In this document: one piece after another, positions 1 to 64,000 of the stretch
Position numbering within the stretch: position 1 is the stretch's first letter
Layout of the letters: each line of letters opens with the position of its first letter
NCBI GenBank assembly: GCA_031119395.1
Contig: JAVHYA010000009.1
Location: 27,098 to 91,097, forward strand
Direction: 5' to 3'
DNA: 64,000 bases
Source of the DNA: Pseudomonadota bacterium
GTDB lineage: Bacteria > Pseudomonadota > Gammaproteobacteria > Burkholderiales > Burkholderiaceae_C
Made by a program: the position numbers and the translations under genes
The notes under the pieces: generated by a model
Databases searched by the model: none
Told to the model about the DNA's origin: nothing
Seen by the model: only the letters and a program-made list of their open reading frames with translations

Positions 1-827
<827 letters not shown>

Positions 828-909
828 GGGGTTACTCCAGGCAACCCGGGATTTTCGCAGAGGGGGCCGCGGGCGGTCAGAGGGCCGGCCGCATGCGCCC
901 CGCGGATGC

Positions 910-1572
910 TCACATCGGCGGGGTGAAGCCGTTGCGGCCGACCAGCACGCGCAGCGCGGTCGGGGTGCCGTTGCGGGCCTGTGCGTTGACCAGCACCTTG
1001 GCGCCTGGCACCAGCAGGCCGGGCGTGCCCGGAGCGAAGGTGACCACCGGCGTGCCCGGGGGCACGACGACGGTTTTCTCCCCGCCCTTGTAGGTCAGGC
1101 GCATCTGCTGGCCGCCGCGTACCGACGACGGCGCCGCCGCCAGGTCGGCCACGGTGGCGTTGGTCATCGTGCTCTCGGGCTGCAGGTCCCACGGAAAGTG
1201 CCCTTCACCCGTGCCGCGCGCGGCTTCGGGGAACACGAGGACTTCCAGCGCCTTCTGCGTGCCGTCCGGCTGCGGCATCGCCGCCGTGCCGATGAAGCTG
1301 CCGCGCTTGATGTCGGCGAGCTTGATGGGATAGACCTCGGACACCGGCAGCTCCTGGGGACGCGCCAGGGCGACGACCTCACCGCTGCGATCCCGCACGA
1401 CCAGGCTGGCTGCATCTGCGTACACCACCGTGCCGCGCACGCGGACCGTCGGGCTGGCGGCTGACGCGGCGGTGGACTGCGCGGCGGCGACGACGGGCAG
1501 GGCCATGGCGCCGACGAGCGCGCAGGCTCCCAGGTGGGCGGCGGTGATGCGGGCGAGAGGGGGGAAGGTCAT
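910..1572 (-). CDS. Exported hypothetical protein
   Basis: Signal-peptide-like N-terminus from MTFPP; coding-like codon usage; no function recognised. Confidence 0.75.
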
Positions 1573-1625
1573 GGCCCCAATGTACGCCGATCCACGCCCG
1601 CGCGTGAGTCGACTAAAATCCCGCG

Positions 1626-1687
1626 TTCCGAGGAGCGTTGCAGCGCCGTCAGGCGTGAGGCTCGGATTTCCATGCAACCACGCTCAC
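1626..1687 (+). ncRNA. SAH riboswitch
   Basis: TCCGAGGAGCGTTGC...AGGCTCGGA...AACCACGCTCAC. TCCGAG pairs with CTCGGA and GAGCG pairs with CGCTC (pseudoknot). Lies directly upstream of ahcY. Confidence 0.88.
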
Positions 1688-1762
1688 CCGCTGTCCCCGC
1701 GGTGAGTTGCACATCTCTCCCCCGAACGCAGTGGCATCTTTCAAACCTGTTTTGGAGTCCGC

Positions 1763-3208
<1,446 letters not shown>

Positions 3209-3228
3209 AGCGGGTTCGGCGCGGCACC

Positions 3229-4026
3229 ATGCGCGCAGACCAGTTGCTCGTCGACCGCGGACTGGCGGTCTCCCGTTCGCAGGCGGCCCGGCTCATCGCT
3301 GGCGGCCTGCGCTGGCGCCTGCATGCCGGTGAGGCGTGGCGGGCCGTCGCCAAGAACGGCGATGCGGTGCCCGACGGGGCCGAGCTGGAACTCGCCGACG
3401 CCGCCGAGGCGCGCTACGTCTCGCGCGGCGGGCTGAAGCTCGAGGGCGCGCTGCATGCCACGGGCATCGAGGTCGCAGGCCGACTGTGCCTGGACGTGGG
3501 GCAATCCACCGGCGGCTTCACCGACTGCCTGCTGCAGCGCGGCGCTGCGCATGTGGTGGGCATCGATGTCGGCCATGGCCAGTTGCACGAGCGGCTGCGC
3601 GCCGACGCGCGGGTGACGGCGGTCGAGCGCGTGAACGCACGCACGCTGAATGCTCCTGATTTGATAGCTGCCTGCGCAGCCGGGGTGGGCGCTGGAGCCC
3701 GATCCGACCCTGAACACGGGCTGGCCTTCGACCTGATCGTCGGCGACCTGTCCTTCATCTCGCTCACGCTGGTGCTGCCCGCGCTGGCGCCGCTGCTGGC
3801 GACAGGCGGCGACCTGCTGATGCTGGTCAAGCCGCAGTTCGAGCTGCAGCCCGCGCAGATCGGCAAGGGCGGCATCGTGCGCGACCCGGCGCTGTACGCC
3901 GTGGTCGAAGAGCGGGTGCGCGTTGCATGCGAAGGCGCCGGCCTGCGCGTGCTGAAATGGCTGGACAGTCCGATCGCGGGAGGCGACGGCAACCGCGAGT
4001 TCTTCGTCCACGCGGCGCATGCGTGA
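3229..4026 (+). CDS. tlyA: TlyA-family RNA methyltransferase, carrying an in-frame repeat segment
   Basis: MRADQLLV S4-like start, YVSRGGLKL, LDVGQSTGGFTDCLLQRGA, DLSFISL, LVKPQFE, GGDGNREF. Confidence 0.93.
   Translation: MRADQLLVDRGLAVSRSQAARLIAGGLRWRLHAGEAWRAVAKNGDAVPDGAELELADAAEARYVSRGGLKLEGALHATGIEVAGRLCLDVGQSTGGFTDCLLQRGAAHVVGIDVGHGQLHERLRADARVTAVERVNARTLNAPDLIAACAAGVGAGARSDPEHGLAFDLIVGDLSFISLTLVLPALAPLLATGGDLLMLVKPQFELQPAQIGKGGIVRDPALYAVVEERVRVACEGAGLRVLKWLDSPIAGGDGNREFFVHAAHA
3651..3714 (+). repeat. REP-like family A copy inside tlyA
   Basis: TGCTCCTGATTTGATAGCTGCCTGCGCAGCCGGGGTGGGCGCTGGAGCCCGATCCGACCCTGAA aligns with the intergenic copies. Confidence 0.85.
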
Positions 4027-4069
4027 CACGGACACCCCCACAACGACAAGACACGAGAGGACCCTGGCG

Positions 4070-4915
4070 ATGGCCACCCCCGAACGTTTGCCCCTGAGTT
4101 TCGAGTTCTTCCCACCCAAGACGCCCGAAGGCGTGGTCAAGCTGCGTGCCGTGCGCCAGCAGCTGTACGCCTGGCGGCCCGAGTTCTGCTCGGTCACCTA
4201 TGGCGCGGGCGGCTCCACGCAGGCCGGCACCTTCGGCGCCGTGCAGGAGATCCTGGCCGAAGGCGTGGATGCGGCGAGCCATTTCTCCTGCATCGGCGCC
4301 ACGCGCGACACCGTGCGCACGCAGCTCGCCGAGCTCAAGGGCATGGGCGTGCGCCGGCTGGTGGCCCTGCGCGGCGACCTGCCCAGCGGCTACGGCGTGG
4401 GCGGCGAGTTCCACTACGCGAGCGACCTGGTGCGCTTCATCCGCGAGGAATGCGGCGACGACTTCCGCATCGAAGTGGCCTGCTATCCCGAGGTGCACCC
4501 GCAGGCCCGCTCGGCCGGGGCCGACCTGCAGGCCTTCGCCACCAAGGTGAAGGCGGGCGCCCATTCGGCGATCACCCAGTACTTCTTCAGCCCGGACGCG
4601 TATTTCCGCTTCGTGGACGATGCGCGTCGGCTCGGCATCGACGTGCCGATCGTGCCGGGCATCATGCCCATCACCAGTTCGACCCAGCTGATGCGCTTCT
4701 CGGACGCCTGCGGCGCCGAGATCCCGCGCTGGATCCGGCTGCGGCTGCAGGGCTTCGGCGACGACACGGCCTCGATCAAGGCCTTCGGCCTGGAGGTGGT
4801 GACGCGGCTGGTGGAGCAGTTGCAGGCCGGCGGTGCACCGTCGATCCACTTCTACACGATGAACCAGGCTGCGGCGACGCTGGGCGTGTTGCAGGGCCTG
4901 GGCTGGCGCGCATGA
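4070..4915 (+). CDS. metF: 5,10-methylenetetrahydrofolate reductase
   Basis: SFEFFPPKT, SVTYGAGGST, ALRGD, VACYPEVHP, ITQYFF, HFYTMN; GAGAGG RBS before ATG 4070. Confidence 0.96.
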   Translation: MATPERLPLSFEFFPPKTPEGVVKLRAVRQQLYAWRPEFCSVTYGAGGSTQAGTFGAVQEILAEGVDAASHFSCIGATRDTVRTQLAELKGMGVRRLVALRGDLPSGYGVGGEFHYASDLVRFIREECGDDFRIEVACYPEVHPQARSAGADLQAFATKVKAGAHSAITQYFFSPDAYFRFVDDARRLGIDVPIVPGIMPITSSTQLMRFSDACGAEIPRWIRLRLQGFGDDTASIKAFGLEVVTRLVEQLQAGGAPSIHFYTMNQAAATLGVLQGLGWRA

Positions 4916-5625
4916 GGGCGCCGGGCCACGCCTTGCGTCGTGGCGGTGCGTGGCTGGCCTGCGTCGGCCTGGCCCTGGCGCTCGCAGGCTGCACCACGCC
5001 GCCCGGCGACTCCGCAGCGACGGGCAGGACGGACGAGGGCGCTCGATCGACGGCACCCTTGCGCCCGCTGGCCCGGCAGGGCGGGGTGCCGGCCGATGCG
5101 CCGCGCTCTCGCGTCGCATCGGTGCGCTACGACCTGGCGGTGGGAACCGACGGCGATCTGCCGCCGGACGACGGCGTGCCCGGCGACGGCCCGCCGGGCG
5201 AGGTGATCCAGCGGGGCGGCGCCTCGTGGTACGGCCTGCAGTTCCACCAGCGCAAGACGGCCAGTGGCGAGCGCTTCGACATGGGCGCTTTCACCGCGGC
5301 GCACAAGACCCTGCCCTTCGGCACGCGGCTGTGCGTCCGCAGCCTGGTCAATGGCCGCGAGGTGCTGGTGCGCGTGAACGATCGCGGTCCCTATGCGGCC
5401 GGCCGCATCATCGACCTGAGTCAGGCGGCCGCGGAGCAGCTCCAGATGGTGGGCCTGGGCATCAAGCAGGTCGCGCTGACGCGCATCGATGCCGCCGGCG
5501 GGCGCTGCAACGGCGTGGCGGTGGCGCCCTCCGACGACGCGGGCGGCCCGGCGCTTGTTGCCGACTCACCGCGGCCGGAGGCGCGCCCCCGGAAGACGGC
5601 GCAGGCATCCCGGCGTCGACGATAG
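4912..5625 (+). CDS. rlpA: RlpA-family septal lytic transglycosylase lipoprotein
   Basis: Lipobox LAGC; GGASWYG, TASGERFDM, TAAHKTLPFGT, VRVNDRGPY, RIIDLS. Confidence 0.92.
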   Translation: MRAPGHALRRGGAWLACVGLALALAGCTTPPGDSAATGRTDEGARSTAPLRPLARQGGVPADAPRSRVASVRYDLAVGTDGDLPPDDGVPGDGPPGEVIQRGGASWYGLQFHQRKTASGERFDMGAFTAAHKTLPFGTRLCVRSLVNGREVLVRVNDRGPYAAGRIIDLSQAAAEQLQMVGLGIKQVALTRIDAAGGRCNGVAVAPSDDAGGPALVADSPRPEARPRKTAQASRRRR

Positions 5626-5744
5626 GCCGGACGCCCTTCCCGTCGAGGCTGCGCGCGAGGGCCTGCCGCGGGCGTGGCACCTGGACCTGGGCTGCATCGA
5701 CCCGTGCCGTGCGAATCCTGGGCCCGGCCATGCGAGCGCGTGGG

Positions 5745-6647
5745 TCAGCCGCCCGTTTCCACCGCGCAGCCGGCGTGGCGGTCCTGCGCCAGCACCTCGG
5801 CCAGGCGGGCGAGCGCCGGGCGCAGCTGGTCGGCCAGCGTGTAGGGTGGGTTGATCAGGAACATGCCGCTGGCGGGCAGGCCCGGCCGCTGCGTCTCCCC
5901 GGCCGCGTTGGTCGTGAGCTTGCTCGACTTGACCGTGAGCGTGGCATGCAGCCAGGGCTTGCCGGCCTTGTTGGCCAGGGTCTTGAGCCTGCGCGGCAGT
6001 TCGTGCGCCTCGGGCCGGGGAATGATGGGGTACCACACCGCATAGACGCCGGTGGCGAAGCGCTTGACCGCCTCGCCGATGAAAGCGGCCGTGCGGCCGT
6101 AATCCGTCTTGAGCTCGTAGCTCGGATCGACCAGCACCAGCGCGCGACGGGAGGGCGGCGGCAGAAACTTGGTGGCGCTGCCGAAGCCGTCCTCGCGCAG
6201 CACGGCGATCTGCCGGCCGGCGTCCAGCTGGGCGATGTTGGCGTCCAGCGTGCGCGCGTCGGTCGGGTGCAGTTCATAGAGCTTGAGCTTGTCCTCGTCA
6301 CGCAGCAGGTGGTGGGTGATGAAGGGCGAGCCCGGGTACACGCGGGCCTGGCCCTCGCGGTTGAAGCTGCGCACCACCTCCAGGTAGCGCGCGAGGGCTG
6401 GCGGCAGCGGCTGGGCCGCCGCGTCGTTGGCCGCGGGCCCCAGCAGGCGCAGCACGCCATCGGCCGCCTCGCCGCTGGTGCCGGCGTAGTCGCCGTCCAG
6501 CCGGTACAGGCCAGCGCCGGCATGGGTGTCGATCACCGTGATCGGCGTGGGCTTTTCGAGCAGGTGCTCGAGGGTGGCGATCAGCACCGTGTGTTTGAGC
6601 ACATCGGCGTGGTTGCCGGCGTGGAAGGCGTGGCGGTAGCTGAACAT
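5745..6647 (-). CDS. rlmJ: 23S rRNA m6A2030 methyltransferase
   Basis: MFSYRHAFHAGNHADVLKH, DTHAGAGLY, YPGSP, DPSYE, WYPI. Confidence 0.96.
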   Translation of the reverse strand: MFSYRHAFHAGNHADVLKHTVLIATLEHLLEKPTPITVIDTHAGAGLYRLDGDYAGTSGEAADGVLRLLGPAANDAAAQPLPPALARYLEVVRSFNREGQARVYPGSPFITHHLLRDEDKLKLYELHPTDARTLDANIAQLDAGRQIAVLREDGFGSATKFLPPPSRRALVLVDPSYELKTDYGRTAAFIGEAVKRFATGVYAVWYPIIPRPEAHELPRRLKTLANKAGKPWLHATLTVKSSKLTTNAAGETQRPGLPASGMFLINPPYTLADQLRPALARLAEVLAQDRHAGCAVETGG

Positions 6648-6761
6648 GAGGGACTGAATCCTGGGTGGGAGCGCGGTCGATGCCGTGGCGGGCTCTGCCG
6701 CCGGTCACCCCCGATTGTCGGTCGGGTTGGGCGCGCCCGGCGCCTTGCCGCAGGCCGGAAA

Positions 6762-6790
6762 TTGCCCTGCCGCGCCGGCCGGCCTATAAT
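6762..6790 (+). promoter_or_regulatory. Sigma70 promoter of rplM-rpsI
   Basis: TTGCCC-N17-TATAAT, about 150 nt upstream of rplM. Confidence 0.7.
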
Positions 6791-6938
6791 CGTGGGCTTT
6801 GCAGCGATTTCGGGTCCCGCGGCAAAGACGCCTTCGATCCTTCGGATCACCGGCAATCCTCCCACCTAAGAGCTTCCCTTCAGAGGAAGACCGACCGTGG
6901 AAAAGGGCCCTCAGCAAACCTCCTTTCCAGGAAAACTC

Positions 6939-7367
6939 ATGTCCACTTTCAGCGCAAAGCCCGCTGAGGTCGTGCACGAGTGGTTTGTGATTGACGCGAC
7001 CGACAAGGTCCTCGGACGGGTAGCCAGCGAAGTGGCCCTCCGACTGCGCGGCAAGCACAAGGCCATTTACACGCCTCACGTCGACACCGGCGATTTCATC
7101 GTCATCGTCAACGCCTCCAAGCTCAAGGTCACCGGCACCAAGTCGCTCGACAAGGTGTACTACCGCCATTCGGGCTTCCCCGGCGGCATCACGGCCACCA
7201 ACTTCCGCGACATGCAGGCCAAGCACCCCGGCCGTGCGCTCGAGAAGGCTGTCAAGGGCATGCTGCCCAAGGGCCCGCTCGGCTACGCGATGATCAAGAA
7301 ACTCAAGGTGTATGGCGGTGCAGAGCATCCGCACACCGCCCAGCAGCCCAAGCCGCTGGAAATCTAA
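6939..7367 (+). CDS. rplM: 50S ribosomal protein L13
   Basis: [47 protein letters not shown]. Confidence 0.99.
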
Positions 7368-7378
7368 GGAGCCTTGAG

Positions 7379-7771
7379 ATGATTGGTGATTGGAACAATG
7401 GCACCGGCCGTCGCAAGTCCAGCGTCGCCCGCGTGTTTCTCAAGAAGGGCACCGGCAAGATCACGGTGAACGGCAAGGCGATCGAGGAATTCTTCGGCCG
7501 CCAGACCTCGATCATGATCGCCAAGCAGCCCCTGGTGCTGACCGACAACGTCGAGACCTTCGACATCCAAGTCAACGTCCATGGCGGCGGCGAATCCGGC
7601 CAGGCCGGCGCGACCCGCCACGGCATCACCCGGGCCCTGATCGACTACGACGCGAACCTCAAGCCGGTGCTGAGCCAGGCCGGTTTCGTCACCCGTGACG
7701 CCCGCGAAGTGGAACGCAAGAAGGTCGGTCTGCACTCCGCACGCCGCCGCAAGCAGTTCTCGAAGCGCTGA
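7379..7771 (+). CDS. rpsI: 30S ribosomal protein S9
   Basis: [42 protein letters not shown]. Confidence 0.99.
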
Positions 7772-7788
7772 TCTTCGCTACTGCGGAC

Positions 7789-7857
7789 CTGCATGGCCGC
7801 GTTGCGAATCCTCGCCGGACGCGAGTCCGGTTCCGGTTCGCGCCTTGCCCTGCAGGC
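7789..7857. repeat. Structured palindromic repeat, family B
   Basis: CCTGCATGGC-[GCGTTGCGAATCCTCGCC...GGTTCCGGTTCGCGCCTTG]-CCCTGCAGG; the core matches 50677-50727. Confidence 0.7.
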
Positions 7858-7899
7858 CCTCGCTACGCGAATATCAACACTTCGGCTGCGCGCCGTATC

Positions 7900-7931
7900 A
7901 AGAAAGACCGCCCTCGGGGCGGTTTTTCTTT
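7900..7931 (+). terminator. Intrinsic terminator after rpsI
   Basis: AAGAAAGACCGCCC-TC-GGGGCGGTTTTTCTTT hairpin followed by a U-tract. Confidence 0.85.
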
Positions 7932-8001
7932 GTCTGGGGTAGCATTCCCCTCATTGGCCGCCCGCTATCTTGCGAATGGCGGCCCCCACGGAGAACCATC
8001 C

Positions 8002-8373
8002 ATGAGCGCAGTTGCCGAAACCATCAGCACCCCCAGCCAGATGCCCGAGCCGATCGTCTTCACCGACAGCGCGGCTGCCAAGGTGGCGGACCTGATCGCC
8101 GAAGAGGGCAATCCCGACCTGAAACTGCGCGTGTTCGTGCAGGGTGGCGGCTGCTCCGGCTTCCAGTACGGCTTCACCTTCGACGAGATCACGAACGACG
8201 ACGACACGACGATGACCAAGAACGGCGTGTCGCTGCTCATCGACGCGATGAGCTACCAGTACCTCGTCGGTGCCGAGATCGACTACAAGGAAGACCTGCA
8301 GGGCGCCCAGTTCGTGATCAAGAATCCGAACGCCACCAGCACCTGCGGCTGCGGCTCGAGCTTCTCGGCCTGA
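8002..8373 (+). CDS. erpA: Iron-sulfur cluster insertion protein ErpA
   Basis: [20 protein letters not shown] and [14 protein letters not shown]. Confidence 0.97.
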
Positions 8374-8436
8374 TCTGCATCTTGACCGGGCGGGCGCACA
8401 CCGACCACCACCCCGCGCCCCAGATCTCACCGGTCC

Positions 8437-8458
8437 AGCCGCCTTCGGGCGGCTTTTT
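8437..8458 (+). terminator. Intrinsic terminator after erpA
   Basis: AGCCGCC-TTCG-GGCGGCT-TTTT. Confidence 0.8.
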
Positions 8459-8515
8459 CGTTCCCGTGGCATCCGCCGTCGGCCGCGAGGCCCCGCTCCA
8501 GAAAGCCCGAACACC

Positions 8516-9967
8516 ATGAGCGCACCGACGCCCGCCACCCACGATCCGTCGACCAGTTCCGCCGACCGCCGAGTGCTCCTGTGGCTGGTCGCCATCGGCT
8601 TCTTCATGCAGACGCTGGATGCGACCATCATCAACACCGCGCTCCCGGCGATGGCCGCGAGCCTGGGCGAAAGCCCGCTGCGCATGCAATCGGTGATCGT
8701 GGCCTATTCGCTGACGATGGCGATGCTCATCCCGGCCTCCGGCTGGCTGGCCGACCGCTTCGGCACGCGGCGGGTGTTCATGCTGGCGATCGCCCTGTTC
8801 TCGCTCGGCTCGCTGGCCTGTGCGGGCTCTCGCGGCCTGGGCGAACTGGTGGCCGCGCGCGTGCTGCAGGGCCTGGGCGGCGCGCTGCTGCTGCCGGTCG
8901 GGCGGCTGTCGGTGCTGCGCACCTTCCCGCGCGGCGAGTTCCTGCAGGCGATGAGCTTCGTTGCCATTCCGGGCCTCATCGGGCCGCTGCTGGGCCCGAC
9001 GCTCGGCGGCTGGCTGGTGCAGTATGCGTCGTGGCACTGGATCTTCCTCATCAACCTGCCAGTGGGGCTCATCGGCCTCGTCGCCACGCAGCGCTTCATG
9101 CCCGACGCGCGGGCCGAGCAGACCCGCCGTTTCGACCTCTGGGGCTACGCGCTGCTGGCCTTCGGCATGGTCGCGATCTCGCTGGCCATCGAGGGGGGCT
9201 CCGGCCTGGGCATGCGCCAGGCCGGCTCGCTGGTGCTGGGCGTCTTCGGCTTCGCGGCGCTGGTGGTGTACTGGCTGCACGCGGTGCGTCATCCGCAGCC
9301 GCTGTTCTCGACCCAGCTGTTCCGCGTGCGCACGCTGTCGGTGGGGCTGCTGGGCAACCTGTTCTGCCGGCTGGGCAGCGGCGCGATGCCCTTCCTGATC
9401 CCGATCTCGCTGCAGATCTCGCTGGGCTACTCGCCGCTGCAGGCGGGGCTGATGATGCTGCCCACCGCGCTGGCCGGCATGGCCATGAAGCGCGTGGCCA
9501 CGCCGCTCATCCTGCGCTTCGGCTACCGCAACGTGCTGGTGGGCAACACCGCGATCATCGGCCTGCTGATGGCCAGCTTCGCCCTGGCGACGCCGGGCGA
9601 GCCGATCTGGCTGCGCGTGCTGCAGCTGGCAGCCTTCGGCGCCTTCAATTCGCTGCAGTTCACGGCCATGAACACCATCACGCTGAAGGACCTGGACGGC
9701 GCCAGCGCCAGCAGCGGCAACAGCCTGCTGTCGATGGTGCAGATGCTGGCGATGAGCCTGGGCGTGGCCGTGGCCGGCGCGGTGCTGTCGGGCTTCAGTG
9801 CGGCCTTCGGCGGGACCGGCACGCCAGGCGCTGCGCTGGAAGCCTTCCAGGCCACCTTCGTGACGGTGGGGCTGATCACGCTGGCGTCGGCCGCGGTGTT
9901 CTGGCAGCTGCCCGCCGAGGCGCGGGCGCCGCAACTTGATGGCCCGGAAGTGTCCGGGCACGGCTGA
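8516..9967 (+). CDS. DHA2-type MFS efflux transporter (MdtD-like)
   Basis: FFMQTLDATIINTALP, GWLADRFGTRRVF, GPLLGPTLGG, WHWIFLINLPVG; about 14 hydrophobic segments. Confidence 0.93.
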   Translation: MSAPTPATHDPSTSSADRRVLLWLVAIGFFMQTLDATIINTALPAMAASLGESPLRMQSVIVAYSLTMAMLIPASGWLADRFGTRRVFMLAIALFSLGSLACAGSRGLGELVAARVLQGLGGALLLPVGRLSVLRTFPRGEFLQAMSFVAIPGLIGPLLGPTLGGWLVQYASWHWIFLINLPVGLIGLVATQRFMPDARAEQTRRFDLWGYALLAFGMVAISLAIEGGSGLGMRQAGSLVLGVFGFAALVVYWLHAVRHPQPLFSTQLFRVRTLSVGLLGNLFCRLGSGAMPFLIPISLQISLGYSPLQAGLMMLPTALAGMAMKRVATPLILRFGYRNVLVGNTAIIGLLMASFALATPGEPIWLRVLQLAAFGAFNSLQFTAMNTITLKDLDGASASSGNSLLSMVQMLAMSLGVAVAGAVLSGFSAAFGGTGTPGAALEAFQATFVTVGLITLASAAVFWQLPAEARAPQLDGPEVSGHG

Positions 9968-9968
9968 T

Positions 9969-10032
9969 TGCTCTGTTTTTGATAGCTGCTTGCGCCCATC
10001 CGGCGGGCGTTGCAGCCACTTTTGATTCGAAA
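9969..10032 (+). repeat. REP-like family A copy between convergent MFS and anmK
   Basis: TGCTCTGTTTTTGATAGCTGCTTGCGCCCATCCGGCGGGCGTTGCAGCCACTTTTGATTCGAAA. Confidence 0.85.
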
Positions 10033-10034
10033 AC

Positions 10035-11165
10035 TCAGGCCGGATAGAGGGCACCCAGCACCCGCGCGCCGCGGGCGCCGGTCACGCTGGCCAGGTTGCC
10101 CGGCTCGCGCCGCACGGTTCGGCGCGCCAGCCAGGCGAAGGCCGTGGCCTCCACCTGCTGCGGCGGCAGGCCGCGCGCTTCGGACGACAGAACCGCCACG
10201 CCGGGGAGCAGGGCCGCGAGCCGCGCCATCAGGTGCGCATTGAGCGCGCCGCCGCCGCACACGATCAGCGTGCCTGCCTCGCCGGCGGCCTCGCGCACGG
10301 CGCGCGCGGCACTTTGCGCCGTGAGCTCGGCCAGCGTGGCCTGCACGTCCTGGGCCGCGGGCGGCGTCTCCCGGTCGAGCGCCGCGGCCAGCCACCCGGG
10401 GTGGAACAGGTCGCGGCCGGTGCTCTTGGGCGCGGGCCGCGCGAAGTAGGGCTCGGCCAGCAGGCGCGCCAGCAGGCCGGGGTGGACCTGACCGCTGGCG
10501 GCCCAGGCGCCGCCGGCGTCGAAGGGCGCGCCGCAGTGCTGCTGGCACCAGTGGTCCATCAGCGCGTTGGCCGGCCCGCAGTCGAAGCCGAGCACCGCGC
10601 GGCGGTCCGCCTGCGCGGCCGGCGGCAGCACGCTCAGGTTGGCGATGCCGCCGAGGTTGAGCACGGCCACGGTCTCGTCGGGCCGTCCGAACAGCGCGGC
10701 GTGGAAGGCCGGCACCAGTGGCGCCCCCTGGCCGCCGGCCGCGAGGTCGCGCGTGCGGAAGTCGGCCGCCACGTCGATGCCCGTCAGTTCGGCCAGCAGG
10801 GCCGGGTTGTTCAGCTGCAGCGTGTAGCCGGTGCCGTCGAACTCGCCGGGCCGGTGGCGCACGGTCTGGCCATGGGCGCCGATGGCGACGATCTGCGCGG
10901 CGTCCAGGCCCGCTGCGGCGAGCAGCCTGCCCACCACGTCCGCGTAGACCCGGGCCAGCCCGTTGCCGGCCAGTGCCGCGCGGTGCAGCTCGTCGGTGCC
11001 TTCGGGCCGGTTGAGCGCGAGCAGTTCCTCGCGCAGCGCGGCGGGAAAGGGCGCACTCGCATGCGCCCGTACGGCGATGGCGCCTTCGCCGAAGTCGGCC
11101 ACCACGCCATCCACGCCGTCGAGCGAGGTGCCCGACATCAGCCCGATGAAGAGTTCTGCGGCCAT
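10035..11165 (-). CDS. anmK: Anhydro-N-acetylmuramic acid kinase
   Basis: IGLMSGTSLDGVD, GAHGQTVRH, DFRTRDLAAGGQGAPLVP, NLGGIAN, FDCGPAN, KSTGRD, VCGGGA. Confidence 0.97.
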   Translation of the reverse strand: MAAELFIGLMSGTSLDGVDGVVADFGEGAIAVRAHASAPFPAALREELLALNRPEGTDELHRAALAGNGLARVYADVVGRLLAAAGLDAAQIVAIGAHGQTVRHRPGEFDGTGYTLQLNNPALLAELTGIDVAADFRTRDLAAGGQGAPLVPAFHAALFGRPDETVAVLNLGGIANLSVLPPAAQADRRAVLGFDCGPANALMDHWCQQHCGAPFDAGGAWAASGQVHPGLLARLLAEPYFARPAPKSTGRDLFHPGWLAAALDRETPPAAQDVQATLAELTAQSAARAVREAAGEAGTLIVCGGGALNAHLMARLAALLPGVAVLSSEARGLPPQQVEATAFAWLARRTVRREPGNLASVTGARGARVLGALYPA

Positions 11166-11181
11166 GCTGGTGAGATTCCCC

Positions 11182-11211
11182 AAAAGAAAAAGCGCCGCAA
11201 CAGCGGCGCTT
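11182..11211 (-). terminator. Intrinsic terminator after the M23 peptidase gene
   Basis: Minus strand reads AAGCGCCGCTGTTGCGGCGCTTTTTCTTTT. Confidence 0.7.
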
Positions 11212-11238
11212 CGGATTGTGACGGCGCGCTGAAGGCGC

Positions 11239-12597
11239 TCAGTCGGCGCTCGCCTGCACCACCGAGAAGGCGGCCGCCAGCTCGGTGCGCGTGGCCTTGG
11301 CCACCTTCTCGAAGGCGGGACGCGCCGCGGTCGAGATGGGCTGGCCGCCGTCCTGCTGGGCGATGGTCGTCGGGTCGTGGTACTCGCCGTTGATGCGGAA
11401 TTCGAAGTGCAGGTGGGGCCCGGTGGCCCAGCCCGTGGCGCCCACGGCGCCGATGGACTGGCCCTGGCTCACGGCCTGGCCTTCCTTGACGTCGATGCGC
11501 GACAGGTGGGCATAGGCCGTCTGCTGGCCGTTGCGGTGGCCGATGATGACGATGTTGCCGTAGCCGTTCTGCTGGCCCGCGAAATCGACCGTGCCGTCGC
11601 CCACCGTGCGCACCGGCGTGCCGGTGGGGGCCGCGAAGTCGACGCCGTTGTGCTGGCGCCAGCTGTTCAGGATGGGGTGCATGCGCATCGCGAAGCCGCT
11701 GGACACGCGCGTGAACTCGACCGGCGAGCTGAGGTAGGCCTTGCGCAGGCTGTCGCCGTTGGGGCGGTAGTAGCCGCCCTTCTGGCCGGGCTCCTGGTAC
11801 CACATGGCCTGCCAGGTCTTGCCGTTGTTCTCGAACTCGGCCGAGAGCACGCGGCCCGTGCGCATGGTCTGGCCGTCGGCCTCGAAGGTCTCGTAGACCA
11901 CGGCGAAGCGGTCGCCCTTGCGCAGCTGGCGGAAGTCCACGTCGCCCTGGAAGATGTCGGCCAGCTGGCTGGCGACGGCGTCGGGGATGCGGGCCTCGTC
12001 GGTGGCGGCGAAGAGCGAGCTGCGCACGATGCCGCTGGCCAGGCGCGTGGCCGGGGCCAGCGTGTCGGGTTCGGCACGGGCGACGAAGCCGGCCGGCAGG
12101 CGTTCGACCACGAAGCGCTTGAAGCCGCCCTCGCCGTCGGGAATCCAGCGTGCCGTGAGCTTGCGCAGGCTGTTGTCCTGCCCGACCTCGGCGTTGATCG
12201 TGCGGCCGACGCGGTTGAAGAAGGCGGCGCGGGCCTCGGCATTGCCGCGCACGAAGGCGGCGGCGGCCGGGTCGCTCACGCCCAGGCGCTTGAGCAGCGC
12301 CTCGGCCGTGTCGCTGGAGCGGCTCTGCTCGCTGCGGAACAGCGTGAAGCTGAGCGCATCCAGCACTTCGCTCTGGCTCGCGACGGGCAGCGGGGCCACG
12401 GTCTCGAGCACCTGGTGGATGGGCAGGTCGGATGCGTCCGGACCCAGCGAGGCGACCGCGAAGGCGCCACCACCGGCGCACAGCAGCATCGCGGCGATGG
12501 CGGCTGTCAGATGGCGCGGATAGGTCTTGACGGTGGTGGCGATGCGAGAAGCGACAAGCTCCTCGGCGGCCAGGATGCCGTTGATCAGTTTGGACAA
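11239..12597 (-). CDS. M23-family peptidoglycan endopeptidase (MepM-like)
   Basis: HNGVDFAA (HxxxD), TAYAHL, TGPHLHFE (HxH); usual position beside tyrS and anmK. Confidence 0.93.
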   Translation of the reverse strand: MSKLINGILAAEELVASRIATTVKTYPRHLTAAIAAMLLCAGGGAFAVASLGPDASDLPIHQVLETVAPLPVASQSEVLDALSFTLFRSEQSRSSDTAEALLKRLGVSDPAAAAFVRGNAEARAAFFNRVGRTINAEVGQDNSLRKLTARWIPDGEGGFKRFVVERLPAGFVARAEPDTLAPATRLASGIVRSSLFAATDEARIPDAVASQLADIFQGDVDFRQLRKGDRFAVVYETFEADGQTMRTGRVLSAEFENNGKTWQAMWYQEPGQKGGYYRPNGDSLRKAYLSSPVEFTRVSSGFAMRMHPILNSWRQHNGVDFAAPTGTPVRTVGDGTVDFAGQQNGYGNIVIIGHRNGQQTAYAHLSRIDVKEGQAVSQGQSIGAVGATGWATGPHLHFEFRINGEYHDPTTIAQQDGGQPISTAARPAFEKVAKATRTELAAAFSVVQASAD

Positions 12598-12759
12598 CTC
12601 AGAAAATCCAGCTCGGGTTCGGCGACCGCCTGTGCCAGCAAGTTGCGGGCCAACGAAGGTCTTCAGGCGGGGCGAAAAAGGAGCGGCGCTTAGAATGCAG
12701 CGCTCAAGAAACCGGCTGGAGTATAGCTTTCGGCCGTTGCTTTCCCCCCAAAAAATCCA

Positions 12760-13992
12760 ATGAATCCCGAGTTTGTTACTGGTCAGCCGCCGTCCGATGG
12801 TGTAGGACGGGCGCTAGAAATCTCCCTGCGCGGCGCCGACGAGCTGCTGCCGCAGGACGAGTGGGTCAAGAAGCTGCAGCGCGCCGAAGCGACCGGCCAA
12901 CCCCTTCGCATCAAGCTCGGCCTGGACCCGACGGCACCGGACATCCACTTCGGCCACACCGTGGTGCTCAACAAGATGCGCCAGCTCCAGGACTTGGGGC
13001 ACACGGTGATCTTCCTGATCGGCGACTTCACCAGCCTGATCGGCGATCCGTCGGGCCGCAACAGCACGCGCCCGCCGCTCACGGCCGAGCAGATCCGGTC
13101 CAACGCCGAGACCTACTTCGCCCAGGCCAAGCTGGTGCTGGACGAATCGAAGACCGAGATCCGCTACAACTCCGAGTGGAGCGACCCGCTGGGCGCGCGC
13201 GGCATGATCCAGCTGGCGGCCAAGTACACGGTGGCCCGCATGATGGAGCGCGACGACTTCAACAAGCGCTTCAAGGCCGGCCAATCGATCTCGGTCCACG
13301 AATTCCTCTACCCCCTGATGCAGGGCTACGACTCGGTGGCGCTCAAGAGCGACCTCGAGCTGGGCGGCACCGACCAGAAGTTCAACCTGCTGGTGGGCCG
13401 GCACCTGCAGCAGGAGTACGGCCAGGAGCCCCAGTGCATCCTGACCATGCCGCTGCTGGAGGGGCTCGACGGCGTCGAGAAGATGTCCAAGAGCAAGAAC
13501 AACTACATCGGCATCAGCGAGGACGCGAACACCATGTTCGCCAAGACGCTGTCGATCTCCGACGAGCTGATGTGGAAGTGGTACACGCTGCTGTCCTTCC
13601 GCTCGCTGGAAGAGATCGCCGCGCTCAAGGCCGAGGTGGCGGCCGGGCGCAATCCCAAGGACGCCAAGGTGCTGCTGGCCAAGGAACTGACGGCGCGCTT
13701 CCACAGCGCGCAGGCGGCCGAGGCGGCCGAGCAGGACTTCATCCACCGCAGCAGGGGCGGCGTGCCGGACGAGATCCCCGAGGTGACGCTCTCGGGCGCG
13801 CCGCTGGGCATCGCGCAGCTGCTCAAGCAGGCCAACCTCGCCCCGTCGACGTCGGAAGGCAACCGCCTCATCGACGGCGGCGGCGTGCGCGTCGACTCGG
13901 CCGTGGTCAGCGACAAGGGCCTCAAGCTGGGCGCCGGCAGCTACGTGCTGCAGGTGGGCAAGCGCCGATTCGCGCGCGTGCACCTCGCCTGA
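12760..13992 (+). CDS. tyrS: Tyrosine--tRNA ligase
   Basis: [13 protein letters not shown] (HIGH), [21 protein letters not shown]; C-terminal S4 domain. Confidence 0.98.
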
Positions 13993-14013
13993 TTCCCGCC
14001 GAGCTGCGCGATT

Positions 14014-14078
14014 TGCTCATCTTTTGATAGCTGGTCGCGCAGGCAGGGCGCGCTCTGACGCCCGATTTCGTTCAGAAA
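14014..14078 (+). repeat. REP-like family A copy after tyrS
   Basis: TGCTCATCTTTTGATAGCTGGTCGCGCAGGCAGGGCGCGCTCTGACGCCCGATTTCGTTCAGAAA. Confidence 0.8.
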
Positions 14079-14096
14079 ACCTGCGGCGATGACAGG

Positions 14097-14117
14097 AAAG
14101 GGGCCCTCGGGCCCCTT
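14097..14117 (-). terminator. Hairpin terminator between convergent tyrS and OmpA-family genes
   Basis: AAAGGGGCCC-TC-GGGCCCCTT. Confidence 0.6.
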
Positions 14118-14148
14118 GCTCGTCATGCGGCGCGTGCCACGGGTGCGG

Positions 14149-14760
14149 TCAGCGCACCTCGATCGTCACGCGGCGGTTGCGCGGTTCGTCGACCTCGTCG
14201 GCCGTCGGCACGGCCAGGTCGCGCTCGCCGCGGCCCGCGGCCTCGATGCGCTGGCCCGGGAAGCCGCGCTGGATCAGGAGCTGGCGCAGTTCCTCGGCGC
14301 GGCGACGCGAGAGCTGGTCGTTCTGCGGACCGGTGCCGACCGTGTCGGTGTGGCCGGTGACGACGATGTCGGCGCCCGGCCGTGCCGCGGCGGCGGCCAG
14401 CATGTCCTGGACGGTCTGCTGCGAGGCTTCGGTCAGGACCGTGCCCCCGGCATCGAAGTACACCGTGTAGCGCTGCGGCCCCGGCGGCATCAGGTCGAAC
14501 AGGGTCGCGTTGTCCTTGCGGACCTGGGCCGGGTCGGCCGCATCGACCGCCGGCGCGCCGGCGGCGCCGACCGGGGCGGTGGCGCGCTGGAAGGGCTTGT
14601 CGAGCGTCTGCTCGCCGCCCTTGGCCCGCACCACCACGGCGGACGGACGGCCGTCGGCTTGCGGCAGCAGCACCACCCGCGTGGCGGGCGTCGAACAGGC
14701 GGCCAGCAGCGCGGCGAGGGCGCAGCCCGCGGCGAGGGCGATTCGGCGGCGCATCGTCAT
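14149..14760 (-). CDS. OmpA-family lipoprotein
   Basis: Lipobox LAAC; [34 protein letters not shown] (OmpA C-terminal domain). Confidence 0.9.
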
Positions 14761-15296
14761 CACGGCTGGGCGTCGGCCGTGACGATGAAGTCCGTGCCGC
14801 GGATGCCGATGGTGGCGGTCTGCGTGTCCACGCGCACCGCGTCCGGGTTGGTCTTGCCGATCAGGCCGCTGACCATGCGCAGCGATCCGCGCAGCAGGGA
14901 GACGAGCAGCCCGCCGTCCTGCGTGGTCGAGTCGAAATGGAACTGCTTGAGGTCCACCCGCGAATCGGGGCCCAGGACCAGCGCCGTGCCGTCGCGCAGC
15001 ACCAGGCTGGCGGCGCTGGCCGGGCCCGTCGAGATGCGATCGATCGGCGAGACGCGATCGCCCGGCCTGGCCAGGCGGGCGTCGCCGCCGGCGCTGAGCA
15101 CGTGGACCTCGCCCTTCACGGATTTGATGAAGCCGGCGTGCGCGTCGGCGCCCGGGGCGGCAGCAGGCGCAGGCGTGGCGACCGCGGGAGGCGCGGTCAC
15201 CGCGGCGGGCGCGGCGGGCGCGGTCTGCGCCCCGGCCGCAACGCTGGCCAGGAACATCGCGCAGACGGCGAGGCCGGGCATCAGGCGGAAGGACAT
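14760..15296 (-). CDS. Periplasmic FecR-domain protein
   Basis: Signal peptide; [49 protein letters not shown]. Confidence 0.85.
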
Positions 15297-15438
15297 GCGG
15301 TGTCTCCAGGGAGCCGAGAGGGGCGCAATGGTACGCGAGGCGCTCCGGGGGCGTGGCGGCGGCCGGATAATCCGCCGCCCGCCCCTCGCCCCGCAATCCG
15401 CCGTGCCACCCGATCCTTCGCCCACCCCGCGCGCCTCC

Positions 15439-16374
15439 ATGAGCCCGAAGGCGCTGCTGCGCCTGTCGGTGGTCGTGGCCCTCGTCACCATCCTGCTCAA
15501 GGGCTGGGCCGGCTACATCACGCATTCGATGGGCCTGATCTCCGACGCGATGGAATCCTTCGTCAACCTGGCGAGCGCGGTGTTCGCGCTCGGCATGGTG
15601 ACCATCGCCACGCGGCCGGCCGACGACGAGCATCCGTATGGCCACCACAAGGCCGAATACTTCTCGTCGGGCTTCGAGGGCATCCTGATCGTCGGTGCCG
15701 CGGTGGCGATCGGCTGGGCCGCCGTCGACCGGCTGATCCACCCGCAGCCGCTGGAGCAACTGGGTTGGGGCCTGGCGCTGTCGATCCTCAGTTCCGCCTT
15801 CAACGCGGGCCTGGCCTTCCTGCTGTTCCGCGCGGCCAGGGAGCACCGCTCGATCGCGCTGGAGGCCGACGGCCGTCACCTGATGGCCGACGTGTGGACC
15901 TCGGCCGCCGTGGTCGTCGGGCTGCTGGCGGTGCTGGCCACGGGGTGGCTGTGGCTGGACTCGGTGCTGGCGCTGGGCGTGGCCTTGAACATCGTGCGCG
16001 AGGGCGCGCACCTGGTCTGGCGCTCGAGCCAGGGCCTGATGGACCAGGCGCTGGAGCCCGAGGCGCAGGAGGCGCTGCATGCGGCGCTCGCGCGCTTCGT
16101 CGCCCGGGTGCCCGAGGGGCCGCAGCTGCGCTTCGACGACATCGTCACGCGCCGCGCCGGGCAGCGCCGCTTCGCCGACCTGCACATGCACGTGCCGGGC
16201 GACTGGTCGCTGCAGCGCGCAGCCGCGCTGCGCGACGGCGTGGAGCAGGCGCTGATGGACGCCGTGCCCGGCCTGCGCGTGACCCTGCAGTTGCTGCCGC
16301 TCACCATGGAGGCGCGCGCGGTGCAGCTCGATGGCCATGCGCGGACCGACGCAGGCGGGCGGAGTCCGGCATGA
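15439..16374 (+). CDS. Cation diffusion facilitator family transporter
   Basis: [38 protein letters not shown]. Confidence 0.93.
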
Positions 16375-16811
16375 GGGCCGTGCTGCAGCGCGTGAGCGAG
16401 GCGCGCGTGGAGGTCGGCGGCGAGGTGGTCGGGCGCATCGGCCACGGCCTGCTGGTGCTGGTGTGCGCCGAGCGGGGTGACACCGAGGCCGCCGGCGAGC
16501 GCCTGCTGGCCAAGATCCTGAAACTTCGGATCTTCAGCGACGAGGCCGGCAAGATGAACCGCAGCGTGCAGGACGTGGGCGGCGGCCTGCTGCTGGTGAG
16601 CCAGTTCACGCTCGCCGCCGACGTGAGCGGCGGCAACCGGCCCAGCTTCACCGGCGCGGCGCCGCCCGACGAGGGCCGCCGGCTCTACGAGCTGTTCGTC
16701 GCGCAGGCGCGCGCGGCGCATCCGGACGTGGCGACGGGCATCTTCGCGGCCGACATGAAGGTGCACCTGGTCAACGACGGGCCGGTCACCATTCCGCTAC
16801 AGATTTCATAG
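16371..16811 (+). CDS. dtd: D-aminoacyl-tRNA deacylase
   Basis: [35 protein letters not shown]. Confidence 0.96.
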
Positions 16812-16858
16812 CTGCTGGCGCAACTGGGCCGGGCGCTGCAGCCCGATTCGACGCTCAA
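16795..16858 (+). repeat. REP-like family A copy; supplies the dtd stop codon and marks the break in the methyltransferase remnant
   Basis: CGCTACAGATTTCATAGCTGCTGGCGCAACTGGGCCGGGCGCTGCAGCCCGATTCGACGCTCAA. Confidence 0.85.
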
Positions 16859-17075
16859 TCGTCGGCACGCGCTGCCGCGCTTCGTCCAGCCGGGTGGCGC
16901 AGAGCTCGAGGGCGACGACCGACAGCCCGGCGCCGACCAGCACGGCCGTGTCGCGGCCGGGGCCGCAGCCCAGCTCGAGCACCGGGGCGCCCGCGGCGTC
17001 GGCGACGCTCGCCTTCAGCGGCGGCAGCCAGCGTGGCAGCCAGTCGTCGGGGCCGTCGCCCGGGTCGTTCTCCAC
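16806..17075 (-). pseudogene. Truncated class I SAM-dependent methyltransferase
   Basis: GTG start; VLELGCGPGRDTAVL (motif I) and VVALEL; only about 89 aa, ending in antisense repeat sequence. Confidence 0.7.
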
Positions 17076-17079
17076 GGCT

Positions 17080-17619
17080 TCAGCGGCGGTAGGGGTTGCG
17101 CACACCCAGGCCCGCGAGGATCTCGATCTCGCGCGCTTCCATCGCCTCGGCGTCGGCTTCGCCCGTCTCGTGGTCCCAGCCCTGCGCGTGCAGCGTGCCG
17201 TGCACCAGCAGGTGGGCATAGTGGTCGGCCAGGGTGACGCGCAGGTCCCTGGCTTCGCGCGCGACCACGGGCGCGCACAGCACCAGGTCGGCCATGACCA
17301 TCGGCAAGCTCGGGGGCCCCCAGGGTCGGCCTGGGGCCGACCCGCCCCCCGGGGGGGGCGGCAAAACTTGGGGCGGCCCGGCGTTTTCCCGGGCATAGTC
17401 GAAGGTCAGCACGTTGGTGGCGTAGTCCTTGCCGCGGAATTCGCGGTTCAGGCGCTGGCCTTCCTCCGCGTCGACGATGCGCACCGTCAGCTCGCCGGGC
17501 AGTGCCAGCGCATGGCGGATGCAGCGCGCCACCCGGTGGCGCGGCAGCGCGGCGCGGTGCCGGGCGACGCCGTCGAAGCGGCCGAACTGCAGCGACAGGG
17601 ACAGGTCGGGCAAGGCCAC
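17080..17619 (-). CDS. ybeY: rRNA maturation endoribonuclease YbeY, carrying a Pro/Gly-rich insertion
   Basis: LNREFRGKDYATNVLTF, ADLVLC, HLLVHGTLHAQGWDH. Confidence 0.95.
   Translation of the reverse strand: MALPDLSLSLQFGRFDGVARHRAALPRHRVARCIRHALALPGELTVRIVDAEEGQRLNREFRGKDYATNVLTFDYARENAGPPQVLPPPPGGGSAPGRPWGPPSLPMVMADLVLCAPVVAREARDLRVTLADHYAHLLVHGTLHAQGWDHETGEADAEAMEAREIEILAGLGVRNPYRR
17308..17386 (-). repeat. GC-rich palindromic element (family C) within ybeY
   Basis: Minus strand GCCGGGCCGCCCCAAG...CCCCCCCGGGGGGC-GGGTCGGCCCCAGGCCGACCC-TGGGGGCCCCC contains nested hairpins; single copy in this window. Confidence 0.6.
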
Positions 17620-17703
17620 GGTCAGTGCACGTTCGAGGAAAAAAGGGCGCGAGCGCCCGTCCGGCCTGCGCAGACAGCGACGAATTGCATGGCAGTCACG
17701 GCC

Positions 17704-18642
<939 letters not shown>

Positions 18643-18806
18643 GGGGAGGTGGCGACGAGCGTTGGATTGCGCATGATAGGCAACCCTGGCCCCGCGCATC
18701 GGCGTGACGTCATGTGCGGCAACGCGGCGTCCCCACGCACGGAGGATGTAAGAAGATGCTTCATGGAGCACAATCGGCGCCGGTCAATGAAAAGCGGGGT
18801 GGAACC

Positions 18807-20861
18807 ATGCTGACATGCAGGGAGTGGATGGCGGCTGGCCTGGCCGCCGTGTTGACATTGACGGGGTGCGGCGGCGGCTCGGGCGGCGGCGGCTCGGCAC
18901 CGGCGGCTGCGCAGTCGGCGGCGTCGGCGGAGGCTGCTGCGTCCACCTCGCCGGTCCAACCCGCGCAGCCGCAATCGTCGGTTGCATCGGTGTCCGCGGG
19001 CACCGCGGCGGTCGCCAGGGCTGGAACCGAACCGACCCGGTTCATCGAGGGCGCCGTCAGCGACGGCGTCGAGAAAGCCGATGTCAGCCCCTTCGTGCAT
19101 CGCGAGGCCAAGGATGCGCCAACGGCCCGCCAGATCCGGCTTGGCGTGCTCTCGGGCAGCGACGTGCCGGTGGAAAAGGCGATGTCGGGCGGGTCGGTCC
19201 CGGTCCGCATCGGGCAGGGGCGCAGCCTGAGCGACACCGCCGACAACGCGCGCGTGGCAGCCCTGCTCGACTGGAAGCCGTCGCGGCGCGGCGGCCAGGT
19301 GGCGGCGCTGCGCTTGCAGTCCGAGGGCGCCCTCGGCGTGCGCGTGGGCCTGCGGGTCTACAGCCTGCCGCTGGGTGGGCTGGTGCGTTTCCACGCCGAT
19401 GGCGGCAGCCAGGCCTATCAGGTCGCCACGCAGGAAATCCAGTCCACGATCCAGCGCAACCTCGATGCCGGCGATACCGGCGAGGATGCGCACACCTGGT
19501 GGTCGCCCAACCTGGGCGGCGATGCGATCACGGTCGAGTTCGAGGTGCCGCCTGGCGTCCCGACGAGCACCGTCGAGGTGGCGATTCCGGCCTTGTCGCA
19601 CATCTACCAGGACGCCAAGGACGTCGCCAGCATCCAGAAGGCAGGTGGTTCCTGTTCGGTCGACGTCAATTGCACGGGCGAGGCCGGTGGCGCCACCTCG
19701 CAGTCGGTGGCCCGACTGGACTTCATGGTGGGGACCTCCACCTACCAGTGCACCGGCACGCTGCTGAACGACGACAAGGCTTCGGGCACCCCCTATCTGC
19801 TGACCGCCAACCACTGCATCTCCACCCAGACGTCGGCCAGCAGCCTCGCGACGTATTGGTTCTACCGCTCGGCGAACTGCAACAGCCCGACGGTCGCCGC
19901 TGCGGCGACGCGGACGAAAACGGGTGCGACGCTGCTGTACAACAGCAGCCAGACCGATACCAGTTTCCTGCGCCTCAACGGGCCGCCGCCCGCGGGCGTT
20001 CGCTATGCCGCTTCAGCGCCGGGCGGGTTGTCCGGCACGACATCGGTCTTCAGCATCCATCACCCCGGCGGCGGCTACCAGGAGTACAGCGAGGGCGCAT
20101 CCACCGGGCCGGCCGCCAGCTGCGGCTCGGCCTATGGACCAAGCACTTGCTCCCTCGCGACGCCCGGCAACTTTCTCAAGGTGAACTGGAACGTCGGCAC
20201 CACGCTGAGCGGCAGCAGTGGCGGCGGACTGTTCATGAAGGTCAACGGAGCCCCGTACCTGGTGGGTCAGCTCTATGGCGGCTACTCGTCCTGCACGGCA
20301 CCGGACGACAACGAATACTTCGGTCGGTTCGACGTGGCGTACAACATGGCGCTCTATCAATGGCTGGGCGGCACCCCGGCCGTCCCACCGACGACGCCGG
20401 CCACTCCAAGCGTTCCGCGTACACCGATCTATCGCCTGTACAACAACAAGACGCAGACCCATTTCTACACGGCGAGTGCCGCCGAGCGCGACCGAACCAT
20501 TTCGCAATACTCGCAGTTCACCTATGAGGGAATCGGCTTCTACGCCCAGGCGGGCGCGACGTCGGGCAACACGCCGGTCTACCGCTTCTACAACACCAAG
20601 ACCGGGGCCCACTTCTATACCGTCAGCACGACGGAGCGAAACAACGTGCTCGCGACCCTGCCGCAGTACACCTACGAGGGCGTAAGCTGGTATGTCTACA
20701 TGGCGCCGAACGATCAGGCGACGGCGATGTACAGGTTCTACAACACCGACACGCAGACCCATTTCTATACCATCAGCAGCACGGAATCCCAAAACGTCCA
20801 GGCGAAGTACCCGCAGTACAAATATGAAGGCGTGGGCTACTACGCCTGGATCGCTCCCTGA
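18807..20861 (+). CDS. Lipoprotein serine endopeptidase (lysyl-endopeptidase/trypsin-like) with three C-terminal repeats (DUF5648-like)
   Basis: Lipobox LTGC; triad motifs LTANHC / TDTSFLRL / GSSGGG; three YR(L/F)YNxxTxxHFYT...YEG repeats. Confidence 0.85.
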   Translation: MLTCREWMAAGLAAVLTLTGCGGGSGGGGSAPAAAQSAASAEAAASTSPVQPAQPQSSVASVSAGTAAVARAGTEPTRFIEGAVSDGVEKADVSPFVHREAKDAPTARQIRLGVLSGSDVPVEKAMSGGSVPVRIGQGRSLSDTADNARVAALLDWKPSRRGGQVAALRLQSEGALGVRVGLRVYSLPLGGLVRFHADGGSQAYQVATQEIQSTIQRNLDAGDTGEDAHTWWSPNLGGDAITVEFEVPPGVPTSTVEVAIPALSHIYQDAKDVASIQKAGGSCSVDVNCTGEAGGATSQSVARLDFMVGTSTYQCTGTLLNDDKASGTPYLLTANHCISTQTSASSLATYWFYRSANCNSPTVAAAATRTKTGATLLYNSSQTDTSFLRLNGPPPAGVRYAASAPGGLSGTTSVFSIHHPGGGYQEYSEGASTGPAASCGSAYGPSTCSLATPGNFLKVNWNVGTTLSGSSGGGLFMKVNGAPYLVGQLYGGYSSCTAPDDNEYFGRFDVAYNMALYQWLGGTPAVPPTTPATPSVPRTPIYRLYNNKTQTHFYTASAAERDRTISQYSQFTYEGIGFYAQAGATSGNTPVYRFYNTKTGAHFYTVSTTERNNVLATLPQYTYEGVSWYVYMAPNDQATAMYRFYNTDTQTHFYTISSTESQNVQAKYPQYKYEGVGYYAWIAP

Positions 20862-20864
20862 CCC

Positions 20865-21446
20865 ATGATCGGCAAACTCACTGGCACCCTCTCCGAACGC
20901 AACCCGCCCCAGGTCGTCATCGATTGCCACGGCGTGGGCTACGAGGTCGACGTGCCGATGAGCACCTTCTACAACCTGCCGCAGGCAGGCGAGAAGGTGT
21001 CGCTGCTCACGCACTTCGTGGTGCGCGAGGATGCGCAGATCCTGTACGGCTTCGGGACGGCCGACGAGCGGGCGGCGTTCCGCCAGCTCATCAAGATCGC
21101 CGGGGTGGGCCCGCGCACGGCGCTGGGGGTGCTCTCGGGCATGAGCGTCAACGAACTGGCGCAGGCGGTGTCGTTGCAGGAGGCGGGCCGGCTGGTCAAG
21201 ATTCCCGGCATCGGCAAGAAGACCGCCGAGCGCCTGCTGCTGGAGCTCAAGGGCAAGCTGGGTGACGCGCTGGGTGCAGGGGCGGGCGCCGCGCAACCGG
21301 CCAGTGACGCGCAGACCGACATCCTGCAGGCGCTGCTCGCGCTCGGTTACAGCGACAAGGAAGCGGCGGCCACGCTCAAGACGCTGCCCAAGGATGTGGG
21401 CGTGAGCGAGGGCATCAAGCTGGCCCTCAAGGCCCTGGCCAAATAG
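20865..21446 (+). CDS. ruvA: Holliday junction branch migration protein RuvA
   Basis: [37 protein letters not shown]. Confidence 0.98.
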
Positions 21447-21475
21447 GGCGGCGGCGCCACCACGCTGTCTTGCCA

Positions 21476-21508
21476 AAGAAAAAGCCCGCGCGAGCGGGCT
21501 TTTTCCTT
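21476..21508. terminator. Bidirectional terminator between ruvA and opgH
   Basis: AAGAAAAAGCCCGC-GCGA-GCGGGCTTTTTCCTT. Confidence 0.85.
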
Positions 21509-21570
21509 GGGTGGCGGATCGGGCCGGAATGCCCGCCCCGCGGGCACCACCAGCTAACGATGCCGTCGCA

Positions 21571-23580
21571 TCAGCTGGCCAGCAGCGACTTCGGCTGGGC
21601 CAGGCGGTCGGCGTGCATCCAGGCGCGGCGCAGCACGGCGGGCGAGCGCGACTCCTCGGGGATCAGCAGGAAGTTCGCTTCGCGCATGCTGGTCCCCAGC
21701 GCGATCTGGCTGGTCACGACGGCCATCGGAATGGCCAGCAGCAGGGGCAGGGCGACGGGCATCAGCCACACCAGGGCACTGGCGTCGATGAGGGCCACGG
21801 CCACACCCAGGGCCGCCACGATGCCGCTCATGGGCAGCAGGCGGGCGGCGGCTTCGCGCCACGGCACGGCGGCGGCTTCCCGCGGGGGCGACTTCCATTC
21901 CAGCTTGATGCCGGTCAGGGCCACGACCACGAAGAGCGAATGGGCCAGCATGCGCACGGGGGCCTGGACGATCGCCATGGCGCTCTCGAGCACGGCGCTC
22001 TTGAGCAGGCTGGCCACGCCGCCGTATTGCTTCTGCTCGCCGCGCATCAGCACGGCCGTGATGCCCAGGATGCGGGGCAGGAACAGCAGGCACAGGGTCC
22101 ACAGCCACAGGCCGGCCAGCTCCATCGGCATCACCATCCAGTGCTCGACCAGGCTCGAGCCGGTCAGCCACAGGGCGGTGCCCAGGGTCAGGAAGGCCAG
22201 CCACAGGGGTGCCGACACATAGGCCATGGTGCCGGTGACGAACATCGCGCGGTGGACCGGGGCGATGCCGGGTTCGGCCATCAGGCGGGCGTTCTGCAGG
22301 TTGCCCTGGCACCAGCGGCGGTCACGCTGCAGTTCGGCCAGCAGGTCCGGCGGTTGCTGCTCGTAGCTGCCGACCAGGTCGGACACCAGCCACACGTGGT
22401 AGCCGGCACGGCGCATCAGGGCGGCCTCGACGAAGTCGTGCGACATGATGCCGCCCGACATGCCGCCGGTGCCCTTGATCGGGGCCAGCGCGCAGTGCTT
22501 CATGAAGGGCTCGACGCGGATGATGGCGTTGTGGCCCCAGTAGTGCGACTCGCCGAGCTGCCAGAACTGCATGCCCAGGGTGAACAGGCGGCCGGTCACG
22601 CGGCTGGCGAACTGCTGGGCGCGGGCGTGCAGCGTCACGTGGCCGATGGCCTGCGTGGCGGTCTGGATGATGCCGGCGCTCGGGTTGGCTTCCATCAGCT
22701 TGACCATCGAGGTCAGGCAGTCGCCGCTCATCACGGAGTCGGCGTCGAGCACGACCATGTAGCGGTAGTCCTTGCCCCAGCGGCGGCAGAAGTCGGCCAC
22801 GTTGCCGGCCTTGCGGTGCGTGCGGCGGGTGCGCAGGCGGTAGTAGACCTCGACCTGCGGCTGGTTGGGGTGCTCGGCCAGGGCGGCGCGCAGCTCTTCC
22901 CAGGCGGCACGTTCGGCCTTGGCGATGTCGGGGTTGTAGCTGTCCGACAGCACGAACACGTCGAACTGCTGTGCGTGGCCGGTGTTGGCCACCGATTCGC
23001 AGGTGGCGCGCAGGCCGGCGAACACGGTGGCGACGTCCTCGTTGCAGATCGGCATGATGATCGCCGTGCGTGCCTCGGGGTTCATCGGATGATTCGCCAC
23101 CTGCTTGGCCGACAGCGCGTGCTTGTCGCCGCGCACCGAGACGTAGAAGCCCATCAGCGCCGTCACGAAGCCGGTCACGACCCAGCCGGAGAGCAGGCCG
23201 TACAGGCCGATCTGGCCGTACTCGAGCCAGAGGTTGTCGTAGTCGGGCTGCACCTGAGCGAACAGCGTCGAGGCCATCACCGTGCTGAGCAACGCCAGCA
23301 GCATGAAGACCGCGCGGCGCTGCTTGGCGGCGCGTTCCCAGGGCTGCTTCGGGAAATGCGCGACCTCGGGCGCCGACTGGCGGCCGCCCGCGCCGAGCTT
23401 GAGCAGCAGGGCCGTGCCGATGCTGTTCCAGAACCCGCGCCAGGGACGCGGCGTCATCGAGCCGCGGTTGACGGGCGGGGCCGTGACCGAGTTCGGGTGG
23501 CGCTCTTCGCGTACCGGGCTGCGGTGCGAGAAGTCGGCCGGGGTCAGGACCTTCAGCTGGGAGAATTCGTTCGGCTTCAT
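21571..23580 (-). CDS. opgH: Glucans biosynthesis glucosyltransferase H (GT2)
   Basis: IMPICNED, RKAGNVADFC, VLDADSVM, YWGHNAIIR, SHDFVEAALM, QRDRRWCQGN; GAAGGA RBS before MKPNEF. Confidence 0.93.
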   Translation of the reverse strand: MKPNEFSQLKVLTPADFSHRSPVREERHPNSVTAPPVNRGSMTPRPWRGFWNSIGTALLLKLGAGGRQSAPEVAHFPKQPWERAAKQRRAVFMLLALLSTVMASTLFAQVQPDYDNLWLEYGQIGLYGLLSGWVVTGFVTALMGFYVSVRGDKHALSAKQVANHPMNPEARTAIIMPICNEDVATVFAGLRATCESVANTGHAQQFDVFVLSDSYNPDIAKAERAAWEELRAALAEHPNQPQVEVYYRLRTRRTHRKAGNVADFCRRWGKDYRYMVVLDADSVMSGDCLTSMVKLMEANPSAGIIQTATQAIGHVTLHARAQQFASRVTGRLFTLGMQFWQLGESHYWGHNAIIRVEPFMKHCALAPIKGTGGMSGGIMSHDFVEAALMRRAGYHVWLVSDLVGSYEQQPPDLLAELQRDRRWCQGNLQNARLMAEPGIAPVHRAMFVTGTMAYVSAPLWLAFLTLGTALWLTGSSLVEHWMVMPMELAGLWLWTLCLLFLPRILGITAVLMRGEQKQYGGVASLLKSAVLESAMAIVQAPVRMLAHSLFVVVALTGIKLEWKSPPREAAAVPWREAAARLLPMSGIVAALGVAVALIDASALVWLMPVALPLLLAIPMAVVTSQIALGTSMREANFLLIPEESRSPAVLRRAWMHADRLAQPKSLLAS

Positions 23581-23594
23581 GGACGCAGTCCTTC

Positions 23595-23795
23595 TTACCA
23601 ACGTTGCTTGGACGAGGGGGTGTCGCCGATGGACGGGAAGCGCTTGAACACGCTGTCCGTGGCGTTGCCGTTCGCCGCGCTCAGCGCGCCGAGGGCCTGG
23701 CCGGCGGCGCGGGGCCGCGCGGCGTGAATGTGTTTCTGACGCGCGCCATCGCGCTGCGGACGCAGTGCGAAAGAGGGGCTGGTGAGAGTGCTCAT
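23595..23795 (-). CDS. Putative 66-aa small protein upstream of opgH
   Basis: MSTLTSPSFALRPQRDG...FKRFPSIGDTPSSKQRW; high GC3 in the distal two-thirds; ATG coincides with the predicted sigma54 +1. Confidence 0.5.
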   Translation of the reverse strand: MSTLTSPSFALRPQRDGARQKHIHAARPRAAGQALGALSAANGNATDSVFKRFPSIGDTPSSKQRW

Positions 23796-23806
23796 GCCCA
23801 CAAGGC

Positions 23807-23822
23807 TGCAAAGCCTGTGCCA
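23807..23822 (-). promoter_or_regulatory. Sigma54 -24/-12 promoter
   Basis: Minus strand TGGCACAGGCTTTGCA matches TGGCAC-N5-TTGCW exactly. Confidence 0.88.
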
Positions 23823-23841
23823 GAGCAGATTTCTCTTTTTA

Positions 23842-23854
23842 AATCAACGGCTTA
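23842..23854. promoter_or_regulatory. IHF binding site 1
   Basis: AATCAACGGCTTA matches WATCAA-N4-TTR, with an AT-rich flank. Confidence 0.72.
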
Positions 23855-23916
23855 GGCTGATTTTTCGGCCGTTTTTCGGCCCATTTCAGGGCTAACGGCC
23901 CGAAAGCCCCTGTTTT

Positions 23917-23934
23917 TGTCGCCGCAGCCCGACA
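23917..23934. promoter_or_regulatory. Candidate GlrR-type upstream activator site 1
   Basis: TGTC-GCCGCAGCCC-GACA (TGTC-N10-GACA). Confidence 0.7.
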
Positions 23935-23966
23935 GGTCCAGACCGGGGACGATCGATTTCCAATGA

Positions 23967-23979
23967 AATCAACAACTTA
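23967..23979. promoter_or_regulatory. IHF binding site 2
   Basis: AATCAACAACTTA matches WATCAA-N4-TTR. Confidence 0.72.
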
Positions 23980-23983
23980 GGCC

Positions 23984-24001
23984 TGTCGCTACTCGGCGAC
24001 A
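23984..24001. promoter_or_regulatory. Candidate GlrR-type upstream activator site 2, overlapping the glrR stop codon
   Basis: TGTCGC-TACTCG-GCGACA (TGTC-N10-GACA). Confidence 0.7.
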
Positions 24002-25398
24002 GCGTCGCCGGCCCCAGCGACACCCTCCGCCTTGAAATGGCCTGGAGTGAGTTCATGCTTCTGCAGCAGGCGGTAGAACTCCGTGCGGTTGCGGTCCGCC
24101 AGCCGCGCGGCATCGGCGACGTTGCCGTCGGTGAGTTTCAGCAGGCCTACGAGGTATTCGCGTTCGAAGCGCTGCTTGGCCTCGGCGTAGGTCTGCACTT
24201 CGACGGACGGCACCCGCAGGGCGCGCTGGACCAGCGCCAGCGGGATCAGCGGCGAACTCGACAGCGCGCACACCTGCTCGACCACGTTGAACAGCTGTCG
24301 GACGTTGCCCGGCCAGGGAGCGGTGGTCAGCGCCTTCAGCGCCTCGGGGGCGAAGCCCGACAGCCGCTTGCCGTACTTGCCGGCCAGGCGCTGCAGGAAG
24401 TGGTTGGCCAGCAGCGGGATGTCCTCCCGGCGCTGCGCCAGCGTCGGCAGCGTGAGGGTGACGACGTTCAGGCGGTAGTACAGGTCCTCGCGGAACTGGC
24501 CGCTCTCCATCGCCACGTCCAGGTCGCGGTGTGTCGCCGAGATGATGCGCACGTCGACCGGGAAGGTCTGCGTCGACCCCACCGGTCGAACGGCCCGCTC
24601 CTGCAGCACCCGCAGCAGCTTGACCTGCAGGGCCGGCGGCATGTCGCCGATCTCGTCGAGCAGCAGCGTGCCGCCGTCGGCCTGCTGGAACAGGCCCTTG
24701 TGGTTGGCATGCGCGTCGGTGAAGGCGCCCTTGACGTGGCCGAACAGCTCCGATTCGAGCAGCGCTTCCGGAATGGCGCCGCAATTGACGGCGACGAAGG
24801 GCTTCTTGGCCCGGTCGCTGGCTTTGTGGATGGCGCGCGCCAGCACCTCCTTGCCGGCACCGGAGTCGCCGCGCAGCAGCACGCTGGCGTCGGTCTTGGC
24901 CACCATGCGGGCCTCGGCCAGCACCTCGGCCATCCGGCTGGAGCGGCTGACGATCTCGCTGCGCCAGCTTTCGTCGCCCGCCGCGGCCGGCGTGGCTGCG
25001 GGCGCGCCCAGCGCCAGCGCCTGCTGGATCTTGTCGAGCAGCTCGCGCGCCTCGTAGGGCTTGGTGAGGTAGGTGAACACGCCGCGCGCCGTCGCCTCCA
25101 CCGCATCGGGGATCGTGCCGTGCGCGGTGAGCAGGATGACGGGCAGCGTCGGGTGCCGCTTGCGGATCTCGTCGAACAGCTGCAGCCCGTCGCGTCCCGG
25201 CAGCTTGACGTCGCTGAGCACGAGGCGCGGGTGCTCGATTTCCAGTTGCGTGAGGGCCGACTCCGCCGAGGTCACGGCCGTGACCTGGTAGCCCGCGCCC
25301 TGCAGGCGCAGCGACAGCAGGCGCAGCAGGTCGGCGTCGTCGTCGACGACCAGGATGCGGGCGCCGTTGCCGGGCGACGCTGCGGGCGAGTCGGCCAT
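23989..25398 (-). CDS. glrR: Sigma54-dependent response regulator (GlrR/QseF-like)
   Basis: Receiver (ILVVDDD, LTAHGTIPDAVEAT); AAA+ GDSGAGKE, ELFGHVKGAFTDA, LLDEIG, WPGNVRQL; C-terminal HTH GNVADAARLADRNRTEFYRLL. Confidence 0.88.
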   Translation of the reverse strand: MADSPAASPGNGARILVVDDDADLLRLLSLRLQGAGYQVTAVTSAESALTQLEIEHPRLVLSDVKLPGRDGLQLFDEIRKRHPTLPVILLTAHGTIPDAVEATARGVFTYLTKPYEARELLDKIQQALALGAPAATPAAAGDESWRSEIVSRSSRMAEVLAEARMVAKTDASVLLRGDSGAGKEVLARAIHKASDRAKKPFVAVNCGAIPEALLESELFGHVKGAFTDAHANHKGLFQQADGGTLLLDEIGDMPPALQVKLLRVLQERAVRPVGSTQTFPVDVRIISATHRDLDVAMESGQFREDLYYRLNVVTLTLPTLAQRREDIPLLANHFLQRLAGKYGKRLSGFAPEALKALTTAPWPGNVRQLFNVVEQVCALSSSPLIPLALVQRALRVPSVEVQTYAEAKQRFEREYLVGLLKLTDGNVADAARLADRNRTEFYRLLQKHELTPGHFKAEGVAGAGDAVAE

Positions 25399-25408
25399 CC
25401 GGTCGTCC

Positions 25409-26062
25409 TCAGGGTTTGGTGCCGTTGGGCGCCGGCACGGGCGCCGGCGCCGGTGCGGCCGGGCGGCTGAAGCTGCGCTCGATGGCGCGCAGCGCCTCGA
25501 TGCGGTCGTTGAGCTGGTCGATGCGGCGCTGCGCGTCGCGCAGCTGCTGCACCTGGCGATCGCGGTCGTCCTCCACGCGGCGCTGCTCCAGGTAGCGGGA
25601 GGCGAGCAGCCGCGCCAGCGGCTGCAGGGCCAGGCCATCGGTGGTGTTGTTCGCGGCGACACGCTGCATGAGTCCCAGGGCGCGCGCGAGGTCGGGCGAG
25701 GAACGCGTCTGCGCCAGCGCCAGGCCCAGCTGCATCTGCAGCGCGGGCGTGTCGCCCGGCTCGCCCAGCCGGTTGATCTCGGCCTGCAGGTCGTTGGAGG
25801 ACAGCCCGCGGACGCGGTCGGCATAGGACAGCATGGCGCCGACAGGGCCGGGCGAGGGCGGCATCAGCTGGGTTGCCGGTGCCCTCGGTTCTGCCTCCAC
25901 GGGCAGGATGGGGGGCGGCGCGGCAGGCGCTGGCGCGGGGGCTGGCGCAGCCGCCGGGGCGGGGGCGGGAGCGGGCGGAGCGGGAGTGGCGCAGCCCACC
26001 AGCAGCAGCGGCACGGCCAGTGCCACGGCGGCGGAGGATCTGCGGGCGATCGGATGCAGCAT
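25409..26062 (-). CDS. Lipoprotein between the sensor kinase and regulator (QseG/YfhG-like)
   Basis: Lipobox LVGC; Pro/Ala linker; C-terminal coiled coil ending IEALRAIERS; kinase-lipoprotein-regulator gene order. Confidence 0.75.
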   Translation of the reverse strand: MLHPIARRSSAAVALAVPLLLVGCATPAPPAPAPAPAAAPAPAPAPAAPPPILPVEAEPRAPATQLMPPSPGPVGAMLSYADRVRGLSSNDLQAEINRLGEPGDTPALQMQLGLALAQTRSSPDLARALGLMQRVAANNTTDGLALQPLARLLASRYLEQRRVEDDRDRQVQQLRDAQRRIDQLNDRIEALRAIERSFSRPAAPAPAPVPAPNGTKP

Positions 26063-26080
26063 GGTGTGGGAAAGGGGGGC

Positions 26081-27520
26081 TCAGGCGGAGCGCGGCAGTT
26101 CGATGCGAAAACGTGCACCAGGGCCATCGGACGCGCTGTTGTTCAGCAATTCGATCCGGCCGCCATGGGCTGCAATGTACTCCTGCACGATGGACAGGCC
26201 GATGCCAGTGCCTTTCACGGCGTGCTCGGGCTGACGCTCGCCGCGGAAGAAGGGCTCGAAGATGCGGTCGCGGTCCTCGGCGGCGATGCCCGGCCCGGCG
26301 TCGGCCACCTCGATGATGGCCAGGTCGGCCGTGCTGGAGACGGTGAACTGGATCGTGCCGCCGCGCGCCGAGAAACGGATGGCGTTGGACAGCAGGTTGG
26401 CCAGCACGGTGCCGATCTTCACCGGGTCCACCACCACCGAGATCGGTTCGCCTTCGGCGCGCACCGTCAGGCCCTGCGCCTGCCACTGCAGGCGCTGCGC
26501 CTCGATCTGCTGCTCGATCAGCGGCAGCAGCGGCGTGCGCTGGCGGCTGAGCTGGCGGGCCTCGAAGGCGGCGGCATTGAAGCGCAACAGCGCCTCGATC
26601 TGCCCCTGCAGCGCCAGCGTGTTCTGGTTCAGGATCTGCGCCACCTCGCGCTGCGCGGGCGTGAGCGCGCCGGTCACGCCGTCCTCCAGCAGCGACACGC
26701 CCTCGCGCAGTGCGGCCAGCGGCGTCTTGAGTTCATGCGAGACGTGCCGCAGGAAGCGTGCCTTGTCGGCGTCCAGTTCCATCAGCCGCAGCCGCAGCCA
26801 GTCCAGCTCCTGCGACACGCGCCGCACGTCGGCCGGGCCGCGGATGTCGATGGGCTCCTCGAGCCGGTTCTCGCCCAGGCCGTGGATCGCGCGTTCCAGC
26901 CGTTTGAAGGGCCGTGCCAGCCAGATGCCGAAGGCCAGCGCCATCGCGATCGCCAGGCCGCTGGCCGCGATCACCTGCTGCATCAGGCGGCGGCGCGCGC
27001 GCTCCAGCCGCTCGGCCAGGGCGTTGTTCTGCGTCTCGATGAGGAACTGCGCCTGCTGCGCGATCTGGGTGTTGAGGGTGTCCAGTTCGCGGAACTGGAT
27101 CGCCATCGAGCCCTCGCGCGAGAGGGCGGTGTCCTGCGGCCCGTTCATCAGGCCTTCGATCACGCCGAGCTGCGAGCGCCACTGCTCGGCCGATTGCGGC
27201 AGCAGGCCGTTGTCGACCAGCCGCTGCACCACGGCCTGCGCATCGCGCGCCGCGTCGTTGAAGCGGCGGCGCAGCACGGCGTCGTTGAGCACCAGCGACT
27301 GGCGGCCCGAGCGCTCCATGGCCGCGCTGCGCTCGGCCAGCGTCTGCGCCGCACCCGACAGCTGCAACGCGCTGCGCGCGGCATCACGGCTTTGCACGAT
27401 CAGCTTGTCGTACTGCGACATGGCGCGCAACACCACGCCCAGCAGGAGCGCGGTGATGAGCAGGAAGGCGAAGAGCAGCAGCTGCTGGAAGGAACCGCGC
27501 GCGCGGTGACGGGTGGGCAT
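26081..27520 (-). CDS. glrK: Sensor histidine kinase (GlrK/QseE-like)
   Basis: Two TM segments and a HAMP domain; RHVSHELKTPL; NLLSNAIRF, DAGPGI, FEPFFRG, GTGIGL. Confidence 0.88.
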   Translation of the reverse strand: MPTRHRARGSFQQLLLFAFLLITALLLGVVLRAMSQYDKLIVQSRDAARSALQLSGAAQTLAERSAAMERSGRQSLVLNDAVLRRRFNDAARDAQAVVQRLVDNGLLPQSAEQWRSQLGVIEGLMNGPQDTALSREGSMAIQFRELDTLNTQIAQQAQFLIETQNNALAERLERARRRLMQQVIAASGLAIAMALAFGIWLARPFKRLERAIHGLGENRLEEPIDIRGPADVRRVSQELDWLRLRLMELDADKARFLRHVSHELKTPLAALREGVSLLEDGVTGALTPAQREVAQILNQNTLALQGQIEALLRFNAAAFEARQLSRQRTPLLPLIEQQIEAQRLQWQAQGLTVRAEGEPISVVVDPVKIGTVLANLLSNAIRFSARGGTIQFTVSSTADLAIIEVADAGPGIAAEDRDRIFEPFFRGERQPEHAVKGTGIGLSIVQEYIAAHGGRIELLNNSASDGPGARFRIELPRSA

Positions 27521-27554
27521 CAGGAGCGGTGTGGTGCGTTCGGCTGTGCGTATC

Positions 27555-28907
27555 TCATGCCAGCTCGCCGCGCAGCGTGTGCGACAGCGAGCGGGTGATC
27601 TTCACGTCCACCATCCGCCCGACCGTGTGCGCGGGGGCCTCGAAGTTGACGACGCGGAAGCAGTCGGTGCGGCCCATCATCTCGGCGGCGTTCTTCTTCG
27701 ACGGCCCTTCCACGAGGATGCGCTGCGTCGTGCCGACCAGCGTGTCGGACAGACGCCTGACGTTGTCGTCGATGGTCTTCTGCAGGTGCTGCAGGCGCTG
27801 GAGCTTGACTTCGTGCGGCGTGTCGTCGTGCAGCTGCGCGGCCGGCGTGCCGGGGCGGGGGCTGAAGATGAAGCTGAAGCTGGCGTCGAAGCCGACGTCC
27901 TCGATCAGCTTCATCATCCGTGCGAAGTCGTCGTCGGTCTCGCCCGGGAAGCCGACGATGAAGTCGCTGGACAGCGCCAGTTGCGGACGGATCGCGCGCA
28001 GCTTGCGGATCGTGCTCTTGTATTCCATGGCGGTGTAGCCCCGCTTCATCGCCATCAGGATGCGGTCGCTGCCGTGCTGCACCGGCAGGTGCAGGTGGCT
28101 CACCAGTTGCGGCACCTTGGCGTAGGCCTCGATCAGCCGCGGCGTGAACTCGTTCGGATGGCTCGTGGTGTAGCGGATGCGCTCGATGCCCGGGATCTCG
28201 GCGATGTACTCGATGAGCAGCGCGAAGTCGGCGATCTCGGCCAGTCCTTCACCGGCTGCGCCGTGGCCCATCCGGCCGCGGTAGGCGTTCACGTTCTGGC
28301 CCAGCAGCGTGATCTCGCGCACGCCCTGGTCGGCCAGGCCCGCCACCTCCACCAGCACGTCGTCCAGGGGGCGATTCACCTCTTCGCCGCGGGTGTAGGG
28401 CACCACGCAGTAGCTGCAGTACTTGGAGCAGCCTTCCATGATCGACACGTAGGCCGTCGCACCCTCGACGCGCGCCGGCGGCAGGTGGTCGAACTTCTCG
28501 ATCTCGGGGAAGGAGATGTCCACCTGCGGGCGCTTCTCGGCCTCGCGCCGCGCCAGCATCTCGGGCAGGCGGTGCAGCGTCTGCGGACCGAACACCACGT
28601 CCACATAGGGCGCGCGCTGGATGATGGCGTCGCCCTCCTGGCTGGCGACGCAGCCGCCGACGCCGATCTTCACGCCCTTGGCCTTCAGGTGCTGGACGCG
28701 GCCGAGGTCCGAGAAGACCTTTTCCTGCGCCTTCTCGCGCACCGAGCAGGTGTTGAAGAGGATCAGGTCGGCTTCCTCCACGTCCTGCGTGGGCGTGTAG
28801 CCCTCGGCGGCGGCGAGCAGGTCGGCCATCTTGTCCGAGTCGTACTCGTTCATCTGGCAGCCGAAGGTCTTGATGAAGACCTTGCGGGAAGGGGTGGAGG
28901 TGGTCAT
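27555..28907 (-). CDS. miaB: tRNA methylthiotransferase MiaB
   Basis: [29 protein letters not shown] (radical SAM), [11 protein letters not shown]; TRAM domain. Confidence 0.98.
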
Positions 28908-28921
28908 GGTGCAACTCCCGT

Positions 28922-28985
28922 TGCTATGGAATCAATAGCTGCTCGCGCCCGTACGGCGGGCGCTGCGGCCACTTTTGGCTTGAAA
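28922..28985 (+). repeat. REP-like family A copy upstream of miaB
   Basis: TGCTATGGAATCAATAGCTGCTCGCGCCCGTACGGCGGGCGCTGCGGCCACTTTTGGCTTGAAA. Confidence 0.87.
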
Positions 28986-29002
28986 AAAAGGAGTGGCGCG
29001 GC

Positions 29003-29464
29003 TCAGCGCGCCTCGTTCTCGGCGGCGGAGACGAAGGGCCAGAAGTTCAGGAACGGCTTGTTCAGCTGCGCACGCTCGGCGCTGGCTTCGGTGGGCGTGA
29101 GGATCCACACGTCGCTCACCAGCCCGGCCGCGTCGCGGCGGTAGTTCACCGCCAGATACTGGCCGGTGATGGTGGCCGGCTGGATGATCATGTTCTGCGT
29201 GTTGCGGATGCGCGCGCCGGGCGCCAGCCGTTCGGCGACGCCGTCGAGCTGCATCTCGGGGAAGCCGGTCACCACCATCTTCCCGCGCAGGGTGTTGATC
29301 GGGAAGTTGCGCCCGCCCAGGGCGGCTTCGTTCTGCGTCTGCGGGATCGGGTTCTGCGCCCAGGCATTCAGGCCGAAAAGGCCTGCAGCGCCCGCCAGCA
29401 TTGCGCGGGCAGCTATGGTTTTGAGAGCAATGGGGACGGTGGGGCAGCGGTTCATGGGGTTCAT
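29003..29464 (-). CDS. Exported hypothetical protein whose signal peptide is repeat-encoded
   Basis: Signal-like ALKTIAARAMLAGAAGLFGLNAWA; globular C-terminal part with normal codon bias. Confidence 0.75.
   Translation of the reverse strand: MNPMNRCPTVPIALKTIAARAMLAGAAGLFGLNAWAQNPIPQTQNEAALGGRNFPINTLRGKMVVTGFPEMQLDGVAERLAPGARIRNTQNMIIQPATITGQYLAVNYRRDAAGLVSDVWILTPTEASAERAQLNKPFLNFWPFVSAAENEAR
29367..29429 (-). repeat. REP-like family A copy encoding a signal peptide
   Basis: Minus strand TGCTCTCAAAACCATAGCTGCCCGCGCAATGCTGGCGGGCGCTGCAGGCCTTTTCGGCCTGAA. Confidence 0.85.
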
Positions 29465-29538
29465 CCAGAGGCTGGCAGGCCGGCAATTCTAGGCGCCGCC
29501 CCCGGGCGGCATCCCCGCCCCGCGTCTGCCGCCGGCCC

Positions 29539-30462
29539 TCAGCCGGCCGCCATGTCGGGCAGCGCGCCCTTCGCTGCCGGCACCAGGATCCGCTGCACCG
29601 GCGGCGCTCCGGTGGCCGGCCGGGACGCCGGCCGGCCGCTGGCCACGCGCCGCACCCAGTCGCCGACCTCGTCCAGGAAGGTCTGCTGGCTCTGCAGCGA
29701 GGTCAGCGTGTGGTCGATCTCGCCGATGAAGCGGTATTCGAGCTGCCTGGCGAAGGGCTCGGCGGCCACGGGCCCGAGCTGGTCGCGCCCCAGGTCGCGC
29801 ACATGCAGCGTGCCGGTGTACATCACGAACACGGCCACGCCACGCTCGACCAGCTGCCGGACGGTATTGGTGAAGTAGCGCCGGGTTTCCTCGATCGGCT
29901 CGTCGTCGAAGAGCTGTGCCGAGGGCTGCTTGGGGCCCAGCTTGCGCCGCAGCCAGCGCCCGACCTTGCCGTACACCGAGGCATTGCCCGCCAGCGCCAG
30001 CATGCGGCGCAGGTTGCGCTCCATGCGCGCGCGCCGGCCGGGGAAGGCGTAGCTGTCGAACATGAAGAGCCCGACCACGCGCGGATCCACCTCCGCCAGC
30101 GACAGGCCGCGCCCGCCGCCCGAGCACAGGCCGATGACGATGAAGCGCTGGATGCCCAGCGTCGTCTCCAGCAGCTTCATGGCGGCCTGCAGGTCCAGCA
30201 CCGCCTGCTGCGTGAAGCGCTCCTGCCCCTTGGGGGCGCTGCTGTCGCCGAGCCCGGACAGGTCCATGCGCAGGCTGCTGATGCCGTGCTGCGCCAGGTG
30301 GCGCGCAAGCTTCACGTTGATGCGCCGCGGCCCGATGCGGTAGCCCGCTCCCATGTTCAGCATCAGGCACGCCACGGGCGCGGTGTCGCCGCTGGCGGGC
30401 GTGGTCACCATGCCCATCAGCGGGGCGTCTTCGGCGCCGAACAGAATCGGGAACTCTTTCAT
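29539..30462 (-). CDS. Alpha/beta-hydrolase (exosortase-system hydrolase-1-like)
   Basis: SLRMDLSGLGDS; elbow IGLCSGG; C-terminal EIDHTL. Confidence 0.8.
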   Translation of the reverse strand: MKEFPILFGAEDAPLMGMVTTPASGDTAPVACLMLNMGAGYRIGPRRINVKLARHLAQHGISSLRMDLSGLGDSSAPKGQERFTQQAVLDLQAAMKLLETTLGIQRFIVIGLCSGGGRGLSLAEVDPRVVGLFMFDSYAFPGRRARMERNLRRMLALAGNASVYGKVGRWLRRKLGPKQPSAQLFDDEPIEETRRYFTNTVRQLVERGVAVFVMYTGTLHVRDLGRDQLGPVAAEPFARQLEYRFIGEIDHTLTSLQSQQTFLDEVGDWVRRVASGRPASRPATGAPPVQRILVPAAKGALPDMAAG

Positions 30463-30504
30463 GTTTCGAATCCTCGTGGGCTTGGTGTGCGGCGGACGTC
30501 GGTT

Positions 30505-31317
30505 TCAGCCGCGCAGTTCGGCCAGAAGGCGCTGCAGCGCTTCTCCCGGCACCATGGCGTTGTTGGGCTGCGGGTCGGTGGTCCAGACCAGCGGATGGCG
30601 AAAGGGCGCCAGCGTGACCGGCAGCTCGCGCGCCACCTGGGCCTGCACCCAGGCCCGCACGGCCTCGTTCTCGGGGTCGGCGAACACCGTGCTGTCGTTG
30701 CCGGCGCTGACCGTGACGTTGAGCGGCGTGATCGCGCGGATCTGCTCGCGCAGCCGGGGCGACATCGCGAAGCCCAGCGGGCCGTCGGTGAAGGCGTCGG
30801 GGTCGCGGGCGAGTTGCTGGCGCAGCGTGCGGTCGGGAATGCAGAAGGACTGTTCGAGCGCGTCCACATGGGCGGCGCGCAGTTCGTCCAGGTAGCCCCG
30901 GCCGTCGACCACCAGGTCCCACAGCACGATGCGCGTCGGGTCGGCGCGCTCGTGCTGCGCCGCCATCAGCGCGAGGGTGGCCCCCAGCCGGGCGCCGAAC
31001 CAGAGGATGGTGCGCGTGTCGGCCAGGCGCCGCAGCTCCTGGTGCGCAGCGCCGATGTCGCGCTGCCAGCCGTCCATTTCGCCCTCGGTGTCGTCACCGG
31101 GCGAGTCGCCGGTGCCGTGGTAGTCGAAGCGCAGCACGGACAGGCCCGCACGTGCCAGCCGGTCGGCCAGCACGCGGAAGAAGCGCTGGCTGCGCATGGC
31201 CTCGTGCCCGTAGGGCGCACACATCAGCACGGCGGCCTTGGCCGCGCGCTGGCTTTCGGCCGGGTGGTACAGGCCCACCAGTTGGCGGCCGGGAGGGCCG
31301 AAGACGAGCGGCGTCAT
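30505..31317 (-). CDS. Alpha/beta-hydrolase fold protein (hydrolase-2-like; elbow lacks Ser)
   Basis: CAPYGHEA, VLRFDYHGTGDSPGD, WFGARLGATLA. Confidence 0.8.
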   Translation of the reverse strand: MTPLVFGPPGRQLVGLYHPAESQRAAKAAVLMCAPYGHEAMRSQRFFRVLADRLARAGLSVLRFDYHGTGDSPGDDTEGEMDGWQRDIGAAHQELRRLADTRTILWFGARLGATLALMAAQHERADPTRIVLWDLVVDGRGYLDELRAAHVDALEQSFCIPDRTLRQQLARDPDAFTDGPLGFAMSPRLREQIRAITPLNVTVSAGNDSTVFADPENEAVRAWVQAQVARELPVTLAPFRHPLVWTTDPQPNNAMVPGEALQRLLAELRG

Positions 31318-32035
31318 GCGAAGGCCTCCGCCGGGCCACGTGCTTCACGTGCCGGGCGCAGCGGCCGGGTGGTGGCCACCGAATACAGCAGGTCGGGCGC
31401 CAGTCGACCCGAACGCAGGTGCAGCGGCCGGGCGCCGTGGATGGCGTCGTCGAGCCATGCCTCGTCGCCCGCACCGGCGCGGGCCGTCTCGAGCTGCCGC
31501 GGATCGACGCTCAGACCGGTGCCGATGGCCTTGAGGCAAGCCTCCTTGCGCGTCCAGGTGCGCAGGAAGGCGCCGGCCCGGGCCGCGCCGGCGGCATGCT
31601 CCAGTGCGTCGCGCTCGGCGGCCGTGAAATGGGCCTGGGCCATCGCGTCGATGTCGTCCATCGCGCGATCGATCTCCACGTCCACCCCCACCGGCGCGCC
31701 GGCATCGACGGCCAGCAGCGCCGCATCGCCGCTGTGGCTCAGGCTGAAATGGCAGTCGGGCGCATCGGCCAGCGAGGGCTTGCCGAACGGGTTGTGCACG
31801 AAGCGCAGCGCCGACGGTTCGCCCAGTCCGGTGGCCTGCGCGAGCAGCGCACGCATCGCGGCGTGTGCGGCCTGGTAGCGGCGGCGGTCGTCCTCGAAGA
31901 CGAAGCGCGCCGCGCGCGCGCGCTCCTGCGCGTCCAGGCTGGCCAGGTCCGAGGGCGCGGGCGCGACACCCAGGTCGATGCGCCACAGGGCGCACCCTTC
32001 CCAGGGATCGGAGAGACGCTGTGCCGTGGTCACGG

Positions 32036-32039
<4 letters not shown>
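31314..32039 (-). CDS. Sfp-type 4'-phosphopantetheinyl transferase
   Basis: ERARAARF, PFGKP, FSLSHS, VGVDVE, WTRKEACLKAIGTG; TTG (32039) or GTG (32033) start coupled to the NRPS stop. Confidence 0.93.
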
Positions 32040-37047
<5,008 letters not shown>

Positions 37048-37051
<4 letters not shown>

Positions 37052-40000
37052 CCTTCCACCTTCATGAACTTGCCGGGAGCGGCCGGATCGGGCACGAACC
37101 AGGCGGGCTGGCCGTCCTTGTCGCGGCCCAGGCGCGCATGCGGCACCGGCGGGTGCGCGGCGTCGAACACGGGCTTGGCGGCCGCGCGGCGCGGGATGAA
37201 TTCCGCCTCCTGCAGCTCGGCCACCGACTCCTTGAACGCGGACTTGATCACGGCGATGTCCTGCTGCGTGTGGGCCGTGGTCATGAAGCAGGGGAAGTTG
37301 TCCAGGATGTGCACGCCGCGGCTGCGCATCATGGCGAACAGCAGGTCCTGCAGCGGATGGTCCTCGAGCCAGCTCACGCGCCACAGCGACGCGAAGTAGC
37401 GCACCTCGATCGGCGCGCCGACCTCGCGGCAGAAGGCCGTGAGTTCGTCGGCCATGGCCGCCGTGTGCGTGTTGAGCTTGGCCTGCAGGGCCTGGCCCGA
37501 GCTGGCCAGGTGGTCCAGCGAGGCCTTGGCCGCGGCCAGCGCCAGCGGGTGCCGCACGAAGGTGCCCGCGAAGTAGGTGACGCCGACGACCGGGATGGAG
37601 TCGTCGCCGTAGTTCCAGGCGCCGCCGTCGAGCGCGTCCATGAAGACCCGCTTGCCGGCGATGGCGCCGATGGGCATGCCCCCGCCGATGACCTTGCCGT
37701 AGGTGGACAGGTCGGCGCGGATGCCGAACAGCGCCTGCGCGCCGCCCGGATGCGAGCGAAAGCCGGTGATCACCTCGTCGAAGATCAGGCAGGTGCCGCT
37801 CTTCTCGGTGATCGCGCGCACCTCGTGCAGGAACTCCTTGGGCTGGAAGTCGGGGCGGCGGCTCTGCACCGGCTCGACCAGCACGGCGGCCAGGTCGTCG
37901 GCGTGTTCGCGGATGAATTCGAGCGATTCGGGCGTGCCGTAGTCGAGCACCCGCACGTCGCCGAACATGCCGCTCATCACGCCCGGGGTGGCGGGGATGC
38001 CGCGCGCACCGCGGCCTGCGCGGACCAGCACCTCGTCGAAGGTGCCGTGGTAGGAGCCGCTGAACAGCACGATGGTGCTGCGTCCGGTGCTGGTGCGCGC
38101 GATGCGGATCGCGGCCATCACCGCCTCGGAGCCGGTGTTGCACAGGGCGGCGCGGTCGAAGCCGGTGAGTTCGCAGATGCGGCGCGTCACGTCGGCGGCC
38201 AGCGGGTGCTGCGGGCCGATCTCGTAGCCCAGGTCGAGCTGGCGGCGCACCGCGTCGTTGATGAAGTCCGGCTGCCAGCCGAACATGTTCATCCCGAAGC
38301 CGTTGAGCGTGTCGACGTACTCGTTGCCGTCGATGTCCCACACGCGCGAGCCCTTGGAGCGGTCGACCACGATCTGGTAGACGATCTCCTTGGTGGCAGG
38401 GCGGAAGCCGTTGACCACGCGCGGATCGGCCATGTGCGAGCGGTTGGCGGCCGTGAACTCCTTGCTCTTGCGGGTGCGCTCGACATAGCGGCGCACGAAG
38501 GCGTCCAGGCGCGCCTGCTGGCGGCCGGTGATCTCGCGGTTGGGCGCGGTGTGGATGCGGGCGATGGCGCCGAAGGCCTTCTTGACGTCGTAGCTGACGC
38601 CGCCGCGCACCGGTTCGTCGGCGGCGGGTTGGGCGGTCGCCGCCACGGGCGAGGCCGGTGCCGGCTCGGGCGTCGCCGGGGCCGGCGCGGCCTGTGCGAC
38701 GGCTTGGACCGGCATCGCGGCACCCCCTGCCATCAGTGCCAGTTGCTGCTGCATGAGTTGCATCTGCTGCGCGATCAGCTGGTGCAGCGGCGCGGCGGCG
38801 CCGGCCGGCAAGGCGACGGGCGCGAGCACCGTCAGCGCGGCCTGCGGCGCGGGCTGCACTGCGGCCTGGGCGGCCGGCGCAGGCACGGCGGCCCCTTGCG
38901 CGACTTGCGCGACCGGTGCGGCCGGCGCCGCGGGCGCGGCGGCTGCGGGCTCGGGCGGCAGGGTGTTGTCCAGGTGCTCGGCCAGCAGGTCGAAGCTGCG
39001 GCAGCCTTCCATCAACTGGCGGAAGCTGATGTTGGTCTTGAACTGCTTCTTCACCTGCAGCGCCGCCTGGGTCAGCACCAGCGAGTCCAGGCCGAGGTCG
39101 ATGAAGGGCGTGGCACCGTCCGCGTCCGCCATGGGCGTGCCGGAAATGTCTTCGAAGACTTCGCGCAGCTTGGCTTGGAGGGTGGCGCGGCGTGCGGGGG
39201 CGGTGGGCATGGAGGGCTCCAGGGGGATGTCGATGGAAGGTGCGGGGGTGGCGAGCGGCGCCGGGGGGGCCGACACCATGTCGACCCAGTGGCGCTTGCG
39301 CTCGAAGGGGGTGGTCGGCAGGCACACGCGGCACTTGCGCTCGCGTGCGTCGAACACGCCGAGGTCGGGCGCCAGGCCCAGGGTCCAGGCGCGGCCGAAG
39401 GCCAGGCGCAGGGCCACGAGTTCGTCTTCGGGGCTGGCCGCCAGGCAGGGCAGCGCGACGGGCGCCGGCTGGCCGCGCAGCGCATGCTGGCGCGCCAGCG
39501 TGCTGAGCGTGTTGCGCGGGCCGAGTTCCAGCAGCAGCGGCTGGCCCGACGCGGCCAGGGCCGCGCGCAGGGCGGGCGAGAAGCGCACGGTCTCGCGCAG
39601 GTGCCGCGCCCAGTAGCCGGGGTCGGTGGCCTGCGCGTCGGACAGGCGCTCGCCGGTCGAGGTCGAATAGATGGCGATGCGCGGCGCGCTCAGCGCGATG
39701 CCGCGCACCAGCGCCTCGAAGGGGGCGACGGCCGGCTCCATCATCTGCGAATGGAAGGCGTGCGAGGTCTGGAGTGCGCGCGAGGCGATGCCGTCGGCCT
39801 CGAGGCGTGCCTGCAGGGCCTCGATGGCTTCGGCAGGGCCTGCCGCCACGCAGGCGTTCGGCGCGTTGTCCGCCGCCAGGGCGAGCGAGGCATCGAGGTA
39901 GGGCAGCAGCCGCTCGGCGGCACAGCGGACCGACAGCATGCGCCCGGCGGGCAGGGCCTGCATCCACTCGCCGCGGCGCGCGACGAGCAGGGCGGCGTCG

Positions 40001-43000
40001 GCCAGCGACATCACCCCCGCGACGACGGCGGCGGCGAACTCGCCGATGCTGTGGCCGACCAGCGCCTGCGGCGTGATGCCGGCGGCCAGGGCGCGGCGGG
40101 CCAGTGCGTATTCCAGGGCGAAGGTGGCGGGCTGGGTGACGGACGTGGGCAGCAGGGCCGTCTCGTCGTCGCCGAACATCTTCTCGCGCAGGTCGTAGGG
40201 CAGCAGCGGCGCGAAGGCGGCGAAGCATTCGTCCAGGGCCGCCTGCACCACCTCGTCGTGCACGTACAGCGTCCGGCCCATGCCGGGGTACTGGGCGCCC
40301 TGGCCGGGGAAGAGGAACACGGGCGCGTGGGCACGCGGCGCGACGCTGCCGGCAACGCGCCGTGGCGACGCGGGATCGTCCAGCGCTTCGACGGCCTGGG
40401 CGGCGCTGTCGGCCACCACCGCCAGGCGGTGCGCGAAGGCCTTGCGCCCCACGTACAGCGTGTGGGCCACGTCGCCGAGGTTCTCGTCCGGATGCGCCCG
40501 CAGGTGGTCGGCGAGCCGCGCGGCCGCCTGGTCGAGCGCGGCCGGCGAGCGGGCCGACAGCACCAGCAGTTGCGGGCCGGCGACGGCTTCCGACGGCTGC
40601 ACGGCCGGTGCTTCCTCGAGGATCACGTGGGCGTTGGTCCCGCCCACGCCGAAGGAACTCACGCCGGCGCGCCGCGGCGCGTCGGGCGTGCGTGGCCAGG
40701 CGCCCAGCACGCTCTGGACCCGGAACGGGGTCGACGCGAAATCGATCGCCGGGTTGGGCGACTCGAAGTGCAGCGTGGCCGGCAGCTGCTCCGTGTGCAG
40801 CGCCAGCGCCGTCTTGATGACGCCGGTCGCGCCGGCCGCCATCAGCAGGTGGCCGACGTTGCTCTTGACCGAGCCGAGGGCACAGAAACCGGTGTCGGCG
40901 GTCTGCTGCGCGTAGCTGCGGGCCAGCGCCTCCACTTCGACCGGGTCGCCCATCGGCGTGGCGGTGCCGTGCGCCTCGACGTAGGAGATGCTCCGTGCGT
41001 CGACGCCCGCGGACGCGAGCGCCGCGGAGATGACGGCCACCTGGCCATCGACGCTGGGCGCGGTGAAGCTGGCCTTGACGGCGCCGTCGTTGTTGACGCC
41101 GACGCCCCGCACCGTGGCATAGATGACGTCGCCATCGGCCTGCGCGTCCGACAGGCGCTTGAGCAGCACCACCGCGGCGCCGTCGCTGAAGACGGTGCCG
41201 CCGGCCTGCGCGTCGAAGCTGCGCGTGCGGCCGTCGGGCGAGAGCATCGCGCCCTCCTGGTGCACGTAGCCGCTGTTCGGCGGGCAGGTGATGGCGATGC
41301 CGCCCGCCAGCGCCATGTCGCACTGGCCCGAGCGCAGGGCATGGAAGGCCTGCGCCAGGGCCACCAGCGAGGTGGAGCAGGCGGTGTTCAGGCTGATCGC
41401 CGGGCCGGTCAGGTTCAGGCGGTTGGCCACGCGCGTGGCCAGGTAGTCCTTCTCGTTGCCGAGCATCACCGTGAACTCGCCCACCGAGTCGATGAGCTCC
41501 GGGCGCGGCATCAGGTGGCGCTGGAAGTACGTGCCGTTGTACATGCCGGCGTACACGCCGACCGGCTCGGTCTGCTGGTCGGGGGCGTAGCCGGCGCGCT
41601 CCAGGCACTCCCAGCAGATCTCCAGGAAGATGCGCTGCTGCGGGTCCATCAGCGTGGCTTCCTTCGGGTTGATGCCGAAGAAGGCGGCGTCGAAGTCCTC
41701 CACGCCGTCGATCACGCCCCGGGCGCGCACGTAGGCGGGGTCGTCGCGCAGCGCGGCGCTCACACCGGCATCGAGCTGCGCGTCGTCGAAGAGGCGAATG
41801 CCGTCGCGGCCTGCGCAGAGGTTGGCCCAGAAGGCGTCGACGTCGGCGGCGCCGGGGAAGCGGCCGGCCATGCCGACGATGGCGATCGGCTCCTGCGAGC
41901 CGATGGCGGCGGAGCGCGGGGCACGGGGCGCGGCCTGCGCGACCGGCTCGCCCGAGAGCTCGCGCGCGATGGCCGCAGGGGTCGGGTCGCGGAAGAACAG
42001 GTTGGTCGACAGCCGGCGGCCAGCGGCGGCCTGCAGGTCGGCGATCACCTTCAGCACGCGCAGCGAATCGCCGCCGAGGTCGAAGAAGTTGTCGATGCGG
42101 CCCACGCGGTCCATGCCGAGGGCGCGTGCGAACGCGGTGCACACCCGCTGCTCGGCCTCGTCGCGCGGCTCCTCGAAGGGCTGCGCGATGTCCGGCCGCT
42201 CGGCGGGCGGCGTGGGCAGCGCGCGCCGGTCGATCTTGCCGTTGGGCGACAGCGGCATCGCGTCCAGCACGACGAACTGCCCGGGCACCATGTAGGGCGG
42301 CAGCAGCGCCTGGAGGTGCTGGCGCAGCATGTCGCGCGACGGTCCGGTGCCGTGGCCCGAGACGTAGGCGACCAGGCGCGCCTCGCCGCCGCCGTCGCGC
42401 GGTGCGAGCACCGCCGCCTCGCGCACGGACGGGTGCTGCAGCAGCGCGCTCTCGATGTCGCCGAGCTCGACGCGGAAGCCGCGCACCTTGACCTGGTGGT
42501 CGTTGCGGCCGAGGTATTCGATCTCGCCATCGGCGCGCCAGCGGCCGATGTCGCCGGTCTTGTAGAGCCGGCCGCCTTCGCCGGGCGCGAAGCGGTCGGC
42601 CACGAAGCGCTCCTGCGTCAGCTCGGGCCGATGCAGGTAGCCGCGCGCGACGCCCATGCCGCCGATGAAGATCTCGCCGGCCGCGCCGATGGGCAGCTCG
42701 CGGCCCTGCGGGTCGAGCACATGGATGCGGTTGTTGGCGATCGGTGTGCCGATGGTGGGCAGCGGCTCCCACGCAGCCGGGTCGGCGGCCAGCGTCAGGG
42801 CCGTCACCACGTGGCTTTCGGTCGGCCCGTACTGGTTGTGCAGGCGGCAGCCCGGCAGGCGCGTGAACAGGGCGCGGATCGCCGGGCTGGCGTGCAGTTG
42901 CTCGCCGGCGGTCATCACGTCCTGCAGCGGCGGCAGCGGGTCGCCGGACGCCGCGGCGTATTCGGCGATGTTCTGCAGCGCGATGAAGGGCAGGAACAGC

Positions 43001-44454
43001 CGCTGGACGGACTGCTCGCGCATCAGCTGCAGCAAGGCCTGCGGATCGCGGCGCGTCGCTTCGTCGAGCAGCACCAGGGTGCCGCCCACCGACAGGGTCG
43101 CGAAGATCTCCTGGAAGGCGACGTCGAAACCCAGCGCGGCGAACTGCAGCGTGCGCTGCGGTGCGGGCACGCGCGGGTGCTTCGCCTGCCAGCGCAGCAG
43201 GTTGACCAGGCCGCGGTGCGGCATGGCCACGCCCTTGGGCTGGCCGGTCGAGCCGGAGGTGAAGATGACGTAGGCCAGGTGGTCCGGGCCGGGCCGCACC
43301 GCGGGCGGCAGCGCTTCGCCGGAGGGGGTGTCGGCCGCGTCGCCATCGAGCACGACCACCGGCGCATCGGAGGCCGGCAGCTGAGCGCGCAGCGCCGATT
43401 GCGTCAGCACCGCCGCAGGACGCGCGCCCTGAAGAATGAGCAGTGTGCGCTCGGGCGGGTGATGCGGGTCGAGCGGCACATAGGCGCCGCCCGCCTTGAG
43501 CACCGCCAGCAGGGCCACGACCATCTCCAGGCTGCGCTCCACATAGAGCGCCACCGGCACGTCAGGGCCGACGCCGAGGCGGCGCAGCTGCGTGGCCAGT
43601 GCCTGCGCGCGTGCATCGAGTTCGCCGTAGCTGAGGCTCTGCGTGCCCATCTGCACGGCGGTCGCCGCGGGCTGGCGCCGCACCTGTGATTCGACCAGCT
43701 CGTGCACCAGCGCGTCGCCGCCAAGATCCTCGGCGGTGGCGTTGAAGCGGTCGAGCAGCGCGCGCTCGGCCGGGCCCGCCAGCGGCAGGTCGCCGACGCG
43801 CACAGCGCCGTCCGCACACAGGCCGTCCAGCGCCTGCGACACGGCGCCGGCCCAGCGGGCGACCGCGGCGCCGTCGAAGCGCGACGGGTCGAAGGCCAGG
43901 ACCGCCGACCCGCCGGACTCGGGCAGGCGCAGTTCGATCGAGCCGGGCTGCGCCGCAACGCCGGAGGACGCCTCGCCCCACGCCAGCACGGCGGTCACGC
44001 CTTCGGCGGTGGCTTGCGTCGCTTCGGACGCGGCGGCGCCGGCGTGCTCCAGCGCATCGCGGCAGCGGGCCAGCCATTGGTCCACGGTGGGATCGTCGTC
44101 GAGCGAGGCGAGCAGCGTCGTCCGCACGCCGTCCCGGCGTCCATGGACAACGAAGGTGTCCTGGCCCGACAGGCGCCAGAGCACGAGTGCCCAGGCAGCC
44201 AGCCAGAGCGCAGCGTCTTGCGCCGGGCCCTGTGGGCGCCATGCGGCTGGCGGTGCAACGAGCTGCGTTGCCGGGGCCGGTGAACCCGGCGAAGCGTCGC
44301 GCGATCGGGGCGGCAGGTCGAGGGCGTGAGCGGCGCGGGCCAGGAGGGCGGCGGCGTCGCGGTCGGATGGCCCGCGACCTGACGTGGCGGGCTGGGCCAG
44401 CTGCACCTGTGCGGGCGACCCGGTGGTCGAACCTGCCGGCTCTTGCTTGTTCAT
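37048..44454 (-). CDS. Hybrid NRPS-PKS: (partial C)-A-T-KS-AT-ACP-class III aminotransferase
   Basis: YVIFTSGSTGQPKG; FFDLGGDSL; DPQQR, NTACSTSL, EAHGTAT, KSNVGH; GHSIG and HAFHS (malonyl-type AT); LGLDSL; IFDEVITGFR and TYGKVIGGG. Alternative starts at 44547 and 44601. Confidence 0.93.
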
Positions 44455-44860
44455 TCGCTGTGCCCCTTCGCGTCCATCGATCGGCAGGCCAGCCCGCCGA
44501 TGTCGTCGTTCCTTCCACCTTTGTTCGAGTAATAACAAAGGACTCATTTTTGAGCGATCTTCGGTGTTTTGCACGCCCGAGGCATCAGCCAGATGGCTCA
44601 AACCGAAGGCATATGCCGTTCGAAGAATTTGTCACGCAGCGTCGCAACTGGTTGCGCACTTCATGTTGACAAGTTCACAGATCGCGCCCGTCAAGACCCA
44701 TTGTGCGCCCAAATCTGTAAGAAATGAATACTAAACACTGAGTTTTGTCAGAGAAATGTGGACTTTCTACGGACAAAAAAGTGCCGCAAACGTTACAAAT
44801 CCACCGTGTTCGATGCTGCATGGCAGCCACGGGCCGTTCGCGGGAGGCCGGCGTGCGCGC

Positions 44861-45505
44861 TCAGGCGCTGGTTTCGTCGAGCAGGCCGTCGGCCAGATGC
44901 CCCACGTCGCCCCAGCCCACGAGCGAAAACCCCTGCGGCGTCCAGAGCAGGCGGTTGATGGCGGCGTTGCCGAGCGCCCAGGTGCGCGGCGCCTGGATCT
45001 CCTGCCCGGTGGCCGCGCGGTACAGCACATCCATGACGCCGCCGTGCGCGACCAGCACCACCAGTTCGCCGGGGTGCCGCGCCGCGATGTCGGCGGCCGC
45101 GGCGGTGATGCGCTGTCGGAAGTCGACCAGGTTCTCGCCGCCGGCGGGCGCGAAGTGCGGGTCGCGCTGGCGCCAGCGCCGGGCATCCTCGGGGGTTTCG
45201 GCCTCGATGGCGGCGAAGGTCCGGCCTTCGAAGCTGCCGAAGGCCCGCTCGCGCAGGCGCGGGTCGGCCATCACCTGCAGGGGCCGGGGCTGCGCGCCCG
45301 CGATGGCCTGGGCCGTCTGCCAGGCCCGCTGCAGGTCGCTGGCGTAGATGGCGCCCACCGTCTCGTCGGCCAGCGCCTCGCCGGCGCGCGCCGCCTGCCA
45401 CAAGCCCGTGTCGTTGAGCGGGATGTCGATGTGGCCCTGGATGCGCGTATCGGCGTTCCAGGCGGTCTCGCCATGGCGCACAGCGATCAGGCGGGTGACT
45501 TCCAT
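44861..45505 (-). CDS. Histidine phosphatase family protein (GpmB-like)
   Basis: AVRHGETAWN, SDLQRAWQTA, LRERAFG, VAHGG. Confidence 0.93.
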   Translation of the reverse strand: MEVTRLIAVRHGETAWNADTRIQGHIDIPLNDTGLWQAARAGEALADETVGAIYASDLQRAWQTAQAIAGAQPRPLQVMADPRLRERAFGSFEGRTFAAIEAETPEDARRWRQRDPHFAPAGGENLVDFRQRITAAAADIAARHPGELVVLVAHGGVMDVLYRAATGQEIQAPRTWALGNAAINRLLWTPQGFSLVGWGDVGHLADGLLDETSA

Positions 45506-45564
45506 GCCGCCGATTCTAGGAAGGGCTCCAGGATCATGCTGCGCCGCGGCATGATCGCCCGCGA

Positions 45565-46233
45565 TCAGCGCGGGGCGGAGGCCGGCGGCGCAGCGGCTCG
45601 TGCGCCCGCCGGCGGCAGCGTGATGTCCACCCGGCGCTCGCCCTGGGGTGGGTGCGGGAAGCCCTGCAGCGCCGCCTGGAACATCACCGGCAGCACGGCG
45701 CGGCTGTCGCCGTAGGGCCCGTCGTTGCGGGCCCGGGTCTCGTAGACCACCTGGTTCGACGGCAGCTCGCGCATCACCACGGCGACCTCGCGGCCGTACC
45801 AGGGGTCGGCCGGCGGCCCGAAGCCGGGGCCCCAGCCCCAGCCGCCGTACCACGCGCTGCCGCGCCAGCCCCGGCCATAGCCCAGGCCGCCGCCCCATCC
45901 CGGGCCCCAGCCCGGACCCCCCCAGGGATCGGCCCAGGGCGACAGCTCGGGCGTGACCCGGGCCGTCACCTGGACGGCATAGCGGGGCTGGGCGTCGTCC
46001 CTTCGCAGGCCGACCGCCGCCAGCGCGGGCGCGGCCATCGCCTCCACCTCGTCCTGCGCCGCGCCGTGGGCCTGCTGGGAGGGCAGGCGATCGAACCGGT
46101 AGGTGGGCTCGGCCGGCAGGGCGCCCAGCTGTGAAAAGCTGCGGACCTGGCTGTCGACCGTCCAGGAGGTCGCGCAGCCGCCCAGTGCCAGGGAGGTTGC
46201 TATCAAAAAAGGAGCGTACAGCGCACGTCGCAT
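45565..46233 (-). CDS. Lipoprotein (DUF4136-like)
   Basis: Lipobox LGGC; TYRF, Gly/Trp-rich loop, VVYETRA, AALQGFP. Confidence 0.8.
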   Translation of the reverse strand: MRRALYAPFLIATSLALGGCATSWTVDSQVRSFSQLGALPAEPTYRFDRLPSQQAHGAAQDEVEAMAAPALAAVGLRRDDAQPRYAVQVTARVTPELSPWADPWGGPGWGPGWGGGLGYGRGWRGSAWYGGWGWGPGFGPPADPWYGREVAVVMRELPSNQVVYETRARNDGPYGDSRAVLPVMFQAALQGFPHPPQGERRVDITLPPAGARAAAPPASAPR

Positions 46234-46261
46234 AAGGCCTCCAGGCGCAAATTGCCTGAAA
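46198..46261 (+). repeat. Degenerate REP-like family A copy overlapping the lipoprotein start
   Basis: TGCTATCAAAAAAGGAGCGTACAGCGCACGTCGCATAAGGCCTCCAGGCGCAAATTGCCTGAAA. Confidence 0.65.
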
Positions 46262-46294
46262 TGCGGCCCTGCGCCACGGCAGGCGGCGGGCCGG

Positions 46295-47239
46295 TCAGCT
46301 GGAGATCCGCACCACCTGCAGGGCCGGCATCGCGGACGACGGCGCCAGAGGGGGCAGTTCCGGCGGGTCGAAGGCCTTGTCGCCGTCTTCGTCGGCCACG
46401 CCGGTCGCCTTCAGACCCTTGAAGTCGTGCAGCGTTCCGTCCAGCAGGTGCGAGGGTGCCACGTTCTGCAGCGCGCTGAACATGTTCTCGATGCGGCCGG
46501 GAAACTTCTTCTCCCATTCGCGCAGCATCTCGCCGACCTGCTTGCGCTGCAGGTTCTCCTGGCTGCCGCACAGCGTGCAGGGAATGATCGGGAACTGGCG
46601 GTGCTGCGCCCAGCGGATCAGGTCCTTCTCGGGCACGTAGGCCAGCGGGCGGATCACCACGTGCCGGCCGTCGTCGCTCACCAGCTTCGGCGGCATCGAC
46701 TTGAGCTTGGCCGCGAAGAACATGTTGAGGAAGAAGGTCTGCAGCATGTCGTCGCGGTGGTGGCCCAGCGCGACCTTGGTGGCCCCCAGCTCGTCGGCCA
46801 CGCGGTACAGGATGCCGCGGCGCAGGCGCGAGCACAGGCCGCAGGTCGTCTTGCCCTCGGGGATCACGCGCTTGACGATGCTGTAGGTGTCCTGCTCCTC
46901 GATGTGGAAGGGCACGCCGACCTGCTTCAGGTAGGCGGGCAGCACCTCCTCGGGGAAGCCCGGCTGCTTCTGGTCGAGGTTCACGGCCACCAGGTCGAAG
47001 TGGATCGGCGCGCGGGCCTTGAGCTTGATGAGGATGTCGAGCAGGCCGTAGCTGTCCTTGCCGCCGGAGACGCACACCATGACCTTGTCGCCTTCCTCGA
47101 TCATGTTGTAGTCGCCGATGGCGCGGCCGACCTCGCGGCACAGGCGTTTCTCGAGCTTGTGCGTCTCGCGCTCGATCTTCGCGGTGCTGCCGGGCGCCGC
47201 GGGCGTTGCGGCTGCGTCATCGATCCAGACTGCGCTCAT
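46295..47239 (-). CDS. ttcA: tRNA 2-thiocytidine(32) synthetase
   Basis: [46 protein letters not shown]. Confidence 0.97.
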
Positions 47240-47240
47240 C

Positions 47241-47624
47241 TCATTTGCTCCCGAAGACTTCGACACCGACGGCATCGCAATCGGGGTACACGTCCGGCTT
47301 GGCCGTCGACACCCGCGCGGCCTGCACCTTCGGATGCGCCAGCATCTGCGCCAGCAGGTCGTCGCACAGCGTCTCCTGCAGGTGGATGTGGCCCTTGGAC
47401 AGGCGCTGCGCCACGGTGCGGCGGATGAAGTCGTAGTCGACCACCTCGTCCAGCTCGTCGGCCCGGGGCGTCGACACGGCCAGCGGCACGTACAGGTCGA
47501 CGTTGATGATCACGCGCTGCTCGGCACGCTTCTCGAACTCGTGCACGCCGATGTTGATCCACACCTCGTAGTTGCGCAGGAACACGCGGCGGCAGCTCGT
47601 CAGGAGGGGGTCGGGGGCGGTCAT
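47241..47624 (-). CDS. folB: Dihydroneopterin aldolase
   Basis: IGVHEFEK...[27 protein letters not shown]. Confidence 0.88.
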
Positions 47625-48424
47625 GGGGCGGGTGGGGTCCGGAGCAGTTCGTCGACGACGAACATGATGTCGCGCGGCAGCGGCACGAGGTGCTGCCCAT
47701 TGTCGACGTTCACCGTGGTGCCGGTGAGGCTGGGGGTCTCTGCGAGGAAGACGCAGGTCTTCGCCACGTCGGCCGGATCGATCGGCCGGCGCAGCAGGTT
47801 GGCGCGGGCGGCGCGCTCGAAGTTGGCCTCGCCCTGCGGCCCGCTCACGTACAGGATGCCCGGCGCCACGCCGCACACCCGCACCCGTGGCGCCAGCGAC
47901 TGGGCCTGCAGCGCCACGGCCCGCTCCAGCGCCAGCTTGGACACGGTGTACGAGAAGTAGTCGGGGTTGAGGTTGTGGACCTTCTGGTCCAGCACGTGGA
48001 TCGCGCTGCATTCGTGCCGTCCGGGCTGCGCGCCCAGCAGCCGCGCGAAATCCAGCGGGGCGATCAGGTTGACGCCGATCTGCCGCAGCGCGGCGTCGGC
48101 CTCGAAGTCGGCGCCGGTGTCGGGCTCGAAGGACGAGGCGTTGTTGACCACGCAGGCCAGCGGCGCATCGGCCGTGACCTCGGCCATCAGCGCGCGGCGG
48201 CCGGCCTCGTGCGTGATGTCGCCCGCCACCGCTCGAACCGCCAGGCCCTCGGCACGCAGCCGCTCGGCCAGCGCCTGCGCCTGGCCGGCCGAGGCGCGGT
48301 ACTGGCACCACACCTGCCAGCCGGCGCGCGCGAAGGCCTCGCAGATCGCGGCGCCCAGGCGGCGCGCACCGCCCGTCACGAGGACGGCCGGGCGCAGGGC
48401 ATCGATGGCGGGCGTGGCGGGCAT
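47621..48424 (-). CDS. SDR oxidoreductase (FolM/pteridine reductase-like)
   Basis: VLVTGGARRLG (Arg in the Rossmann motif), VNNAS, YTVSK, VDNGQHL. Confidence 0.88.
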   Translation of the reverse strand: MPATPAIDALRPAVLVTGGARRLGAAICEAFARAGWQVWCQYRASAGQAQALAERLRAEGLAVRAVAGDITHEAGRRALMAEVTADAPLACVVNNASSFEPDTGADFEADAALRQIGVNLIAPLDFARLLGAQPGRHECSAIHVLDQKVHNLNPDYFSYTVSKLALERAVALQAQSLAPRVRVCGVAPGILYVSGPQGEANFERAARANLLRRPIDPADVAKTCVFLAETPSLTGTTVNVDNGQHLVPLPRDIMFVVDELLRTPPAP

Positions 48425-48461
48425 GGCAGGCAGGGGCTGGGGCGGTCTCGATAATGGCCGC

Positions 48462-49589
48462 ATGACCCAGGAGCCCGGCGCCTCGAGCGCCTCCCCCTCG
48501 GCCAGCCCCTCGGACCGGATGGCCCGGATTATCGACGCCGCCCTCGCGCGCGCCGGCGGCTGGCTGCCCTTCGACCAGTTCATGGCGCTGGCCCTGTACG
48601 CGCCCGGCGCCGGCTACTACGCGCACGGCAGCCGCAAGTTCGGCCGCATGCCCGCCTCGGGCAGCGACTTCGTGACGGCGCCCGAGCTCACGCCGCTCTT
48701 CGGCCAGACCGTGGCCGAGCAGGTGCGCGAAGCGCTGGCGCAGACCGGCACGCAGGAGGTCTGGGAGTTCGGGGCCGGCTCGGGCGCCCTCGCGGCGCAG
48801 TTGCTGCAAGCCCTGGGCGACGCGGTGCGGCGCTACACCATCGTCGACCTGTCGGGCAGCCTGCGCGCCCGCCAGCAGGAGGCCCTGGCCGCCTGGGGCG
48901 ACCGGGTGCGGTGGGTGGACCAGCTGCCCGAGCGCTTCGAGGGCGTGGTCGTCGGCAACGAGGTGCTCGACGCCATGCCGGTCAAGCTGCTGGTGCGCAA
49001 GGAGCGCCGCTGGAACGAGCGCGGCGTCTACCGCACGCCCGAGGGGCCGCTGGCCTGGATCGACTGGCCCACCGAGCTGCGCCCGCCGGTCGAGATCGAG
49101 AGCGACCACGACTACCTCACCGAGATCCATCCCCAGGCCAGGGCCTGGATCGGCACGCTGGCCGAACGGCTGCAGCGCGGCGCGGTCTTCCTCTTCGACT
49201 ATGGCTTCCCCGAAGCGGAGTACTACCACCCGCAGCGCCACATGGGCACCGTGATGTGCCACCAGGGCCACCGGGCCGACAGCGACCCGCTCGGCGCCGT
49301 GGGCGACAAGGACATCACCGCCCACGTCGACTTCACCGGCATCGCGCTGGCCGGGCAGGACGCCGGTCTGCACGTGCTGGGCTACACCAGCCAGGCGCGC
49401 TTTCTCATCAACACCGGTCTGCTATCGAAAATGGAGCAGTCCACGCCCGCCCAGCGGGCGCTGGCGGCCCATTTGATCCATGAACACGAGATGGGCGAGC
49501 TGTTCAAGGTGATCGGCTTCGCGGCCGCCGGCAGCGTGCCGTGGGACGCGCTGGGCTTTCGCGAAGGCGACCGCAGCCACACCCTTTGA
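48462..49589 (+). CDS. SAM-dependent methyltransferase (MidA/NDUFAF7 family)
   Basis: FDQFMALALYAPGAGYY, DFVTAPE, EFGAGSG, GNEVLDAMP, DYG, DITAHVDF, EMGELFKV. Confidence 0.93.
   Translation: MTQEPGASSASPSASPSDRMARIIDAALARAGGWLPFDQFMALALYAPGAGYYAHGSRKFGRMPASGSDFVTAPELTPLFGQTVAEQVREALAQTGTQEVWEFGAGSGALAAQLLQALGDAVRRYTIVDLSGSLRARQQEALAAWGDRVRWVDQLPERFEGVVVGNEVLDAMPVKLLVRKERRWNERGVYRTPEGPLAWIDWPTELRPPVEIESDHDYLTEIHPQARAWIGTLAERLQRGAVFLFDYGFPEAEYYHPQRHMGTVMCHQGHRADSDPLGAVGDKDITAHVDFTGIALAGQDAGLHVLGYTSQARFLINTGLLSKMEQSTPAQRALAAHLIHEHEMGELFKVIGFAAAGSVPWDALGFREGDRSHTL
49420..49484 (+). repeat. REP-like family A copy inside the MidA-type gene
   Basis: TGCTATCGAAAATGGAGCAGTCCACGCCCGCCCAGCGGGCGCTGGCGGCCCATTTGATCCATGAA. 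Confidence 0.75.
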
Positions 49590-49629
49590 GCACCTTGCGC
49601 CGCGCCCCTTTCTTGCTTCGATCCCTTCC

Positions 49630-50391
49630 ATGACCGACCTCCTTCGCACCGCCCACGCCCTCGCCGACGCCGCCGCCGCCCAGTCGCTGGCGCACTTCCG
49701 CCAGCCGCTGGACATCATCACCAAGGCCGACGAGAGCCCGGTCACGCTGGCCGACCGCGCCGCCGAGCAGGCCATGCGCGCGATCCTCGCGGCGCAGCTG
49801 CCCGGCGACGGCATCTACGGCGAGGAACACGGCCAGGAGCGGCTCGACGCCGCGCGCGTGTGGGTGCTCGACCCCATCGACGGCACGCGCAGCTTCATCA
49901 CCGGCTCGCCGCTGTGGGGCACGCTCATCGGCGTGATGGAAGGTGGGCGCGTCGTGCTCGGCCTGGTCGACATGCCGGTGCTGGGCGAGCGCTGGATCGG
50001 CCAGGGCGGCGTGGCGATGCGCAACGGCCAGCCGGTGCGCGTGCGCGACTGCACGCAACTGGCCGAGGCGCGCATCTTCACCACCTCGCCCGACATCTTC
50101 GGCGCCGCCGACTGGGCCGCCTTCGACCGCCTGAGCCGCCAGTGCGCCATGCGCCGCTTCGGCGGCGACTGCTACAGCTACGCGCAACTGGCCGGCGGCA
50201 GCATCGACCTCGTGGTCGAGAGCGGGCTGCAGCCCTACGACTACCTGGGCCCGGCCGGCCTGATCGAAGCCGCGGGCGGCGTCATCACCGACTGGGCCGG
50301 CCAGCCGCTGGGGCTCTCGTCCGACGGCCGCGTGGTCGCTGCCGCAACGCCGGAACTGCACCGGCAAGCCCTCTCGGTGCTTGCCGGCTGA
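49630..50391 (+). CDS. Inositol monophosphatase family protein (HisN-like)
   Basis: PVTLADR, GEE, WVLDPIDGTRSF, GDCYSY, YD. Confidence 0.9.
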   Translation: MTDLLRTAHALADAAAAQSLAHFRQPLDIITKADESPVTLADRAAEQAMRAILAAQLPGDGIYGEEHGQERLDAARVWVLDPIDGTRSFITGSPLWGTLIGVMEGGRVVLGLVDMPVLGERWIGQGGVAMRNGQPVRVRDCTQLAEARIFTTSPDIFGAADWAAFDRLSRQCAMRRFGGDCYSYAQLAGGSIDLVVESGLQPYDYLGPAGLIEAAGGVITDWAGQPLGLSSDGRVVAAATPELHRQALSVLAG

Positions 50392-50426
50392 CACGGCGGC
50401 GCCGCGGCCCACCCTAAACTGGTCGC

Positions 50427-50621
50427 ATGCTCCGCTGGCTCATCGTCGTCGTCCTCGCGCTCGTGCTCATGAGCGGGCTCACGGCGTGGTTGCGGCGCTT
50501 CGGTTTCGGTCGCCTGCCGGGCGACTTCGAGTTCCGCGCCTTCGGGCGCGAATGGCAACTGCCCATCGCGAGCACGCTGGTGCTCAGCATGATCGCCGCG
50601 GCGATCGCGCGGTGGATCTGA
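50427..50621 (+). CDS. Small membrane protein (DUF2905-like)
   Basis: FGRLPGDF and LPIASTLVLS; two TM segments. Confidence 0.85.
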   Translation: MLRWLIVVVLALVLMSGLTAWLRRFGFGRLPGDFEFRAFGREWQLPIASTLVLSMIAAAIARWI

Positions 50622-50676
50622 GAAGGTGTGAACGAACCCGCCATGCCCGCTCGTTCTGCCACAACACGCCCACTCA

Positions 50677-50727
50677 GCGTTGCAAATGCTCGCCATGGCC
50701 CGGGCTATGGCTGCGCTTTGCGCCTTG
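50677..50727. repeat. Structured palindromic repeat, family B
   Basis: GCGTTGCAAATGCTCGCC-ATGGCCCGGGCTAT-GGCTGCGCTTTGCGCCTTG, flanked by AACACGCCC/GGGCGCGTT arms. Confidence 0.7.
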
Positions 50728-50801
50728 ATCGGGCGCGTTCCCGCAGCCCGCTCGGCCATGTCGGATTCATTCACACCTTCTGAACGGAACACTCCCCCAC
50801 G

Positions 50802-51734
50802 ATGAAAGCCTGCGTCGACATCGGCGGCACCAAGGTGGCCGTGAGCCTGGCCGAGGACGGCCGCCAGGAATTGCTCGCGCGCCAGCACGCGCCCACCGCG
50901 AAGGAGGGTTCCAACGACGCCGTCGCGCAGCAGGTGATGCGGCTCATCGATGCCGCCTGTGCCGAGCACGGCATCTCGCCCGATGCCATCGACGGCGTGG
51001 GCGTGTCGGCGGCCGGCCCCTTCATCCTCGATGCCGGCGGCGCCGTCGAACTGGCCACGCCCAACATCTGCGGCGGCCTCGCCGGCCCCGCGCGCGGCCT
51101 GCCCAACGACTGGACCAGCGCCGTCATCGAGGCGCCGCTGGCCGCGCGATTCGGCAAGGTGCGGGTCGAGAACGACGCCGTCGCCGCGCTGGAGGCCGAG
51201 CGCCGCTGGGGCGCCCTGAAAGGGCTCGATCACTGCGCCTATGTGACCTGGAGCACCGGCGTGGGCGTGGGCCTGTGCGTCGACGGCCATTCGCTGCGCG
51301 GCAAGAAGGGCAACGCCGGCCATGCAGGCCACACCTTCGTGGCCGACGACGACAACCACGACGCGCTGTGCGGCTGCGGCAACGTGGGCGACGTCGAGGG
51401 CCTGGTGGCGGGCAACGCCATCGCGCGCCGCTTCGGCCTGGATGCCGCCCAGCTCTTCGCCGGCGTGGAGGCGGGCGACAAGCGCGCGCTCGACATCGCC
51501 GAGGGCCTGTGCCGGGTGATGGGCCGGCTGCTCTACAACCTCATCGTCACGCTCGACCTCGAGCGCGTCGCCCTGGGCGGCAGCGTGTTCTGGCACAACC
51601 GCGAATGGCTGCTGCCGCGCCTGTCGGCGCAGGTGAATGGCAAGCTGCCGGCGCTCACCGACGGCGTGCAGATCGTCGGCGCGGGCCTGGCCGACAAGGT
51701 GGGCGACTACGCAGCGCTGGCGCTGGTCGACTGA
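50802..51734 (+). CDS. ROK family sugar kinase-like protein
   Basis: VDIGGTK, VENDAVAA, STGVGVG, AGHAGH, CGCGNVGDVE, LGGSV. Confidence 0.92.
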   Translation: MKACVDIGGTKVAVSLAEDGRQELLARQHAPTAKEGSNDAVAQQVMRLIDAACAEHGISPDAIDGVGVSAAGPFILDAGGAVELATPNICGGLAGPARGLPNDWTSAVIEAPLAARFGKVRVENDAVAALEAERRWGALKGLDHCAYVTWSTGVGVGLCVDGHSLRGKKGNAGHAGHTFVADDDNHDALCGCGNVGDVEGLVAGNAIARRFGLDAAQLFAGVEAGDKRALDIAEGLCRVMGRLLYNLIVTLDLERVALGGSVFWHNREWLLPRLSAQVNGKLPALTDGVQIVGAGLADKVGDYAALALVD

Positions 51735-53248
51735 TCTGCTATTGAATTCGTAGCGCTTCGCGCAAGCGGGGCGGGCGTTGCAGCCCGATTCGGCTCCGAA
51801 ACCGGGGTGCGCGCCGCCACTGCCGACGCGATCTCCCCGAGTCGCCGCAGCCCCGCCTCGATGGCCGGCGACCAGGGCCAGCCGCAGTTGATGCGCAGGC
51901 AGTGGTCGAAGCGCGCCGAGTTCGAGAACAGCGTGCCCGGCGCGAACAGGATGTGCTCGCGCAGCGCGGCGTCGAACACCGGCACCGAGGACAGCCGCTC
52001 GGGCAGCTCCACCCACAGCTGAAGCCCGCCCGGCGGCAGGTTGAGGCGCGTGCCGGCCGGAAAGTGCTGGGCGATGGCGTCGGCCGTGCGTTCGCGCTGC
52101 ACGCGCAGCCGGTCGCGCAGCTGGCGCAGGTGCCGGTCGTAGGCCCCGGTGGCCATGAACTGGCCCGCCGCCCACTGCGAGAGTTCCTCGTTGCTGCGCG
52201 TCTGTGCGTACTTGAGCATCTCCACCCGTGCGTGCCAGCGGCCGGCCGTGATCCAGCCCAGCCGCAGCCCCGGCGCCAGCACCTTGTGCAGCGAGGCGCA
52301 GTGGATCACGTGGCCGCCGCGGTCGAAGGCCTTGATCGCGCGCGGCGGCACCGGGGCGTCGAGCAGCTCGGTGTACGTGTCGTCCTCGATGAGCGGGATG
52401 CCGTGCCGTTCGCACAGGCGCACCAGCCGCTCCTTGTGCGCGTCGGGCATCACGCTGCCCAGCGGGTTCTGCAGGTGCGGCACCACGATGACCGCCTTGA
52501 TGTTGCCGTAGGCGCCGATCGCCATCTCCAGCGCCTCCACCGACAGGCCGGTCTGCGGGCTGGTGGGGATCTCCAGCGCGCGCATGCCCAGGCTCTCCAG
52601 CACCTGCAGCAGGCCGTAGAAGGTGGGCGATTCCACCGCCACCGTGTCGCCCGGCTGCGCCACCGCGCGCAGCGCGAGGTTCAGCGCCTCGATGCAGCCG
52701 TTGGTGGGCAGCACCTCGTCGGGCGAGAGGGTCATGCCGGCCTGCAGCGCCCGCTTGGCCACCGCTTCGCGAAAGGGCGTGCGGCTGCGCGAGGGCGCGG
52801 CGGTGGTCAGCATCTCCGGCCGCTGGCGCAAAAGGCGCGCCATCGCGGCGCGCAGCGCCTCGCCGGGGTACAGCGCGGGGGCGCCGCGGGCGATCGACAG
52901 GTCCAGCCGCACCTCGCCGTAGCGCCGGCGCATGACGAAGTCCGACACCTTCTCGTGGATGCCGACGAACTGCGCCGGGTCGGGCGCGCGGTCGGTGGCC
53001 GGCTCGTCCATCGGCGGCGTCGCCAGGCGGCGCGGGCGGCGCACGAAGTAGCCCGATCGGTCGCGCGCCTCGGCCCAGCCCTCGCTCTCGAGCGTGCGGC
53101 ACAGCTGCAAGGCGGTCGACAGGCTCACGCCGTGGCGCTTCATCAGATCGCGCAGCGAGGGCAGGCGGTCGCCGGGCTGCAGCGATCCGGCGCGGATCGC
53201 ATCGAGGTAGTGCTGGGCCAGCTGGCGGTAGCGCGGGGGCGTGTCCAT
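51707..53248 (-). CDS. MocR/GntR-family PLP-dependent transcriptional regulator
   Basis: GDRLPSLR, GVSLST, GYFV; TNGCIEA, VESPTFY, QNPLG, IEDDTY, SLHKVLAPGLRLGW. Alternative start at 53293. Confidence 0.93.
   Translation of the reverse strand: MDTPPRYRQLAQHYLDAIRAGSLQPGDRLPSLRDLMKRHGVSLSTALQLCRTLESEGWAEARDRSGYFVRRPRRLATPPMDEPATDRAPDPAQFVGIHEKVSDFVMRRRYGEVRLDLSIARGAPALYPGEALRAAMARLLRQRPEMLTTAAPSRSRTPFREAVAKRALQAGMTLSPDEVLPTNGCIEALNLALRAVAQPGDTVAVESPTFYGLLQVLESLGMRALEIPTSPQTGLSVEALEMAIGAYGNIKAVIVVPHLQNPLGSVMPDAHKERLVRLCERHGIPLIEDDTYTELLDAPVPPRAIKAFDRGGHVIHCASLHKVLAPGLRLGWITAGRWHARVEMLKYAQTRSNEELSQWAAGQFMATGAYDRHLRQLRDRLRVQRERTADAIAQHFPAGTRLNLPPGGLQLWVELPERLSSVPVFDAALREHILFAPGTLFSNSARFDHCLRINCGWPWSPAIEAGLRRLGEIASAVAARTPVSEPNRAATPAPLARSATNSIADQSTSASAA
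51737..51801 (+). repeat. REP-like family A copy read antisense as the MocR C-terminal tail
   Basis: TGCTATTGAATTCGTAGCGCTTCGCGCAAGCGGGGCGGGCGTTGCAGCCCGATTCGGCTCCGAAA. Confidence 0.8.
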
Positions 53249-53464
53249 GGGGTTGTCCGTGTGCGCCGGGGGCTGGGCGGCGCCTGTGTCCATCGTGCGC
53301 CGCACCGGCGTGCGGCAACAGATGCAGATCGGGCCGAAACGACCATAACAGATGGTCCCGGCGGCCGGCTGCTGCGGTGCAGAAAGGGGGGCCATGTGCC
53401 TGTTTCCGGAAGGCGCGGATTTCTACGATGACCTCACCTCCCACCCCCGCCGAAAGAAGCTGCC

Positions 53465-53788
53465 ATGCACTGCCAGACCTCCTCCTGCGACACCGCCCGG
53501 CTGGCACCGGGCCAGAGCCTGCACATCGCCGTCGATGCCGGCACCGCCTTCGTCGTGACCGCGGGCCGCCTGCGCATCGACGAGGCCCCGCGCTGGATCG
53601 CCGACATCTGCGTGCCCGTGGGCCGCACGCTCGACGAGGGCGCCCACCATGTGGTCGACCGCGCGGGCTGGGTCACGCTGAGCGCGCTCGGCGCCCCGGT
53701 GCAGTGGCGCCGGTGGGCGGCCCCGGCGCCCGCGGCGCCCAACCGCTGGCGCGCCTGGGCCGGGGCCCGGCGCAGCGCCGGCGCCTGA
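53465..53788 (+). CDS. Small protein (DUF2917-like), divergent from the MocR gene
   Basis: RLAPGQSL...VTAGRLRI cupin-like pattern; usual partner of MocR genes. Confidence 0.7.
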   Translation: MHCQTSSCDTARLAPGQSLHIAVDAGTAFVVTAGRLRIDEAPRWIADICVPVGRTLDEGAHHVVDRAGWVTLSALGAPVQWRRWAAPAPAAPNRWRAWAGARRSAGA

Positions 53789-53798
53789 AGACCGCGGC

Positions 53799-53840
53799 TT
53801 GCGCTGCATCAAGGCCGGCCCGGCACCGCCGGCCCAGACT
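53799..53840 (+). promoter_or_regulatory. Candidate FNR-type class II promoter for usp-adh
   Basis: TTGCG-CTGC-ATCAA (53799-53812) with -10-like CAGACT (53835-53840) at class II spacing. Confidence 0.5.
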
Positions 53841-53869
53841 GGGGACTCCATCCCACACCGGAGTTCACC

Positions 53870-54397
53870 ATGTACCAGCGCATCCTTGTCCCCGTGGACG
53901 GCAGCGAAACCTCCAACCGTGGCCTCGACGAAGCCTTGCGGCTCGCGGCCGTCGTCGGCGGGCGTGTCCGCGTGCTGCACGCGATCGACGAACTGTCCTT
54001 CGCGCTGGCCATGGACGCGTACGCCGGCAACCCCGGCGGCTGGCTGGACACGCTGCGCGAGCAGGGCGCGCAACTGCTCGCGCGTGCCGCCTTGCAGGCC
54101 GCCCAGGCCGGCGTGCAGGTCGACACGGTGCTGCGCGACGAATTCCGCAGCCCGGTGCACCAGGTCGTCAACGACGAGGCGCGCGACTGGGGGGCCGAGC
54201 TGATCGTGCTGGGCACGCACGGGCGCCGGGGCCTGGGCCGGCTGGTGATGGGCAGCAGCGCCGAGCAGATCCTGCGCACGGCGCGCGTGCCGGTGCTGCT
54301 GGTGCGCTCCGCCGAGGAGGCGCAACCCGTCAAGGCGCCGGCCGTCGAGGAGCGCATCGTGATCCACCAGCCCACGGGCGCCCTGGCCTTCGAGTGA
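53870..54397 (+). CDS. Universal stress protein
   Basis: YQRILVPVDGS, LIVLGTHGRRG, GSSAEQI, VPVLLVR. Confidence 0.95.
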   Translation: MYQRILVPVDGSETSNRGLDEALRLAAVVGGRVRVLHAIDELSFALAMDAYAGNPGGWLDTLREQGAQLLARAALQAAQAGVQVDTVLRDEFRSPVHQVVNDEARDWGAELIVLGTHGRRGLGRLVMGSSAEQILRTARVPVLLVRSAEEAQPVKAPAVEERIVIHQPTGALAFE

Positions 54398-54401
54398 CGC
54401 G

Positions 54402-55427
54402 ATGCCGACGATGAAAGCCGCCGTGGTGCGTGCCTTCGGGCAGCCACTGCACATCGAGGAGGTGCCGGTGCCGCAGGTGCAGCCCGGACAGGTGCTGGTC
54501 AAGGTCGCGGCCTCGGGCGTGTGCCACACCGACCTGCATGCGGCCGACGGCGACTGGCCGGTCAAGCCGCACCTGCCCTTCATCCCGGGGCACGAGGGCG
54601 TGGGCCACGTCGCCGCCGTCGGTGCGGGCGTGAAGCACATCCGCGAGGGCGACCGCGTGGGCGTGCCGTGGCTGCACACCTCCTGCGGCCATTGCGAGCA
54701 TTGCCTGACCGGCTGGGAGACGCTGTGCGACGAACAGCAGATGACCGGCTACACCGTGGACGGCGCCTACGCCGACTACGTGCTCGCCGACCCGGGCTAC
54801 GTGGGCCACCTGCCGCCCAGGCTCGGCTTCGTCGAGGTGGCGCCCATCCTGTGCGCGGGCGTCACCGTCTACAAGGGGTTGAAGGTGCTCGACTGCAAGC
54901 CCGGCGACTGGGTCGCGGTGTCGGGGGTCGGCGGCCTGGGTCACCTCGCCATCCAATACGCCCGCGCCATGGGCCTGCACGTGGCCGCGGTCGACATCGA
55001 CGACGCCAAGCTCGCGCTGGCACGCCGCGTGGGCGCCGAGCTGGTCGTCAACGCCGCGCAATGCGATCCGGCGGCGGAGCTGCAGCGCAGCCTGCGCGGC
55101 GCCCAGGGCGTGCTGGTGACGGCGGTGTCGCGCCAGGCCTTCGCGCAGGCGCTGGGCATGCTGCACAAGCGGGGCACCATGTCCATGGTCGGGCTGCCGC
55201 CGGGCGACTTCGCGCTGCCCATCTTCGACATGGTGCTCAATGCCAAGACCGTGCGCGGTTCCATCGTCGGCACGCGGCAGGACCTGCAGGAGGCGCTGGA
55301 CTTCGCGGCCGAGGGCAAGGTCCATACGGTCTGCACGCCGGGCCGGCTGGAGGACGTCAACGACATCCTGGGCCGCCTGCGCCGCGGGGAGGTCGACGGC
55401 CGGGTGGTGCTGCAGATGGAAGGATGA
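54402..55427 (+). CDS. adhP: Zn-dependent alcohol dehydrogenase (AdhP-like)
   Basis: GVCHTD, GHEGVG, CGHCEHC...C, CAGVTVYKGL, GVGGLGH. Confidence 0.92.
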   Translation: MPTMKAAVVRAFGQPLHIEEVPVPQVQPGQVLVKVAASGVCHTDLHAADGDWPVKPHLPFIPGHEGVGHVAAVGAGVKHIREGDRVGVPWLHTSCGHCEHCLTGWETLCDEQQMTGYTVDGAYADYVLADPGYVGHLPPRLGFVEVAPILCAGVTVYKGLKVLDCKPGDWVAVSGVGGLGHLAIQYARAMGLHVAAVDIDDAKLALARRVGAELVVNAAQCDPAAELQRSLRGAQGVLVTAVSRQAFAQALGMLHKRGTMSMVGLPPGDFALPIFDMVLNAKTVRGSIVGTRQDLQEALDFAAEGKVHTVCTPGRLEDVNDILGRLRRGEVDGRVVLQMEG

Positions 55428-55553
55428 GCCCGAGCCCACAGGGCACCGGACGCTCCAGGTCCCGCAAGTAGGTGAGCGCATGCTCCCCCGCGCGGAGGAC
55501 GACCGGCGCCCCTCGCAGGCCTACGCTGGAATCCCCACCACGAGGAGACCGCC

Positions 55554-56918
55554 ATGCCGATCAAGCTCACGCAACCCTTCGACGACACCGTCATCAGCAC
55601 GCAGGAAAAAAGCTTTCTGCGCAACCTCCAGGCCAACATCCTCAAGGGCCACGGCCGTGAGCACGTCGCGCTGCTGTTCCTCGAAGTGACCGATGCGCCC
55701 AAGGCGCGCGCCTTCCTGCATGCATTCCCGGTCACCGACGCGCACACGCAGCTGCAGGACGCCCTGCAGTTCAAGGCCACGCGCTCGCCGGGCGGGGTGG
55801 TGCGGCTGGCGTTCCTGAGCCAGCGAGGCCTCGCCAAGTTCGGTCGCCAGGGGGCATTCCAGGGATTCGGCGCCTTCGCCGGCGGCATGGCGGCCGACAC
55901 CCAGGTCCTGGACGACGGCACCACGGCGAGCTGGCAGGACGAGCTCAAGCGGCCGCTGGACGTGCTGCTGCTGGTGGCCTACCACCATGAAGCCGATTTC
56001 GCGCGCATCGTCGGCAAGCTCGCGGCCGACCTGGGCGACGAGGACAGCGGCTTCGCCATCCGCTTCGTCCAGGAGGGCCGCGCCTACAAGAATGCCGACG
56101 GCGAGGGCATCGAGCATTTCGGCTACGTCGACGGACGCTCGCAGCCGCTGATGCTGCAGAGCGAGCTGGCGAAGGAGCCGCGCACGGTCTACGACCCGGC
56201 GGCACCGCTGTCGCAGTTCCTCGTGCCCGATCCGCTCGACCCGCCCGGTGCGTCCAGCCACGGCAGCTTCTTCGTCTTTCGCAAGCTCGAGCAGGACGTC
56301 GCGGGCTTCAAGCAGGCCGAGGAGGCCTTGGCCGCGGATGTCGGCATGACCGGCGCCGACGAAGAGCGCGCCGGCGCGCAGGTCGTCGGCCGCTTCGAGG
56401 ACGGCACGCCGCTCACGCTGCACCAGGCCGCAGCGGGCGTGCCGGTGGCCAACGATTTCGACTATTCGGCCGACGCCGCCGGCGGCAAGTGCCCCTTCCA
56501 TGCCCACATCCGCAAGACCAACCCGCGCGGCTCGAGCCCCGGCGGCCTGGCCTTCGACAAGGGCGTGCAGATGGCGCGGCGCGGCATCACCTACGGCGTG
56601 CGCCTGCAGGACCCGGACACCAAGGAACTCGTGGACCAGCCCAACGACGGCGTGGGCCTGCTCTTCATGAGCTACCAGGCGTCGATCGAGAACCAGTTCC
56701 GCTTCATGCAGACCGTCTGGGCCAACAACGAGAACTTTCCCAAGGCCGGCATCGGGATGGACCCGATCATCGGTCAGCGGGGCACGCTCGGGCAGCACTG
56801 GCCGCCGATCTACGACTCGACGGCCGGCGCCATCCAGAAGCTGTTCGCCGGCTTCGTCACGCTCAAGGGCGGCGAGTACTTCTTCGCGCCCTCGATCGCC
56901 GGCCTGCGCAACCTCTGA
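55554..56918 (+). CDS. Dye-decolorizing (DyP-type) peroxidase
   Basis: EHFGYVDGRSQP (GxxDG), FVFRKLEQD, HAHIRKTNPR, ARRGITYG, GGEYFFAPS. Confidence 0.92.
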   Translation: MPIKLTQPFDDTVISTQEKSFLRNLQANILKGHGREHVALLFLEVTDAPKARAFLHAFPVTDAHTQLQDALQFKATRSPGGVVRLAFLSQRGLAKFGRQGAFQGFGAFAGGMAADTQVLDDGTTASWQDELKRPLDVLLLVAYHHEADFARIVGKLAADLGDEDSGFAIRFVQEGRAYKNADGEGIEHFGYVDGRSQPLMLQSELAKEPRTVYDPAAPLSQFLVPDPLDPPGASSHGSFFVFRKLEQDVAGFKQAEEALAADVGMTGADEERAGAQVVGRFEDGTPLTLHQAAAGVPVANDFDYSADAAGGKCPFHAHIRKTNPRGSSPGGLAFDKGVQMARRGITYGVRLQDPDTKELVDQPNDGVGLLFMSYQASIENQFRFMQTVWANNENFPKAGIGMDPIIGQRGTLGQHWPPIYDSTAGAIQKLFAGFVTLKGGEYFFAPSIAGLRNL

Positions 56919-56935
56919 GCGGCGCGCGGGGCGCT

Positions 56936-57706
56936 TCAGAGGAACATGCCGCCCGACACCTCGACGCGCTGGCCGGTCATCCAGCCGTTGCCCGGTTGCA
57001 GCAGCGCCGCGATGGCGCCGCCGATGTCGTCGGGCAGGCCGACGCGGCCGAGCGCGGTCTGCGCGGCGATGGCGGCGTTGAGGTCCTTGTTGTCGCGCAC
57101 GGCGCCGCCGCCGAAGTCGGTCTCGATGGCGCCGGGGGCGATCACGTTCACCGCGATGCCACGCGGGCCCAGTTCCTTGGCCAGGTAGCGCGTCAGCACC
57201 TCGATGCCGCCCTTCATCGCCGCGTAGGCGCCGTAGCCCGGCAGCGCGAAACGCGCCAGGCCGCTGGAGACGTTCAGGATGCGGCCGCCGTCCTCGATGA
57301 GCGGCAGCAGCACCTGGGTCAGGAAGAAGGGGCCCTTCAGGTGCACGGCCACGAGTTCGTCGAACTGCGCCTCGGTGGTCTGCGCGATGGGGGCGTTGAC
57401 GCCGATGCCCGCGTTGTTCACGAGGTGGTCGAAGCGCTCGCGCTGCCAGGTGGTGGCGAGCGCCTGCTTCAGCGCCGCCGCGAAGTCGCCGAAGGACTTC
57501 GACTGCGAGACGTCCAGCGGCAGCGCCACGGCGCGGCGGCCCAGGGCCTCGATCTCCTGCACCACGGCCTGCGCTTCGCCAGCGCTGCTGCGGTAGGTGA
57601 GCACGATGTCGATGCCGGCGCGCGCCAGGTGCAGCGCCGCGTTGCGGCCCAGGCCGCGGCTGCCGCCGGTGATGAGGGCGATGGGGGTGGCGGTGGGGGT
57701 GGTCAT
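56936..57706 (-). CDS. SDR family oxidoreductase
   Basis: LITGGSRGLG, NNAGIG, YAAMK, APGAIETDF. Confidence 0.94.
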   Translation of the reverse strand: MTTPTATPIALITGGSRGLGRNAALHLARAGIDIVLTYRSSAGEAQAVVQEIEALGRRAVALPLDVSQSKSFGDFAAALKQALATTWQRERFDHLVNNAGIGVNAPIAQTTEAQFDELVAVHLKGPFFLTQVLLPLIEDGGRILNVSSGLARFALPGYGAYAAMKGGIEVLTRYLAKELGPRGIAVNVIAPGAIETDFGGGAVRDNKDLNAAIAAQTALGRVGLPDDIGGAIAALLQPGNGWMTGQRVEVSGGMFL

Positions 57707-57823
57707 GTCGGTCCTTTCGATCAGGGTGGGTGTCGATGGACTGAACTTTATGGGCCGACAATCGATGGATAAAGCGGTTCAAAATCGCTTCACTGTTCAT
57801 TTTGAATTGACAATTGGACCGCC

Positions 57824-58747
57824 ATGGACCTCGACGCCCTGCGCATCTACCTGCTGGTGGCCGAATCGGCCAGCTTCACCCGTGCCGCCGAGCGGCTGGG
57901 CCTGACGCGGGCGCGCGTGTCCGCCGTCGTGCAGCAACTGGAAGCCGAGCTGGGCACGCGCCTCCTGCAGCGCACGACGCGCAGCGTGCGCGTGACGCCC
58001 GACGGGCAGCTCTTCGCCGAACGCGCCCAGGCGCTGGTGGGCGAGGCCGACGAGCTGCAGGCGCTGTTCCAGCGCGTGCCGGCGGCGTTGCGCGGGCGGC
58101 TGCGGGTCGACATGCCCGGCCAGCTGTCGAGCCAGGTGCTGATTCCGCGGCTGCCCGAGTTCCTCGCCGCCCACCCGCAGATCGAGCTGGAGCTCAGCAG
58201 CACGGACCGCCGGGTCGACCTGGTGCACGAGGGCTTCGACTGCGTGATCCGCGCCGGCGCGCTGCGCGAGTCGGGGCTGGTGGCGCGGCCCCTGGGCCTG
58301 CTGTCGCAGATCAACGTGGCCAGCCCGGCCTACATCGCCGCCCACGGCATGCCGCGCACGCTGGAGGACCTGGCGCGGCATCGCCTGGTGCGCTATTCGT
58401 CCACGCTGGGCGGCGCGGCGCCCGGATGGGAGTACACGACGCCCGAGGGACCGCAGATGCTGCCGATGGCCGCGGTGCTCACCGTCAACAACACCTTCGC
58501 CTACGAGTCGGCGTGCCTCGCGGGGCTGGGCATCATCCAGGCGCCCGCGCTGGGTCTGCAGGGGTGGATCGACAGCGGCCGGCTGGTGGAACTGCTGCCC
58601 CGGTACCGCGCCGATCCGCTGCCGGTGACGCTGCTCTACGCCCACCGCCGCCAGGTCGCGCGGCGCGTGCAGGCCTTCATGGACTGGGTGGCGGCGGTGA
58701 TGGCCGAGGTGCTGTCGCCGGCGCCCGATCTGCTATCGAAACAATAG
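57824..58747 (+). CDS. LysR-family regulator (CrgA-like)
   Basis: SFTRAAERL HTH, RLLQRTTR, LRGRLRVD, VDLVHEGFDCVIR. Confidence 0.95.
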   Translation: MDLDALRIYLLVAESASFTRAAERLGLTRARVSAVVQQLEAELGTRLLQRTTRSVRVTPDGQLFAERAQALVGEADELQALFQRVPAALRGRLRVDMPGQLSSQVLIPRLPEFLAAHPQIELELSSTDRRVDLVHEGFDCVIRAGALRESGLVARPLGLLSQINVASPAYIAAHGMPRTLEDLARHRLVRYSSTLGGAAPGWEYTTPEGPQMLPMAAVLTVNNTFAYESACLAGLGIIQAPALGLQGWIDSGRLVELLPRYRADPLPVTLLYAHRRQVARRVQAFMDWVAAVMAEVLSPAPDLLSKQ

Positions 58748-58793
58748 CTGCTCGCGCCCGCCGGATGGGCGCTGCAGCCTCATTCGGCTCGAA
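58731..58793 (+). repeat. REP-like family A copy supplying the LysR stop codon
   Basis: TGCTATCGAAACAATAGCTGCTCGCGCCCGCCGGATGGGCGCTGCAGCCTCATTCGGCTCGAA. Confidence 0.88.
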
Positions 58794-58826
58794 TCGGTGG
58801 GCCGCGGCGCCGTGGGGCGCGGGTGC

Positions 58827-60215
<1,389 letters not shown>

Positions 60216-60252
60216 GCGGTGTCCAGATGGGGCGGCGGGCGGGTGGAGGGGA

Positions 60253-60993
60253 TCAGGACCGCAGCAGCGTGTCGCGCAGCGTCTGCAGCCAGGCGTGCAC
60301 GGCCTGCGGGCCCTCCAGCCGCTGCGCCGCGCGCGTGCTGCCCGGGCCGATCTTGATGCCCATGCCGCCGGGGCGCGACTGCACCACGGCGAAGCCGGTC
60401 TCGTCGGTGGTGTCGTCGCCCGCGAAGACCGGGTGGCGACCCTCGAAGGGCGCTTCCTTCAGGAAGGCATCGATCGCGATGCCCTTGTTCACGCCGGCCG
60501 GCTTGATCTCGACCACGCACTTGCCGTGCAGCAGTTCGAACTGCGGCTGCGTGCCGACCACCTCGGCCATGGTGTCCAGGCACAGCTGCTCCAGCGCCGG
60601 CGCCAGCCGGTAGTGCAGCGCGATGGCGGCATGCTTGCGCTCCACCAGCAGGCCGGCGTGGCGCGAGGCCAGGGCGTTGGCGGCGTCGAGCACGCCGGTG
60701 AGGTCGGGCGCGGCGGCTTCCTGCATGCGGCCGTCGGCATCGCGGCGCTGCACGCCGTGTTCACCGGCGGCCGGCAGGCGCAGGGGCGCGAGGAAACGGT
60801 CCAGCACGTCGATGGGGCGGCCCGACACGACGGCCAGCGCGCCGCCCAGGAGCTCGTGCAGTTCGATCAGCAGCGGCACCAGGCCGGGAGGCACTTCGAC
60901 GGCTTCGGGTGTTTCGGCGATCGCGACGAGCGTGCCGTCGAAATCGAGGAAGAGGGCCGCATCGCGGCCCGGGAGTGGCGGGGACGTCTGCAT
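60253..60993 (-). CDS. otsB: Trehalose-6-phosphate phosphatase
   Basis: LFLDFDGTL, VSGR, GEHG, VNKG, FAGDDTTDE. Confidence 0.96.
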   Translation of the reverse strand: MQTSPPLPGRDAALFLDFDGTLVAIAETPEAVEVPPGLVPLLIELHELLGGALAVVSGRPIDVLDRFLAPLRLPAAGEHGVQRRDADGRMQEAAAPDLTGVLDAANALASRHAGLLVERKHAAIALHYRLAPALEQLCLDTMAEVVGTQPQFELLHGKCVVEIKPAGVNKGIAIDAFLKEAPFEGRHPVFAGDDTTDETGFAVVQSRPGGMGIKIGPGSTRAAQRLEGPQAVHAWLQTLRDTLLRS

Positions 60994-61079
60994 CTGCGGG
61001 CACCTTAGCACGGGCCGCGGCGCCCGCGCGTCGGTCAAAGCCGGCAGTTGCCGCGGGCCCGCGCGGCTGCGCGAGAGGG

Positions 61080-62339
61080 TCAGAGCCCGGCCGCCGCCAC
61101 GGCCGTCACGCGCGCGGCATGGATCGCCTGCCCGATCTGCGGCCCCTTGGCGCCGCGCGCCGCCGCCTCGCGCGCGATGCCCTCGGTGGCCACCGACTGC
61201 GCGGCCTCCAGAGCGCGCAGCAGGCGCGGCCGCTGCGGGTAGGGCGCGTCTTCCAGGCCCAGGCGTCCACGGGCATCGCACTCGCAGGCCAGCAGCGCCG
61301 CGTCGAAGCGCTGCGGCTTGCGGAAGGCATCGCAGCGCTCGAGCAGGCGCACCAGCGCGGCGGCCTCGAAGCCTTCGCTGCGGTGGATGTTGCCGTGCTC
61401 GCGCGCCACCACCTCGGCCAGTTCGCGCACCTCGGTCGGCACGCGCCAGCGCTCGCACACGCCGGCCAGCAGCCGGGCGCTGCGCTGCTCGTGGCCGATG
61501 TGGCGCGGCAGCACGTCGGCCGGCGTGGTGGCCTTGCCCAGGTCGTGCGTGAGGCAGGCGAAGCGCACCGGCAGGGGCGCCGCCAAGCGCGCGCTCATGT
61601 CCAGCACCATCATCAGGTGCACGCCGGTGTCGCCCTCGGGGTGGTGCTGCGGCGGCTGCGGGACGCCCCACAGCGCGTCGACCTCGGGCAGCAGCACCTT
61701 CAGCGCCCCGCAGGCGCGCAGCACCTCGAACATGCGCGAGGGCTTCGCCTCCATCAGCCCGCGCGCGAGCTCCTGCCACACGCGCTCCGGCACGAGGGCA
61801 TCGACCTCGCCGTCGGCGACCATGCCGCGCATCAGCGCCATCGTCTCGGGCGCCACGGTGAAGTCGTGGAAGCGGGCCGCGAAGCGCGCCAGCCGCAGGA
61901 TGCGCACCGGGTCTTCGCGGAAGGCGTCGGTCACATGGCGCAGCACCTTGCGCTGCAGGTCGCCGCGGCCGCCATGGGGGTCGATCAGCGCCGCAGTTTC
62001 AGGGTCGAAATCGCCCGTGGCGCCCGCCACGCCTGCGGGAACCGCTATGGAATTGATAGTGAGGTCGCGCCGCGCGAGGTCCTGCTCCAGCGTCACGTCG
62101 GGCGCCGTGTGGACGGCGAAGCCGCGGTAGCCGGGGCCGCTCTTGCGCTCGGTGCGGGCCAGCGCGTGCTCCTCGTGCGTCTGCGGATGCAGGAACACGG
62201 GGAAGTCGCGCCCGACCGGCACGAAGCCCTGCGCCACCATCTCATCGGGCGTGGCGCCGACCACGACCCAGTCGCGGTCGGACACGCTCAGGCCGAGCAG
62301 GCGGTCGCGCACGGCGCCGCCGACGAGGTAGATCTCCAT
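61080..62339 (-). CDS. cca: Multifunctional CCA-adding enzyme with HD domain, carrying a repeat-derived insertion
   Basis: YLVGGAVRDRLLG, DRDWVV, DLARRDLTINSIA, FREDPVRILR, HPEGDTGVH, THDLGK. Confidence 0.97.
   Translation of the reverse strand: MEIYLVGGAVRDRLLGLSVSDRDWVVVGATPDEMVAQGFVPVGRDFPVFLHPQTHEEHALARTERKSGPGYRGFAVHTAPDVTLEQDLARRDLTINSIAVPAGVAGATGDFDPETAALIDPHGGRGDLQRKVLRHVTDAFREDPVRILRLARFAARFHDFTVAPETMALMRGMVADGEVDALVPERVWQELARGLMEAKPSRMFEVLRACGALKVLLPEVDALWGVPQPPQHHPEGDTGVHLMMVLDMSARLAAPLPVRFACLTHDLGKATTPADVLPRHIGHEQRSARLLAGVCERWRVPTEVRELAEVVAREHGNIHRSEGFEAAALVRLLERCDAFRKPQRFDAALLACECDARGRLGLEDAPYPQRPRLLRALEAAQSVATEGIAREAAARGAKGPQIGQAIHAARVTAVAAAGL
61997..62061 (-). repeat. REP-like family A copy inside cca
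   Basis: Minus strand CACTATCAATTCCATAGCGGTTCCCGCAGGCGTGGCGGGCGCCACGGGCGATTTCGACCCTGAAA. Confidence 0.75.
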
Positions 62340-62443
62340 GGACCGAGTGTAGGAAGGCTGCGCATGCGAGGCCGCCGGGGGAACGCCGGACTTCTCCGCC
62401 GCCTCCAACACGCTCCGCAAAACCATTCCTACAAGGAGCTTCC

Positions 62444-63184
62444 ATGGTCAGGAGACAACATGCAGCGGCGCTGGGCGCCGTGGCGGCCGCGGCCGCCTTG
62501 GCCTCGGCGCCCGCGATGGCGCAGCAGGCCGGCGACTGGGTCGTCGGCGCCGGCTGGTTCCACCTGTCGCCGCAGGATTCGAGCAAGCCGCTGACCTTCA
62601 CCGCGCCCGTGCCCGCCGTGGTGCCCGGCTCGGGCGCGCGCGTGAGCAATTCCGACACGCTGGGCCTGAGTGCGACCTACTTCATCGACCCGCACTGGGC
62701 GGTCGAAGGCGTGCTCGGCATCCCGCCCAGGTTCAGGCTCTACGGCACCGGCACGCTGGAGCGGGTCGGTGAGCTGGGCCAGGCCCGCCAATGGAGCCCG
62801 ACGATCCTGGGCAAGTACTACTTCAACGACGCCGAGGCGCGCTTTCGACCCTTCGTCGGCCTCGGCGCGACCTACGTCTGGTACAGCGACGTGAACCTGA
62901 GTTCGAGCCTGCAGGGAGCGCTGGGCAGTCAACTGCACCAGGCACCGCTGTCGACGGTGACGAGCGCCAAGCTCGACAGTTCCTTCGCGCCGGTCTTCAA
63001 CGTCGGTGCGGCCTGGCAGTTCGACCGGCACTGGGGCGTGTCGCTGTCGGTCTCGTACATCCCGCTCAGGACCACGGCCAAGCTGACGACGACCACCTCG
63101 TTCGGCCTGCCGATCGCCAGCAGCCAGGCCAGCCTCAAGCTCAACCCGGTGGTGACCTACCTGGCGGCGACCTACCGCTTCTGA
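62444..63184 (+). CDS. OmpW-family outer membrane protein
   Basis: Signal peptide; YFIDPHWAVEGVLGIP, PFVGLGATY; C-terminal aromatic residue (YRF). Confidence 0.92.
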   Translation: MVRRQHAAALGAVAAAAALASAPAMAQQAGDWVVGAGWFHLSPQDSSKPLTFTAPVPAVVPGSGARVSNSDTLGLSATYFIDPHWAVEGVLGIPPRFRLYGTGTLERVGELGQARQWSPTILGKYYFNDAEARFRPFVGLGATYVWYSDVNLSSSLQGALGSQLHQAPLSTVTSAKLDSSFAPVFNVGAAWQFDRHWGVSLSVSYIPLRTTAKLTTTTSFGLPIASSQASLKLNPVVTYLAATYRF

Positions 63185-63191
63185 CCCGCGA

Positions 63192-63881
63192 TCAGCGCGA
63201 CGTGCGATACGGCTCGTCGAAGGGCACGAAGTCGTGCTCCTTCAGCGCGTCGTCGATCCAGGCCTGCGCGCCGGGCAGCGCCAGCAGGCGCTCGGCGTAC
63301 GCCTGCGCCTGGGCGGCCACGGGCAGGCCGTAGGTGCGGATGCGCGAGGCCACGGGCGCGAAGTACGCGTCGGCGATGCCGAAGTCGCCGAACAGCATCG
63401 GGCCGCCGTGCGTCGCCAGCAGCTCGGTCCACATGCCGCCGATGCGATCGAGGTCGGCGCGCACGGCGGCCTGTTCGCGCACGATCTTCTGCCCGACCTC
63501 GCGCAGGTCAGCCTCGATGTTCATGGGGCAGTGCTTGCGCAGCGCGGTGAAGCCGGCGTGCATCTCGGCGCACACGCTGCGGGCGCGGGCGCGCGCGGCC
63601 ACGTCGCGCGGCCACAGCGCCTGGTCGGGAAAGCGTTCGGCGACGTACTCGGCGATGGCCAGGGTGTCCCACACGGCGAGTTCGCCATCGACCAGCACGG
63701 GCACCGTGCCGTTGGGATTGAGCGCCTTGACGGTGGCCTTGAAGGCCGAGTCGCCGTCGAAGGAGTCGAAGCGCACCATCACCTCCTCGAACGGGATGCC
63801 GGCCTGCCGGAGCAGCACCCATGGCCGCATGGACCACGAGGAGTAGTTCTTGTTGCCGATGTAGAGCTTGAGCGTCGCCAT
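63192..63881 (-). CDS. Glutathione S-transferase family protein
   Basis: IGNKNYSSWSMRPW, NPNGTVPVL, WDTLAIAEY, CAEMHAGF, IADAYFAPV. Confidence 0.95.
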   Translation of the reverse strand: MATLKLYIGNKNYSSWSMRPWVLLRQAGIPFEEVMVRFDSFDGDSAFKATVKALNPNGTVPVLVDGELAVWDTLAIAEYVAERFPDQALWPRDVAARARARSVCAEMHAGFTALRKHCPMNIEADLREVGQKIVREQAAVRADLDRIGGMWTELLATHGGPMLFGDFGIADAYFAPVASRIRTYGLPVAAQAQAYAERLLALPGAQAWIDDALKEHDFVPFDEPYRTSR

Positions 63882-64000
63882 GTCCGGTCCCTGGTGCGAT
63901 GTGAAGGCGCCGATGCTAGCGGCTCGCCTGCGCGGCGCTGATGCCGGATCGGCGCGGAATTGATGCCGAATCCGCGACGATGCGTTCAGACCGGGGGCTT

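Follow-up and report, generated by a model that had tools for sequence, protein, structure and literature searches.

The window analysed here, a 64-kb stretch of a 5.14-Mb Comamonadaceae genome, carries tlyA, tyrS, dtd, miaB and cca together with genes for regulators of the LysR and MocR types, and holds 12 copies of a 66-nt repeat that lie between, at the ends of, or inside these genes (Table 1). The copies were located with a profile HMM trained on the whole genome, and their context was taken from Pfam and from a codon-usage gene caller made for the analysis, which is simple and uncurated. An earlier note on this DNA had listed 11 copies, of which ten are recovered by the genome-trained model, but the one at 46198 is not (E>1e-3). 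The latter reaches 35 bits only in a seed HMM built with 46198 among its sequences and, as it fails the genome-trained model and has no detectable counterpart in the relative G015, it is treated as doubtful. Two copies, 17630(-) and 21506(-), are additions to that list. The gene calls agree with the note's count of three purely intergenic copies, here 9968, 14013 and 28921, to which 17630 adds a fourth, and confirm that the TAG in ATAGC ends both dtd and the LysR gene, while translation shows that the repeat peptides quoted in the note were correct. Pfam supports the LysR assignment, places a Tyr_Deacylase domain over residues 2-140 of the 143 of Dtd, and finds no domain in the hypothetical gene 29003-29464 (-).

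Table 1. Copies of the 66-nt repeat and related features in the window (bit scores from the genome-trained HMM)
Feature	Position	Strand	Bits	Context	Relatives
Repeat in tlyA	3650..3715	+	49.3	Gene 3229-4026; sense GCT frame, peptide NAPDLIAACAAGVGAGARSDPE	
Intergenic repeat	9968..10033	+	58.9	Fills spacer between convergent 8573-9967 (+) and 10035-11165 (-)	Orthologous copies in G015 and G013
Intergenic repeat 3' of tyrS	14013..14078	+	43.7	tyrS 12760-13992	Present in G015; whole 153-nt spacer missing from G013
Repeat at dtd 3' end	16794..16859	+	49.2	Last codons and TAG stop of dtd (16380-16811); on opposite strand, ends truncated methyltransferase ORF (16806-17396)	
Intergenic repeat	17630..17695	-	36.8	Between convergent genes	Single unbroken gap of ~66 columns exactly here in alignment with G001 (mafft)
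Weak, decayed repeat	21506..21571	-	22.1	Between convergent 20865-21446 (+) and 21571-23580 (-)	Orthologous copy in G015 better kept (41.7 bits)
Intergenic repeat	28921..28986	+	66.5 (best in window)	Just upstream of miaB (27555-28907, -), antisense to transcription	
Repeat at 5' end of hypothetical gene	29365..29430	-	55.4	Gene 29003-29464 (-), start uncertain (29464 or 29401); encodes hydrophobic, signal-peptide-like N-terminus (..IAARAMLAGAAGLFGLNAWAQ)	
Doubtful copy	46198..46261	+		Antisense over lipoprotein signal peptide of 45565-46233 (-)	
Repeat in Methyltransf_28 (MidA-like) gene	49419..49484	+	40.2	Gene 48462-49589, beyond Pfam domain (ends residue 309); normally closed frame with TGA and TAG positions altered (AAAATGGAGCAG), peptide LLSKMEQSTPAQRALAAHLIHE	G015 counterpart nearly identical
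Repeat right after TGA of ROK-kinase gene	51736..51801	+	57.4	ROK-kinase gene 50802-51734; read antisense, C-terminal tail of MocR-type regulator 51707-53293 (-), whose aminotransferase domain stops at residue 470 of 528	
Repeat at LysR 3' end	58730..58795	+	61.7	Last codons and TAG stop of 57824-58747	
cca site 2 relic	61137..61193	-		Residues about 383-401, VATEGIAREAAARGAKGPQ; recoded to GC-rich codons	
Repeat in cca (site 1)	61997..62062	-	42.8	Gene 61080-62339 (-); sense GCT frame, peptide TINSIAVPAGVAGATGDFDPET	

The window copies belong to a large family. A core HMM trained on 544 copies from across the genome returned 623 copies with nhmmer at E<=1e-3, about one per 8 kb, and the consensus, TTGCTATCGAATTGATAGCTGCTCGCGCCCGCCGGGCGGGCGCTGCAGGCCGATTTGGCTCGAAAA, comprises 66 nt (22 codons) and contains the AT-rich 5' hairpin, the GC hairpin and the tail that had been described from the window. 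Its conserved core consists of GCT, about 10 variable positions, ATAGC, about 5 variable positions, GCGC, about 9 variable positions, GGGCG, one variable position and TG. Scored against a background, the same model gave no match in the reversed genome at either E<=1e-3 or E<=0.1 (best E 0.15), and the earlier claim of a real REP-like family is borne out by both the repeat search and the nhmmer profile. It could be argued that the intragenic matches are just GC-rich DNA coding for Ala and Gly, with a likeness to the profile due to composition or chance, as some weak internal matches (21-25 bits) overlie ordinary protein segments of unchanged length, and 46198 fails the genome-trained model. This reading, which we find scarcely credible, is already contradicted by the reversed-genome control, by the genomes G001 and G003 of the same genus, in which 855 kb with the same composition and the same genes yield a single weak match, and by the internal copies themselves, which are AT3-rich, opposite to the composition of the host. 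No published description of a 66-nt Comamonadaceae repeat was found, and a REP member from Comamonadaceae is not described in PMC3733652, PMC2817692 or PMC10969869.

Most copies occupy short spacers 3' of genes. Intergenic DNA, which makes up 11% of the genome, holds 59% of the 623 copies, and the number of copies per kb falls from 3.1 in convergent spacers to 1.0 in tandem and 0.26 in divergent ones. About 17% overlap the 3' end of a gene, and the repeat supplies the stop of 34 genes through the TAG of ATAGC and of 8 genes through a TGA. Another 113 copies (~18%) lie wholly within called genes, including those for LeuRS, MutL, TruB, ThiL, AroA, MacB and PBP1C, where the repeat is read in frame as the earlier note proposed, and is presumably translated, to judge from the intact frames. 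These intragenic copies form 114 copy-gene pairs (46 sense, 68 antisense), and 85 of them use the two open frames, 35 in the sense GCT frame and 50 in an antisense one, despite the fact that these frames have the lowest consensus GC3 (0.52). Both frames are rich in Ala, Gly and Pro, and those that meet TGA or TAG end the gene, so that the frame does predict the outcome.

The intragenic copies are old and fixed in position rather than recent, clean insertions. Each of the 12 window copies has an orthologue at the same place in the relative G015, whose DNA is 92% identical, and this comparison gave no sign of recent movement. Within the genus, the six repeat-rich genomes all have the tlyA copy. 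The first cca site is common at the DNA level to Polaromonas, Acidovorax, Rhodoferax and Simplicispira, where 34 of 80 retrieved orthologous loci, spread over several genera, have a repeat match (E<=0.01), and the second scores 17-33 bits (nhmmer) in Ramlibacter, Simplicispira, Diaphorobacter, Rhodoferax, Acidovorax and a Burkholderiaceae MAG. Relative to orthologues without repeat signal, the intragenic copies bring net gains of 0 (n=6), +2, +2 to +5, +5, +12 to +14 and +14 residues, although a net 0 against G001 may represent an old insertion that decayed there, since orthologues of the G001 clade probably share the oldest events. TlyA of the repeat clade is 14 residues longer than that of the sister clade and 17 longer than TlyA of M. 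tuberculosis, and the segment at the first CCA site adds 12 residues with respect to Ramlibacter orthologues; these and the gain in C63_26747, from 12 to 17 residues altogether, are approximate, because loop lengths vary among distant orthologues. A gain of 22 residues is seen in none of the compared copies. Thus, from the earlier reading, the REP-like family, its use in frame and the frame rule stand, but the repeated recruitment by insertion after the manner of Rickettsia palindromic elements (RPEs) is not supported as stated.

A plain selfish 66-bp insertion, with in-frame copies persisting in tolerant loops as neutral, slowly decaying passengers, nevertheless has several points in its favour. 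The unit measures exactly 22 codons, the use of frames fits the purging of those that bear stops, TlyA, CCA and C63_26747 gain 12-17 residues, the intergenic gap with respect to G001 is single, unbroken and ~66 nt long, and, within the clade, the insert peptides are more variable than the residues around them. There are also precedents, in the RPEs (PMC10969869) and in intragenic REPs (PMC3733652). RPEs (Ogata et al. 2000, via PMC10969869) resemble the present repeat in being dispersed and palindromic, with many copies in frame, in giving a family-specific peptide and in using unrelated housekeeping genes as hosts, TruB carrying a copy in both systems (PMC3733652). However, RPEs are described as insertions of about 100-150 bp, from several families, in the AT-rich reduced genomes of intracellular bacteria (PMC10969869), while this element is a single family of 66 bp, mostly extragenic, in free-living bacteria with 70% GC, and its intragenic copies fall short of a 22-residue gain, lie over native motifs and are spelled alike at the DNA level in different genera. 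The element is set apart from the RPE families by description, not by sequence. Intragenic MITEs, such as ERIC/RU and the QMITEs of Coxiella (Delihas 2007, PMC2759123; PMC5896051), are likewise small non-coding repeats with open frames that sometimes extend or modify the host protein. These elements are seldom intragenic and bear both terminal inverted repeats and target-site duplications; no terminal inverted repeats, target-site duplication or conserved target were found for the 66-nt repeat.

A further point against passive insertion is that the element spells residues that the enzymes need. The native motifs SASYF..GAI of AroA and TINxIA of CCA, the latter encoded by the first hairpin of the repeat, are written in its rare AT-ending codons, and a raw insertion at these essential segments should destroy the enzyme. 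In the AF2 model of CCA, the first site forms a strand, a short helix and coil, and the second a helix with a pLDDT of about 97. At the AroA site, orthologues without repeat signal hold most of the same residues and lengths are equal within the genus, with 5 residues fewer in families outside Comamonadaceae; the segment matches the consensus at 43 of 66 positions in the window's genome and at 25 of 66 in G001, in proteins of equal length. Several copies thus overlie conserved native motifs, and for some of them the same residues occur in orthologues that lack the repeat, an outcome that the earlier note had named as evidence against its own reading.

The spelling itself is conserved. Codons inside the copies have a GC3 of 0.59, compared with 0.93 for the flanking ones (p=2e-20). 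In AroA, identical AT-ending codons are common to other genera over 29-47% of the segment, compared with 2-4% of the flanks, and in both AroA and CCA synonymous-site conservation inside the copies exceeds that of the flanks. Between orthologous copies, identity is 0.889 in core columns and 0.716 in low-information columns, so that the core diverges 2.5 times slower than the remaining columns, although it is only slightly more conserved than four-fold sites (0.84). A DNA spelling kept against codon bias across genera points to maintenance at the DNA level and not to passive tolerance, and ancient copies at the same sites in several genera look like maintained DNA elements and not like tolerated junk. 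Neutral decay should have recoded them, as happened in the G001 clade and in G021, where the segment has GC-rich codons and the peptide is kept; these may be the lineages in which maintenance was lost, the recoding following from that loss. Maintenance could be due to selection for a DNA-level function or to biased conversion from the ~600 other copies. Taken together, these data make a purely selfish insertion rather unlikely.

Maintenance of a motif inside genes is also what would be expected from a self-DNA tag spread and kept by recombination, a form of molecular drive in which competent cells favour DNA that bears the motif, and the motif enters genes through codon choice, as with the uptake sequences of Pasteurellaceae and Neisseriaceae. 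Known uptake signals have cores of 9-12 bp and occur about once per kb, and the present element, with 66 bp and ~40-50 bits, is several times longer and more information-rich, and roughly eight times sparser. To our knowledge, no receptor or uptake bias has been reported for it. In addition, at least 40 matching bases are unlikely to arise by point mutation, and the intergenic gap with respect to G001 spans the entire unit. On the other hand, the motif overlies native protein segments using rare codons, its orientations are balanced (314 versus 308 copies in the first search), its spacing is slightly more even than random (CV 0.83, with 0.8% of neighbours less than 500 bp apart), and its distribution is patchy even inside one genus. 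There are also lineage variants, such as that of G022, with GCGCTTG and CTGGAGG where the window's genome has GCGCCCG or GCGCAGG, and CTGCAGG. Similar features are seen in the uptake sequences USS and DUS (PMC2397512, PMC3868556), which are genome-wide signals in coding DNA accommodated by codon choice in tolerant frames, present in both orientations, with lineage variants, conserved in position among relatives and often 3' of genes. Natural transformation is known in Acidovorax temperans, A. facilis and Verminephrobacter eiseniae, which give hints of favouring their own DNA and have no known uptake sequence (PMC4212676), but the failure of cross-species transformation in that study could simply reflect sequence divergence. 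The tag is, on balance, a distinctly improbable explanation.

The enrichment 3' of genes and in convergent spacers would also suit a transcribed RNA element (a terminator, a stabiliser of mRNA 3' ends or a small RNA), with the genic copies being incidental. The consensus is palindromic, with 78% of its stem cells paired, a share that drops to 26-46% once the partners are shifted by 1-3 columns, and many copies have a short T run 3' of the GC hairpin. Nevertheless, copies point with or against the upstream gene without bias (97 sense, 114 antisense), those inside genes likewise take either orientation, G-T pairs (G-U in RNA) are about as frequent as A-C mismatches (405 and 360), RNAalifold gives only three invariant pairs with covariation not above shuffles, and no Rfam family matches at its gathering score, all of which makes a function as RNA very improbable. 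Given that no compensated base pairs were found, the element is most likely recognised by a protein as DNA, either double- or single-stranded, and not as RNA.

According to these data, the repeat is probably an old REP-like DNA element, passed on vertically in Comamonadaceae, that is recognised by a protein, enters genes by a templated process and is maintained in sequence. We infer its function, its recognising protein and its mode of entry, the last of these from end states, since no insertion or conversion event was seen in progress. Element DNA may be copied into coding sequence by templated insertion or replacement, partly displacing a similar native segment, a mode that we favour over clean transposon insertion of 66 bp; copying of the whole unit fits the gap at 17630. 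Copies would then persist only if frame and site make for a harmless peptide, and the surviving ones do lie in loops, linkers, tails and signal peptides. Stop-bearing frames end the gene, and, once placed, an element would stay near the family consensus for a very long time, resisting the strong GC3 bias.

Close parallels to such an element are the GTAG-tagged REPs and REPIN-RAYT systems (Nunvar 2010, PMC2817692; Bertels & Rainey 2011, PMC3116915; Di Nocera 2013, PMC3733652), which share with it the hundreds of copies, an imperfect GC-rich palindrome after an (A/G)TAG tag, the preference for convergent and tandem spacers, a TAG that provides neighbouring genes with their stop, the occasional member inside a gene, a vertical and long-lived inheritance, and a single-copy gene for a Y1 HUH transposase with an adjoining copy. 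The element differs from GTAG REPs in its 66-bp unit with an extra AT-rich 5' hairpin and a 3' tail, in its tag, mostly ATAG, and in the 18% of copies that are intragenic and conserved in position, and from REPINs in being made of singletons instead of inverted pairs.

For the recognising protein, a RAYT-like HUH transposase is no more than a candidate. As the earlier note observed, no Y1 transposase is encoded within the window; the only Y1_Tnp match of the genome is a single-copy gene on contig C15, with the HUH motif and the Tyr present. Unlike in REPIN-RAYT systems, this gene scores below the NCBIfam cut-off (70.7 bits against 80), is flanked by the repeat on one side only, and persists intact in repeat-poor genomes. 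In five of the six repeat-rich genomes, its stop codon is immediately followed by a repeat copy; G008, the sixth, has just a palindrome similar to the first hairpin at this position, comparable to the one found there in other genera.

The repeat family proposed in the earlier note is real. An nhmmer profile, seeded with the 11 proposed copies and then rebuilt from 544 genome-wide matches, finds 623 copies (E<=1e-3) in the 5.14-Mb, 70%-GC genome to which the window belongs, against 0 in the reversed genome, where the top E-value was 0.15. The profile gave one weak match in 855 kb from two genomes of the same genus and the same composition. The genome-trained model recovered 10 of the proposed copies but not that at 46198, and it added two others, one of them decayed. 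Repeat finding in the window placed seven of the proposed copies in one family and linked two minus-strand copies to it. The consensus, TTGCTATCGAATTGATAGCTGCTCGCGCCCGCCGGGCGGGCGCTGCAGGCCGATTTGGCTCGAAAA, is 66 nt (22 codons) and shows (G)ATAGC (GTAGC in a minority of copies) followed by CTGC-N2-GCGCCCG-N5-CGGGCGC-N-GCAG. As in REPs, a GTAG-type tetranucleotide stands at one end of a short imperfect palindrome, although the whole unit of 66 bp exceeds the 20-40 bp of classical REPs. Positions 33-35 of the element, in the GC hairpin, define two common forms, GCGCCCG.. (a perfect palindrome) and GCGCAGG.. (shifted pairing), which number 164/83 among intergenic and 33/32 among intragenic copies genome-wide; a third form, GCGCTTG, is found in G022, a genome of another genus.

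Coordinates of the features discussed (window positions unless a contig is named)
Feature	Location	Strand	Remarks
SAH riboswitch	1624-1692	+	RF01057, 53.4 bits; ordinary, upstream of the adenosylhomocysteinase gene
Adenosylhomocysteinase gene	1874-3208		
tyrS-downstream spacer	13996-14148		153 nt, including a repeat copy
Repeat copy	16794-16859		
Truncated SAM methyltransferase ORF	16806-17396	-	ends within copy 16794-16859
Added repeat copy	17630-17695	-	
ORF with tandem units	18990-20861		
Tandem units	20406-20770	+	three 150-nt units, 62-71% identical
Added repeat copy, decayed	21506-21571	-	
Two very large ORFs	32036-44184	-	1671 and 2378 aa
CCA site 2, relic segment	61137-61193	-	residues 383-401
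CCA site 1, repeat copy	61997-62062	-	residues 93-114
RAYT-like Y1 gene	C15:39144-39839		231 aa
Motif pair GTGTCCCCAATT ... GAATCTGACCCCAATTAAAGCGTTTGGCA	C15:39840-39960		between the RAYT-like gene and gltB; loci L113-L124
Different repeat, core CCGTTCGGGCTGAGCCTGTCGAAGC	G001:C16		loci L109-L151

Genes were called with a codon-usage caller trained on this genome (4718 genes, 89% of the sequence), and the calls in the window were checked against Pfam. On these calls, 367 copies (59%) are intergenic, 113 lie wholly within a gene, about 108 run across a gene 3' end and about 40 across a 5' end. Convergent spacers contain 3.1 copies per kb, tandem spacers 1.0 and divergent spacers 0.26; the high copy number, the mainly extragenic location and the preference for downstream spacers are shared with REPs. 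The TAG of ATAGC is the exact stop of 34 genes, among them dtd and the LysR gene in the window, and the preceding TGA is the stop of another 8. Copies are spaced 6.9 kb apart on average (CV 0.83), 0.8% of neighbours lie less than 500 bp apart, and five close pairs, mostly in direct orientation, occur genome-wide. As neighbouring copies are rare, the repeat consists of singletons and not of the inverted pairs typical of REPINs and BIMEs. It also differs from MITEs, which carry terminal inverted repeats and target-site duplications: its termini, TTGCTATC and CTCGAAAA, are not complementary, and the 12 nt on each side of the examined full-length intergenic copies hold no duplicated or conserved target. 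Copy orientation relative to local GC skew in this genome gave p=0.055, a value confounded by gene orientation, and along the complete G022 chromosome it followed a weak, non-significant V shape (permutation p=0.088).

Two sites in the window differ in content from those of relatives. The truncated SAM methyltransferase ORF matches positions 1-41 alone of the 97-position Methyltransf_25 profile, and about 180 nt beside the copy in which it ends are missing here compared with the relative G015, a sequence difference that suggests a deletion adjoining the copy. The entire tyrS-downstream spacer, with its copy, is absent from G013:C33 and present in the more distant G015, and was probably deleted in G013.

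The copies inside genes are read mainly in two frames. Counted as copy-gene pairs (114, since one copy overlaps two called genes), 35 use the sense GCT frame, with the consensus peptide AIELIAARARRAGAAGRFGSK, and 50 antisense frame 1, with FEPNRPAAPARRARAAINSIA; the remaining two open frames account for 15 and the two stop-containing frames for 14, their stops having been mutated away. The two dominant intragenic peptide families are xAxxxIAARAxxAGAAGRFGxx and xxEPNRAAAPAPxAQxAIxSIA, and IAACAAGVGAGAR is an example of a predicted peptide. Consensus GC3 is at its lowest (0.52) in the two frames that are preferred, so their use reflects harmlessness of the peptide and not codon fit to the host. 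The genes that carry copies are ordinary housekeeping ones (TlyA, CCA, AroA, LeuRS, MutL, TruB, ThiL, MacB, PBP1C, ABC ATPases), and the copies tend to fall in linkers, loops and tails. In the AlphaFold2 model of the CCA-adding enzyme (mean pLDDT 88.9), site 1 comprises a native strand, a short helix and a 12-residue coil, and site 2 a confident helix, so that repeat-derived sequence is predicted to extend beyond disordered loops. A look-up for RNA-seq runs containing the copy sequence returned DNA metagenomes only.

The presence of 113 copies in frame within many unrelated genes, with a conserved element peptide, is a property shared with the Rickettsia palindromic elements (RPEs), to which the earlier note had likened the family. 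This in-frame reading holds, but clean insertion does not: RPEs appear as discrete insertions relative to copy-less orthologues, whereas the gains here are of 0 to 14 residues instead of the 22 expected. When 11 further intragenic copies were compared with 855 kb of the repeat-poor, same-genus genomes G001 and G003, six showed no net change in length and the others +2, +2 to +5, +5, -9 to +5 (a case whose alignment is ambiguous owing to a C-terminal overhang) and +12 to +14, and none of these copies showed a gain of 22 residues. G001 was dropped as an empty outgroup as it carries old intragenic events in recoded form, which makes a net change of 0 against it ambiguous, and other families and PDB homologues were used instead where possible. 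The TlyA loop, whose copy is common to six repeat-rich genomes, is 14 residues shorter in the sister clade and 17 shorter in M. tuberculosis TlyA. At CCA site 1, Ramlibacter orthologues have TINAIAQDENGRLIDP and the genome studied here TINSIAVPAGVAGATGDFDPETAALIDP, which is 12 residues longer.

In AroA and the CCA-adding enzyme, the repeat overlays native motifs and does not interrupt them. AroA is the clearest case, in which the universal motif DASSASYF..GAI is encoded here by the codons TCT GCT AGC TAT TTC ATA GCG CTT GGC GCA ATA GCG GCG GGC. The segment matches the repeat consensus at 43/66 positions, against 25/66 in the G001 orthologue, which has equal length and GC-ending codons. G022 and G017, each a genome of another genus, have the same rare-codon spelling, and identical AT-ending codons across genera make up 29-47% of the segment vs 2-4% of its flanks; at the repeat site, AroA is shorter by 5 residues in outgroup families. 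Although the genome-wide variant of the repeat in G022 differs from that in the genome studied here, tracking of variants at this locus tells little because the diagnostic positions are fixed by coding, and the lone informative stretch (CTGCAGG here, CCGAGGG in G022) is too short. In the CCA-adding enzyme, the conserved motif TINxIA is spelled ACTATCAATTCCATAGC, which is the first hairpin of the repeat. A repeat match at site 1 has been found in 34 loci from Polaromonas, Acidovorax, Rhodoferax, Simplicispira and other genera, in which 3 to 6 of the six motif codons are AT-ending, while Variovorax and Ramlibacter spell the motif ACCATCAACGCCATCGCG. Site 2 retains repeat-like DNA in Ramlibacter, Simplicispira, Diaphorobacter, Rhodoferax and Acidovorax, and is recoded with GC-rich codons in the genome studied here. 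In G001 and G021, which represent lineages without the repeat family, the peptide is kept and the spelling is lost. Genome-wide, GC3 falls from 0.93 in the flanks of intragenic copies to 0.59 within them (Wilcoxon p=2e-20). Neutral insertion of a passenger sequence does not fit these length, motif and spelling data, which, together with GC3, fit a putative copying onto a partly similar native segment, followed by maintenance.

The distribution of the family was surveyed with a covariance model run on 40 relatives, with the best candidates (at most 121) scored in each genome. Within the same GTDB genus, six genomes hold at least about 100 copies (G000, the window's own, and G008, G010, G012, G013 and G015), seven hold none and three have 2-8 matches; the repeat-poor genomes include G001, G002, G003, G005-G007, G009 and G011. 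Beyond the genus, the same model detects the repeat in 5 of the 9 genera of the family that were scanned, and outside the family it detects the repeat in none of the 16 families scanned within the order. The closest records that carry a name are 'Comamonadaceae bacterium ALPHA2B' and relatives of Polaromonas, Variovorax and Acidovorax. All 12 window copies occupy orthologous sites in G015 (92% nucleotide identity), and in the alignment with G001 the copy at 17630 faces a single gap, unbroken over about 66 columns. When orthologous non-coding copies of G000 and G015 are compared, identity is 88.9% at high-information columns, 78.1% at middle- and 71.6% at low-information ones, with 84% at four-fold sites. 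As identity is highest at the high-information columns, the core positions are constrained. Other repeats also occur in these bacteria: the sister clade that is poor in the present repeat carries a different abundant one (16 copies in 595 kb), and a further family containing CGCCGGGCCGCCCCAAG has 14 in 595 kb of the genome studied here.

The data point to an element acting as DNA rather than RNA. At the Rfam gathering threshold the window yields a SAH riboswitch alone, and the repeat is unmatched. RNAalifold found three invariant pairs only, and a hand-drawn three-hairpin structure, which pairs in the consensus, shows covariation not above that of shuffles. G-U (G-T) pairs and A-C mismatches number 405 and 360, with no preference for G-U. 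With no family match, no excess covariation and balanced mismatches, the RNA reading was dropped. That copies show no bias toward either strand of the upstream gene, with 97 in sense and 114 in antisense orientation, was also counted toward DNA. As what is conserved is a set of specific positions, comparison of the copies suggests recognition by a protein.

A candidate partner is the single Y1 HUH transposase gene of the genome, which scores 46.7 bits with Pfam Y1_Tnp, above the cut-off, and 70.7 with NCBIfam REP_Tyr_transpos, under its 80-bit cut-off, and which has both the HUH motif and the catalytic Tyr. In 5 of the 6 repeat-rich genomes a copy lies directly 3' of the stop of this gene, on that side only, and in G008 and other genera a hairpin-1-like palindrome is kept directly after it. 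These associations are suggestive of a tie between the RAYT-like gene and the repeat. The orthologue is nevertheless single-copy and intact in repeat-poor genomes too, and its presence does not discriminate rich from poor. The pair GTGTCCCCAATT ... GAATCTGACCCCAATTAAAGCGTTTGGCA downstream of this gene is conserved across genera, repeat-poor genomes included, and may either be a gltB regulatory site or represent the genuine ends that the Y1 protein recognises.

A bolder, tentative reading, to which we give rather less than even credence, is that the repeat is a functional DNA signal held at particular chromosomal sites by selection or directed copying. Such a signal might be bound or cut by a nucleoid protein, a topoisomerase or an HUH protein, or might mark DNA as self in natural transformation. 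Where a spacer is unavailable it would be written into essential genes, where it would override codon usage for long periods and shape protein loops, helices, tails and stop codons. If so, a second, family-wide layer of information would overlie the coding sequence of free-living bacteria. Uptake sequences of the USS/DUS type have a short core of about 9-12 bp and occur about once per kb, in contrast to a 66-bp unit with a mean spacing of 6.9 kb; the length and density of the repeat therefore argue against the uptake-tag reading. Indirectly, the literature leaves some room for this reading: natural transformation occurs in Acidovorax and Verminephrobacter, with hints of own-DNA preference and no uptake sequence known (PMC4212676).

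To our knowledge, repeats in frame inside genes are textbook matter only for Rickettsia, where they are viewed as tolerated selfish DNA. About 110 genes with in-frame repeats in one free-living, GC-rich genome represent a larger scale, and, in addition, the synonymous sites of intragenic copies are conserved across genera in AroA, the CCA-adding enzyme and others. Should this conservation reflect function or directed conversion, the family would offer a workable case of dual coding, with DNA signal and protein constraining each other, and would explain the otherwise puzzling rare-codon patches and lineage-specific loops of Comamonadaceae proteins. The repeat also affects gene calling, as stop codons, C-terminal tails and perhaps the cores of signal peptides come from it, and it is a ready-made typing marker for these bacteria. 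RPEs, the classical in-frame repeats, are roughly 150 bp long (PMC10969869), and the present family, for which membership is not claimed, differs in its 66 bp and its Comamonadaceae host. GTAG REPs supply TAG stops and are occasionally intragenic in Thauera, Xanthomonas and other genera, in a survey without a Comamonadaceae entry (Di Nocera et al., PMC3733652), and the RAYT listing of Nunvar et al. (PMC2817692) contains none from Comamonadaceae. A MITE review attributes a Polaromonas MITE to the Polaromonas JS666 genome paper, and this MITE may be a relative of the present repeat. The repeat resembles REPs in where it lies, in its copy number, in donating stop codons and, suggestively, in its association with a Y1 gene, and it resembles RPEs in its in-frame reading, but it shows no inverted pairs, no clean insertions and no terminal repeats or target duplications. 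Against the REP, RPE and RAYT literature compared, what appears to be new is the long-term conservation of DNA spelling within essential genes across genera.

Two further features of the window were observed. The two very large ORFs, which contain segments 70-79% identical to each other and 8.1 kb apart, look like a modular synthetase, and the three tandem units encode a repeated ..YRFYN..T..HFYT motif.

What the first reader, a model, noticed from the sequence alone, without database searches (positions are those of the whole stretch)
23595..24001. Complete glmY-style GlrR/IHF/sigma54 promoter right behind glrR, aimed at a small ORF and opgH
Seen in sequence, within about 200 bp: TGTC-N10-GACA (23984-24001 and 23917-23934), WATCAA-N4-TTR (23967-23979 and 23842-23854) and TGGCAC-N5-TTGCA (23822-23807, minus strand). 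Established: in enterobacteria the GlrK-QseG-GlrR system activates the sigma54 promoter of the sRNA GlmY through TGTC-N10-GACA sites with IHF help, controlling envelope precursor synthesis. Inference: the same three-component system and operator logic are wired here to a different envelope output, periplasmic glucan synthesis. Caveat: the activator loop is GAFTDA rather than GAFTGA.
Basis: partly seen in the sequence, partly recalled or inferred. Interest (0 to 1): 0.8.

Follow-up and report, generated by a model that had tools for sequence, protein, structure and literature searches.

The report
GlrR/sigma-54 promoter driving glucan synthase opgH
In this Variovorax genome a relative of the E. 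coli envelope sensor GlrK-QseG-GlrR is followed by a promoter built like the E. coli glmY promoter, but it reads into a small gene and the periplasmic-glucan synthase opgH; the same wiring recurs in dozens of related genera, so this sensor very probably controls glucan synthesis there.

Summary
The genes upstream are real relatives of E. coli GlrK, QseG and GlrR. GlrR is 57% identical, GlrK 34%, and QseG is recognisable only by profile comparison (95% probability). The layout ABS-IHF-ABS-IHF-sigma54 matches the E. coli glmY promoter to within 4-9 bp. The genome has rpoN and no GlmY. All elements are conserved in 16 of 16 Variovorax species. In a sample of 301 genomes of the family, a strict version of the pattern occurs once each in 22 genomes and never in the reversed control. 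It is always followed by opgG or opgH. Of 40 further GlrR orthologues, 36 show the same arrangement. RNA contigs from a near-identical strain cover opgH and the small ORF as one piece and stop 16-20 nt short of the predicted start. The ATG of the conserved 66-aa ORF lies exactly where transcription starts in glmY, so the mRNA is probably leaderless. GAFTDA is fixed in the genus and also occurs in a D. vulgaris EBP to which a sigma-54 regulon is assigned. I found no paper on this wiring. No experiment exists. Verdict: real, and a new output for a known system.

The parts
26081..27520 (-). glrK/qseE-like sensor histidine kinase (479 aa)
   Evidence: HisKA and HATPase_c domains. 34% identity over 419 aa to E. 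coli GlrK, E 6e-64; Arg70 and Arg73 are kept, the residues reported to contact QseG (PMC12691602).
25409..26062 (-). qseG-like lipoprotein (217 aa, lipobox LLLVGC)
   Evidence: No Pfam or NCBIfam hit and no significant BLASTP match to E. coli QseG. A profile of beta-type homologues against a gamma/E. coli QseG profile gives 95.4% probability, E 1.9e-8, with a shared C-terminal L..L..IERS motif. The position between the kinase and regulator genes is conserved.
23989..25398 (-). glrR/qseF-like sigma-54 activator (469 aa; REC, AAA+, HTH; loop GAFTDA)
   Evidence: The best NCBIfam hit is GlrR at 611 bits (cut-off 763); the next is NtrC at 414. 57% identity over 444 aa to E. coli GlrR, with the recognition helix RNRTEFY.LL conserved.
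23984..24001 (.). distal GlrR box TGTCGCTACTCGGCGACA, centred about -197, spanning the glrR stop codon
   Evidence: Identical or nearly identical in 16 of 16 Variovorax species.
23967..23979 (+). distal IHF-like site AATCAACAACTTA, directly next to the distal box
   Evidence: Kept in 16 of 16 Variovorax species. It has the same juxtaposition as ABS2 and the IHF site in E. coli glmY.
23917..23934 (.). proximal GlrR box TGTCGCCGCAGCCCGACA, centred about -130
   Evidence: 16 of 16 species. It starts 112 bp before TGGCAC, against 107 bp for ABS3 in E. coli glmY.
23842..23854 (+). proximal IHF-like site AATCAACGGCTTA, centred about -52, next to phased A-tracts at 23855-23900
   Evidence: The strict motif is kept in 9 of 16 species and is degenerate in the others.
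23807..23822 (-). sigma-54 -24/-12 element TGGCACAGGCTTTGCA
   Evidence: TGGCA[CT]-N5-TTGC is kept in 16 of 16 species. No sigma-70-like promoter lies in 23400-24100. rpoN is present in the genome.
23795..23796 (-). predicted transcription start, at the A of the ATG or one base before it
   Evidence: The A of the ATG is 13 nt after the -12 C. This is the same distance as the annotated 5' end of E. coli GlmY. RNA contigs end at 23744-23780 and do not cross it in six of seven runs.
23595..23795 (-). conserved 66-aa ORF, probably leaderless; its stop lies 14 nt before the opgH ATG and next to the opgH Shine-Dalgarno
   Evidence: Open in 16 of 16 species; indels come in threes; the ATG offset is fixed. 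31 homologues, all 'hypothetical' and named only from Variovorax. Invariant SPSFA.RPQR and D.V.KR.P.IGD.P. Also present in two sister genera. AF2 predicts disorder. The RNA fold is not special, z = -0.34.
21571..23580 (-). opgH (mdoH), glucans biosynthesis glucosyltransferase, 669 aa
   Evidence: NF003960 at 1253 bits against a cut-off of 829; GT2 domains. RNA contigs run continuously from opgH into the small ORF.

Best explanation
This is a GlrR-dependent, IHF-assisted sigma-54 promoter that transcribes one mRNA carrying a small ORF and opgH.

Shown: the motifs, their conservation, the orthology of the three upstream genes, and co-transcription of the small ORF with opgH.

Inferred mechanism: the outer-membrane lipoprotein QseG activates the inner-membrane kinase GlrK. 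GlrK phosphorylates GlrR. GlrR~P binds the two TGTC-N10-GACA boxes at about -130 and -197. IHF and phased A-tracts bend the DNA so that the GlrR oligomer touches sigma-54 RNA polymerase on TGGCAC-N5-TTGCA. ATP hydrolysis then opens the promoter.

Transcription should start on the A of the ATG at 23795. Ribosomes would then load on a leaderless 5' AUG, translate the 66-aa ORF and stop 14 nt before the opgH start. This probably couples OpgH translation to that of the small ORF.

The output of this envelope sensor would therefore be periplasmic glucan synthesis, not the GlmY sRNA. In this genus only opgH is controlled this way.
For: 1. Motifs are at the stated coordinates and far above chance. 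This is the only promoter in the genome that combines them.
2. GlrR is 57% identical to E. coli GlrR with a conserved recognition helix. GlrK is 34% identical and keeps R70 and R73. QseG matches by profile at 95%.
3. The spacing matches E. coli glmY. Box to box is 67 bp here and 63 bp there. Proximal box to TGGCAC is 112 against 107. The -12 C to the start is 13 in both.
4. All elements are conserved in 16 of 16 Variovorax species, while the sequence between them diverges.
5. A strict pattern occurs once each in 22 of 301 family genomes and never in the reversed control. All 22 are followed by opgG or opgH, including one where glrR lies 50 kb away. 36 of 40 further GlrR orthologues have the same arrangement.
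6. RNA contigs of a 99.4% identical strain join opgH and the small ORF and end at 23776-23780. Nothing covers the intergenic region. Two other runs end at 23744-23758.
7. rpoN and an IHF-alpha-like gene are present. GlmY is absent. No sigma-70-like promoter was found.
8. An ATG at +12 to +15 after TTGC occurs in about 45 of 62 loci and usually opens OpgG or OpgH itself.
Against: There is no experimental test of rpoN, glrR or IHF dependence, and no GlrR binding data. The RNA evidence consists of assembled contigs from a related strain at low depth, so the 5' end is known only to within about 20 nt. Absence of read-through from glrR is not proven. One mixed run (X31) has contigs across the promoter. 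The loop is GAFTDA rather than GAFTGA, and no activity data exist for a GlrR with this loop. There are two boxes instead of three. The proximal IHF-like site meets the strict motif in only 9 of 16 species. GlrR scores below the NCBIfam equivalog cut-off (611 against 763). Translation of the small ORF is inferred only: the excess of synonymous change is modest and the product is predicted to be disordered.
Confidence: 0.85

Rival explanations
1. The sigma-54 promoter is real, but the region from 23796 to 23581 is an untranslated leader. The 66-codon frame would be open by chance in 70% GC DNA, and opgH would be translated only from its own Shine-Dalgarno.
For: Long open frames are common at 70% GC. 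The codon-position bias is modest at 65/50/74 changes. There is no family hit. AF2 shows no fold. opgH has its own GAAGGA Shine-Dalgarno.
Against: The frame is open in 16 of 16 species while the other frames carry stops. Indels come in multiples of three, and the ATG sits at a fixed offset. Residues are invariant in two motifs with a free centre across 24 cluster representatives. The ORF is kept, with more divergence, in two sister genera. 46% of single-difference codon pairs are synonymous. The RNA fold is not special and there is no Rfam hit. In other genera the same ATG opens OpgG or OpgH itself.
Confidence: 0.25
2. The boxes and promoter are not a GlrR target. Another sigma-54 activator would drive the promoter. 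The palindromes at the end of glrR would serve something else, such as autoregulation or termination of the glrKGR operon.
For: The distal box overlaps the glrR stop codon. The GAFTDA loop is untested in GlrR. The genome has other sigma-54 promoters, so it must encode other activators.
Against: The box sequence and spacing are those bound by E. coli and Yersinia GlrR (PMC3045617), and the recognition helix is conserved. The boxes travel with the opg promoter even where glrR is 50 kb or 1.5 kb away. The strict pattern occurs only once per genome and only in the subset of family genomes that carry a GlrR orthologue. No hairpin with a T-run lies on the minus strand.
Confidence: 0.05
3. The promoter is a decayed relic in Variovorax. 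The G-to-D change would have inactivated GlrR as a sigma-54 activator, and opgH would now be expressed from another promoter.
For: GAFTDA occurs only in Variovorax among the orthologues examined. For VfmH, which carries GAFTDA, no sigma-54 interaction was detected (PMC10714721).
Against: A dead system would not keep perfect -24/-12 elements, both boxes and the fixed ATG in 16 of 16 species while the intervening DNA diverges. RNA contigs end just inside the predicted start. No sigma-70-like promoter was found. GAFTDA is listed among variants expected to keep activity, and D. vulgaris DVU2106, which carries it, is assigned a sigma-54 regulon (PMC4641369).
Confidence: 0.05

Closest known systems
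GlrR(QseF)/IHF/sigma-54 promoters of the sRNA genes glmY and glmZ in Enterobacteriaceae (Goepel et al. 2011, PMC3045617)
   Same: Both have a consensus -24/-12 element and TGTC-N10-GACA activator boxes more than 100 bp upstream. WATCAA-N4-TTR sites flank the proximal box. The box-to-box and box-to-promoter distances agree within 4-9 bp, and the distance from the -12 C to the start is the same.
   Different: There are two boxes instead of three; the third, ABS1, is dispensable in E. coli. The promoter lies downstream of glrR rather than upstream of glrK. No overlapping sigma-70 promoter is present. The product is an mRNA for a small ORF and opgH, not an sRNA. GlmY is absent from the genome.
GlrK(QseE)-QseG-GlrR(QseF) three-component system (E. 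coli and Salmonella; reported as widespread in Pseudomonadota, PMC12691602)
   Same: The gene order is kinase, lipoprotein, regulator. GlrR is 57% identical and GlrK 34%. The QseG-contacting arginines are kept. QseG is related at profile level and shares the C-terminal motif.
   Different: QseG is too diverged for BLAST or Pfam. The sigma-54 contact loop is GAFTDA. The output gene is different. glnB is not downstream.
opgGH (mdoGH) operon of E. coli and other Proteobacteria
   Same: OpgH is a clear equivalog (1253 bits). The function would be synthesis of the osmoregulated periplasmic glucan backbone.
   Different: Here opgH stands alone behind a small ORF, and opgG/D is unlinked. Transcription is predicted to be sigma-54 and GlrR dependent. 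From my own knowledge, the transcriptional regulator behind osmoregulation of E. coli opgGH is not established.
Other GlrR-adjacent sigma-54 promoters in Burkholderiales seen here
   Same: A GlrR orthologue is followed by GlrR boxes and a sigma-54 element that reads into an envelope gene.
   Different: The targets there are BON/OsmY-like, glycine-zipper or EF-hand periplasmic proteins, with ordinary Shine-Dalgarno leaders. They are not OPG genes.

Membership tests
GlrK-QseG-GlrR (QseEGF) three-component system | Regulator with REC, sigma-54 AAA+ and HTH domains that is orthologous to GlrR | tested here: met
   57% identity over 444 aa to E. coli GlrR. The best NCBIfam family is GlrR at 611 bits, against 414 for NtrC.
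GlrK-QseG-GlrR (QseEGF) three-component system | Score above the NCBIfam GlrR equivalog cut-off (763 bits) | tested here: not met
   611 bits. The model is trained on enterobacterial sequences, so by this criterion the protein is a diverged orthologue, not an equivalog.
GlrK-QseG-GlrR (QseEGF) three-component system | Kinase related to GlrK/QseE, with the arginines that contact QseG | tested here: met
   34% identity, E 6e-64. MERSGRQ aligns with MERSYRQ, so R70 and R73 are kept (PMC12691602).
GlrK-QseG-GlrR (QseEGF) three-component system | A lipoprotein gene homologous to qseG between the kinase and regulator genes | tested here: met
   It has a lipobox and the right position. hhalign gives 95.4%, E 1.9e-8. 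Pairwise BLAST and Pfam are negative.
GlrK-QseG-GlrR (QseEGF) three-component system | Canonical GAFTGA loop for contact with sigma-54 | tested here: not met
   The loop is GAFTDA in all 16 Variovorax species; other genera have GAFTGA or GSFTGA. A D. vulgaris EBP with an assigned sigma-54 regulon carries the same variant (PMC4641369).
GlrR-dependent sigma-54 promoter (glmY/glmZ type) | -24/-12 element TGGCAC-N5-TTGCW | tested here: met
   A perfect match at 23822-23807, conserved in the genus.
GlrR-dependent sigma-54 promoter (glmY/glmZ type) | TGTC-N10-GACA boxes more than 100 bp upstream (three in glmY; ABS2 and ABS3 matter most) | tested here: met
   Two perfect boxes at -130 and -197, with no third box even at one mismatch. 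Their spacing resembles ABS2 and ABS3.
GlrR-dependent sigma-54 promoter (glmY/glmZ type) | IHF sites flanking the proximal box | tested here: met
   Two WATCAA-N4-TTR sites, the only ones in 64 kb. An IHF-alpha-like gene scores 116.9 bits against a cut-off of 120.25. IHF binding itself was not tested.
GlrR-dependent sigma-54 promoter (glmY/glmZ type) | Activity depends on rpoN, glrR and IHF, and GlrR binds the boxes | not testable with these tools
   This needs genetics and EMSA.
GlrR-dependent sigma-54 promoter (glmY/glmZ type) | The product is the sRNA GlmY or GlmZ | tested here: not met
   No Rfam hit in 23000-24600. RF00128 is absent from the genome. The transcript carries an ORF and opgH.
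OpgH/MdoH glucosyltransferase | Score above the NCBIfam equivalog cut-off | tested here: met
   NF003960 at 1253 bits against 829.
Leaderless mRNA | Transcription starts at or within a few nt of the start codon, with no Shine-Dalgarno | tested here: inconclusive
   The ATG is 13 nt after the -12 C, the same as the GlmY start. About 45 of 62 family loci keep an ATG there. RNA contigs end 16-20 nt short. No 5'-end mapping is available.

The most novel reading that the evidence does not exclude
QseEGF may be an ancestral homeostat of the periplasm. The QseG-GlrK pair, which bridges the outer and inner membranes, would sense a property of the periplasm or envelope that OPGs themselves set. GlrR would switch OPG synthesis on through a leaderless sigma-54 mRNA, which closes a feedback loop. 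On this reading, GlmY control in Enterobacterales is a later rewiring. In Variovorax the disordered 66-aa peptide would be a detached N-terminal extension of OpgH that still acts on OpgH, either in trans or through translational coupling.
Probability: 0.25. Interest if true: 0.75.

Novelty: new variant of a known kind. Interest (0 to 1): 0.55.

Why it matters
How bacteria control synthesis of osmoregulated periplasmic glucans at the level of transcription is poorly understood. The physiological signal and output of the QseEGF (GlrK-QseG-GlrR) system outside enterobacteria are not described in the papers I could search. This locus gives a simple one-promoter link between the two. It is conserved in roughly 50 genera of Comamonadaceae-type bacteria and can be tested with ordinary genetics in Variovorax laboratory strains. 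It also offers a natural set of sigma-54 promoters that apparently make leaderless mRNAs, a fixed GAFTDA variant of the sigma-54 contact loop, and a possible case of an N-terminal protein extension splitting off as a small ORF.

Tried and rejected
- **Rfam:** scanning 23000-24600 gave nothing, and GlmY (RF00128) is absent from the genome. A GlmY-like sRNA is therefore rejected.
- **Leader RNA structure:** folding the leader gave z = -0.34, so there is no sign of a structured riboregulator.
- **Origin of the small ORF:** tblastn of the small ORF against opgG/opgH loci of other genera gave only low-complexity noise. It is not a remnant of opgG.
- **Small ORF families and fold:** hmmscan against Pfam and NCBIfam found nothing. 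AF2 gave pLDDT 60 with no secondary structure, so I ran no fold search.
- **QseG by pairwise search:** BLASTP of the lipoprotein against E. coli QseG was not significant. Only the profile comparison worked.
- **Wider regulon:** relaxed scans of the genome found only weak, chance-like pairs. opgG/D has no such motifs.
- **Third GlrR box:** none, even at one mismatch.
- **RNA data:** all available runs are assembled contigs, not reads, so the 5' end could not be mapped exactly. Run X31 is a mixture and uninformative.
- **Literature:** searches for opgH or OPG with sigma-54 or RpoN, Variovorax with RpoN, and QseG in Betaproteobacteria found no report of this wiring. The Vogesella two-component paper was unrelated.

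Full report
**1. The observation**

I read the window from 23300 to 24400. On the minus strand the order is as follows:
- A histidine kinase (27520-26081).
- A lipoprotein with the lipobox LLLVGC (26062-25409).
- An NtrC-type regulator (25398-23989).
- A 193-bp intergenic region.
- A 66-codon ORF (ATG 23795, stop 23597-23595).
- opgH, 14 nt further on (ATG 23580, stop 21571).

- **GlrR boxes.** TGTC-N10-GACA lies at 23917-23934 and 23984-24001. There are three matches in 64 kb against 0.57 expected.
- **IHF-like sites.** WATCAA-N4-TTR lies at 23842-23854 and 23967-23979. These are the only two matches in the window, against 0.12 expected.
- **Sigma-54 element.** TGGCACAGGCTTTGCA lies on the minus strand at 23822-23807 and is the only perfect match in the window.

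In the whole 5.1 Mb, 70% GC assembly there are 13 perfect sigma-54 consensus sites. Only this one has TGTC-N10-GACA upstream. The genome holds 55 such boxes, and only two pairs lie closer than 200 bp. A relaxed scan gave nothing else convincing. The regulator's sigma-54 contact loop reads GAFTDA.

**2. The genes**

- **OpgH.** It is unambiguous: NF003960 at 1253 bits against a cut-off of 829.
- **The regulator.** It has REC, sigma-54 AAA+ and lid/HTH domains. Its best family is GlrR at 611 bits. That is under the enterobacterial equivalog cut-off of 763 but well above NtrC at 414. It is 57% identical to E. coli K-12 GlrR over 444 residues, including the recognition helix RNRTEFY.LL.
- **The kinase.** It is 34% identical to GlrK over 419 residues (E 6e-64). 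It keeps Arg70 and Arg73, which a cryo-EM study found to contact QseG (PMC12691602).
- **The lipoprotein.** It has no Pfam or NCBIfam hit and no significant BLASTP match to QseG. A lipoprotein gene sits in this position next to nearly every GlrR orthologue I collected from beta- and gammaproteobacteria, and these share a C-terminal L..L..IERS motif. A profile of the beta-type proteins matches a profile of gamma-type QseG, E. coli included, at 95.4% probability, E 1.9e-8.

So the three-component system is real. That qseEGF clusters occur in Betaproteobacteria has already been published (PMC12691602). Their outputs there have not been described in anything I could find.

**3. Comparison with the glmY promoter**

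Goepel et al. describe three TGTC-N10-GACA boxes more than 100 bp upstream of glmY, with two IHF sites flanking ABS3. ABS1 is dispensable (PMC3045617). I read the E. coli K-12 promoter directly.

| Distance | E. coli glmY | This locus |
|---|---|---|
| ABS2 to ABS3 (box to box) | 63 bp | 67 bp |
| ABS3 (proximal box) to TGGCAC | 107 bp | 112 bp |
| ABS2 (distal box) to TGGCAC | 170 bp | 179 bp |
| -12 C to transcript start | 13 nt (annotated GlmY 5' end) | 13 nt (to the A of the ATG) |

In both organisms the distal box is followed within 1-4 nt by the IHF-like TAA(C/G)TNNTTGATT. The architecture is therefore glmY-like in detail, minus ABS1.

By analogy with GlmY, transcription should begin on the A of the ATG at 23795.

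The genome has rpoN and an IHF-alpha-like gene at 116.9 bits against a cut-off of 120.25. It has no GlmY. There is no sigma-70-like promoter in 23400-24100.

**4. Conservation within the genus**

The genus is Variovorax, judging by names. In 16 of 16 species sampled the following are kept at the same positions, while the DNA between them diverges:
- both GlrR boxes,
- the distal IHF-like site,
- TGGCA[CT]-N5-TTGC,
- the ATG 13 nt after the -12 C.

The proximal IHF-like site meets the strict motif in 9 of 16. GAFTDA is present in all 16. Orthologues in other genera have GAFTGA or GSFTGA.

**5. Conservation across the family**

I searched 301 genomes of the same family, covering 201 genera, with a strict pattern: box, N40-60, box, N80-110, GGCAY-N5-TTGC. 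It occurs in 22 genomes (18 genera), exactly once in each. The reversed control pattern never occurs.

All 22 are followed by opgG (10) or opgH (12). In one genome glrR is 50 kb away from the promoter and in another 1.5 kb away, yet the boxes stay with the opg promoter.

A protein search found GlrR orthologues in 70 of the 301 genomes (51 genera). I fetched the DNA downstream of 40 of those that lacked the strict pattern. In 36, a sigma-54 element and boxes with 0-1 mismatch are followed by opgG (20) or opgH (16). Together with L017, about 59 of 63 orthologues are wired to OPG genes.

Named examples from another collection are Hydrogenophaga, Rhizobacter and Pseudorhodoferax. Outside this family, GlrR orthologues in Burkholderiales are followed by sigma-54 promoters that read into BON/OsmY-like, glycine-zipper or EF-hand periplasmic proteins. 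In Enterobacterales the downstream genes are nadE and glnB, with no promoter of this kind.

**6. RNA evidence**

No raw reads were available, only assembled contigs.
- In four RNA runs of a strain 99.4% identical over this stretch, a single contig joins opgH to the small ORF. It ends at 23780, 23776, 23701 or 23598. Nothing covers 23800-24460.
- Two other runs end at 23758 and 23744.
- One deep, mixed run (X31) has contigs across the promoter from diverged organisms and says nothing either way.

This fits one mRNA that begins at or just upstream of 23780 and does not come from glrR read-through. It does not fix the start to the base.

**7. The small ORF and the leaderless start**

Evidence that the ORF is translated:
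- It is open in all 16 species (66-71 codons), while the other frames carry stops. Indels come in threes.
- It has 31 homologues in the large protein collection, all called hypothetical. Every source name is Variovorax.
- It also occurs, more diverged, in two sister genera (L130-L132).
- Across 24 cluster representatives, SPSFA.RPQR near the N-terminus and D.V.KR.P.IGD.P near the C-terminus are invariant, while the middle varies freely.
- Of codon pairs differing at one position, 46% are synonymous. The minimum changes per codon position are 65, 50 and 74.

Evidence on its nature:
- AF2 predicts no secondary structure (pLDDT 60, pTM 0.13).
- The RNA does not fold better than shuffled sequence.

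I put translation at about 70-75%.

The ATG at the predicted start is not peculiar to Variovorax. About 45 of the 62 family loci have an ATG 12-15 nt after TTGC. In most it is the start codon of OpgG itself, followed by a clear signal peptide, or of OpgH with an N-terminal extension.

In two genera (L115, L121) a long N-terminal extension runs in frame from that ATG into the conserved OpgH core. It is colinear with the Variovorax small ORF plus the OpgH N-terminus and resembles it over the first eleven residues or so. A reasonable but unproven reading is that the Variovorax ORF is a detached N-terminal extension of OpgH. It would be kept because ribosomes enter the mRNA at the 5' AUG, and the stop 14 nt before the opgH start couples the two translations.

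**8. The GAFTDA loop**

A study of D. vulgaris lists GAFTDA among loop variants expected to keep activity. It assigns DVU2106, which carries GAFTDA, a sigma-54 regulon (PMC4641369). For VfmH of Dickeya, which also has GAFTDA, no sigma-54 interaction was detected and the effect of G to D was left open (PMC10714721). Here the variant is fixed in a genus that also keeps a perfect promoter and boxes. That argues that it works.

**9. Novelty and caveats**

Full-text searches found no paper that links OPG genes with sigma-54 or with GlrR/QseF.

Earlier AI notes from this scan on other genomes reached the same reading for opgGH, for leaderless opgG and for a glycine-zipper target. They are not independent evidence. 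My own survey reproduced their main claims.

What is specific to this window:
- opgH alone is wired. opgG/D lies on another contig without the motifs.
- The small ORF is interposed between the promoter and opgH.
- The loop is GAFTDA.

Everything rests on sequence comparison and RNA contigs. Dependence on rpoN, glrR and IHF, binding of GlrR, the exact start and translation of the small ORF remain to be tested.

Noticed in passing
family loci L108-L169; window 23795: An ATG lies 12-15 nt after the TTGC of the sigma-54 element in about 45 of 62 GlrR/opg loci. It usually opens OpgG (with a signal peptide) or OpgH directly. Sigma-54 promoters that make leaderless mRNAs therefore look like a conserved trait of this family.
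   Followed up: partly
window 23855-23900: Phased A-tracts about 11 nt apart (minus strand GAAAAACGGCCGAAAAATCAG) lie between the proximal GlrR box and the proximal IHF-like site. They may add an intrinsic bend. They are partly conserved in the genus alignment.
   Followed up: no
L120 (G206:C47) and L123 (G162:C56): In two genera the GlrR-box/sigma-54/opgG unit is not adjacent to glrR (50 kb and 1.5 kb away) yet keeps perfect boxes.
   Followed up: partly
L115, L121 compared with window 23595-23795: In some genera OpgH carries a long in-frame N-terminal extension from the leaderless ATG. It is colinear with the Variovorax small ORF, which suggests the ORF arose by splitting of that extension.
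   Followed up: partly
own genome, contig C102 near position 2320 (outside the window): A second copy of the identical 16-nt sigma-54 core TGGCACAGGCTTTGCA lies upstream of an ORF beginning MAKAVLTISSKN. It has no GlrR boxes.
   Followed up: no
own genome C83:66699-68159 (L026): The only MdoG-family gene (opgG/D) is unlinked to opgH and has no sigma-54 or GlrR motifs upstream. The two OPG backbone genes therefore appear to be controlled differently in Variovorax.
   Followed up: partly
window 30243-30260: A third TGTC-N10-GACA match lies inside a hydrolase gene with no sigma-54 element nearby. It is probably chance.
   Followed up: no
G226, G261, G321: Some family genomes carry two GlrR-like genes, one at 73-83% and one at 56-60% identity. 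The second clade may be the one tied to other envelope targets.
   Followed up: no

What the first reader, a model, noticed from the sequence alone, without database searches (positions are those of the whole stretch)
61997..62061. Repeat fused into the RRDLTIN signature of the CCA-adding enzyme
The repeat's 5' hairpin (ACTATCAATTCCATAGC) itself encodes TINSIA of the conserved RRDLTIN(A)IA motif. The rest adds VPAGVAGATGDFDPE before AALIDPHGG. Enterobacterial CCA, from recall, has only a few residues between INAIA and IDP. An element overlapping a conserved motif of a core tRNA enzyme suggests either targeting of a hairpin-like site or recoding after insertion.
Basis: partly seen in the sequence, partly recalled or inferred. 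Interest (0 to 1): 0.65.

Follow-up and report, generated by a model that had tools for sequence, protein, structure and literature searches.

The report
Selfish repeat embedded in CCA enzyme
A 65-base selfish DNA repeat sits in frame inside the gene for the enzyme that adds CCA to tRNAs, encoding part of a catalytic motif and a 12-residue longer loop; it is an old insertion shared by many related bacteria and one of about 66 such in-gene copies in this genome.

Summary
Confirmed. Window 61998-62059 (minus strand) is a full-length, in-frame copy of a ~65-nt REP-like repeat with about 590 copies in this genome. A profile built without it scores it at 40 bits. 5000 synonymous recodings of the same peptide reach at most 23 bits.

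The repeat's AT-rich first hairpin encodes TINSIA of motif B (RRDLTIN), using codons that are almost absent elsewhere (ACT 0.6% of Thr, ATA 0.1% of Ile). The rest adds 12 residues between motifs B and C.

The insertion is not recent. The same site and frame are occupied across core Comamonadaceae, including Polaromonas, Rhodoferax, Acidovorax and Simplicispira. Basal genera and other Burkholderiales families keep the short, E. coli-like loop.

Lineages that lost the repeat family (Pseudacidovorax, Variovorax) keep the loop as ordinary GC-rich coding sequence. LeuRS, DnaE2 and a third gene (C37_57430) show the same pattern; five more sites show at least the GC-rich fossil state in Pseudacidovorax.

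About 66 of 593 copies in this genome lie in frame in genes, and 28 use the cca frame. This resembles Rickettsia palindromic elements, so I file it as a new member of a known kind. Concerted evolution with the genomic family is suggested but not proven.

The parts
61080..62339 (-). cca, a class II tRNA nucleotidyltransferase (CCA-adding enzyme), 419 aa, with PolyA_pol head, RNA-binding and HD domains
   Evidence: ORF and translation. Pfam PF01743, PF12627 and PF01966. AF2 model has pLDDT 93 and matches solved CCA-adding enzymes at TM 0.5-0.64. It is the only cca-type match in the genome; the one other match is weak (E 8e-6, 29% identity) and was not examined.
61998..62059 (-). Full-length in-frame copy of the ~65-nt REP-like repeat (profile columns 5-66 of 67)
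   Evidence: nhmmer 40.0-40.2 bits, E about 1e-9 genome-wide. Seed-only profile E=7.8e-7. CM 49.8 bits. Synonymous-recoding null reaches at most 23.2 bits.
62043..62060 (-). Codons T94-A99 (ACT ATC AAT TCC ATA GCG = TINSIA), the end of motif B, encoded by the repeat's first AT-rich hairpin (stem CTAT/ATAG)
   Evidence: Sequence. ACT is 0.6% of Thr codons, ATA 0.1% of Ile and AAT 6.4% of Asn in 880 safe ORFs of this genome. The same rare codons occur in 45-46 of 98 Comamonadaceae cca genes.
62001..62042 (-). Codons 100-113 (VPAGVAGATGDFDP): the repeat-encoded part of the loop, which accounts for the 12 extra residues
   Evidence: Alignments with empty-site orthologs. The peptide fits the family's usual product in this frame, xIAxxAxGxGAxGxFxxE.
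61977..62000 (-). Codons 114-121 (ETAALIDP): the native remainder of the loop and the start of motif C, homologous to E-A-G-S-I-V-D-P of empty-site alleles
   Evidence: Alignments; D120 and P121 are invariant.
62001..62009 (-). TTCGACCCT (F111-D112-P113), the 3' end of the repeat. It forms a direct repeat with ATCGACCCC at 61977-61985 (I119-D120-P121). Deleting the 24 nt between them gives exactly the 27-residue Acidovorax/Simplicispira allele.
   Evidence: Sequence comparison of L001 with L017, L019 and L020; the deletion itself is inferred.
3650..3714 (+). Another in-frame family copy, inside tlyA (FtsJ-type methyltransferase), in the same frame as in cca
   Evidence: nhmmer 48 bits. ORF and GC3 test. 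Pfam FtsJ spans it. Orthologs were compared.
58730..58793 (+). Nearest family copy to cca (61 bits); its position relative to genes was not checked. Further copies lie at 9968-10033, 14013-14077, 16796-16857, 28921-28985, 49419-49480, 51736-51800 (+) and 17632-17694, 21510-21570, 29367-29430 (-).
   Evidence: the repeat finder family D1/D4; nhmmer table for contig C89 (window position = C89 position - 27097).

Best explanation
A copy of a REP-like palindromic repeat entered cca in an ancestor of the core Comamonadaceae and has been translated ever since as part of the enzyme. The family has three hairpins, about 590 copies here, and is confined to Comamonadaceae.

How it entered (inferred): the element did not simply add 62 nt. 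Its first hairpin took the place of the similar native sequence for T-I-N-A-I-A, and its 3' part displaced two or three loop codons, for a net gain of 36 nt. This was viable because the repeat's stop-free frame natively encodes A-[IMT]-x-[SL]-I-A followed by an Ala/Gly-rich peptide. Only Ala to Thr separates it from motif B. The rest lands in the hairpin turn between motif B (RRDLTIN) and motif C (DPxGGxxDL) of the head domain.

Effect on the protein (inferred): the insert is a tolerated, fast-evolving loop, not a new function.

Later history (partly shown): lineages remodelled it by in-frame indels, giving segments of 27 to 49 residues. Where the repeat family still thrives, the cca copy keeps repeat-like nucleotides, including very rare codons. 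Where the family died out, the segment was recoded into ordinary GC-rich codons and survives only as a peptide fossil.

Most likely cause of this dependence (inferred, about 50%): occasional gene conversion from genomic copies, filtered by selection on the protein.
For: The copy is genuine.

It is translated and tolerated:
- It is the only cca-type match in the genome, and the ORF is intact in all 104 loci that could be parsed.
- All loop length variants are whole codons.
- The AF2 fold is intact, with the loop at pLDDT 88-92, and matches solved CCA enzymes.
- The insert falls between RRDxTIN and DxxGG in alignments to 1VFG and 3H37.

It is ancient and has a single site:
- Profile hits begin at the same codon in own-clade, Simplicispira, Diaphorobacter, Acidovorax, Polaromonas and Rhodoferax genes, at 15-55 bits.
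- The tree puts all of them in one 88-row clade with support 94. Two basal genera, g4 and g9, lack the insert on the tree, as do all 7 other-family orthologs; a third genus, g2, lacks it by direct sequence inspection.

The frame is pre-adapted: 28 of 66 in-frame copies use the same orientation and frame and give peptides such as DAIDSIAVCADVAGVAAVF. Hosts confirmed by Pfam are LeuRS, MutL, TruB, DnaE2, TlyA and an ABC ATPase.

Maintenance depends on the family:
- Hairpin kept versus family abundant gives 24/8/1/36 (abundant and kept / abundant and lost / scarce and kept / scarce and not kept).
- Eight other in-frame sites were compared. In LeuRS, DnaE2 and C37_57430 all three expected states are seen: repeat-like here and in G022, GC-rich fossil in Pseudacidovorax G003/G011. 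C142 is repeat-like in G022 but has a broken hairpin here. Carboxylase, YjeF, LysE and TlyA show only the fossil state in Pseudacidovorax (TlyA differs in G022; no G022 comparison for the other three).
- In 5 of 5 orthologous pairs each copy lies relatively closer to its own genome's family profile.
- Within the own clade the segment diverges 10-27% against 5-8% for the rest of cca, yet stays recognisable between genera.
- The two rare synonymous sites that pair in the stem are never found singly against the other site's preferred codon: 0 T/C and 0 C/A states in 98 genes.
Against: - The phylogenetically independent test of the family/hairpin association has only 5 safe pairs (3.8 same way, 0 opposite, p about 0.125).
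- Eight family-rich genomes have lost the hairpin anyway.
- The cca copy in G022 keeps CGCAG where that genome's family has CGCTTG. However, the G022 consensus would put TGA in frame there.
- The best donor-like match of the cca copy in its own genome is only 75-77% identical, the 10th percentile for family members. There is therefore no sign of a recent conversion.
- Shared mutation bias within a genome could mimic the 5 of 5 result.
- A few Ramlibacter genes inside the insert-bearing clade have the short loop. This requires either a secondary deletion or a wrongly resolved branch.
- The position of the loop relative to the active site rests on homology and an AF2 secondary-structure string. 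No distances were measured.
Confidence: 0.72

Rival explanations
1. Recurrent independent insertion. The native TINAIA-coding sequence resembles the repeat's first hairpin and acts as a hot spot. Different genera would then have acquired their cca copies separately, or had them replaced by new copies, rather than inheriting one.
For: - Empty-site alleles read ACG ATC AAT GCG ATC GC, itself a CGATC/GATCG palindrome resembling GCTATC..GATAGC.
- The second repeat-like site in cca also starts at a native x-I-A.
- Orthologous in-frame copies in DnaE2 and C142 carry genome-specific family features.
Against: - The same start codon, frame and downstream x-A-L-I-D-P junction occur in all lineages.
- Loop peptides are homologous even where the nucleotides have decayed (PAELA..D.EP..T.AL.DP against PAGVAGATGDFDPETAAL).
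- One clade on the tree holds all of them.
- The family leaves no target-site duplications and shows no flank preference.
Confidence: 0.13
2. Nucleotide-level purifying selection. The in-gene copy, or at least its first hairpin, is a functional DNA or RNA site recognised by a factor that acts on all family members, such as the RAYT-like transposase or a nucleoid or RNA-binding protein. It decays only when that factor or need is lost.
For: - Rare codons ACT/ATA are kept in 45 of 98 genes.
- The two rare third positions pair with each other, and complementary states are seen 63 times against 31.9 expected. They include ACG..ATC, which also pairs.
- Retention is tied to family abundance.
Against: - The cca copy as RNA folds no better than shuffles (z -0.42), whereas the consensus gives z -3.2.
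- The segment evolves 2-3.5 times faster than the rest of cca within the own clade.
- Eight family-rich genomes lost the hairpin.
- The excess of complementary states is dominated by one inherited state.
- The RAYT-like gene is also present in genomes without the family.
Confidence: 0.12
3. Chance or peptide-driven resemblance. An Ala/Gly-rich loop in a GC-rich genome merely looks like a GC-rich repeat.
For: The loop is Ala/Gly-rich, and some orthologs have the loop without any resemblance to the repeat.
Against: - 40 bits against a maximum of 23.2 in 5000 synonymous recodings.
- Genome-wide E of 1e-7 to 1e-9 from profiles that exclude the site.
- The match is full length and ungapped, and includes an AT-rich hairpin made of codons used at 0.1-6%.
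Confidence: 0.01
4. Reverse direction: the repeat family was seeded from this segment of cca.
For: The family and the cca insert have nearly the same taxonomic range.
Against: - Empty-site alleles show the segment is an addition to cca.
- The element has the three-hairpin anatomy of REP-type repeats, and most copies carry features (G at column 4, CGC codons, in-frame stops in other frames) that the cca copy lacks.
- The cca copy is a below-average family member, with 0.61 mean identity against 0.68.
Confidence: 0.02

Closest known systems
Rickettsia palindromic elements (RPEs; Ogata et al. 2000, Claverie and Ogata 2003; cited from my own knowledge and as summarised in PMC3733652)
   Same: Both are dispersed palindromic repeats with many copies inserted in frame in conserved, evidently functional protein genes, including translation and replication enzymes. 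In both, the encoded peptide sits in loops or linkers, and old copies decay into ordinary coding sequence.
   Different: There is no sequence relationship to RPEs. The host here is a free-living, 68-70% GC betaproteobacterial family rather than a reduced AT-rich endosymbiont. The element is shorter, about 65 nt. This copy overlaps a catalytic motif instead of lying wholly in a loop. Retention of repeat-like nucleotides tracks the survival of the family in the genome.
REP elements of the GTAG/CGTC super-families and their RAYT transposases (Di Nocera et al. 2013, PMC3733652; Nunvar et al. 2010 from my own knowledge)
   Same: A GC-rich imperfect palindrome is preceded by a conserved tag ([A/G]TAGC). 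There are hundreds of mostly extragenic copies and no target duplications. A single-copy Y1 (IS200-like) transposase gene has a copy next to it. PMC3733652 also reports REPs within coding regions.
   Different: The tag is ATAG in most copies, not GTAG. The element is composite, with an extra AT-rich hairpin that pairs with the tag and a third hairpin. The RAYT link is unproven, because the gene also occurs in relatives that lack the family.
BRE, Beta-proteobacterial repeat element (Hot et al. 2011, PMC3110155)
   Same: It is a small repeat reported in Bordetella and some Comamonadaceae, with some copies entirely within coding sequences.
   Different: BRE is about 90 bp, occurs in tandem arrays (VNTR-like), is present in Bordetella and is most abundant in Polaromonas JS666. 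The family here is absent from all other Burkholderiales families sampled and is nearly absent from JS666, with 5 hits. It is a different element.
Class II CCA-adding enzymes with solved structures (1MIV, 3H37, 1VFG, 6QY6, 4X4W)
   Same: Same fold and motifs A-E; the segment between motif B and motif C is a short hairpin in all of them.
   Different: The segment here is 8-12 residues longer and is encoded by a repeat.

Membership tests
In-frame palindromic repeats of the RPE kind | Dispersed multi-copy repeat with hairpin potential | tested here: met
   593 copies at E<1e-4. The consensus folds into three hairpins, z -3.18.
In-frame palindromic repeats of the RPE kind | Copies lie in frame inside conserved, intact protein genes | tested here: met
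   66 of 593 copies are in ORFs with coding GC3 in the same frame on both sides. Pfam domains flank or span the copy in cca, LeuRS, MutL, TruB, DnaE2, TlyA and an ABC ATPase.
In-frame palindromic repeats of the RPE kind | Encoded peptide lies in a surface loop or linker and leaves the fold intact | tested here: inconclusive
   The AF2 fold is intact with pLDDT 93, and the insert lies between motifs B and C. No coordinates were available to measure exposure or distance to the active site.
In-frame palindromic repeats of the RPE kind | Sequence homology to Rickettsia RPE families | not tested
   No RPE sequences were compared. Composition and length differ, so homology is not expected.
REP / RAYT system | GC-rich imperfect palindrome of 20-40 bp | tested here: met
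   CGCGCCCG-N5-CGGGCGC core.
REP / RAYT system | Conserved GTAG (or CGTC) tetranucleotide at one end | tested here: not met
   T23, A24, G25 and C26 are nearly invariant, but the preceding base is mostly A (ATAG). GTAG occurs in a minority of copies.
REP / RAYT system | Cognate single-copy Y1 transposase flanked by REPs | tested here: inconclusive
   There is one PF01797 gene at G000:C15:39183-39509 with one weak copy (29 bits) just 3' of it. The gene is also present in relatives without the family.
REP / RAYT system | No target-site duplication | tested here: met
   Flank k-mer sharing equals the shuffled-pair control in 299 full-length copies.
MITE | Terminal inverted repeats and target-site duplication | tested here: not met
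   No TSD was found. The two ends (TTGCTAT.. / ..GGCTTGAAA) are not inverted repeats of each other.
Class II CCA-adding enzyme | Motif A (GGxVRD..DxD), motif B (RRD), motif C (DxxxGxxD), motif D (EDxxR), and an HD domain in the proteobacterial type | tested here: met
   GGAVRD, DRD, RRDLTIN, DPHGGRGDL and REDPVR are visible in P0001. These residues are invariant in 30 orthologs. Pfam finds PolyA_pol, RNAbd and HD.
BRE (PMC3110155) | About 90 bp, tandem arrays, present in Bordetella and abundant in Polaromonas JS666 | tested here: not met
   The unit is 65 nt and copies are dispersed. There are 0 hits in other Burkholderiales families and 5 in JS666. No BRE sequence was available for direct alignment.

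The most novel reading that the evidence does not exclude
The in-frame copies, including the one that supplies TINSIA of motif B in cca, are not inert fossils. They are still members of the repeat family and are repeatedly overwritten by gene conversion from extragenic copies, with selection on the protein filtering which tracts survive. Part of a catalytic motif of a core tRNA enzyme would then co-evolve with a selfish repeat family across a whole bacterial family. It would become ordinary coding DNA only when the repeat family goes extinct, as in Pseudacidovorax, Variovorax and Polaromonas JS666.
Probability: 0.4. Interest if true: 0.7.

Novelty: new member of a known kind. Interest (0 to 1): 0.55.

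Why it matters
In-frame palindromic repeats are textbook material only for Rickettsia. This looks like a second, much larger natural system in free-living, culturable, GC-rich bacteria (Polaromonas, Acidovorax, Rhodoferax and others).

About a tenth of the copies sit inside housekeeping genes, and matched lineages have lost the family. That gives side-by-side live and fossil states of the same insertions. The system therefore allows direct tests of three questions:
- how selfish DNA becomes protein sequence;
- whether coding copies undergo concerted evolution with non-coding ones;
- how much insertion the loop between motifs B and C of the CCA-adding enzyme tolerates.

For annotation, it explains odd rare-codon islands and variable loops in Comamonadaceae core genes.

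Tried and rejected
- **Rfam:** no family matches the repeat, with gathering thresholds on the whole window or the permissive search on 58600-62400.
- **BRE of Hot et al. 2011:** a different element (distribution).
- **Target-site duplications and flank preferences:** none.
- **RNA structure of the cca copy:** not better than shuffles, so I did not build a structure-based argument. RNAalifold kept only 3 pairs for the model, so R1 is in effect a sequence model.
- **RAYT presence against family presence:** uninformative, because the gene is nearly universal in the family.
- **Recent conversion donor in the own genome:** none found; best identity is 75-77%.
- **G022 family-specific TT at columns 30-31:** not shared by the G022 cca copy.
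- **Independent-contrast test of family abundance against hairpin retention:** the direction is consistent, but there are too few safe pairs for significance.
- a first translation was off by one base. One model search exceeded the size limit. The motif regex failed to parse cca in six of the 110 loci, and these were left out.

Full report
**1. The observation**

cca lies on the minus strand at window 61080-62339 and encodes 419 residues. Residues 90-124 read RRDLTINSIAVPAGVAGATGDFDPETAALIDPHGG.

The window holds a repeat family of about 65 nt (repeat finder families D1 and D4; copies listed). Its consensus is TTGCTATcGAATtGATAGCTGCtCGCGCcCGccGGaCGGGCGCTGCAGgCCGATTTGGCTTGAAA, and it folds into three hairpins with z -3.2.

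- nhmmer finds 593 copies at E<1e-4 (619 at E<1e-3) in the 5.1-Mb genome.
- A profile made from ten other window copies hits the cca site at E=7.8e-7 for the whole genome.
- An iterated profile from which the cca copy was removed gives 40.0 bits over columns 5-66 of 67, ungapped.
- A covariance model from 89 other copies gives 49.8 bits.
- I recoded residues 89-120 synonymously 5000 times with the genome's codon usage. The scores were 4.9 +/- 4.5 bits, with a maximum of 23.2.

The match is therefore real, full length and not a consequence of the peptide. The hairpin codons ACT, AAT and ATA make up 0.6%, 6.4% and 0.1% of Thr, Asn and Ile codons in 880 safe ORFs of this genome.

**2. What the repeat family is**

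- It has no Rfam match.
- It has no target-site duplications and no flank preference.
- It has a nearly invariant TAGC next to a GC-rich palindrome.
- It is confined to Comamonadaceae. It is abundant in the window's own clade and in four other sampled genera, present at 17 hits in a fifth, nearly absent from the sister group Pseudacidovorax, and absent from 16 other Burkholderiales families.
- A single RAYT-like Y1 transposase gene has a weak copy just downstream. The same gene also exists in genomes without the family, so the link is open.
- It is REP-like but does not carry the canonical GTAG tag.
- It is not the BRE element of Hot et al. (PMC3110155).

**3. In-frame copies are common**

66 of 593 copies lie in open frames whose flanks on both sides have coding-type GC3 in the same frame. 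Of these, 28 use the orientation and frame seen in cca, giving peptides of the form xA[IMT]x[SL]IAxxAxGxGAxGxFxxE. Another 25 use one frame of the opposite strand, giving ..KPxAAAPAxPAQxAIxxIA.

Pfam confirms real hosts with domains on both sides of, or spanning, the copy: cca, LeuRS, MutL, TruB, DnaE2, TlyA and an ABC ATPase.

In the cca frame the hairpin normally encodes A-[IMT]-x-[SL]-I-A. TINSIA therefore differs from a typical product, such as AIDSIA in DnaE2, essentially by Ala to Thr.

**4. Effect on CCA**

The insert lies between motif B (RRDLTIN) and motif C (DPxGGxxDL).

- Seven orthologs from other families, three basal Comamonadaceae genera and some Ramlibacter have 23 residues from RRD to DPxxG, against 35 here.
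- Solved class II enzymes are 8 residues shorter in this segment.
- AF2 predicts the normal fold with mean pLDDT 93, and 88-92 in the loop. The model matches solved CCA-adding enzymes.
- cca is single-copy in the sense that the genome has no second cca-type match; the only other match is weak (E 8e-6, 29% identity) and was not examined.
- The ORF is intact in all 104 parsed loci, and all length variants are whole codons.

I infer a translated, tolerated loop. Exposure and distance to the active site were not measured.

**5. Age and history**

Profile hits start at the same codon in the own clade (40-55 bits) and in Simplicispira, Diaphorobacter, Acidovorax, Polaromonas, Rhodoferax and others (15-44 bits).

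On a cca tree all insert-bearing genes fall in one clade of 88 rows with support 94.

Empty and filled alleles align as ..TINAIA-QD-EAGSIVDP against ..TINSIA-VPAGVAGATGDFDP-ETAALIDP. The net gain is 36 nt for a roughly 62-nt element, so repeat sequence replaced about 24-26 nt of native sequence, including the TINAIA codons (counting is mine).

The 27-residue allele of Acidovorax and Simplicispira equals the 35-residue allele minus the 24 nt between the direct repeats TTCGACCC and ATCGACCC. Pseudacidovorax has PAELADIEPLRTDALVDP, which is homologous at the peptide level but written in GC-rich codons.

**6. What keeps it repeat-like**

In 46 hairpin-bearing cca genes, the rest of the gene uses ATA for 7 of 291 Ile codons and ACT for 16 of 600 Thr codons.

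Retention of the CTAT/ATAG stem goes with abundance of the family in the same genome:

| Family in genome | Hairpin kept | Hairpin lost or no insert |
|---|---|---|
| Abundant | 24 | 8 |
| Scarce | 1 | 36 |

With phylogenetic control only 5 safe pairs exist. About 3.8 go the same way and 0 go the opposite way, p about 0.125.

Other evidence bearing on this:

- Other in-frame sites partly repeat the pattern. LeuRS, DnaE2 and C37_57430 are repeat-like here and in G022 of another genus, but are GC-rich fossils of similar length in Pseudacidovorax G003 and G011. C142 is repeat-like in G022 but has a broken hairpin (GATCGC) here. Carboxylase, YjeF, LysE and TlyA show only the fossil state in Pseudacidovorax; TlyA has an unrelated larger insert in G022 and the other three have no G022 comparison.
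- In 5 of 5 orthologous pairs each copy is relatively closer to its own genome's family profile. Three G022 copies score absolutely better on the G022 profile.
- Within the own clade the segment differs by 10-27%, against 5-8% for the rest of cca. Short-term constraint is weak while long-term resemblance persists.
- The two rare third positions pair in the stem and are never found singly against the other site's preferred codon: 0 T/C and 0 C/A states in 98 genes.

These points favour concerted evolution by gene conversion.

Against it:
- No recent donor exists in this genome; the best identity is 75-77%.
- The G022 cca copy lacks that genome's CGCTTG signature. That signature would create an in-frame TGA.
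- Shared mutation bias could contribute to the 5 of 5 result.

**7. Verdict**

This is an RPE-like case in a newly described REP-like family of Comamonadaceae. It is ancient rather than recent, and it is one of about 66 in-frame copies in this genome. Intragenic REPs and RPEs are already known (PMC3733652), so the kind is not new.

Three things are new: the host group, the overlap with a catalytic motif, and the live-versus-fossil contrast that points to concerted evolution of coding copies.

Noticed in passing
L019:2617-2687; L066, L064, L080 and L055 at about 1724-1775; own gene about window 61116-61187 (-): There is a second in-frame repeat-like segment near the C terminus of cca (QSVATSVIAAHAASKGVTGQKVGE). 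It scores 25-32 bits in Simplicispira, Diaphorobacter, Ramlibacter and Rhodoferax. In this genome the homologous peptide (QSVATEGIAREAAARGAKGPQIG) is written in GC-rich codons and gives no hit. Ramlibacter PS3R-8 keeps this hairpin although its genome has 0 family hits.
   Followed up: partly
Genome-wide, e.g. G000:C85:1130-1188 (LeuRS), C97:28792-28856 (MutL), C107:73457-73521 (TruB), C83:4468-4531 (DnaE2), C126:10165-10229 (ABC ATPase): About 66 of 593 family copies are in frame inside genes. 53 of them use just two of the six frames, both of which read the AT-rich hairpin as A-x-x-x-I-A.
   Followed up: partly
G000:C15:39183-39509 (outside the window): A single-copy RAYT-like Y1 (IS200-type) transposase gene has a 29-bit family copy immediately 3' at C15:39837-39892.
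   Followed up: partly
L158 (G022:C1, tlyA ortholog): At the tlyA site where this genome has the repeat, genus g8 carries an insert about 200 nt larger, acidic (D/E-rich) and unrelated to the repeat. That loop appears to be a recurrent insertion point.
   Followed up: no
window 1624-1692 (+): SAH riboswitch (RF01057), 53.4 bits, above the gathering score.
   Followed up: no
window 17632-17694 (-): A further family copy (37 bits) that the repeat finder did not list.
   Followed up: no
window 20406-20770 (+): Three direct repeats of 65 nt spaced exactly 150 nt apart (YRFYN..THFYT-type), probably a tandem 50-residue protein repeat.
   Followed up: no
window 34090-35182 and 42192-43302: Two segments about 8.1 kb apart share 70-79% identity over about 1 kb, probably paralogous genes.
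   Followed up: no
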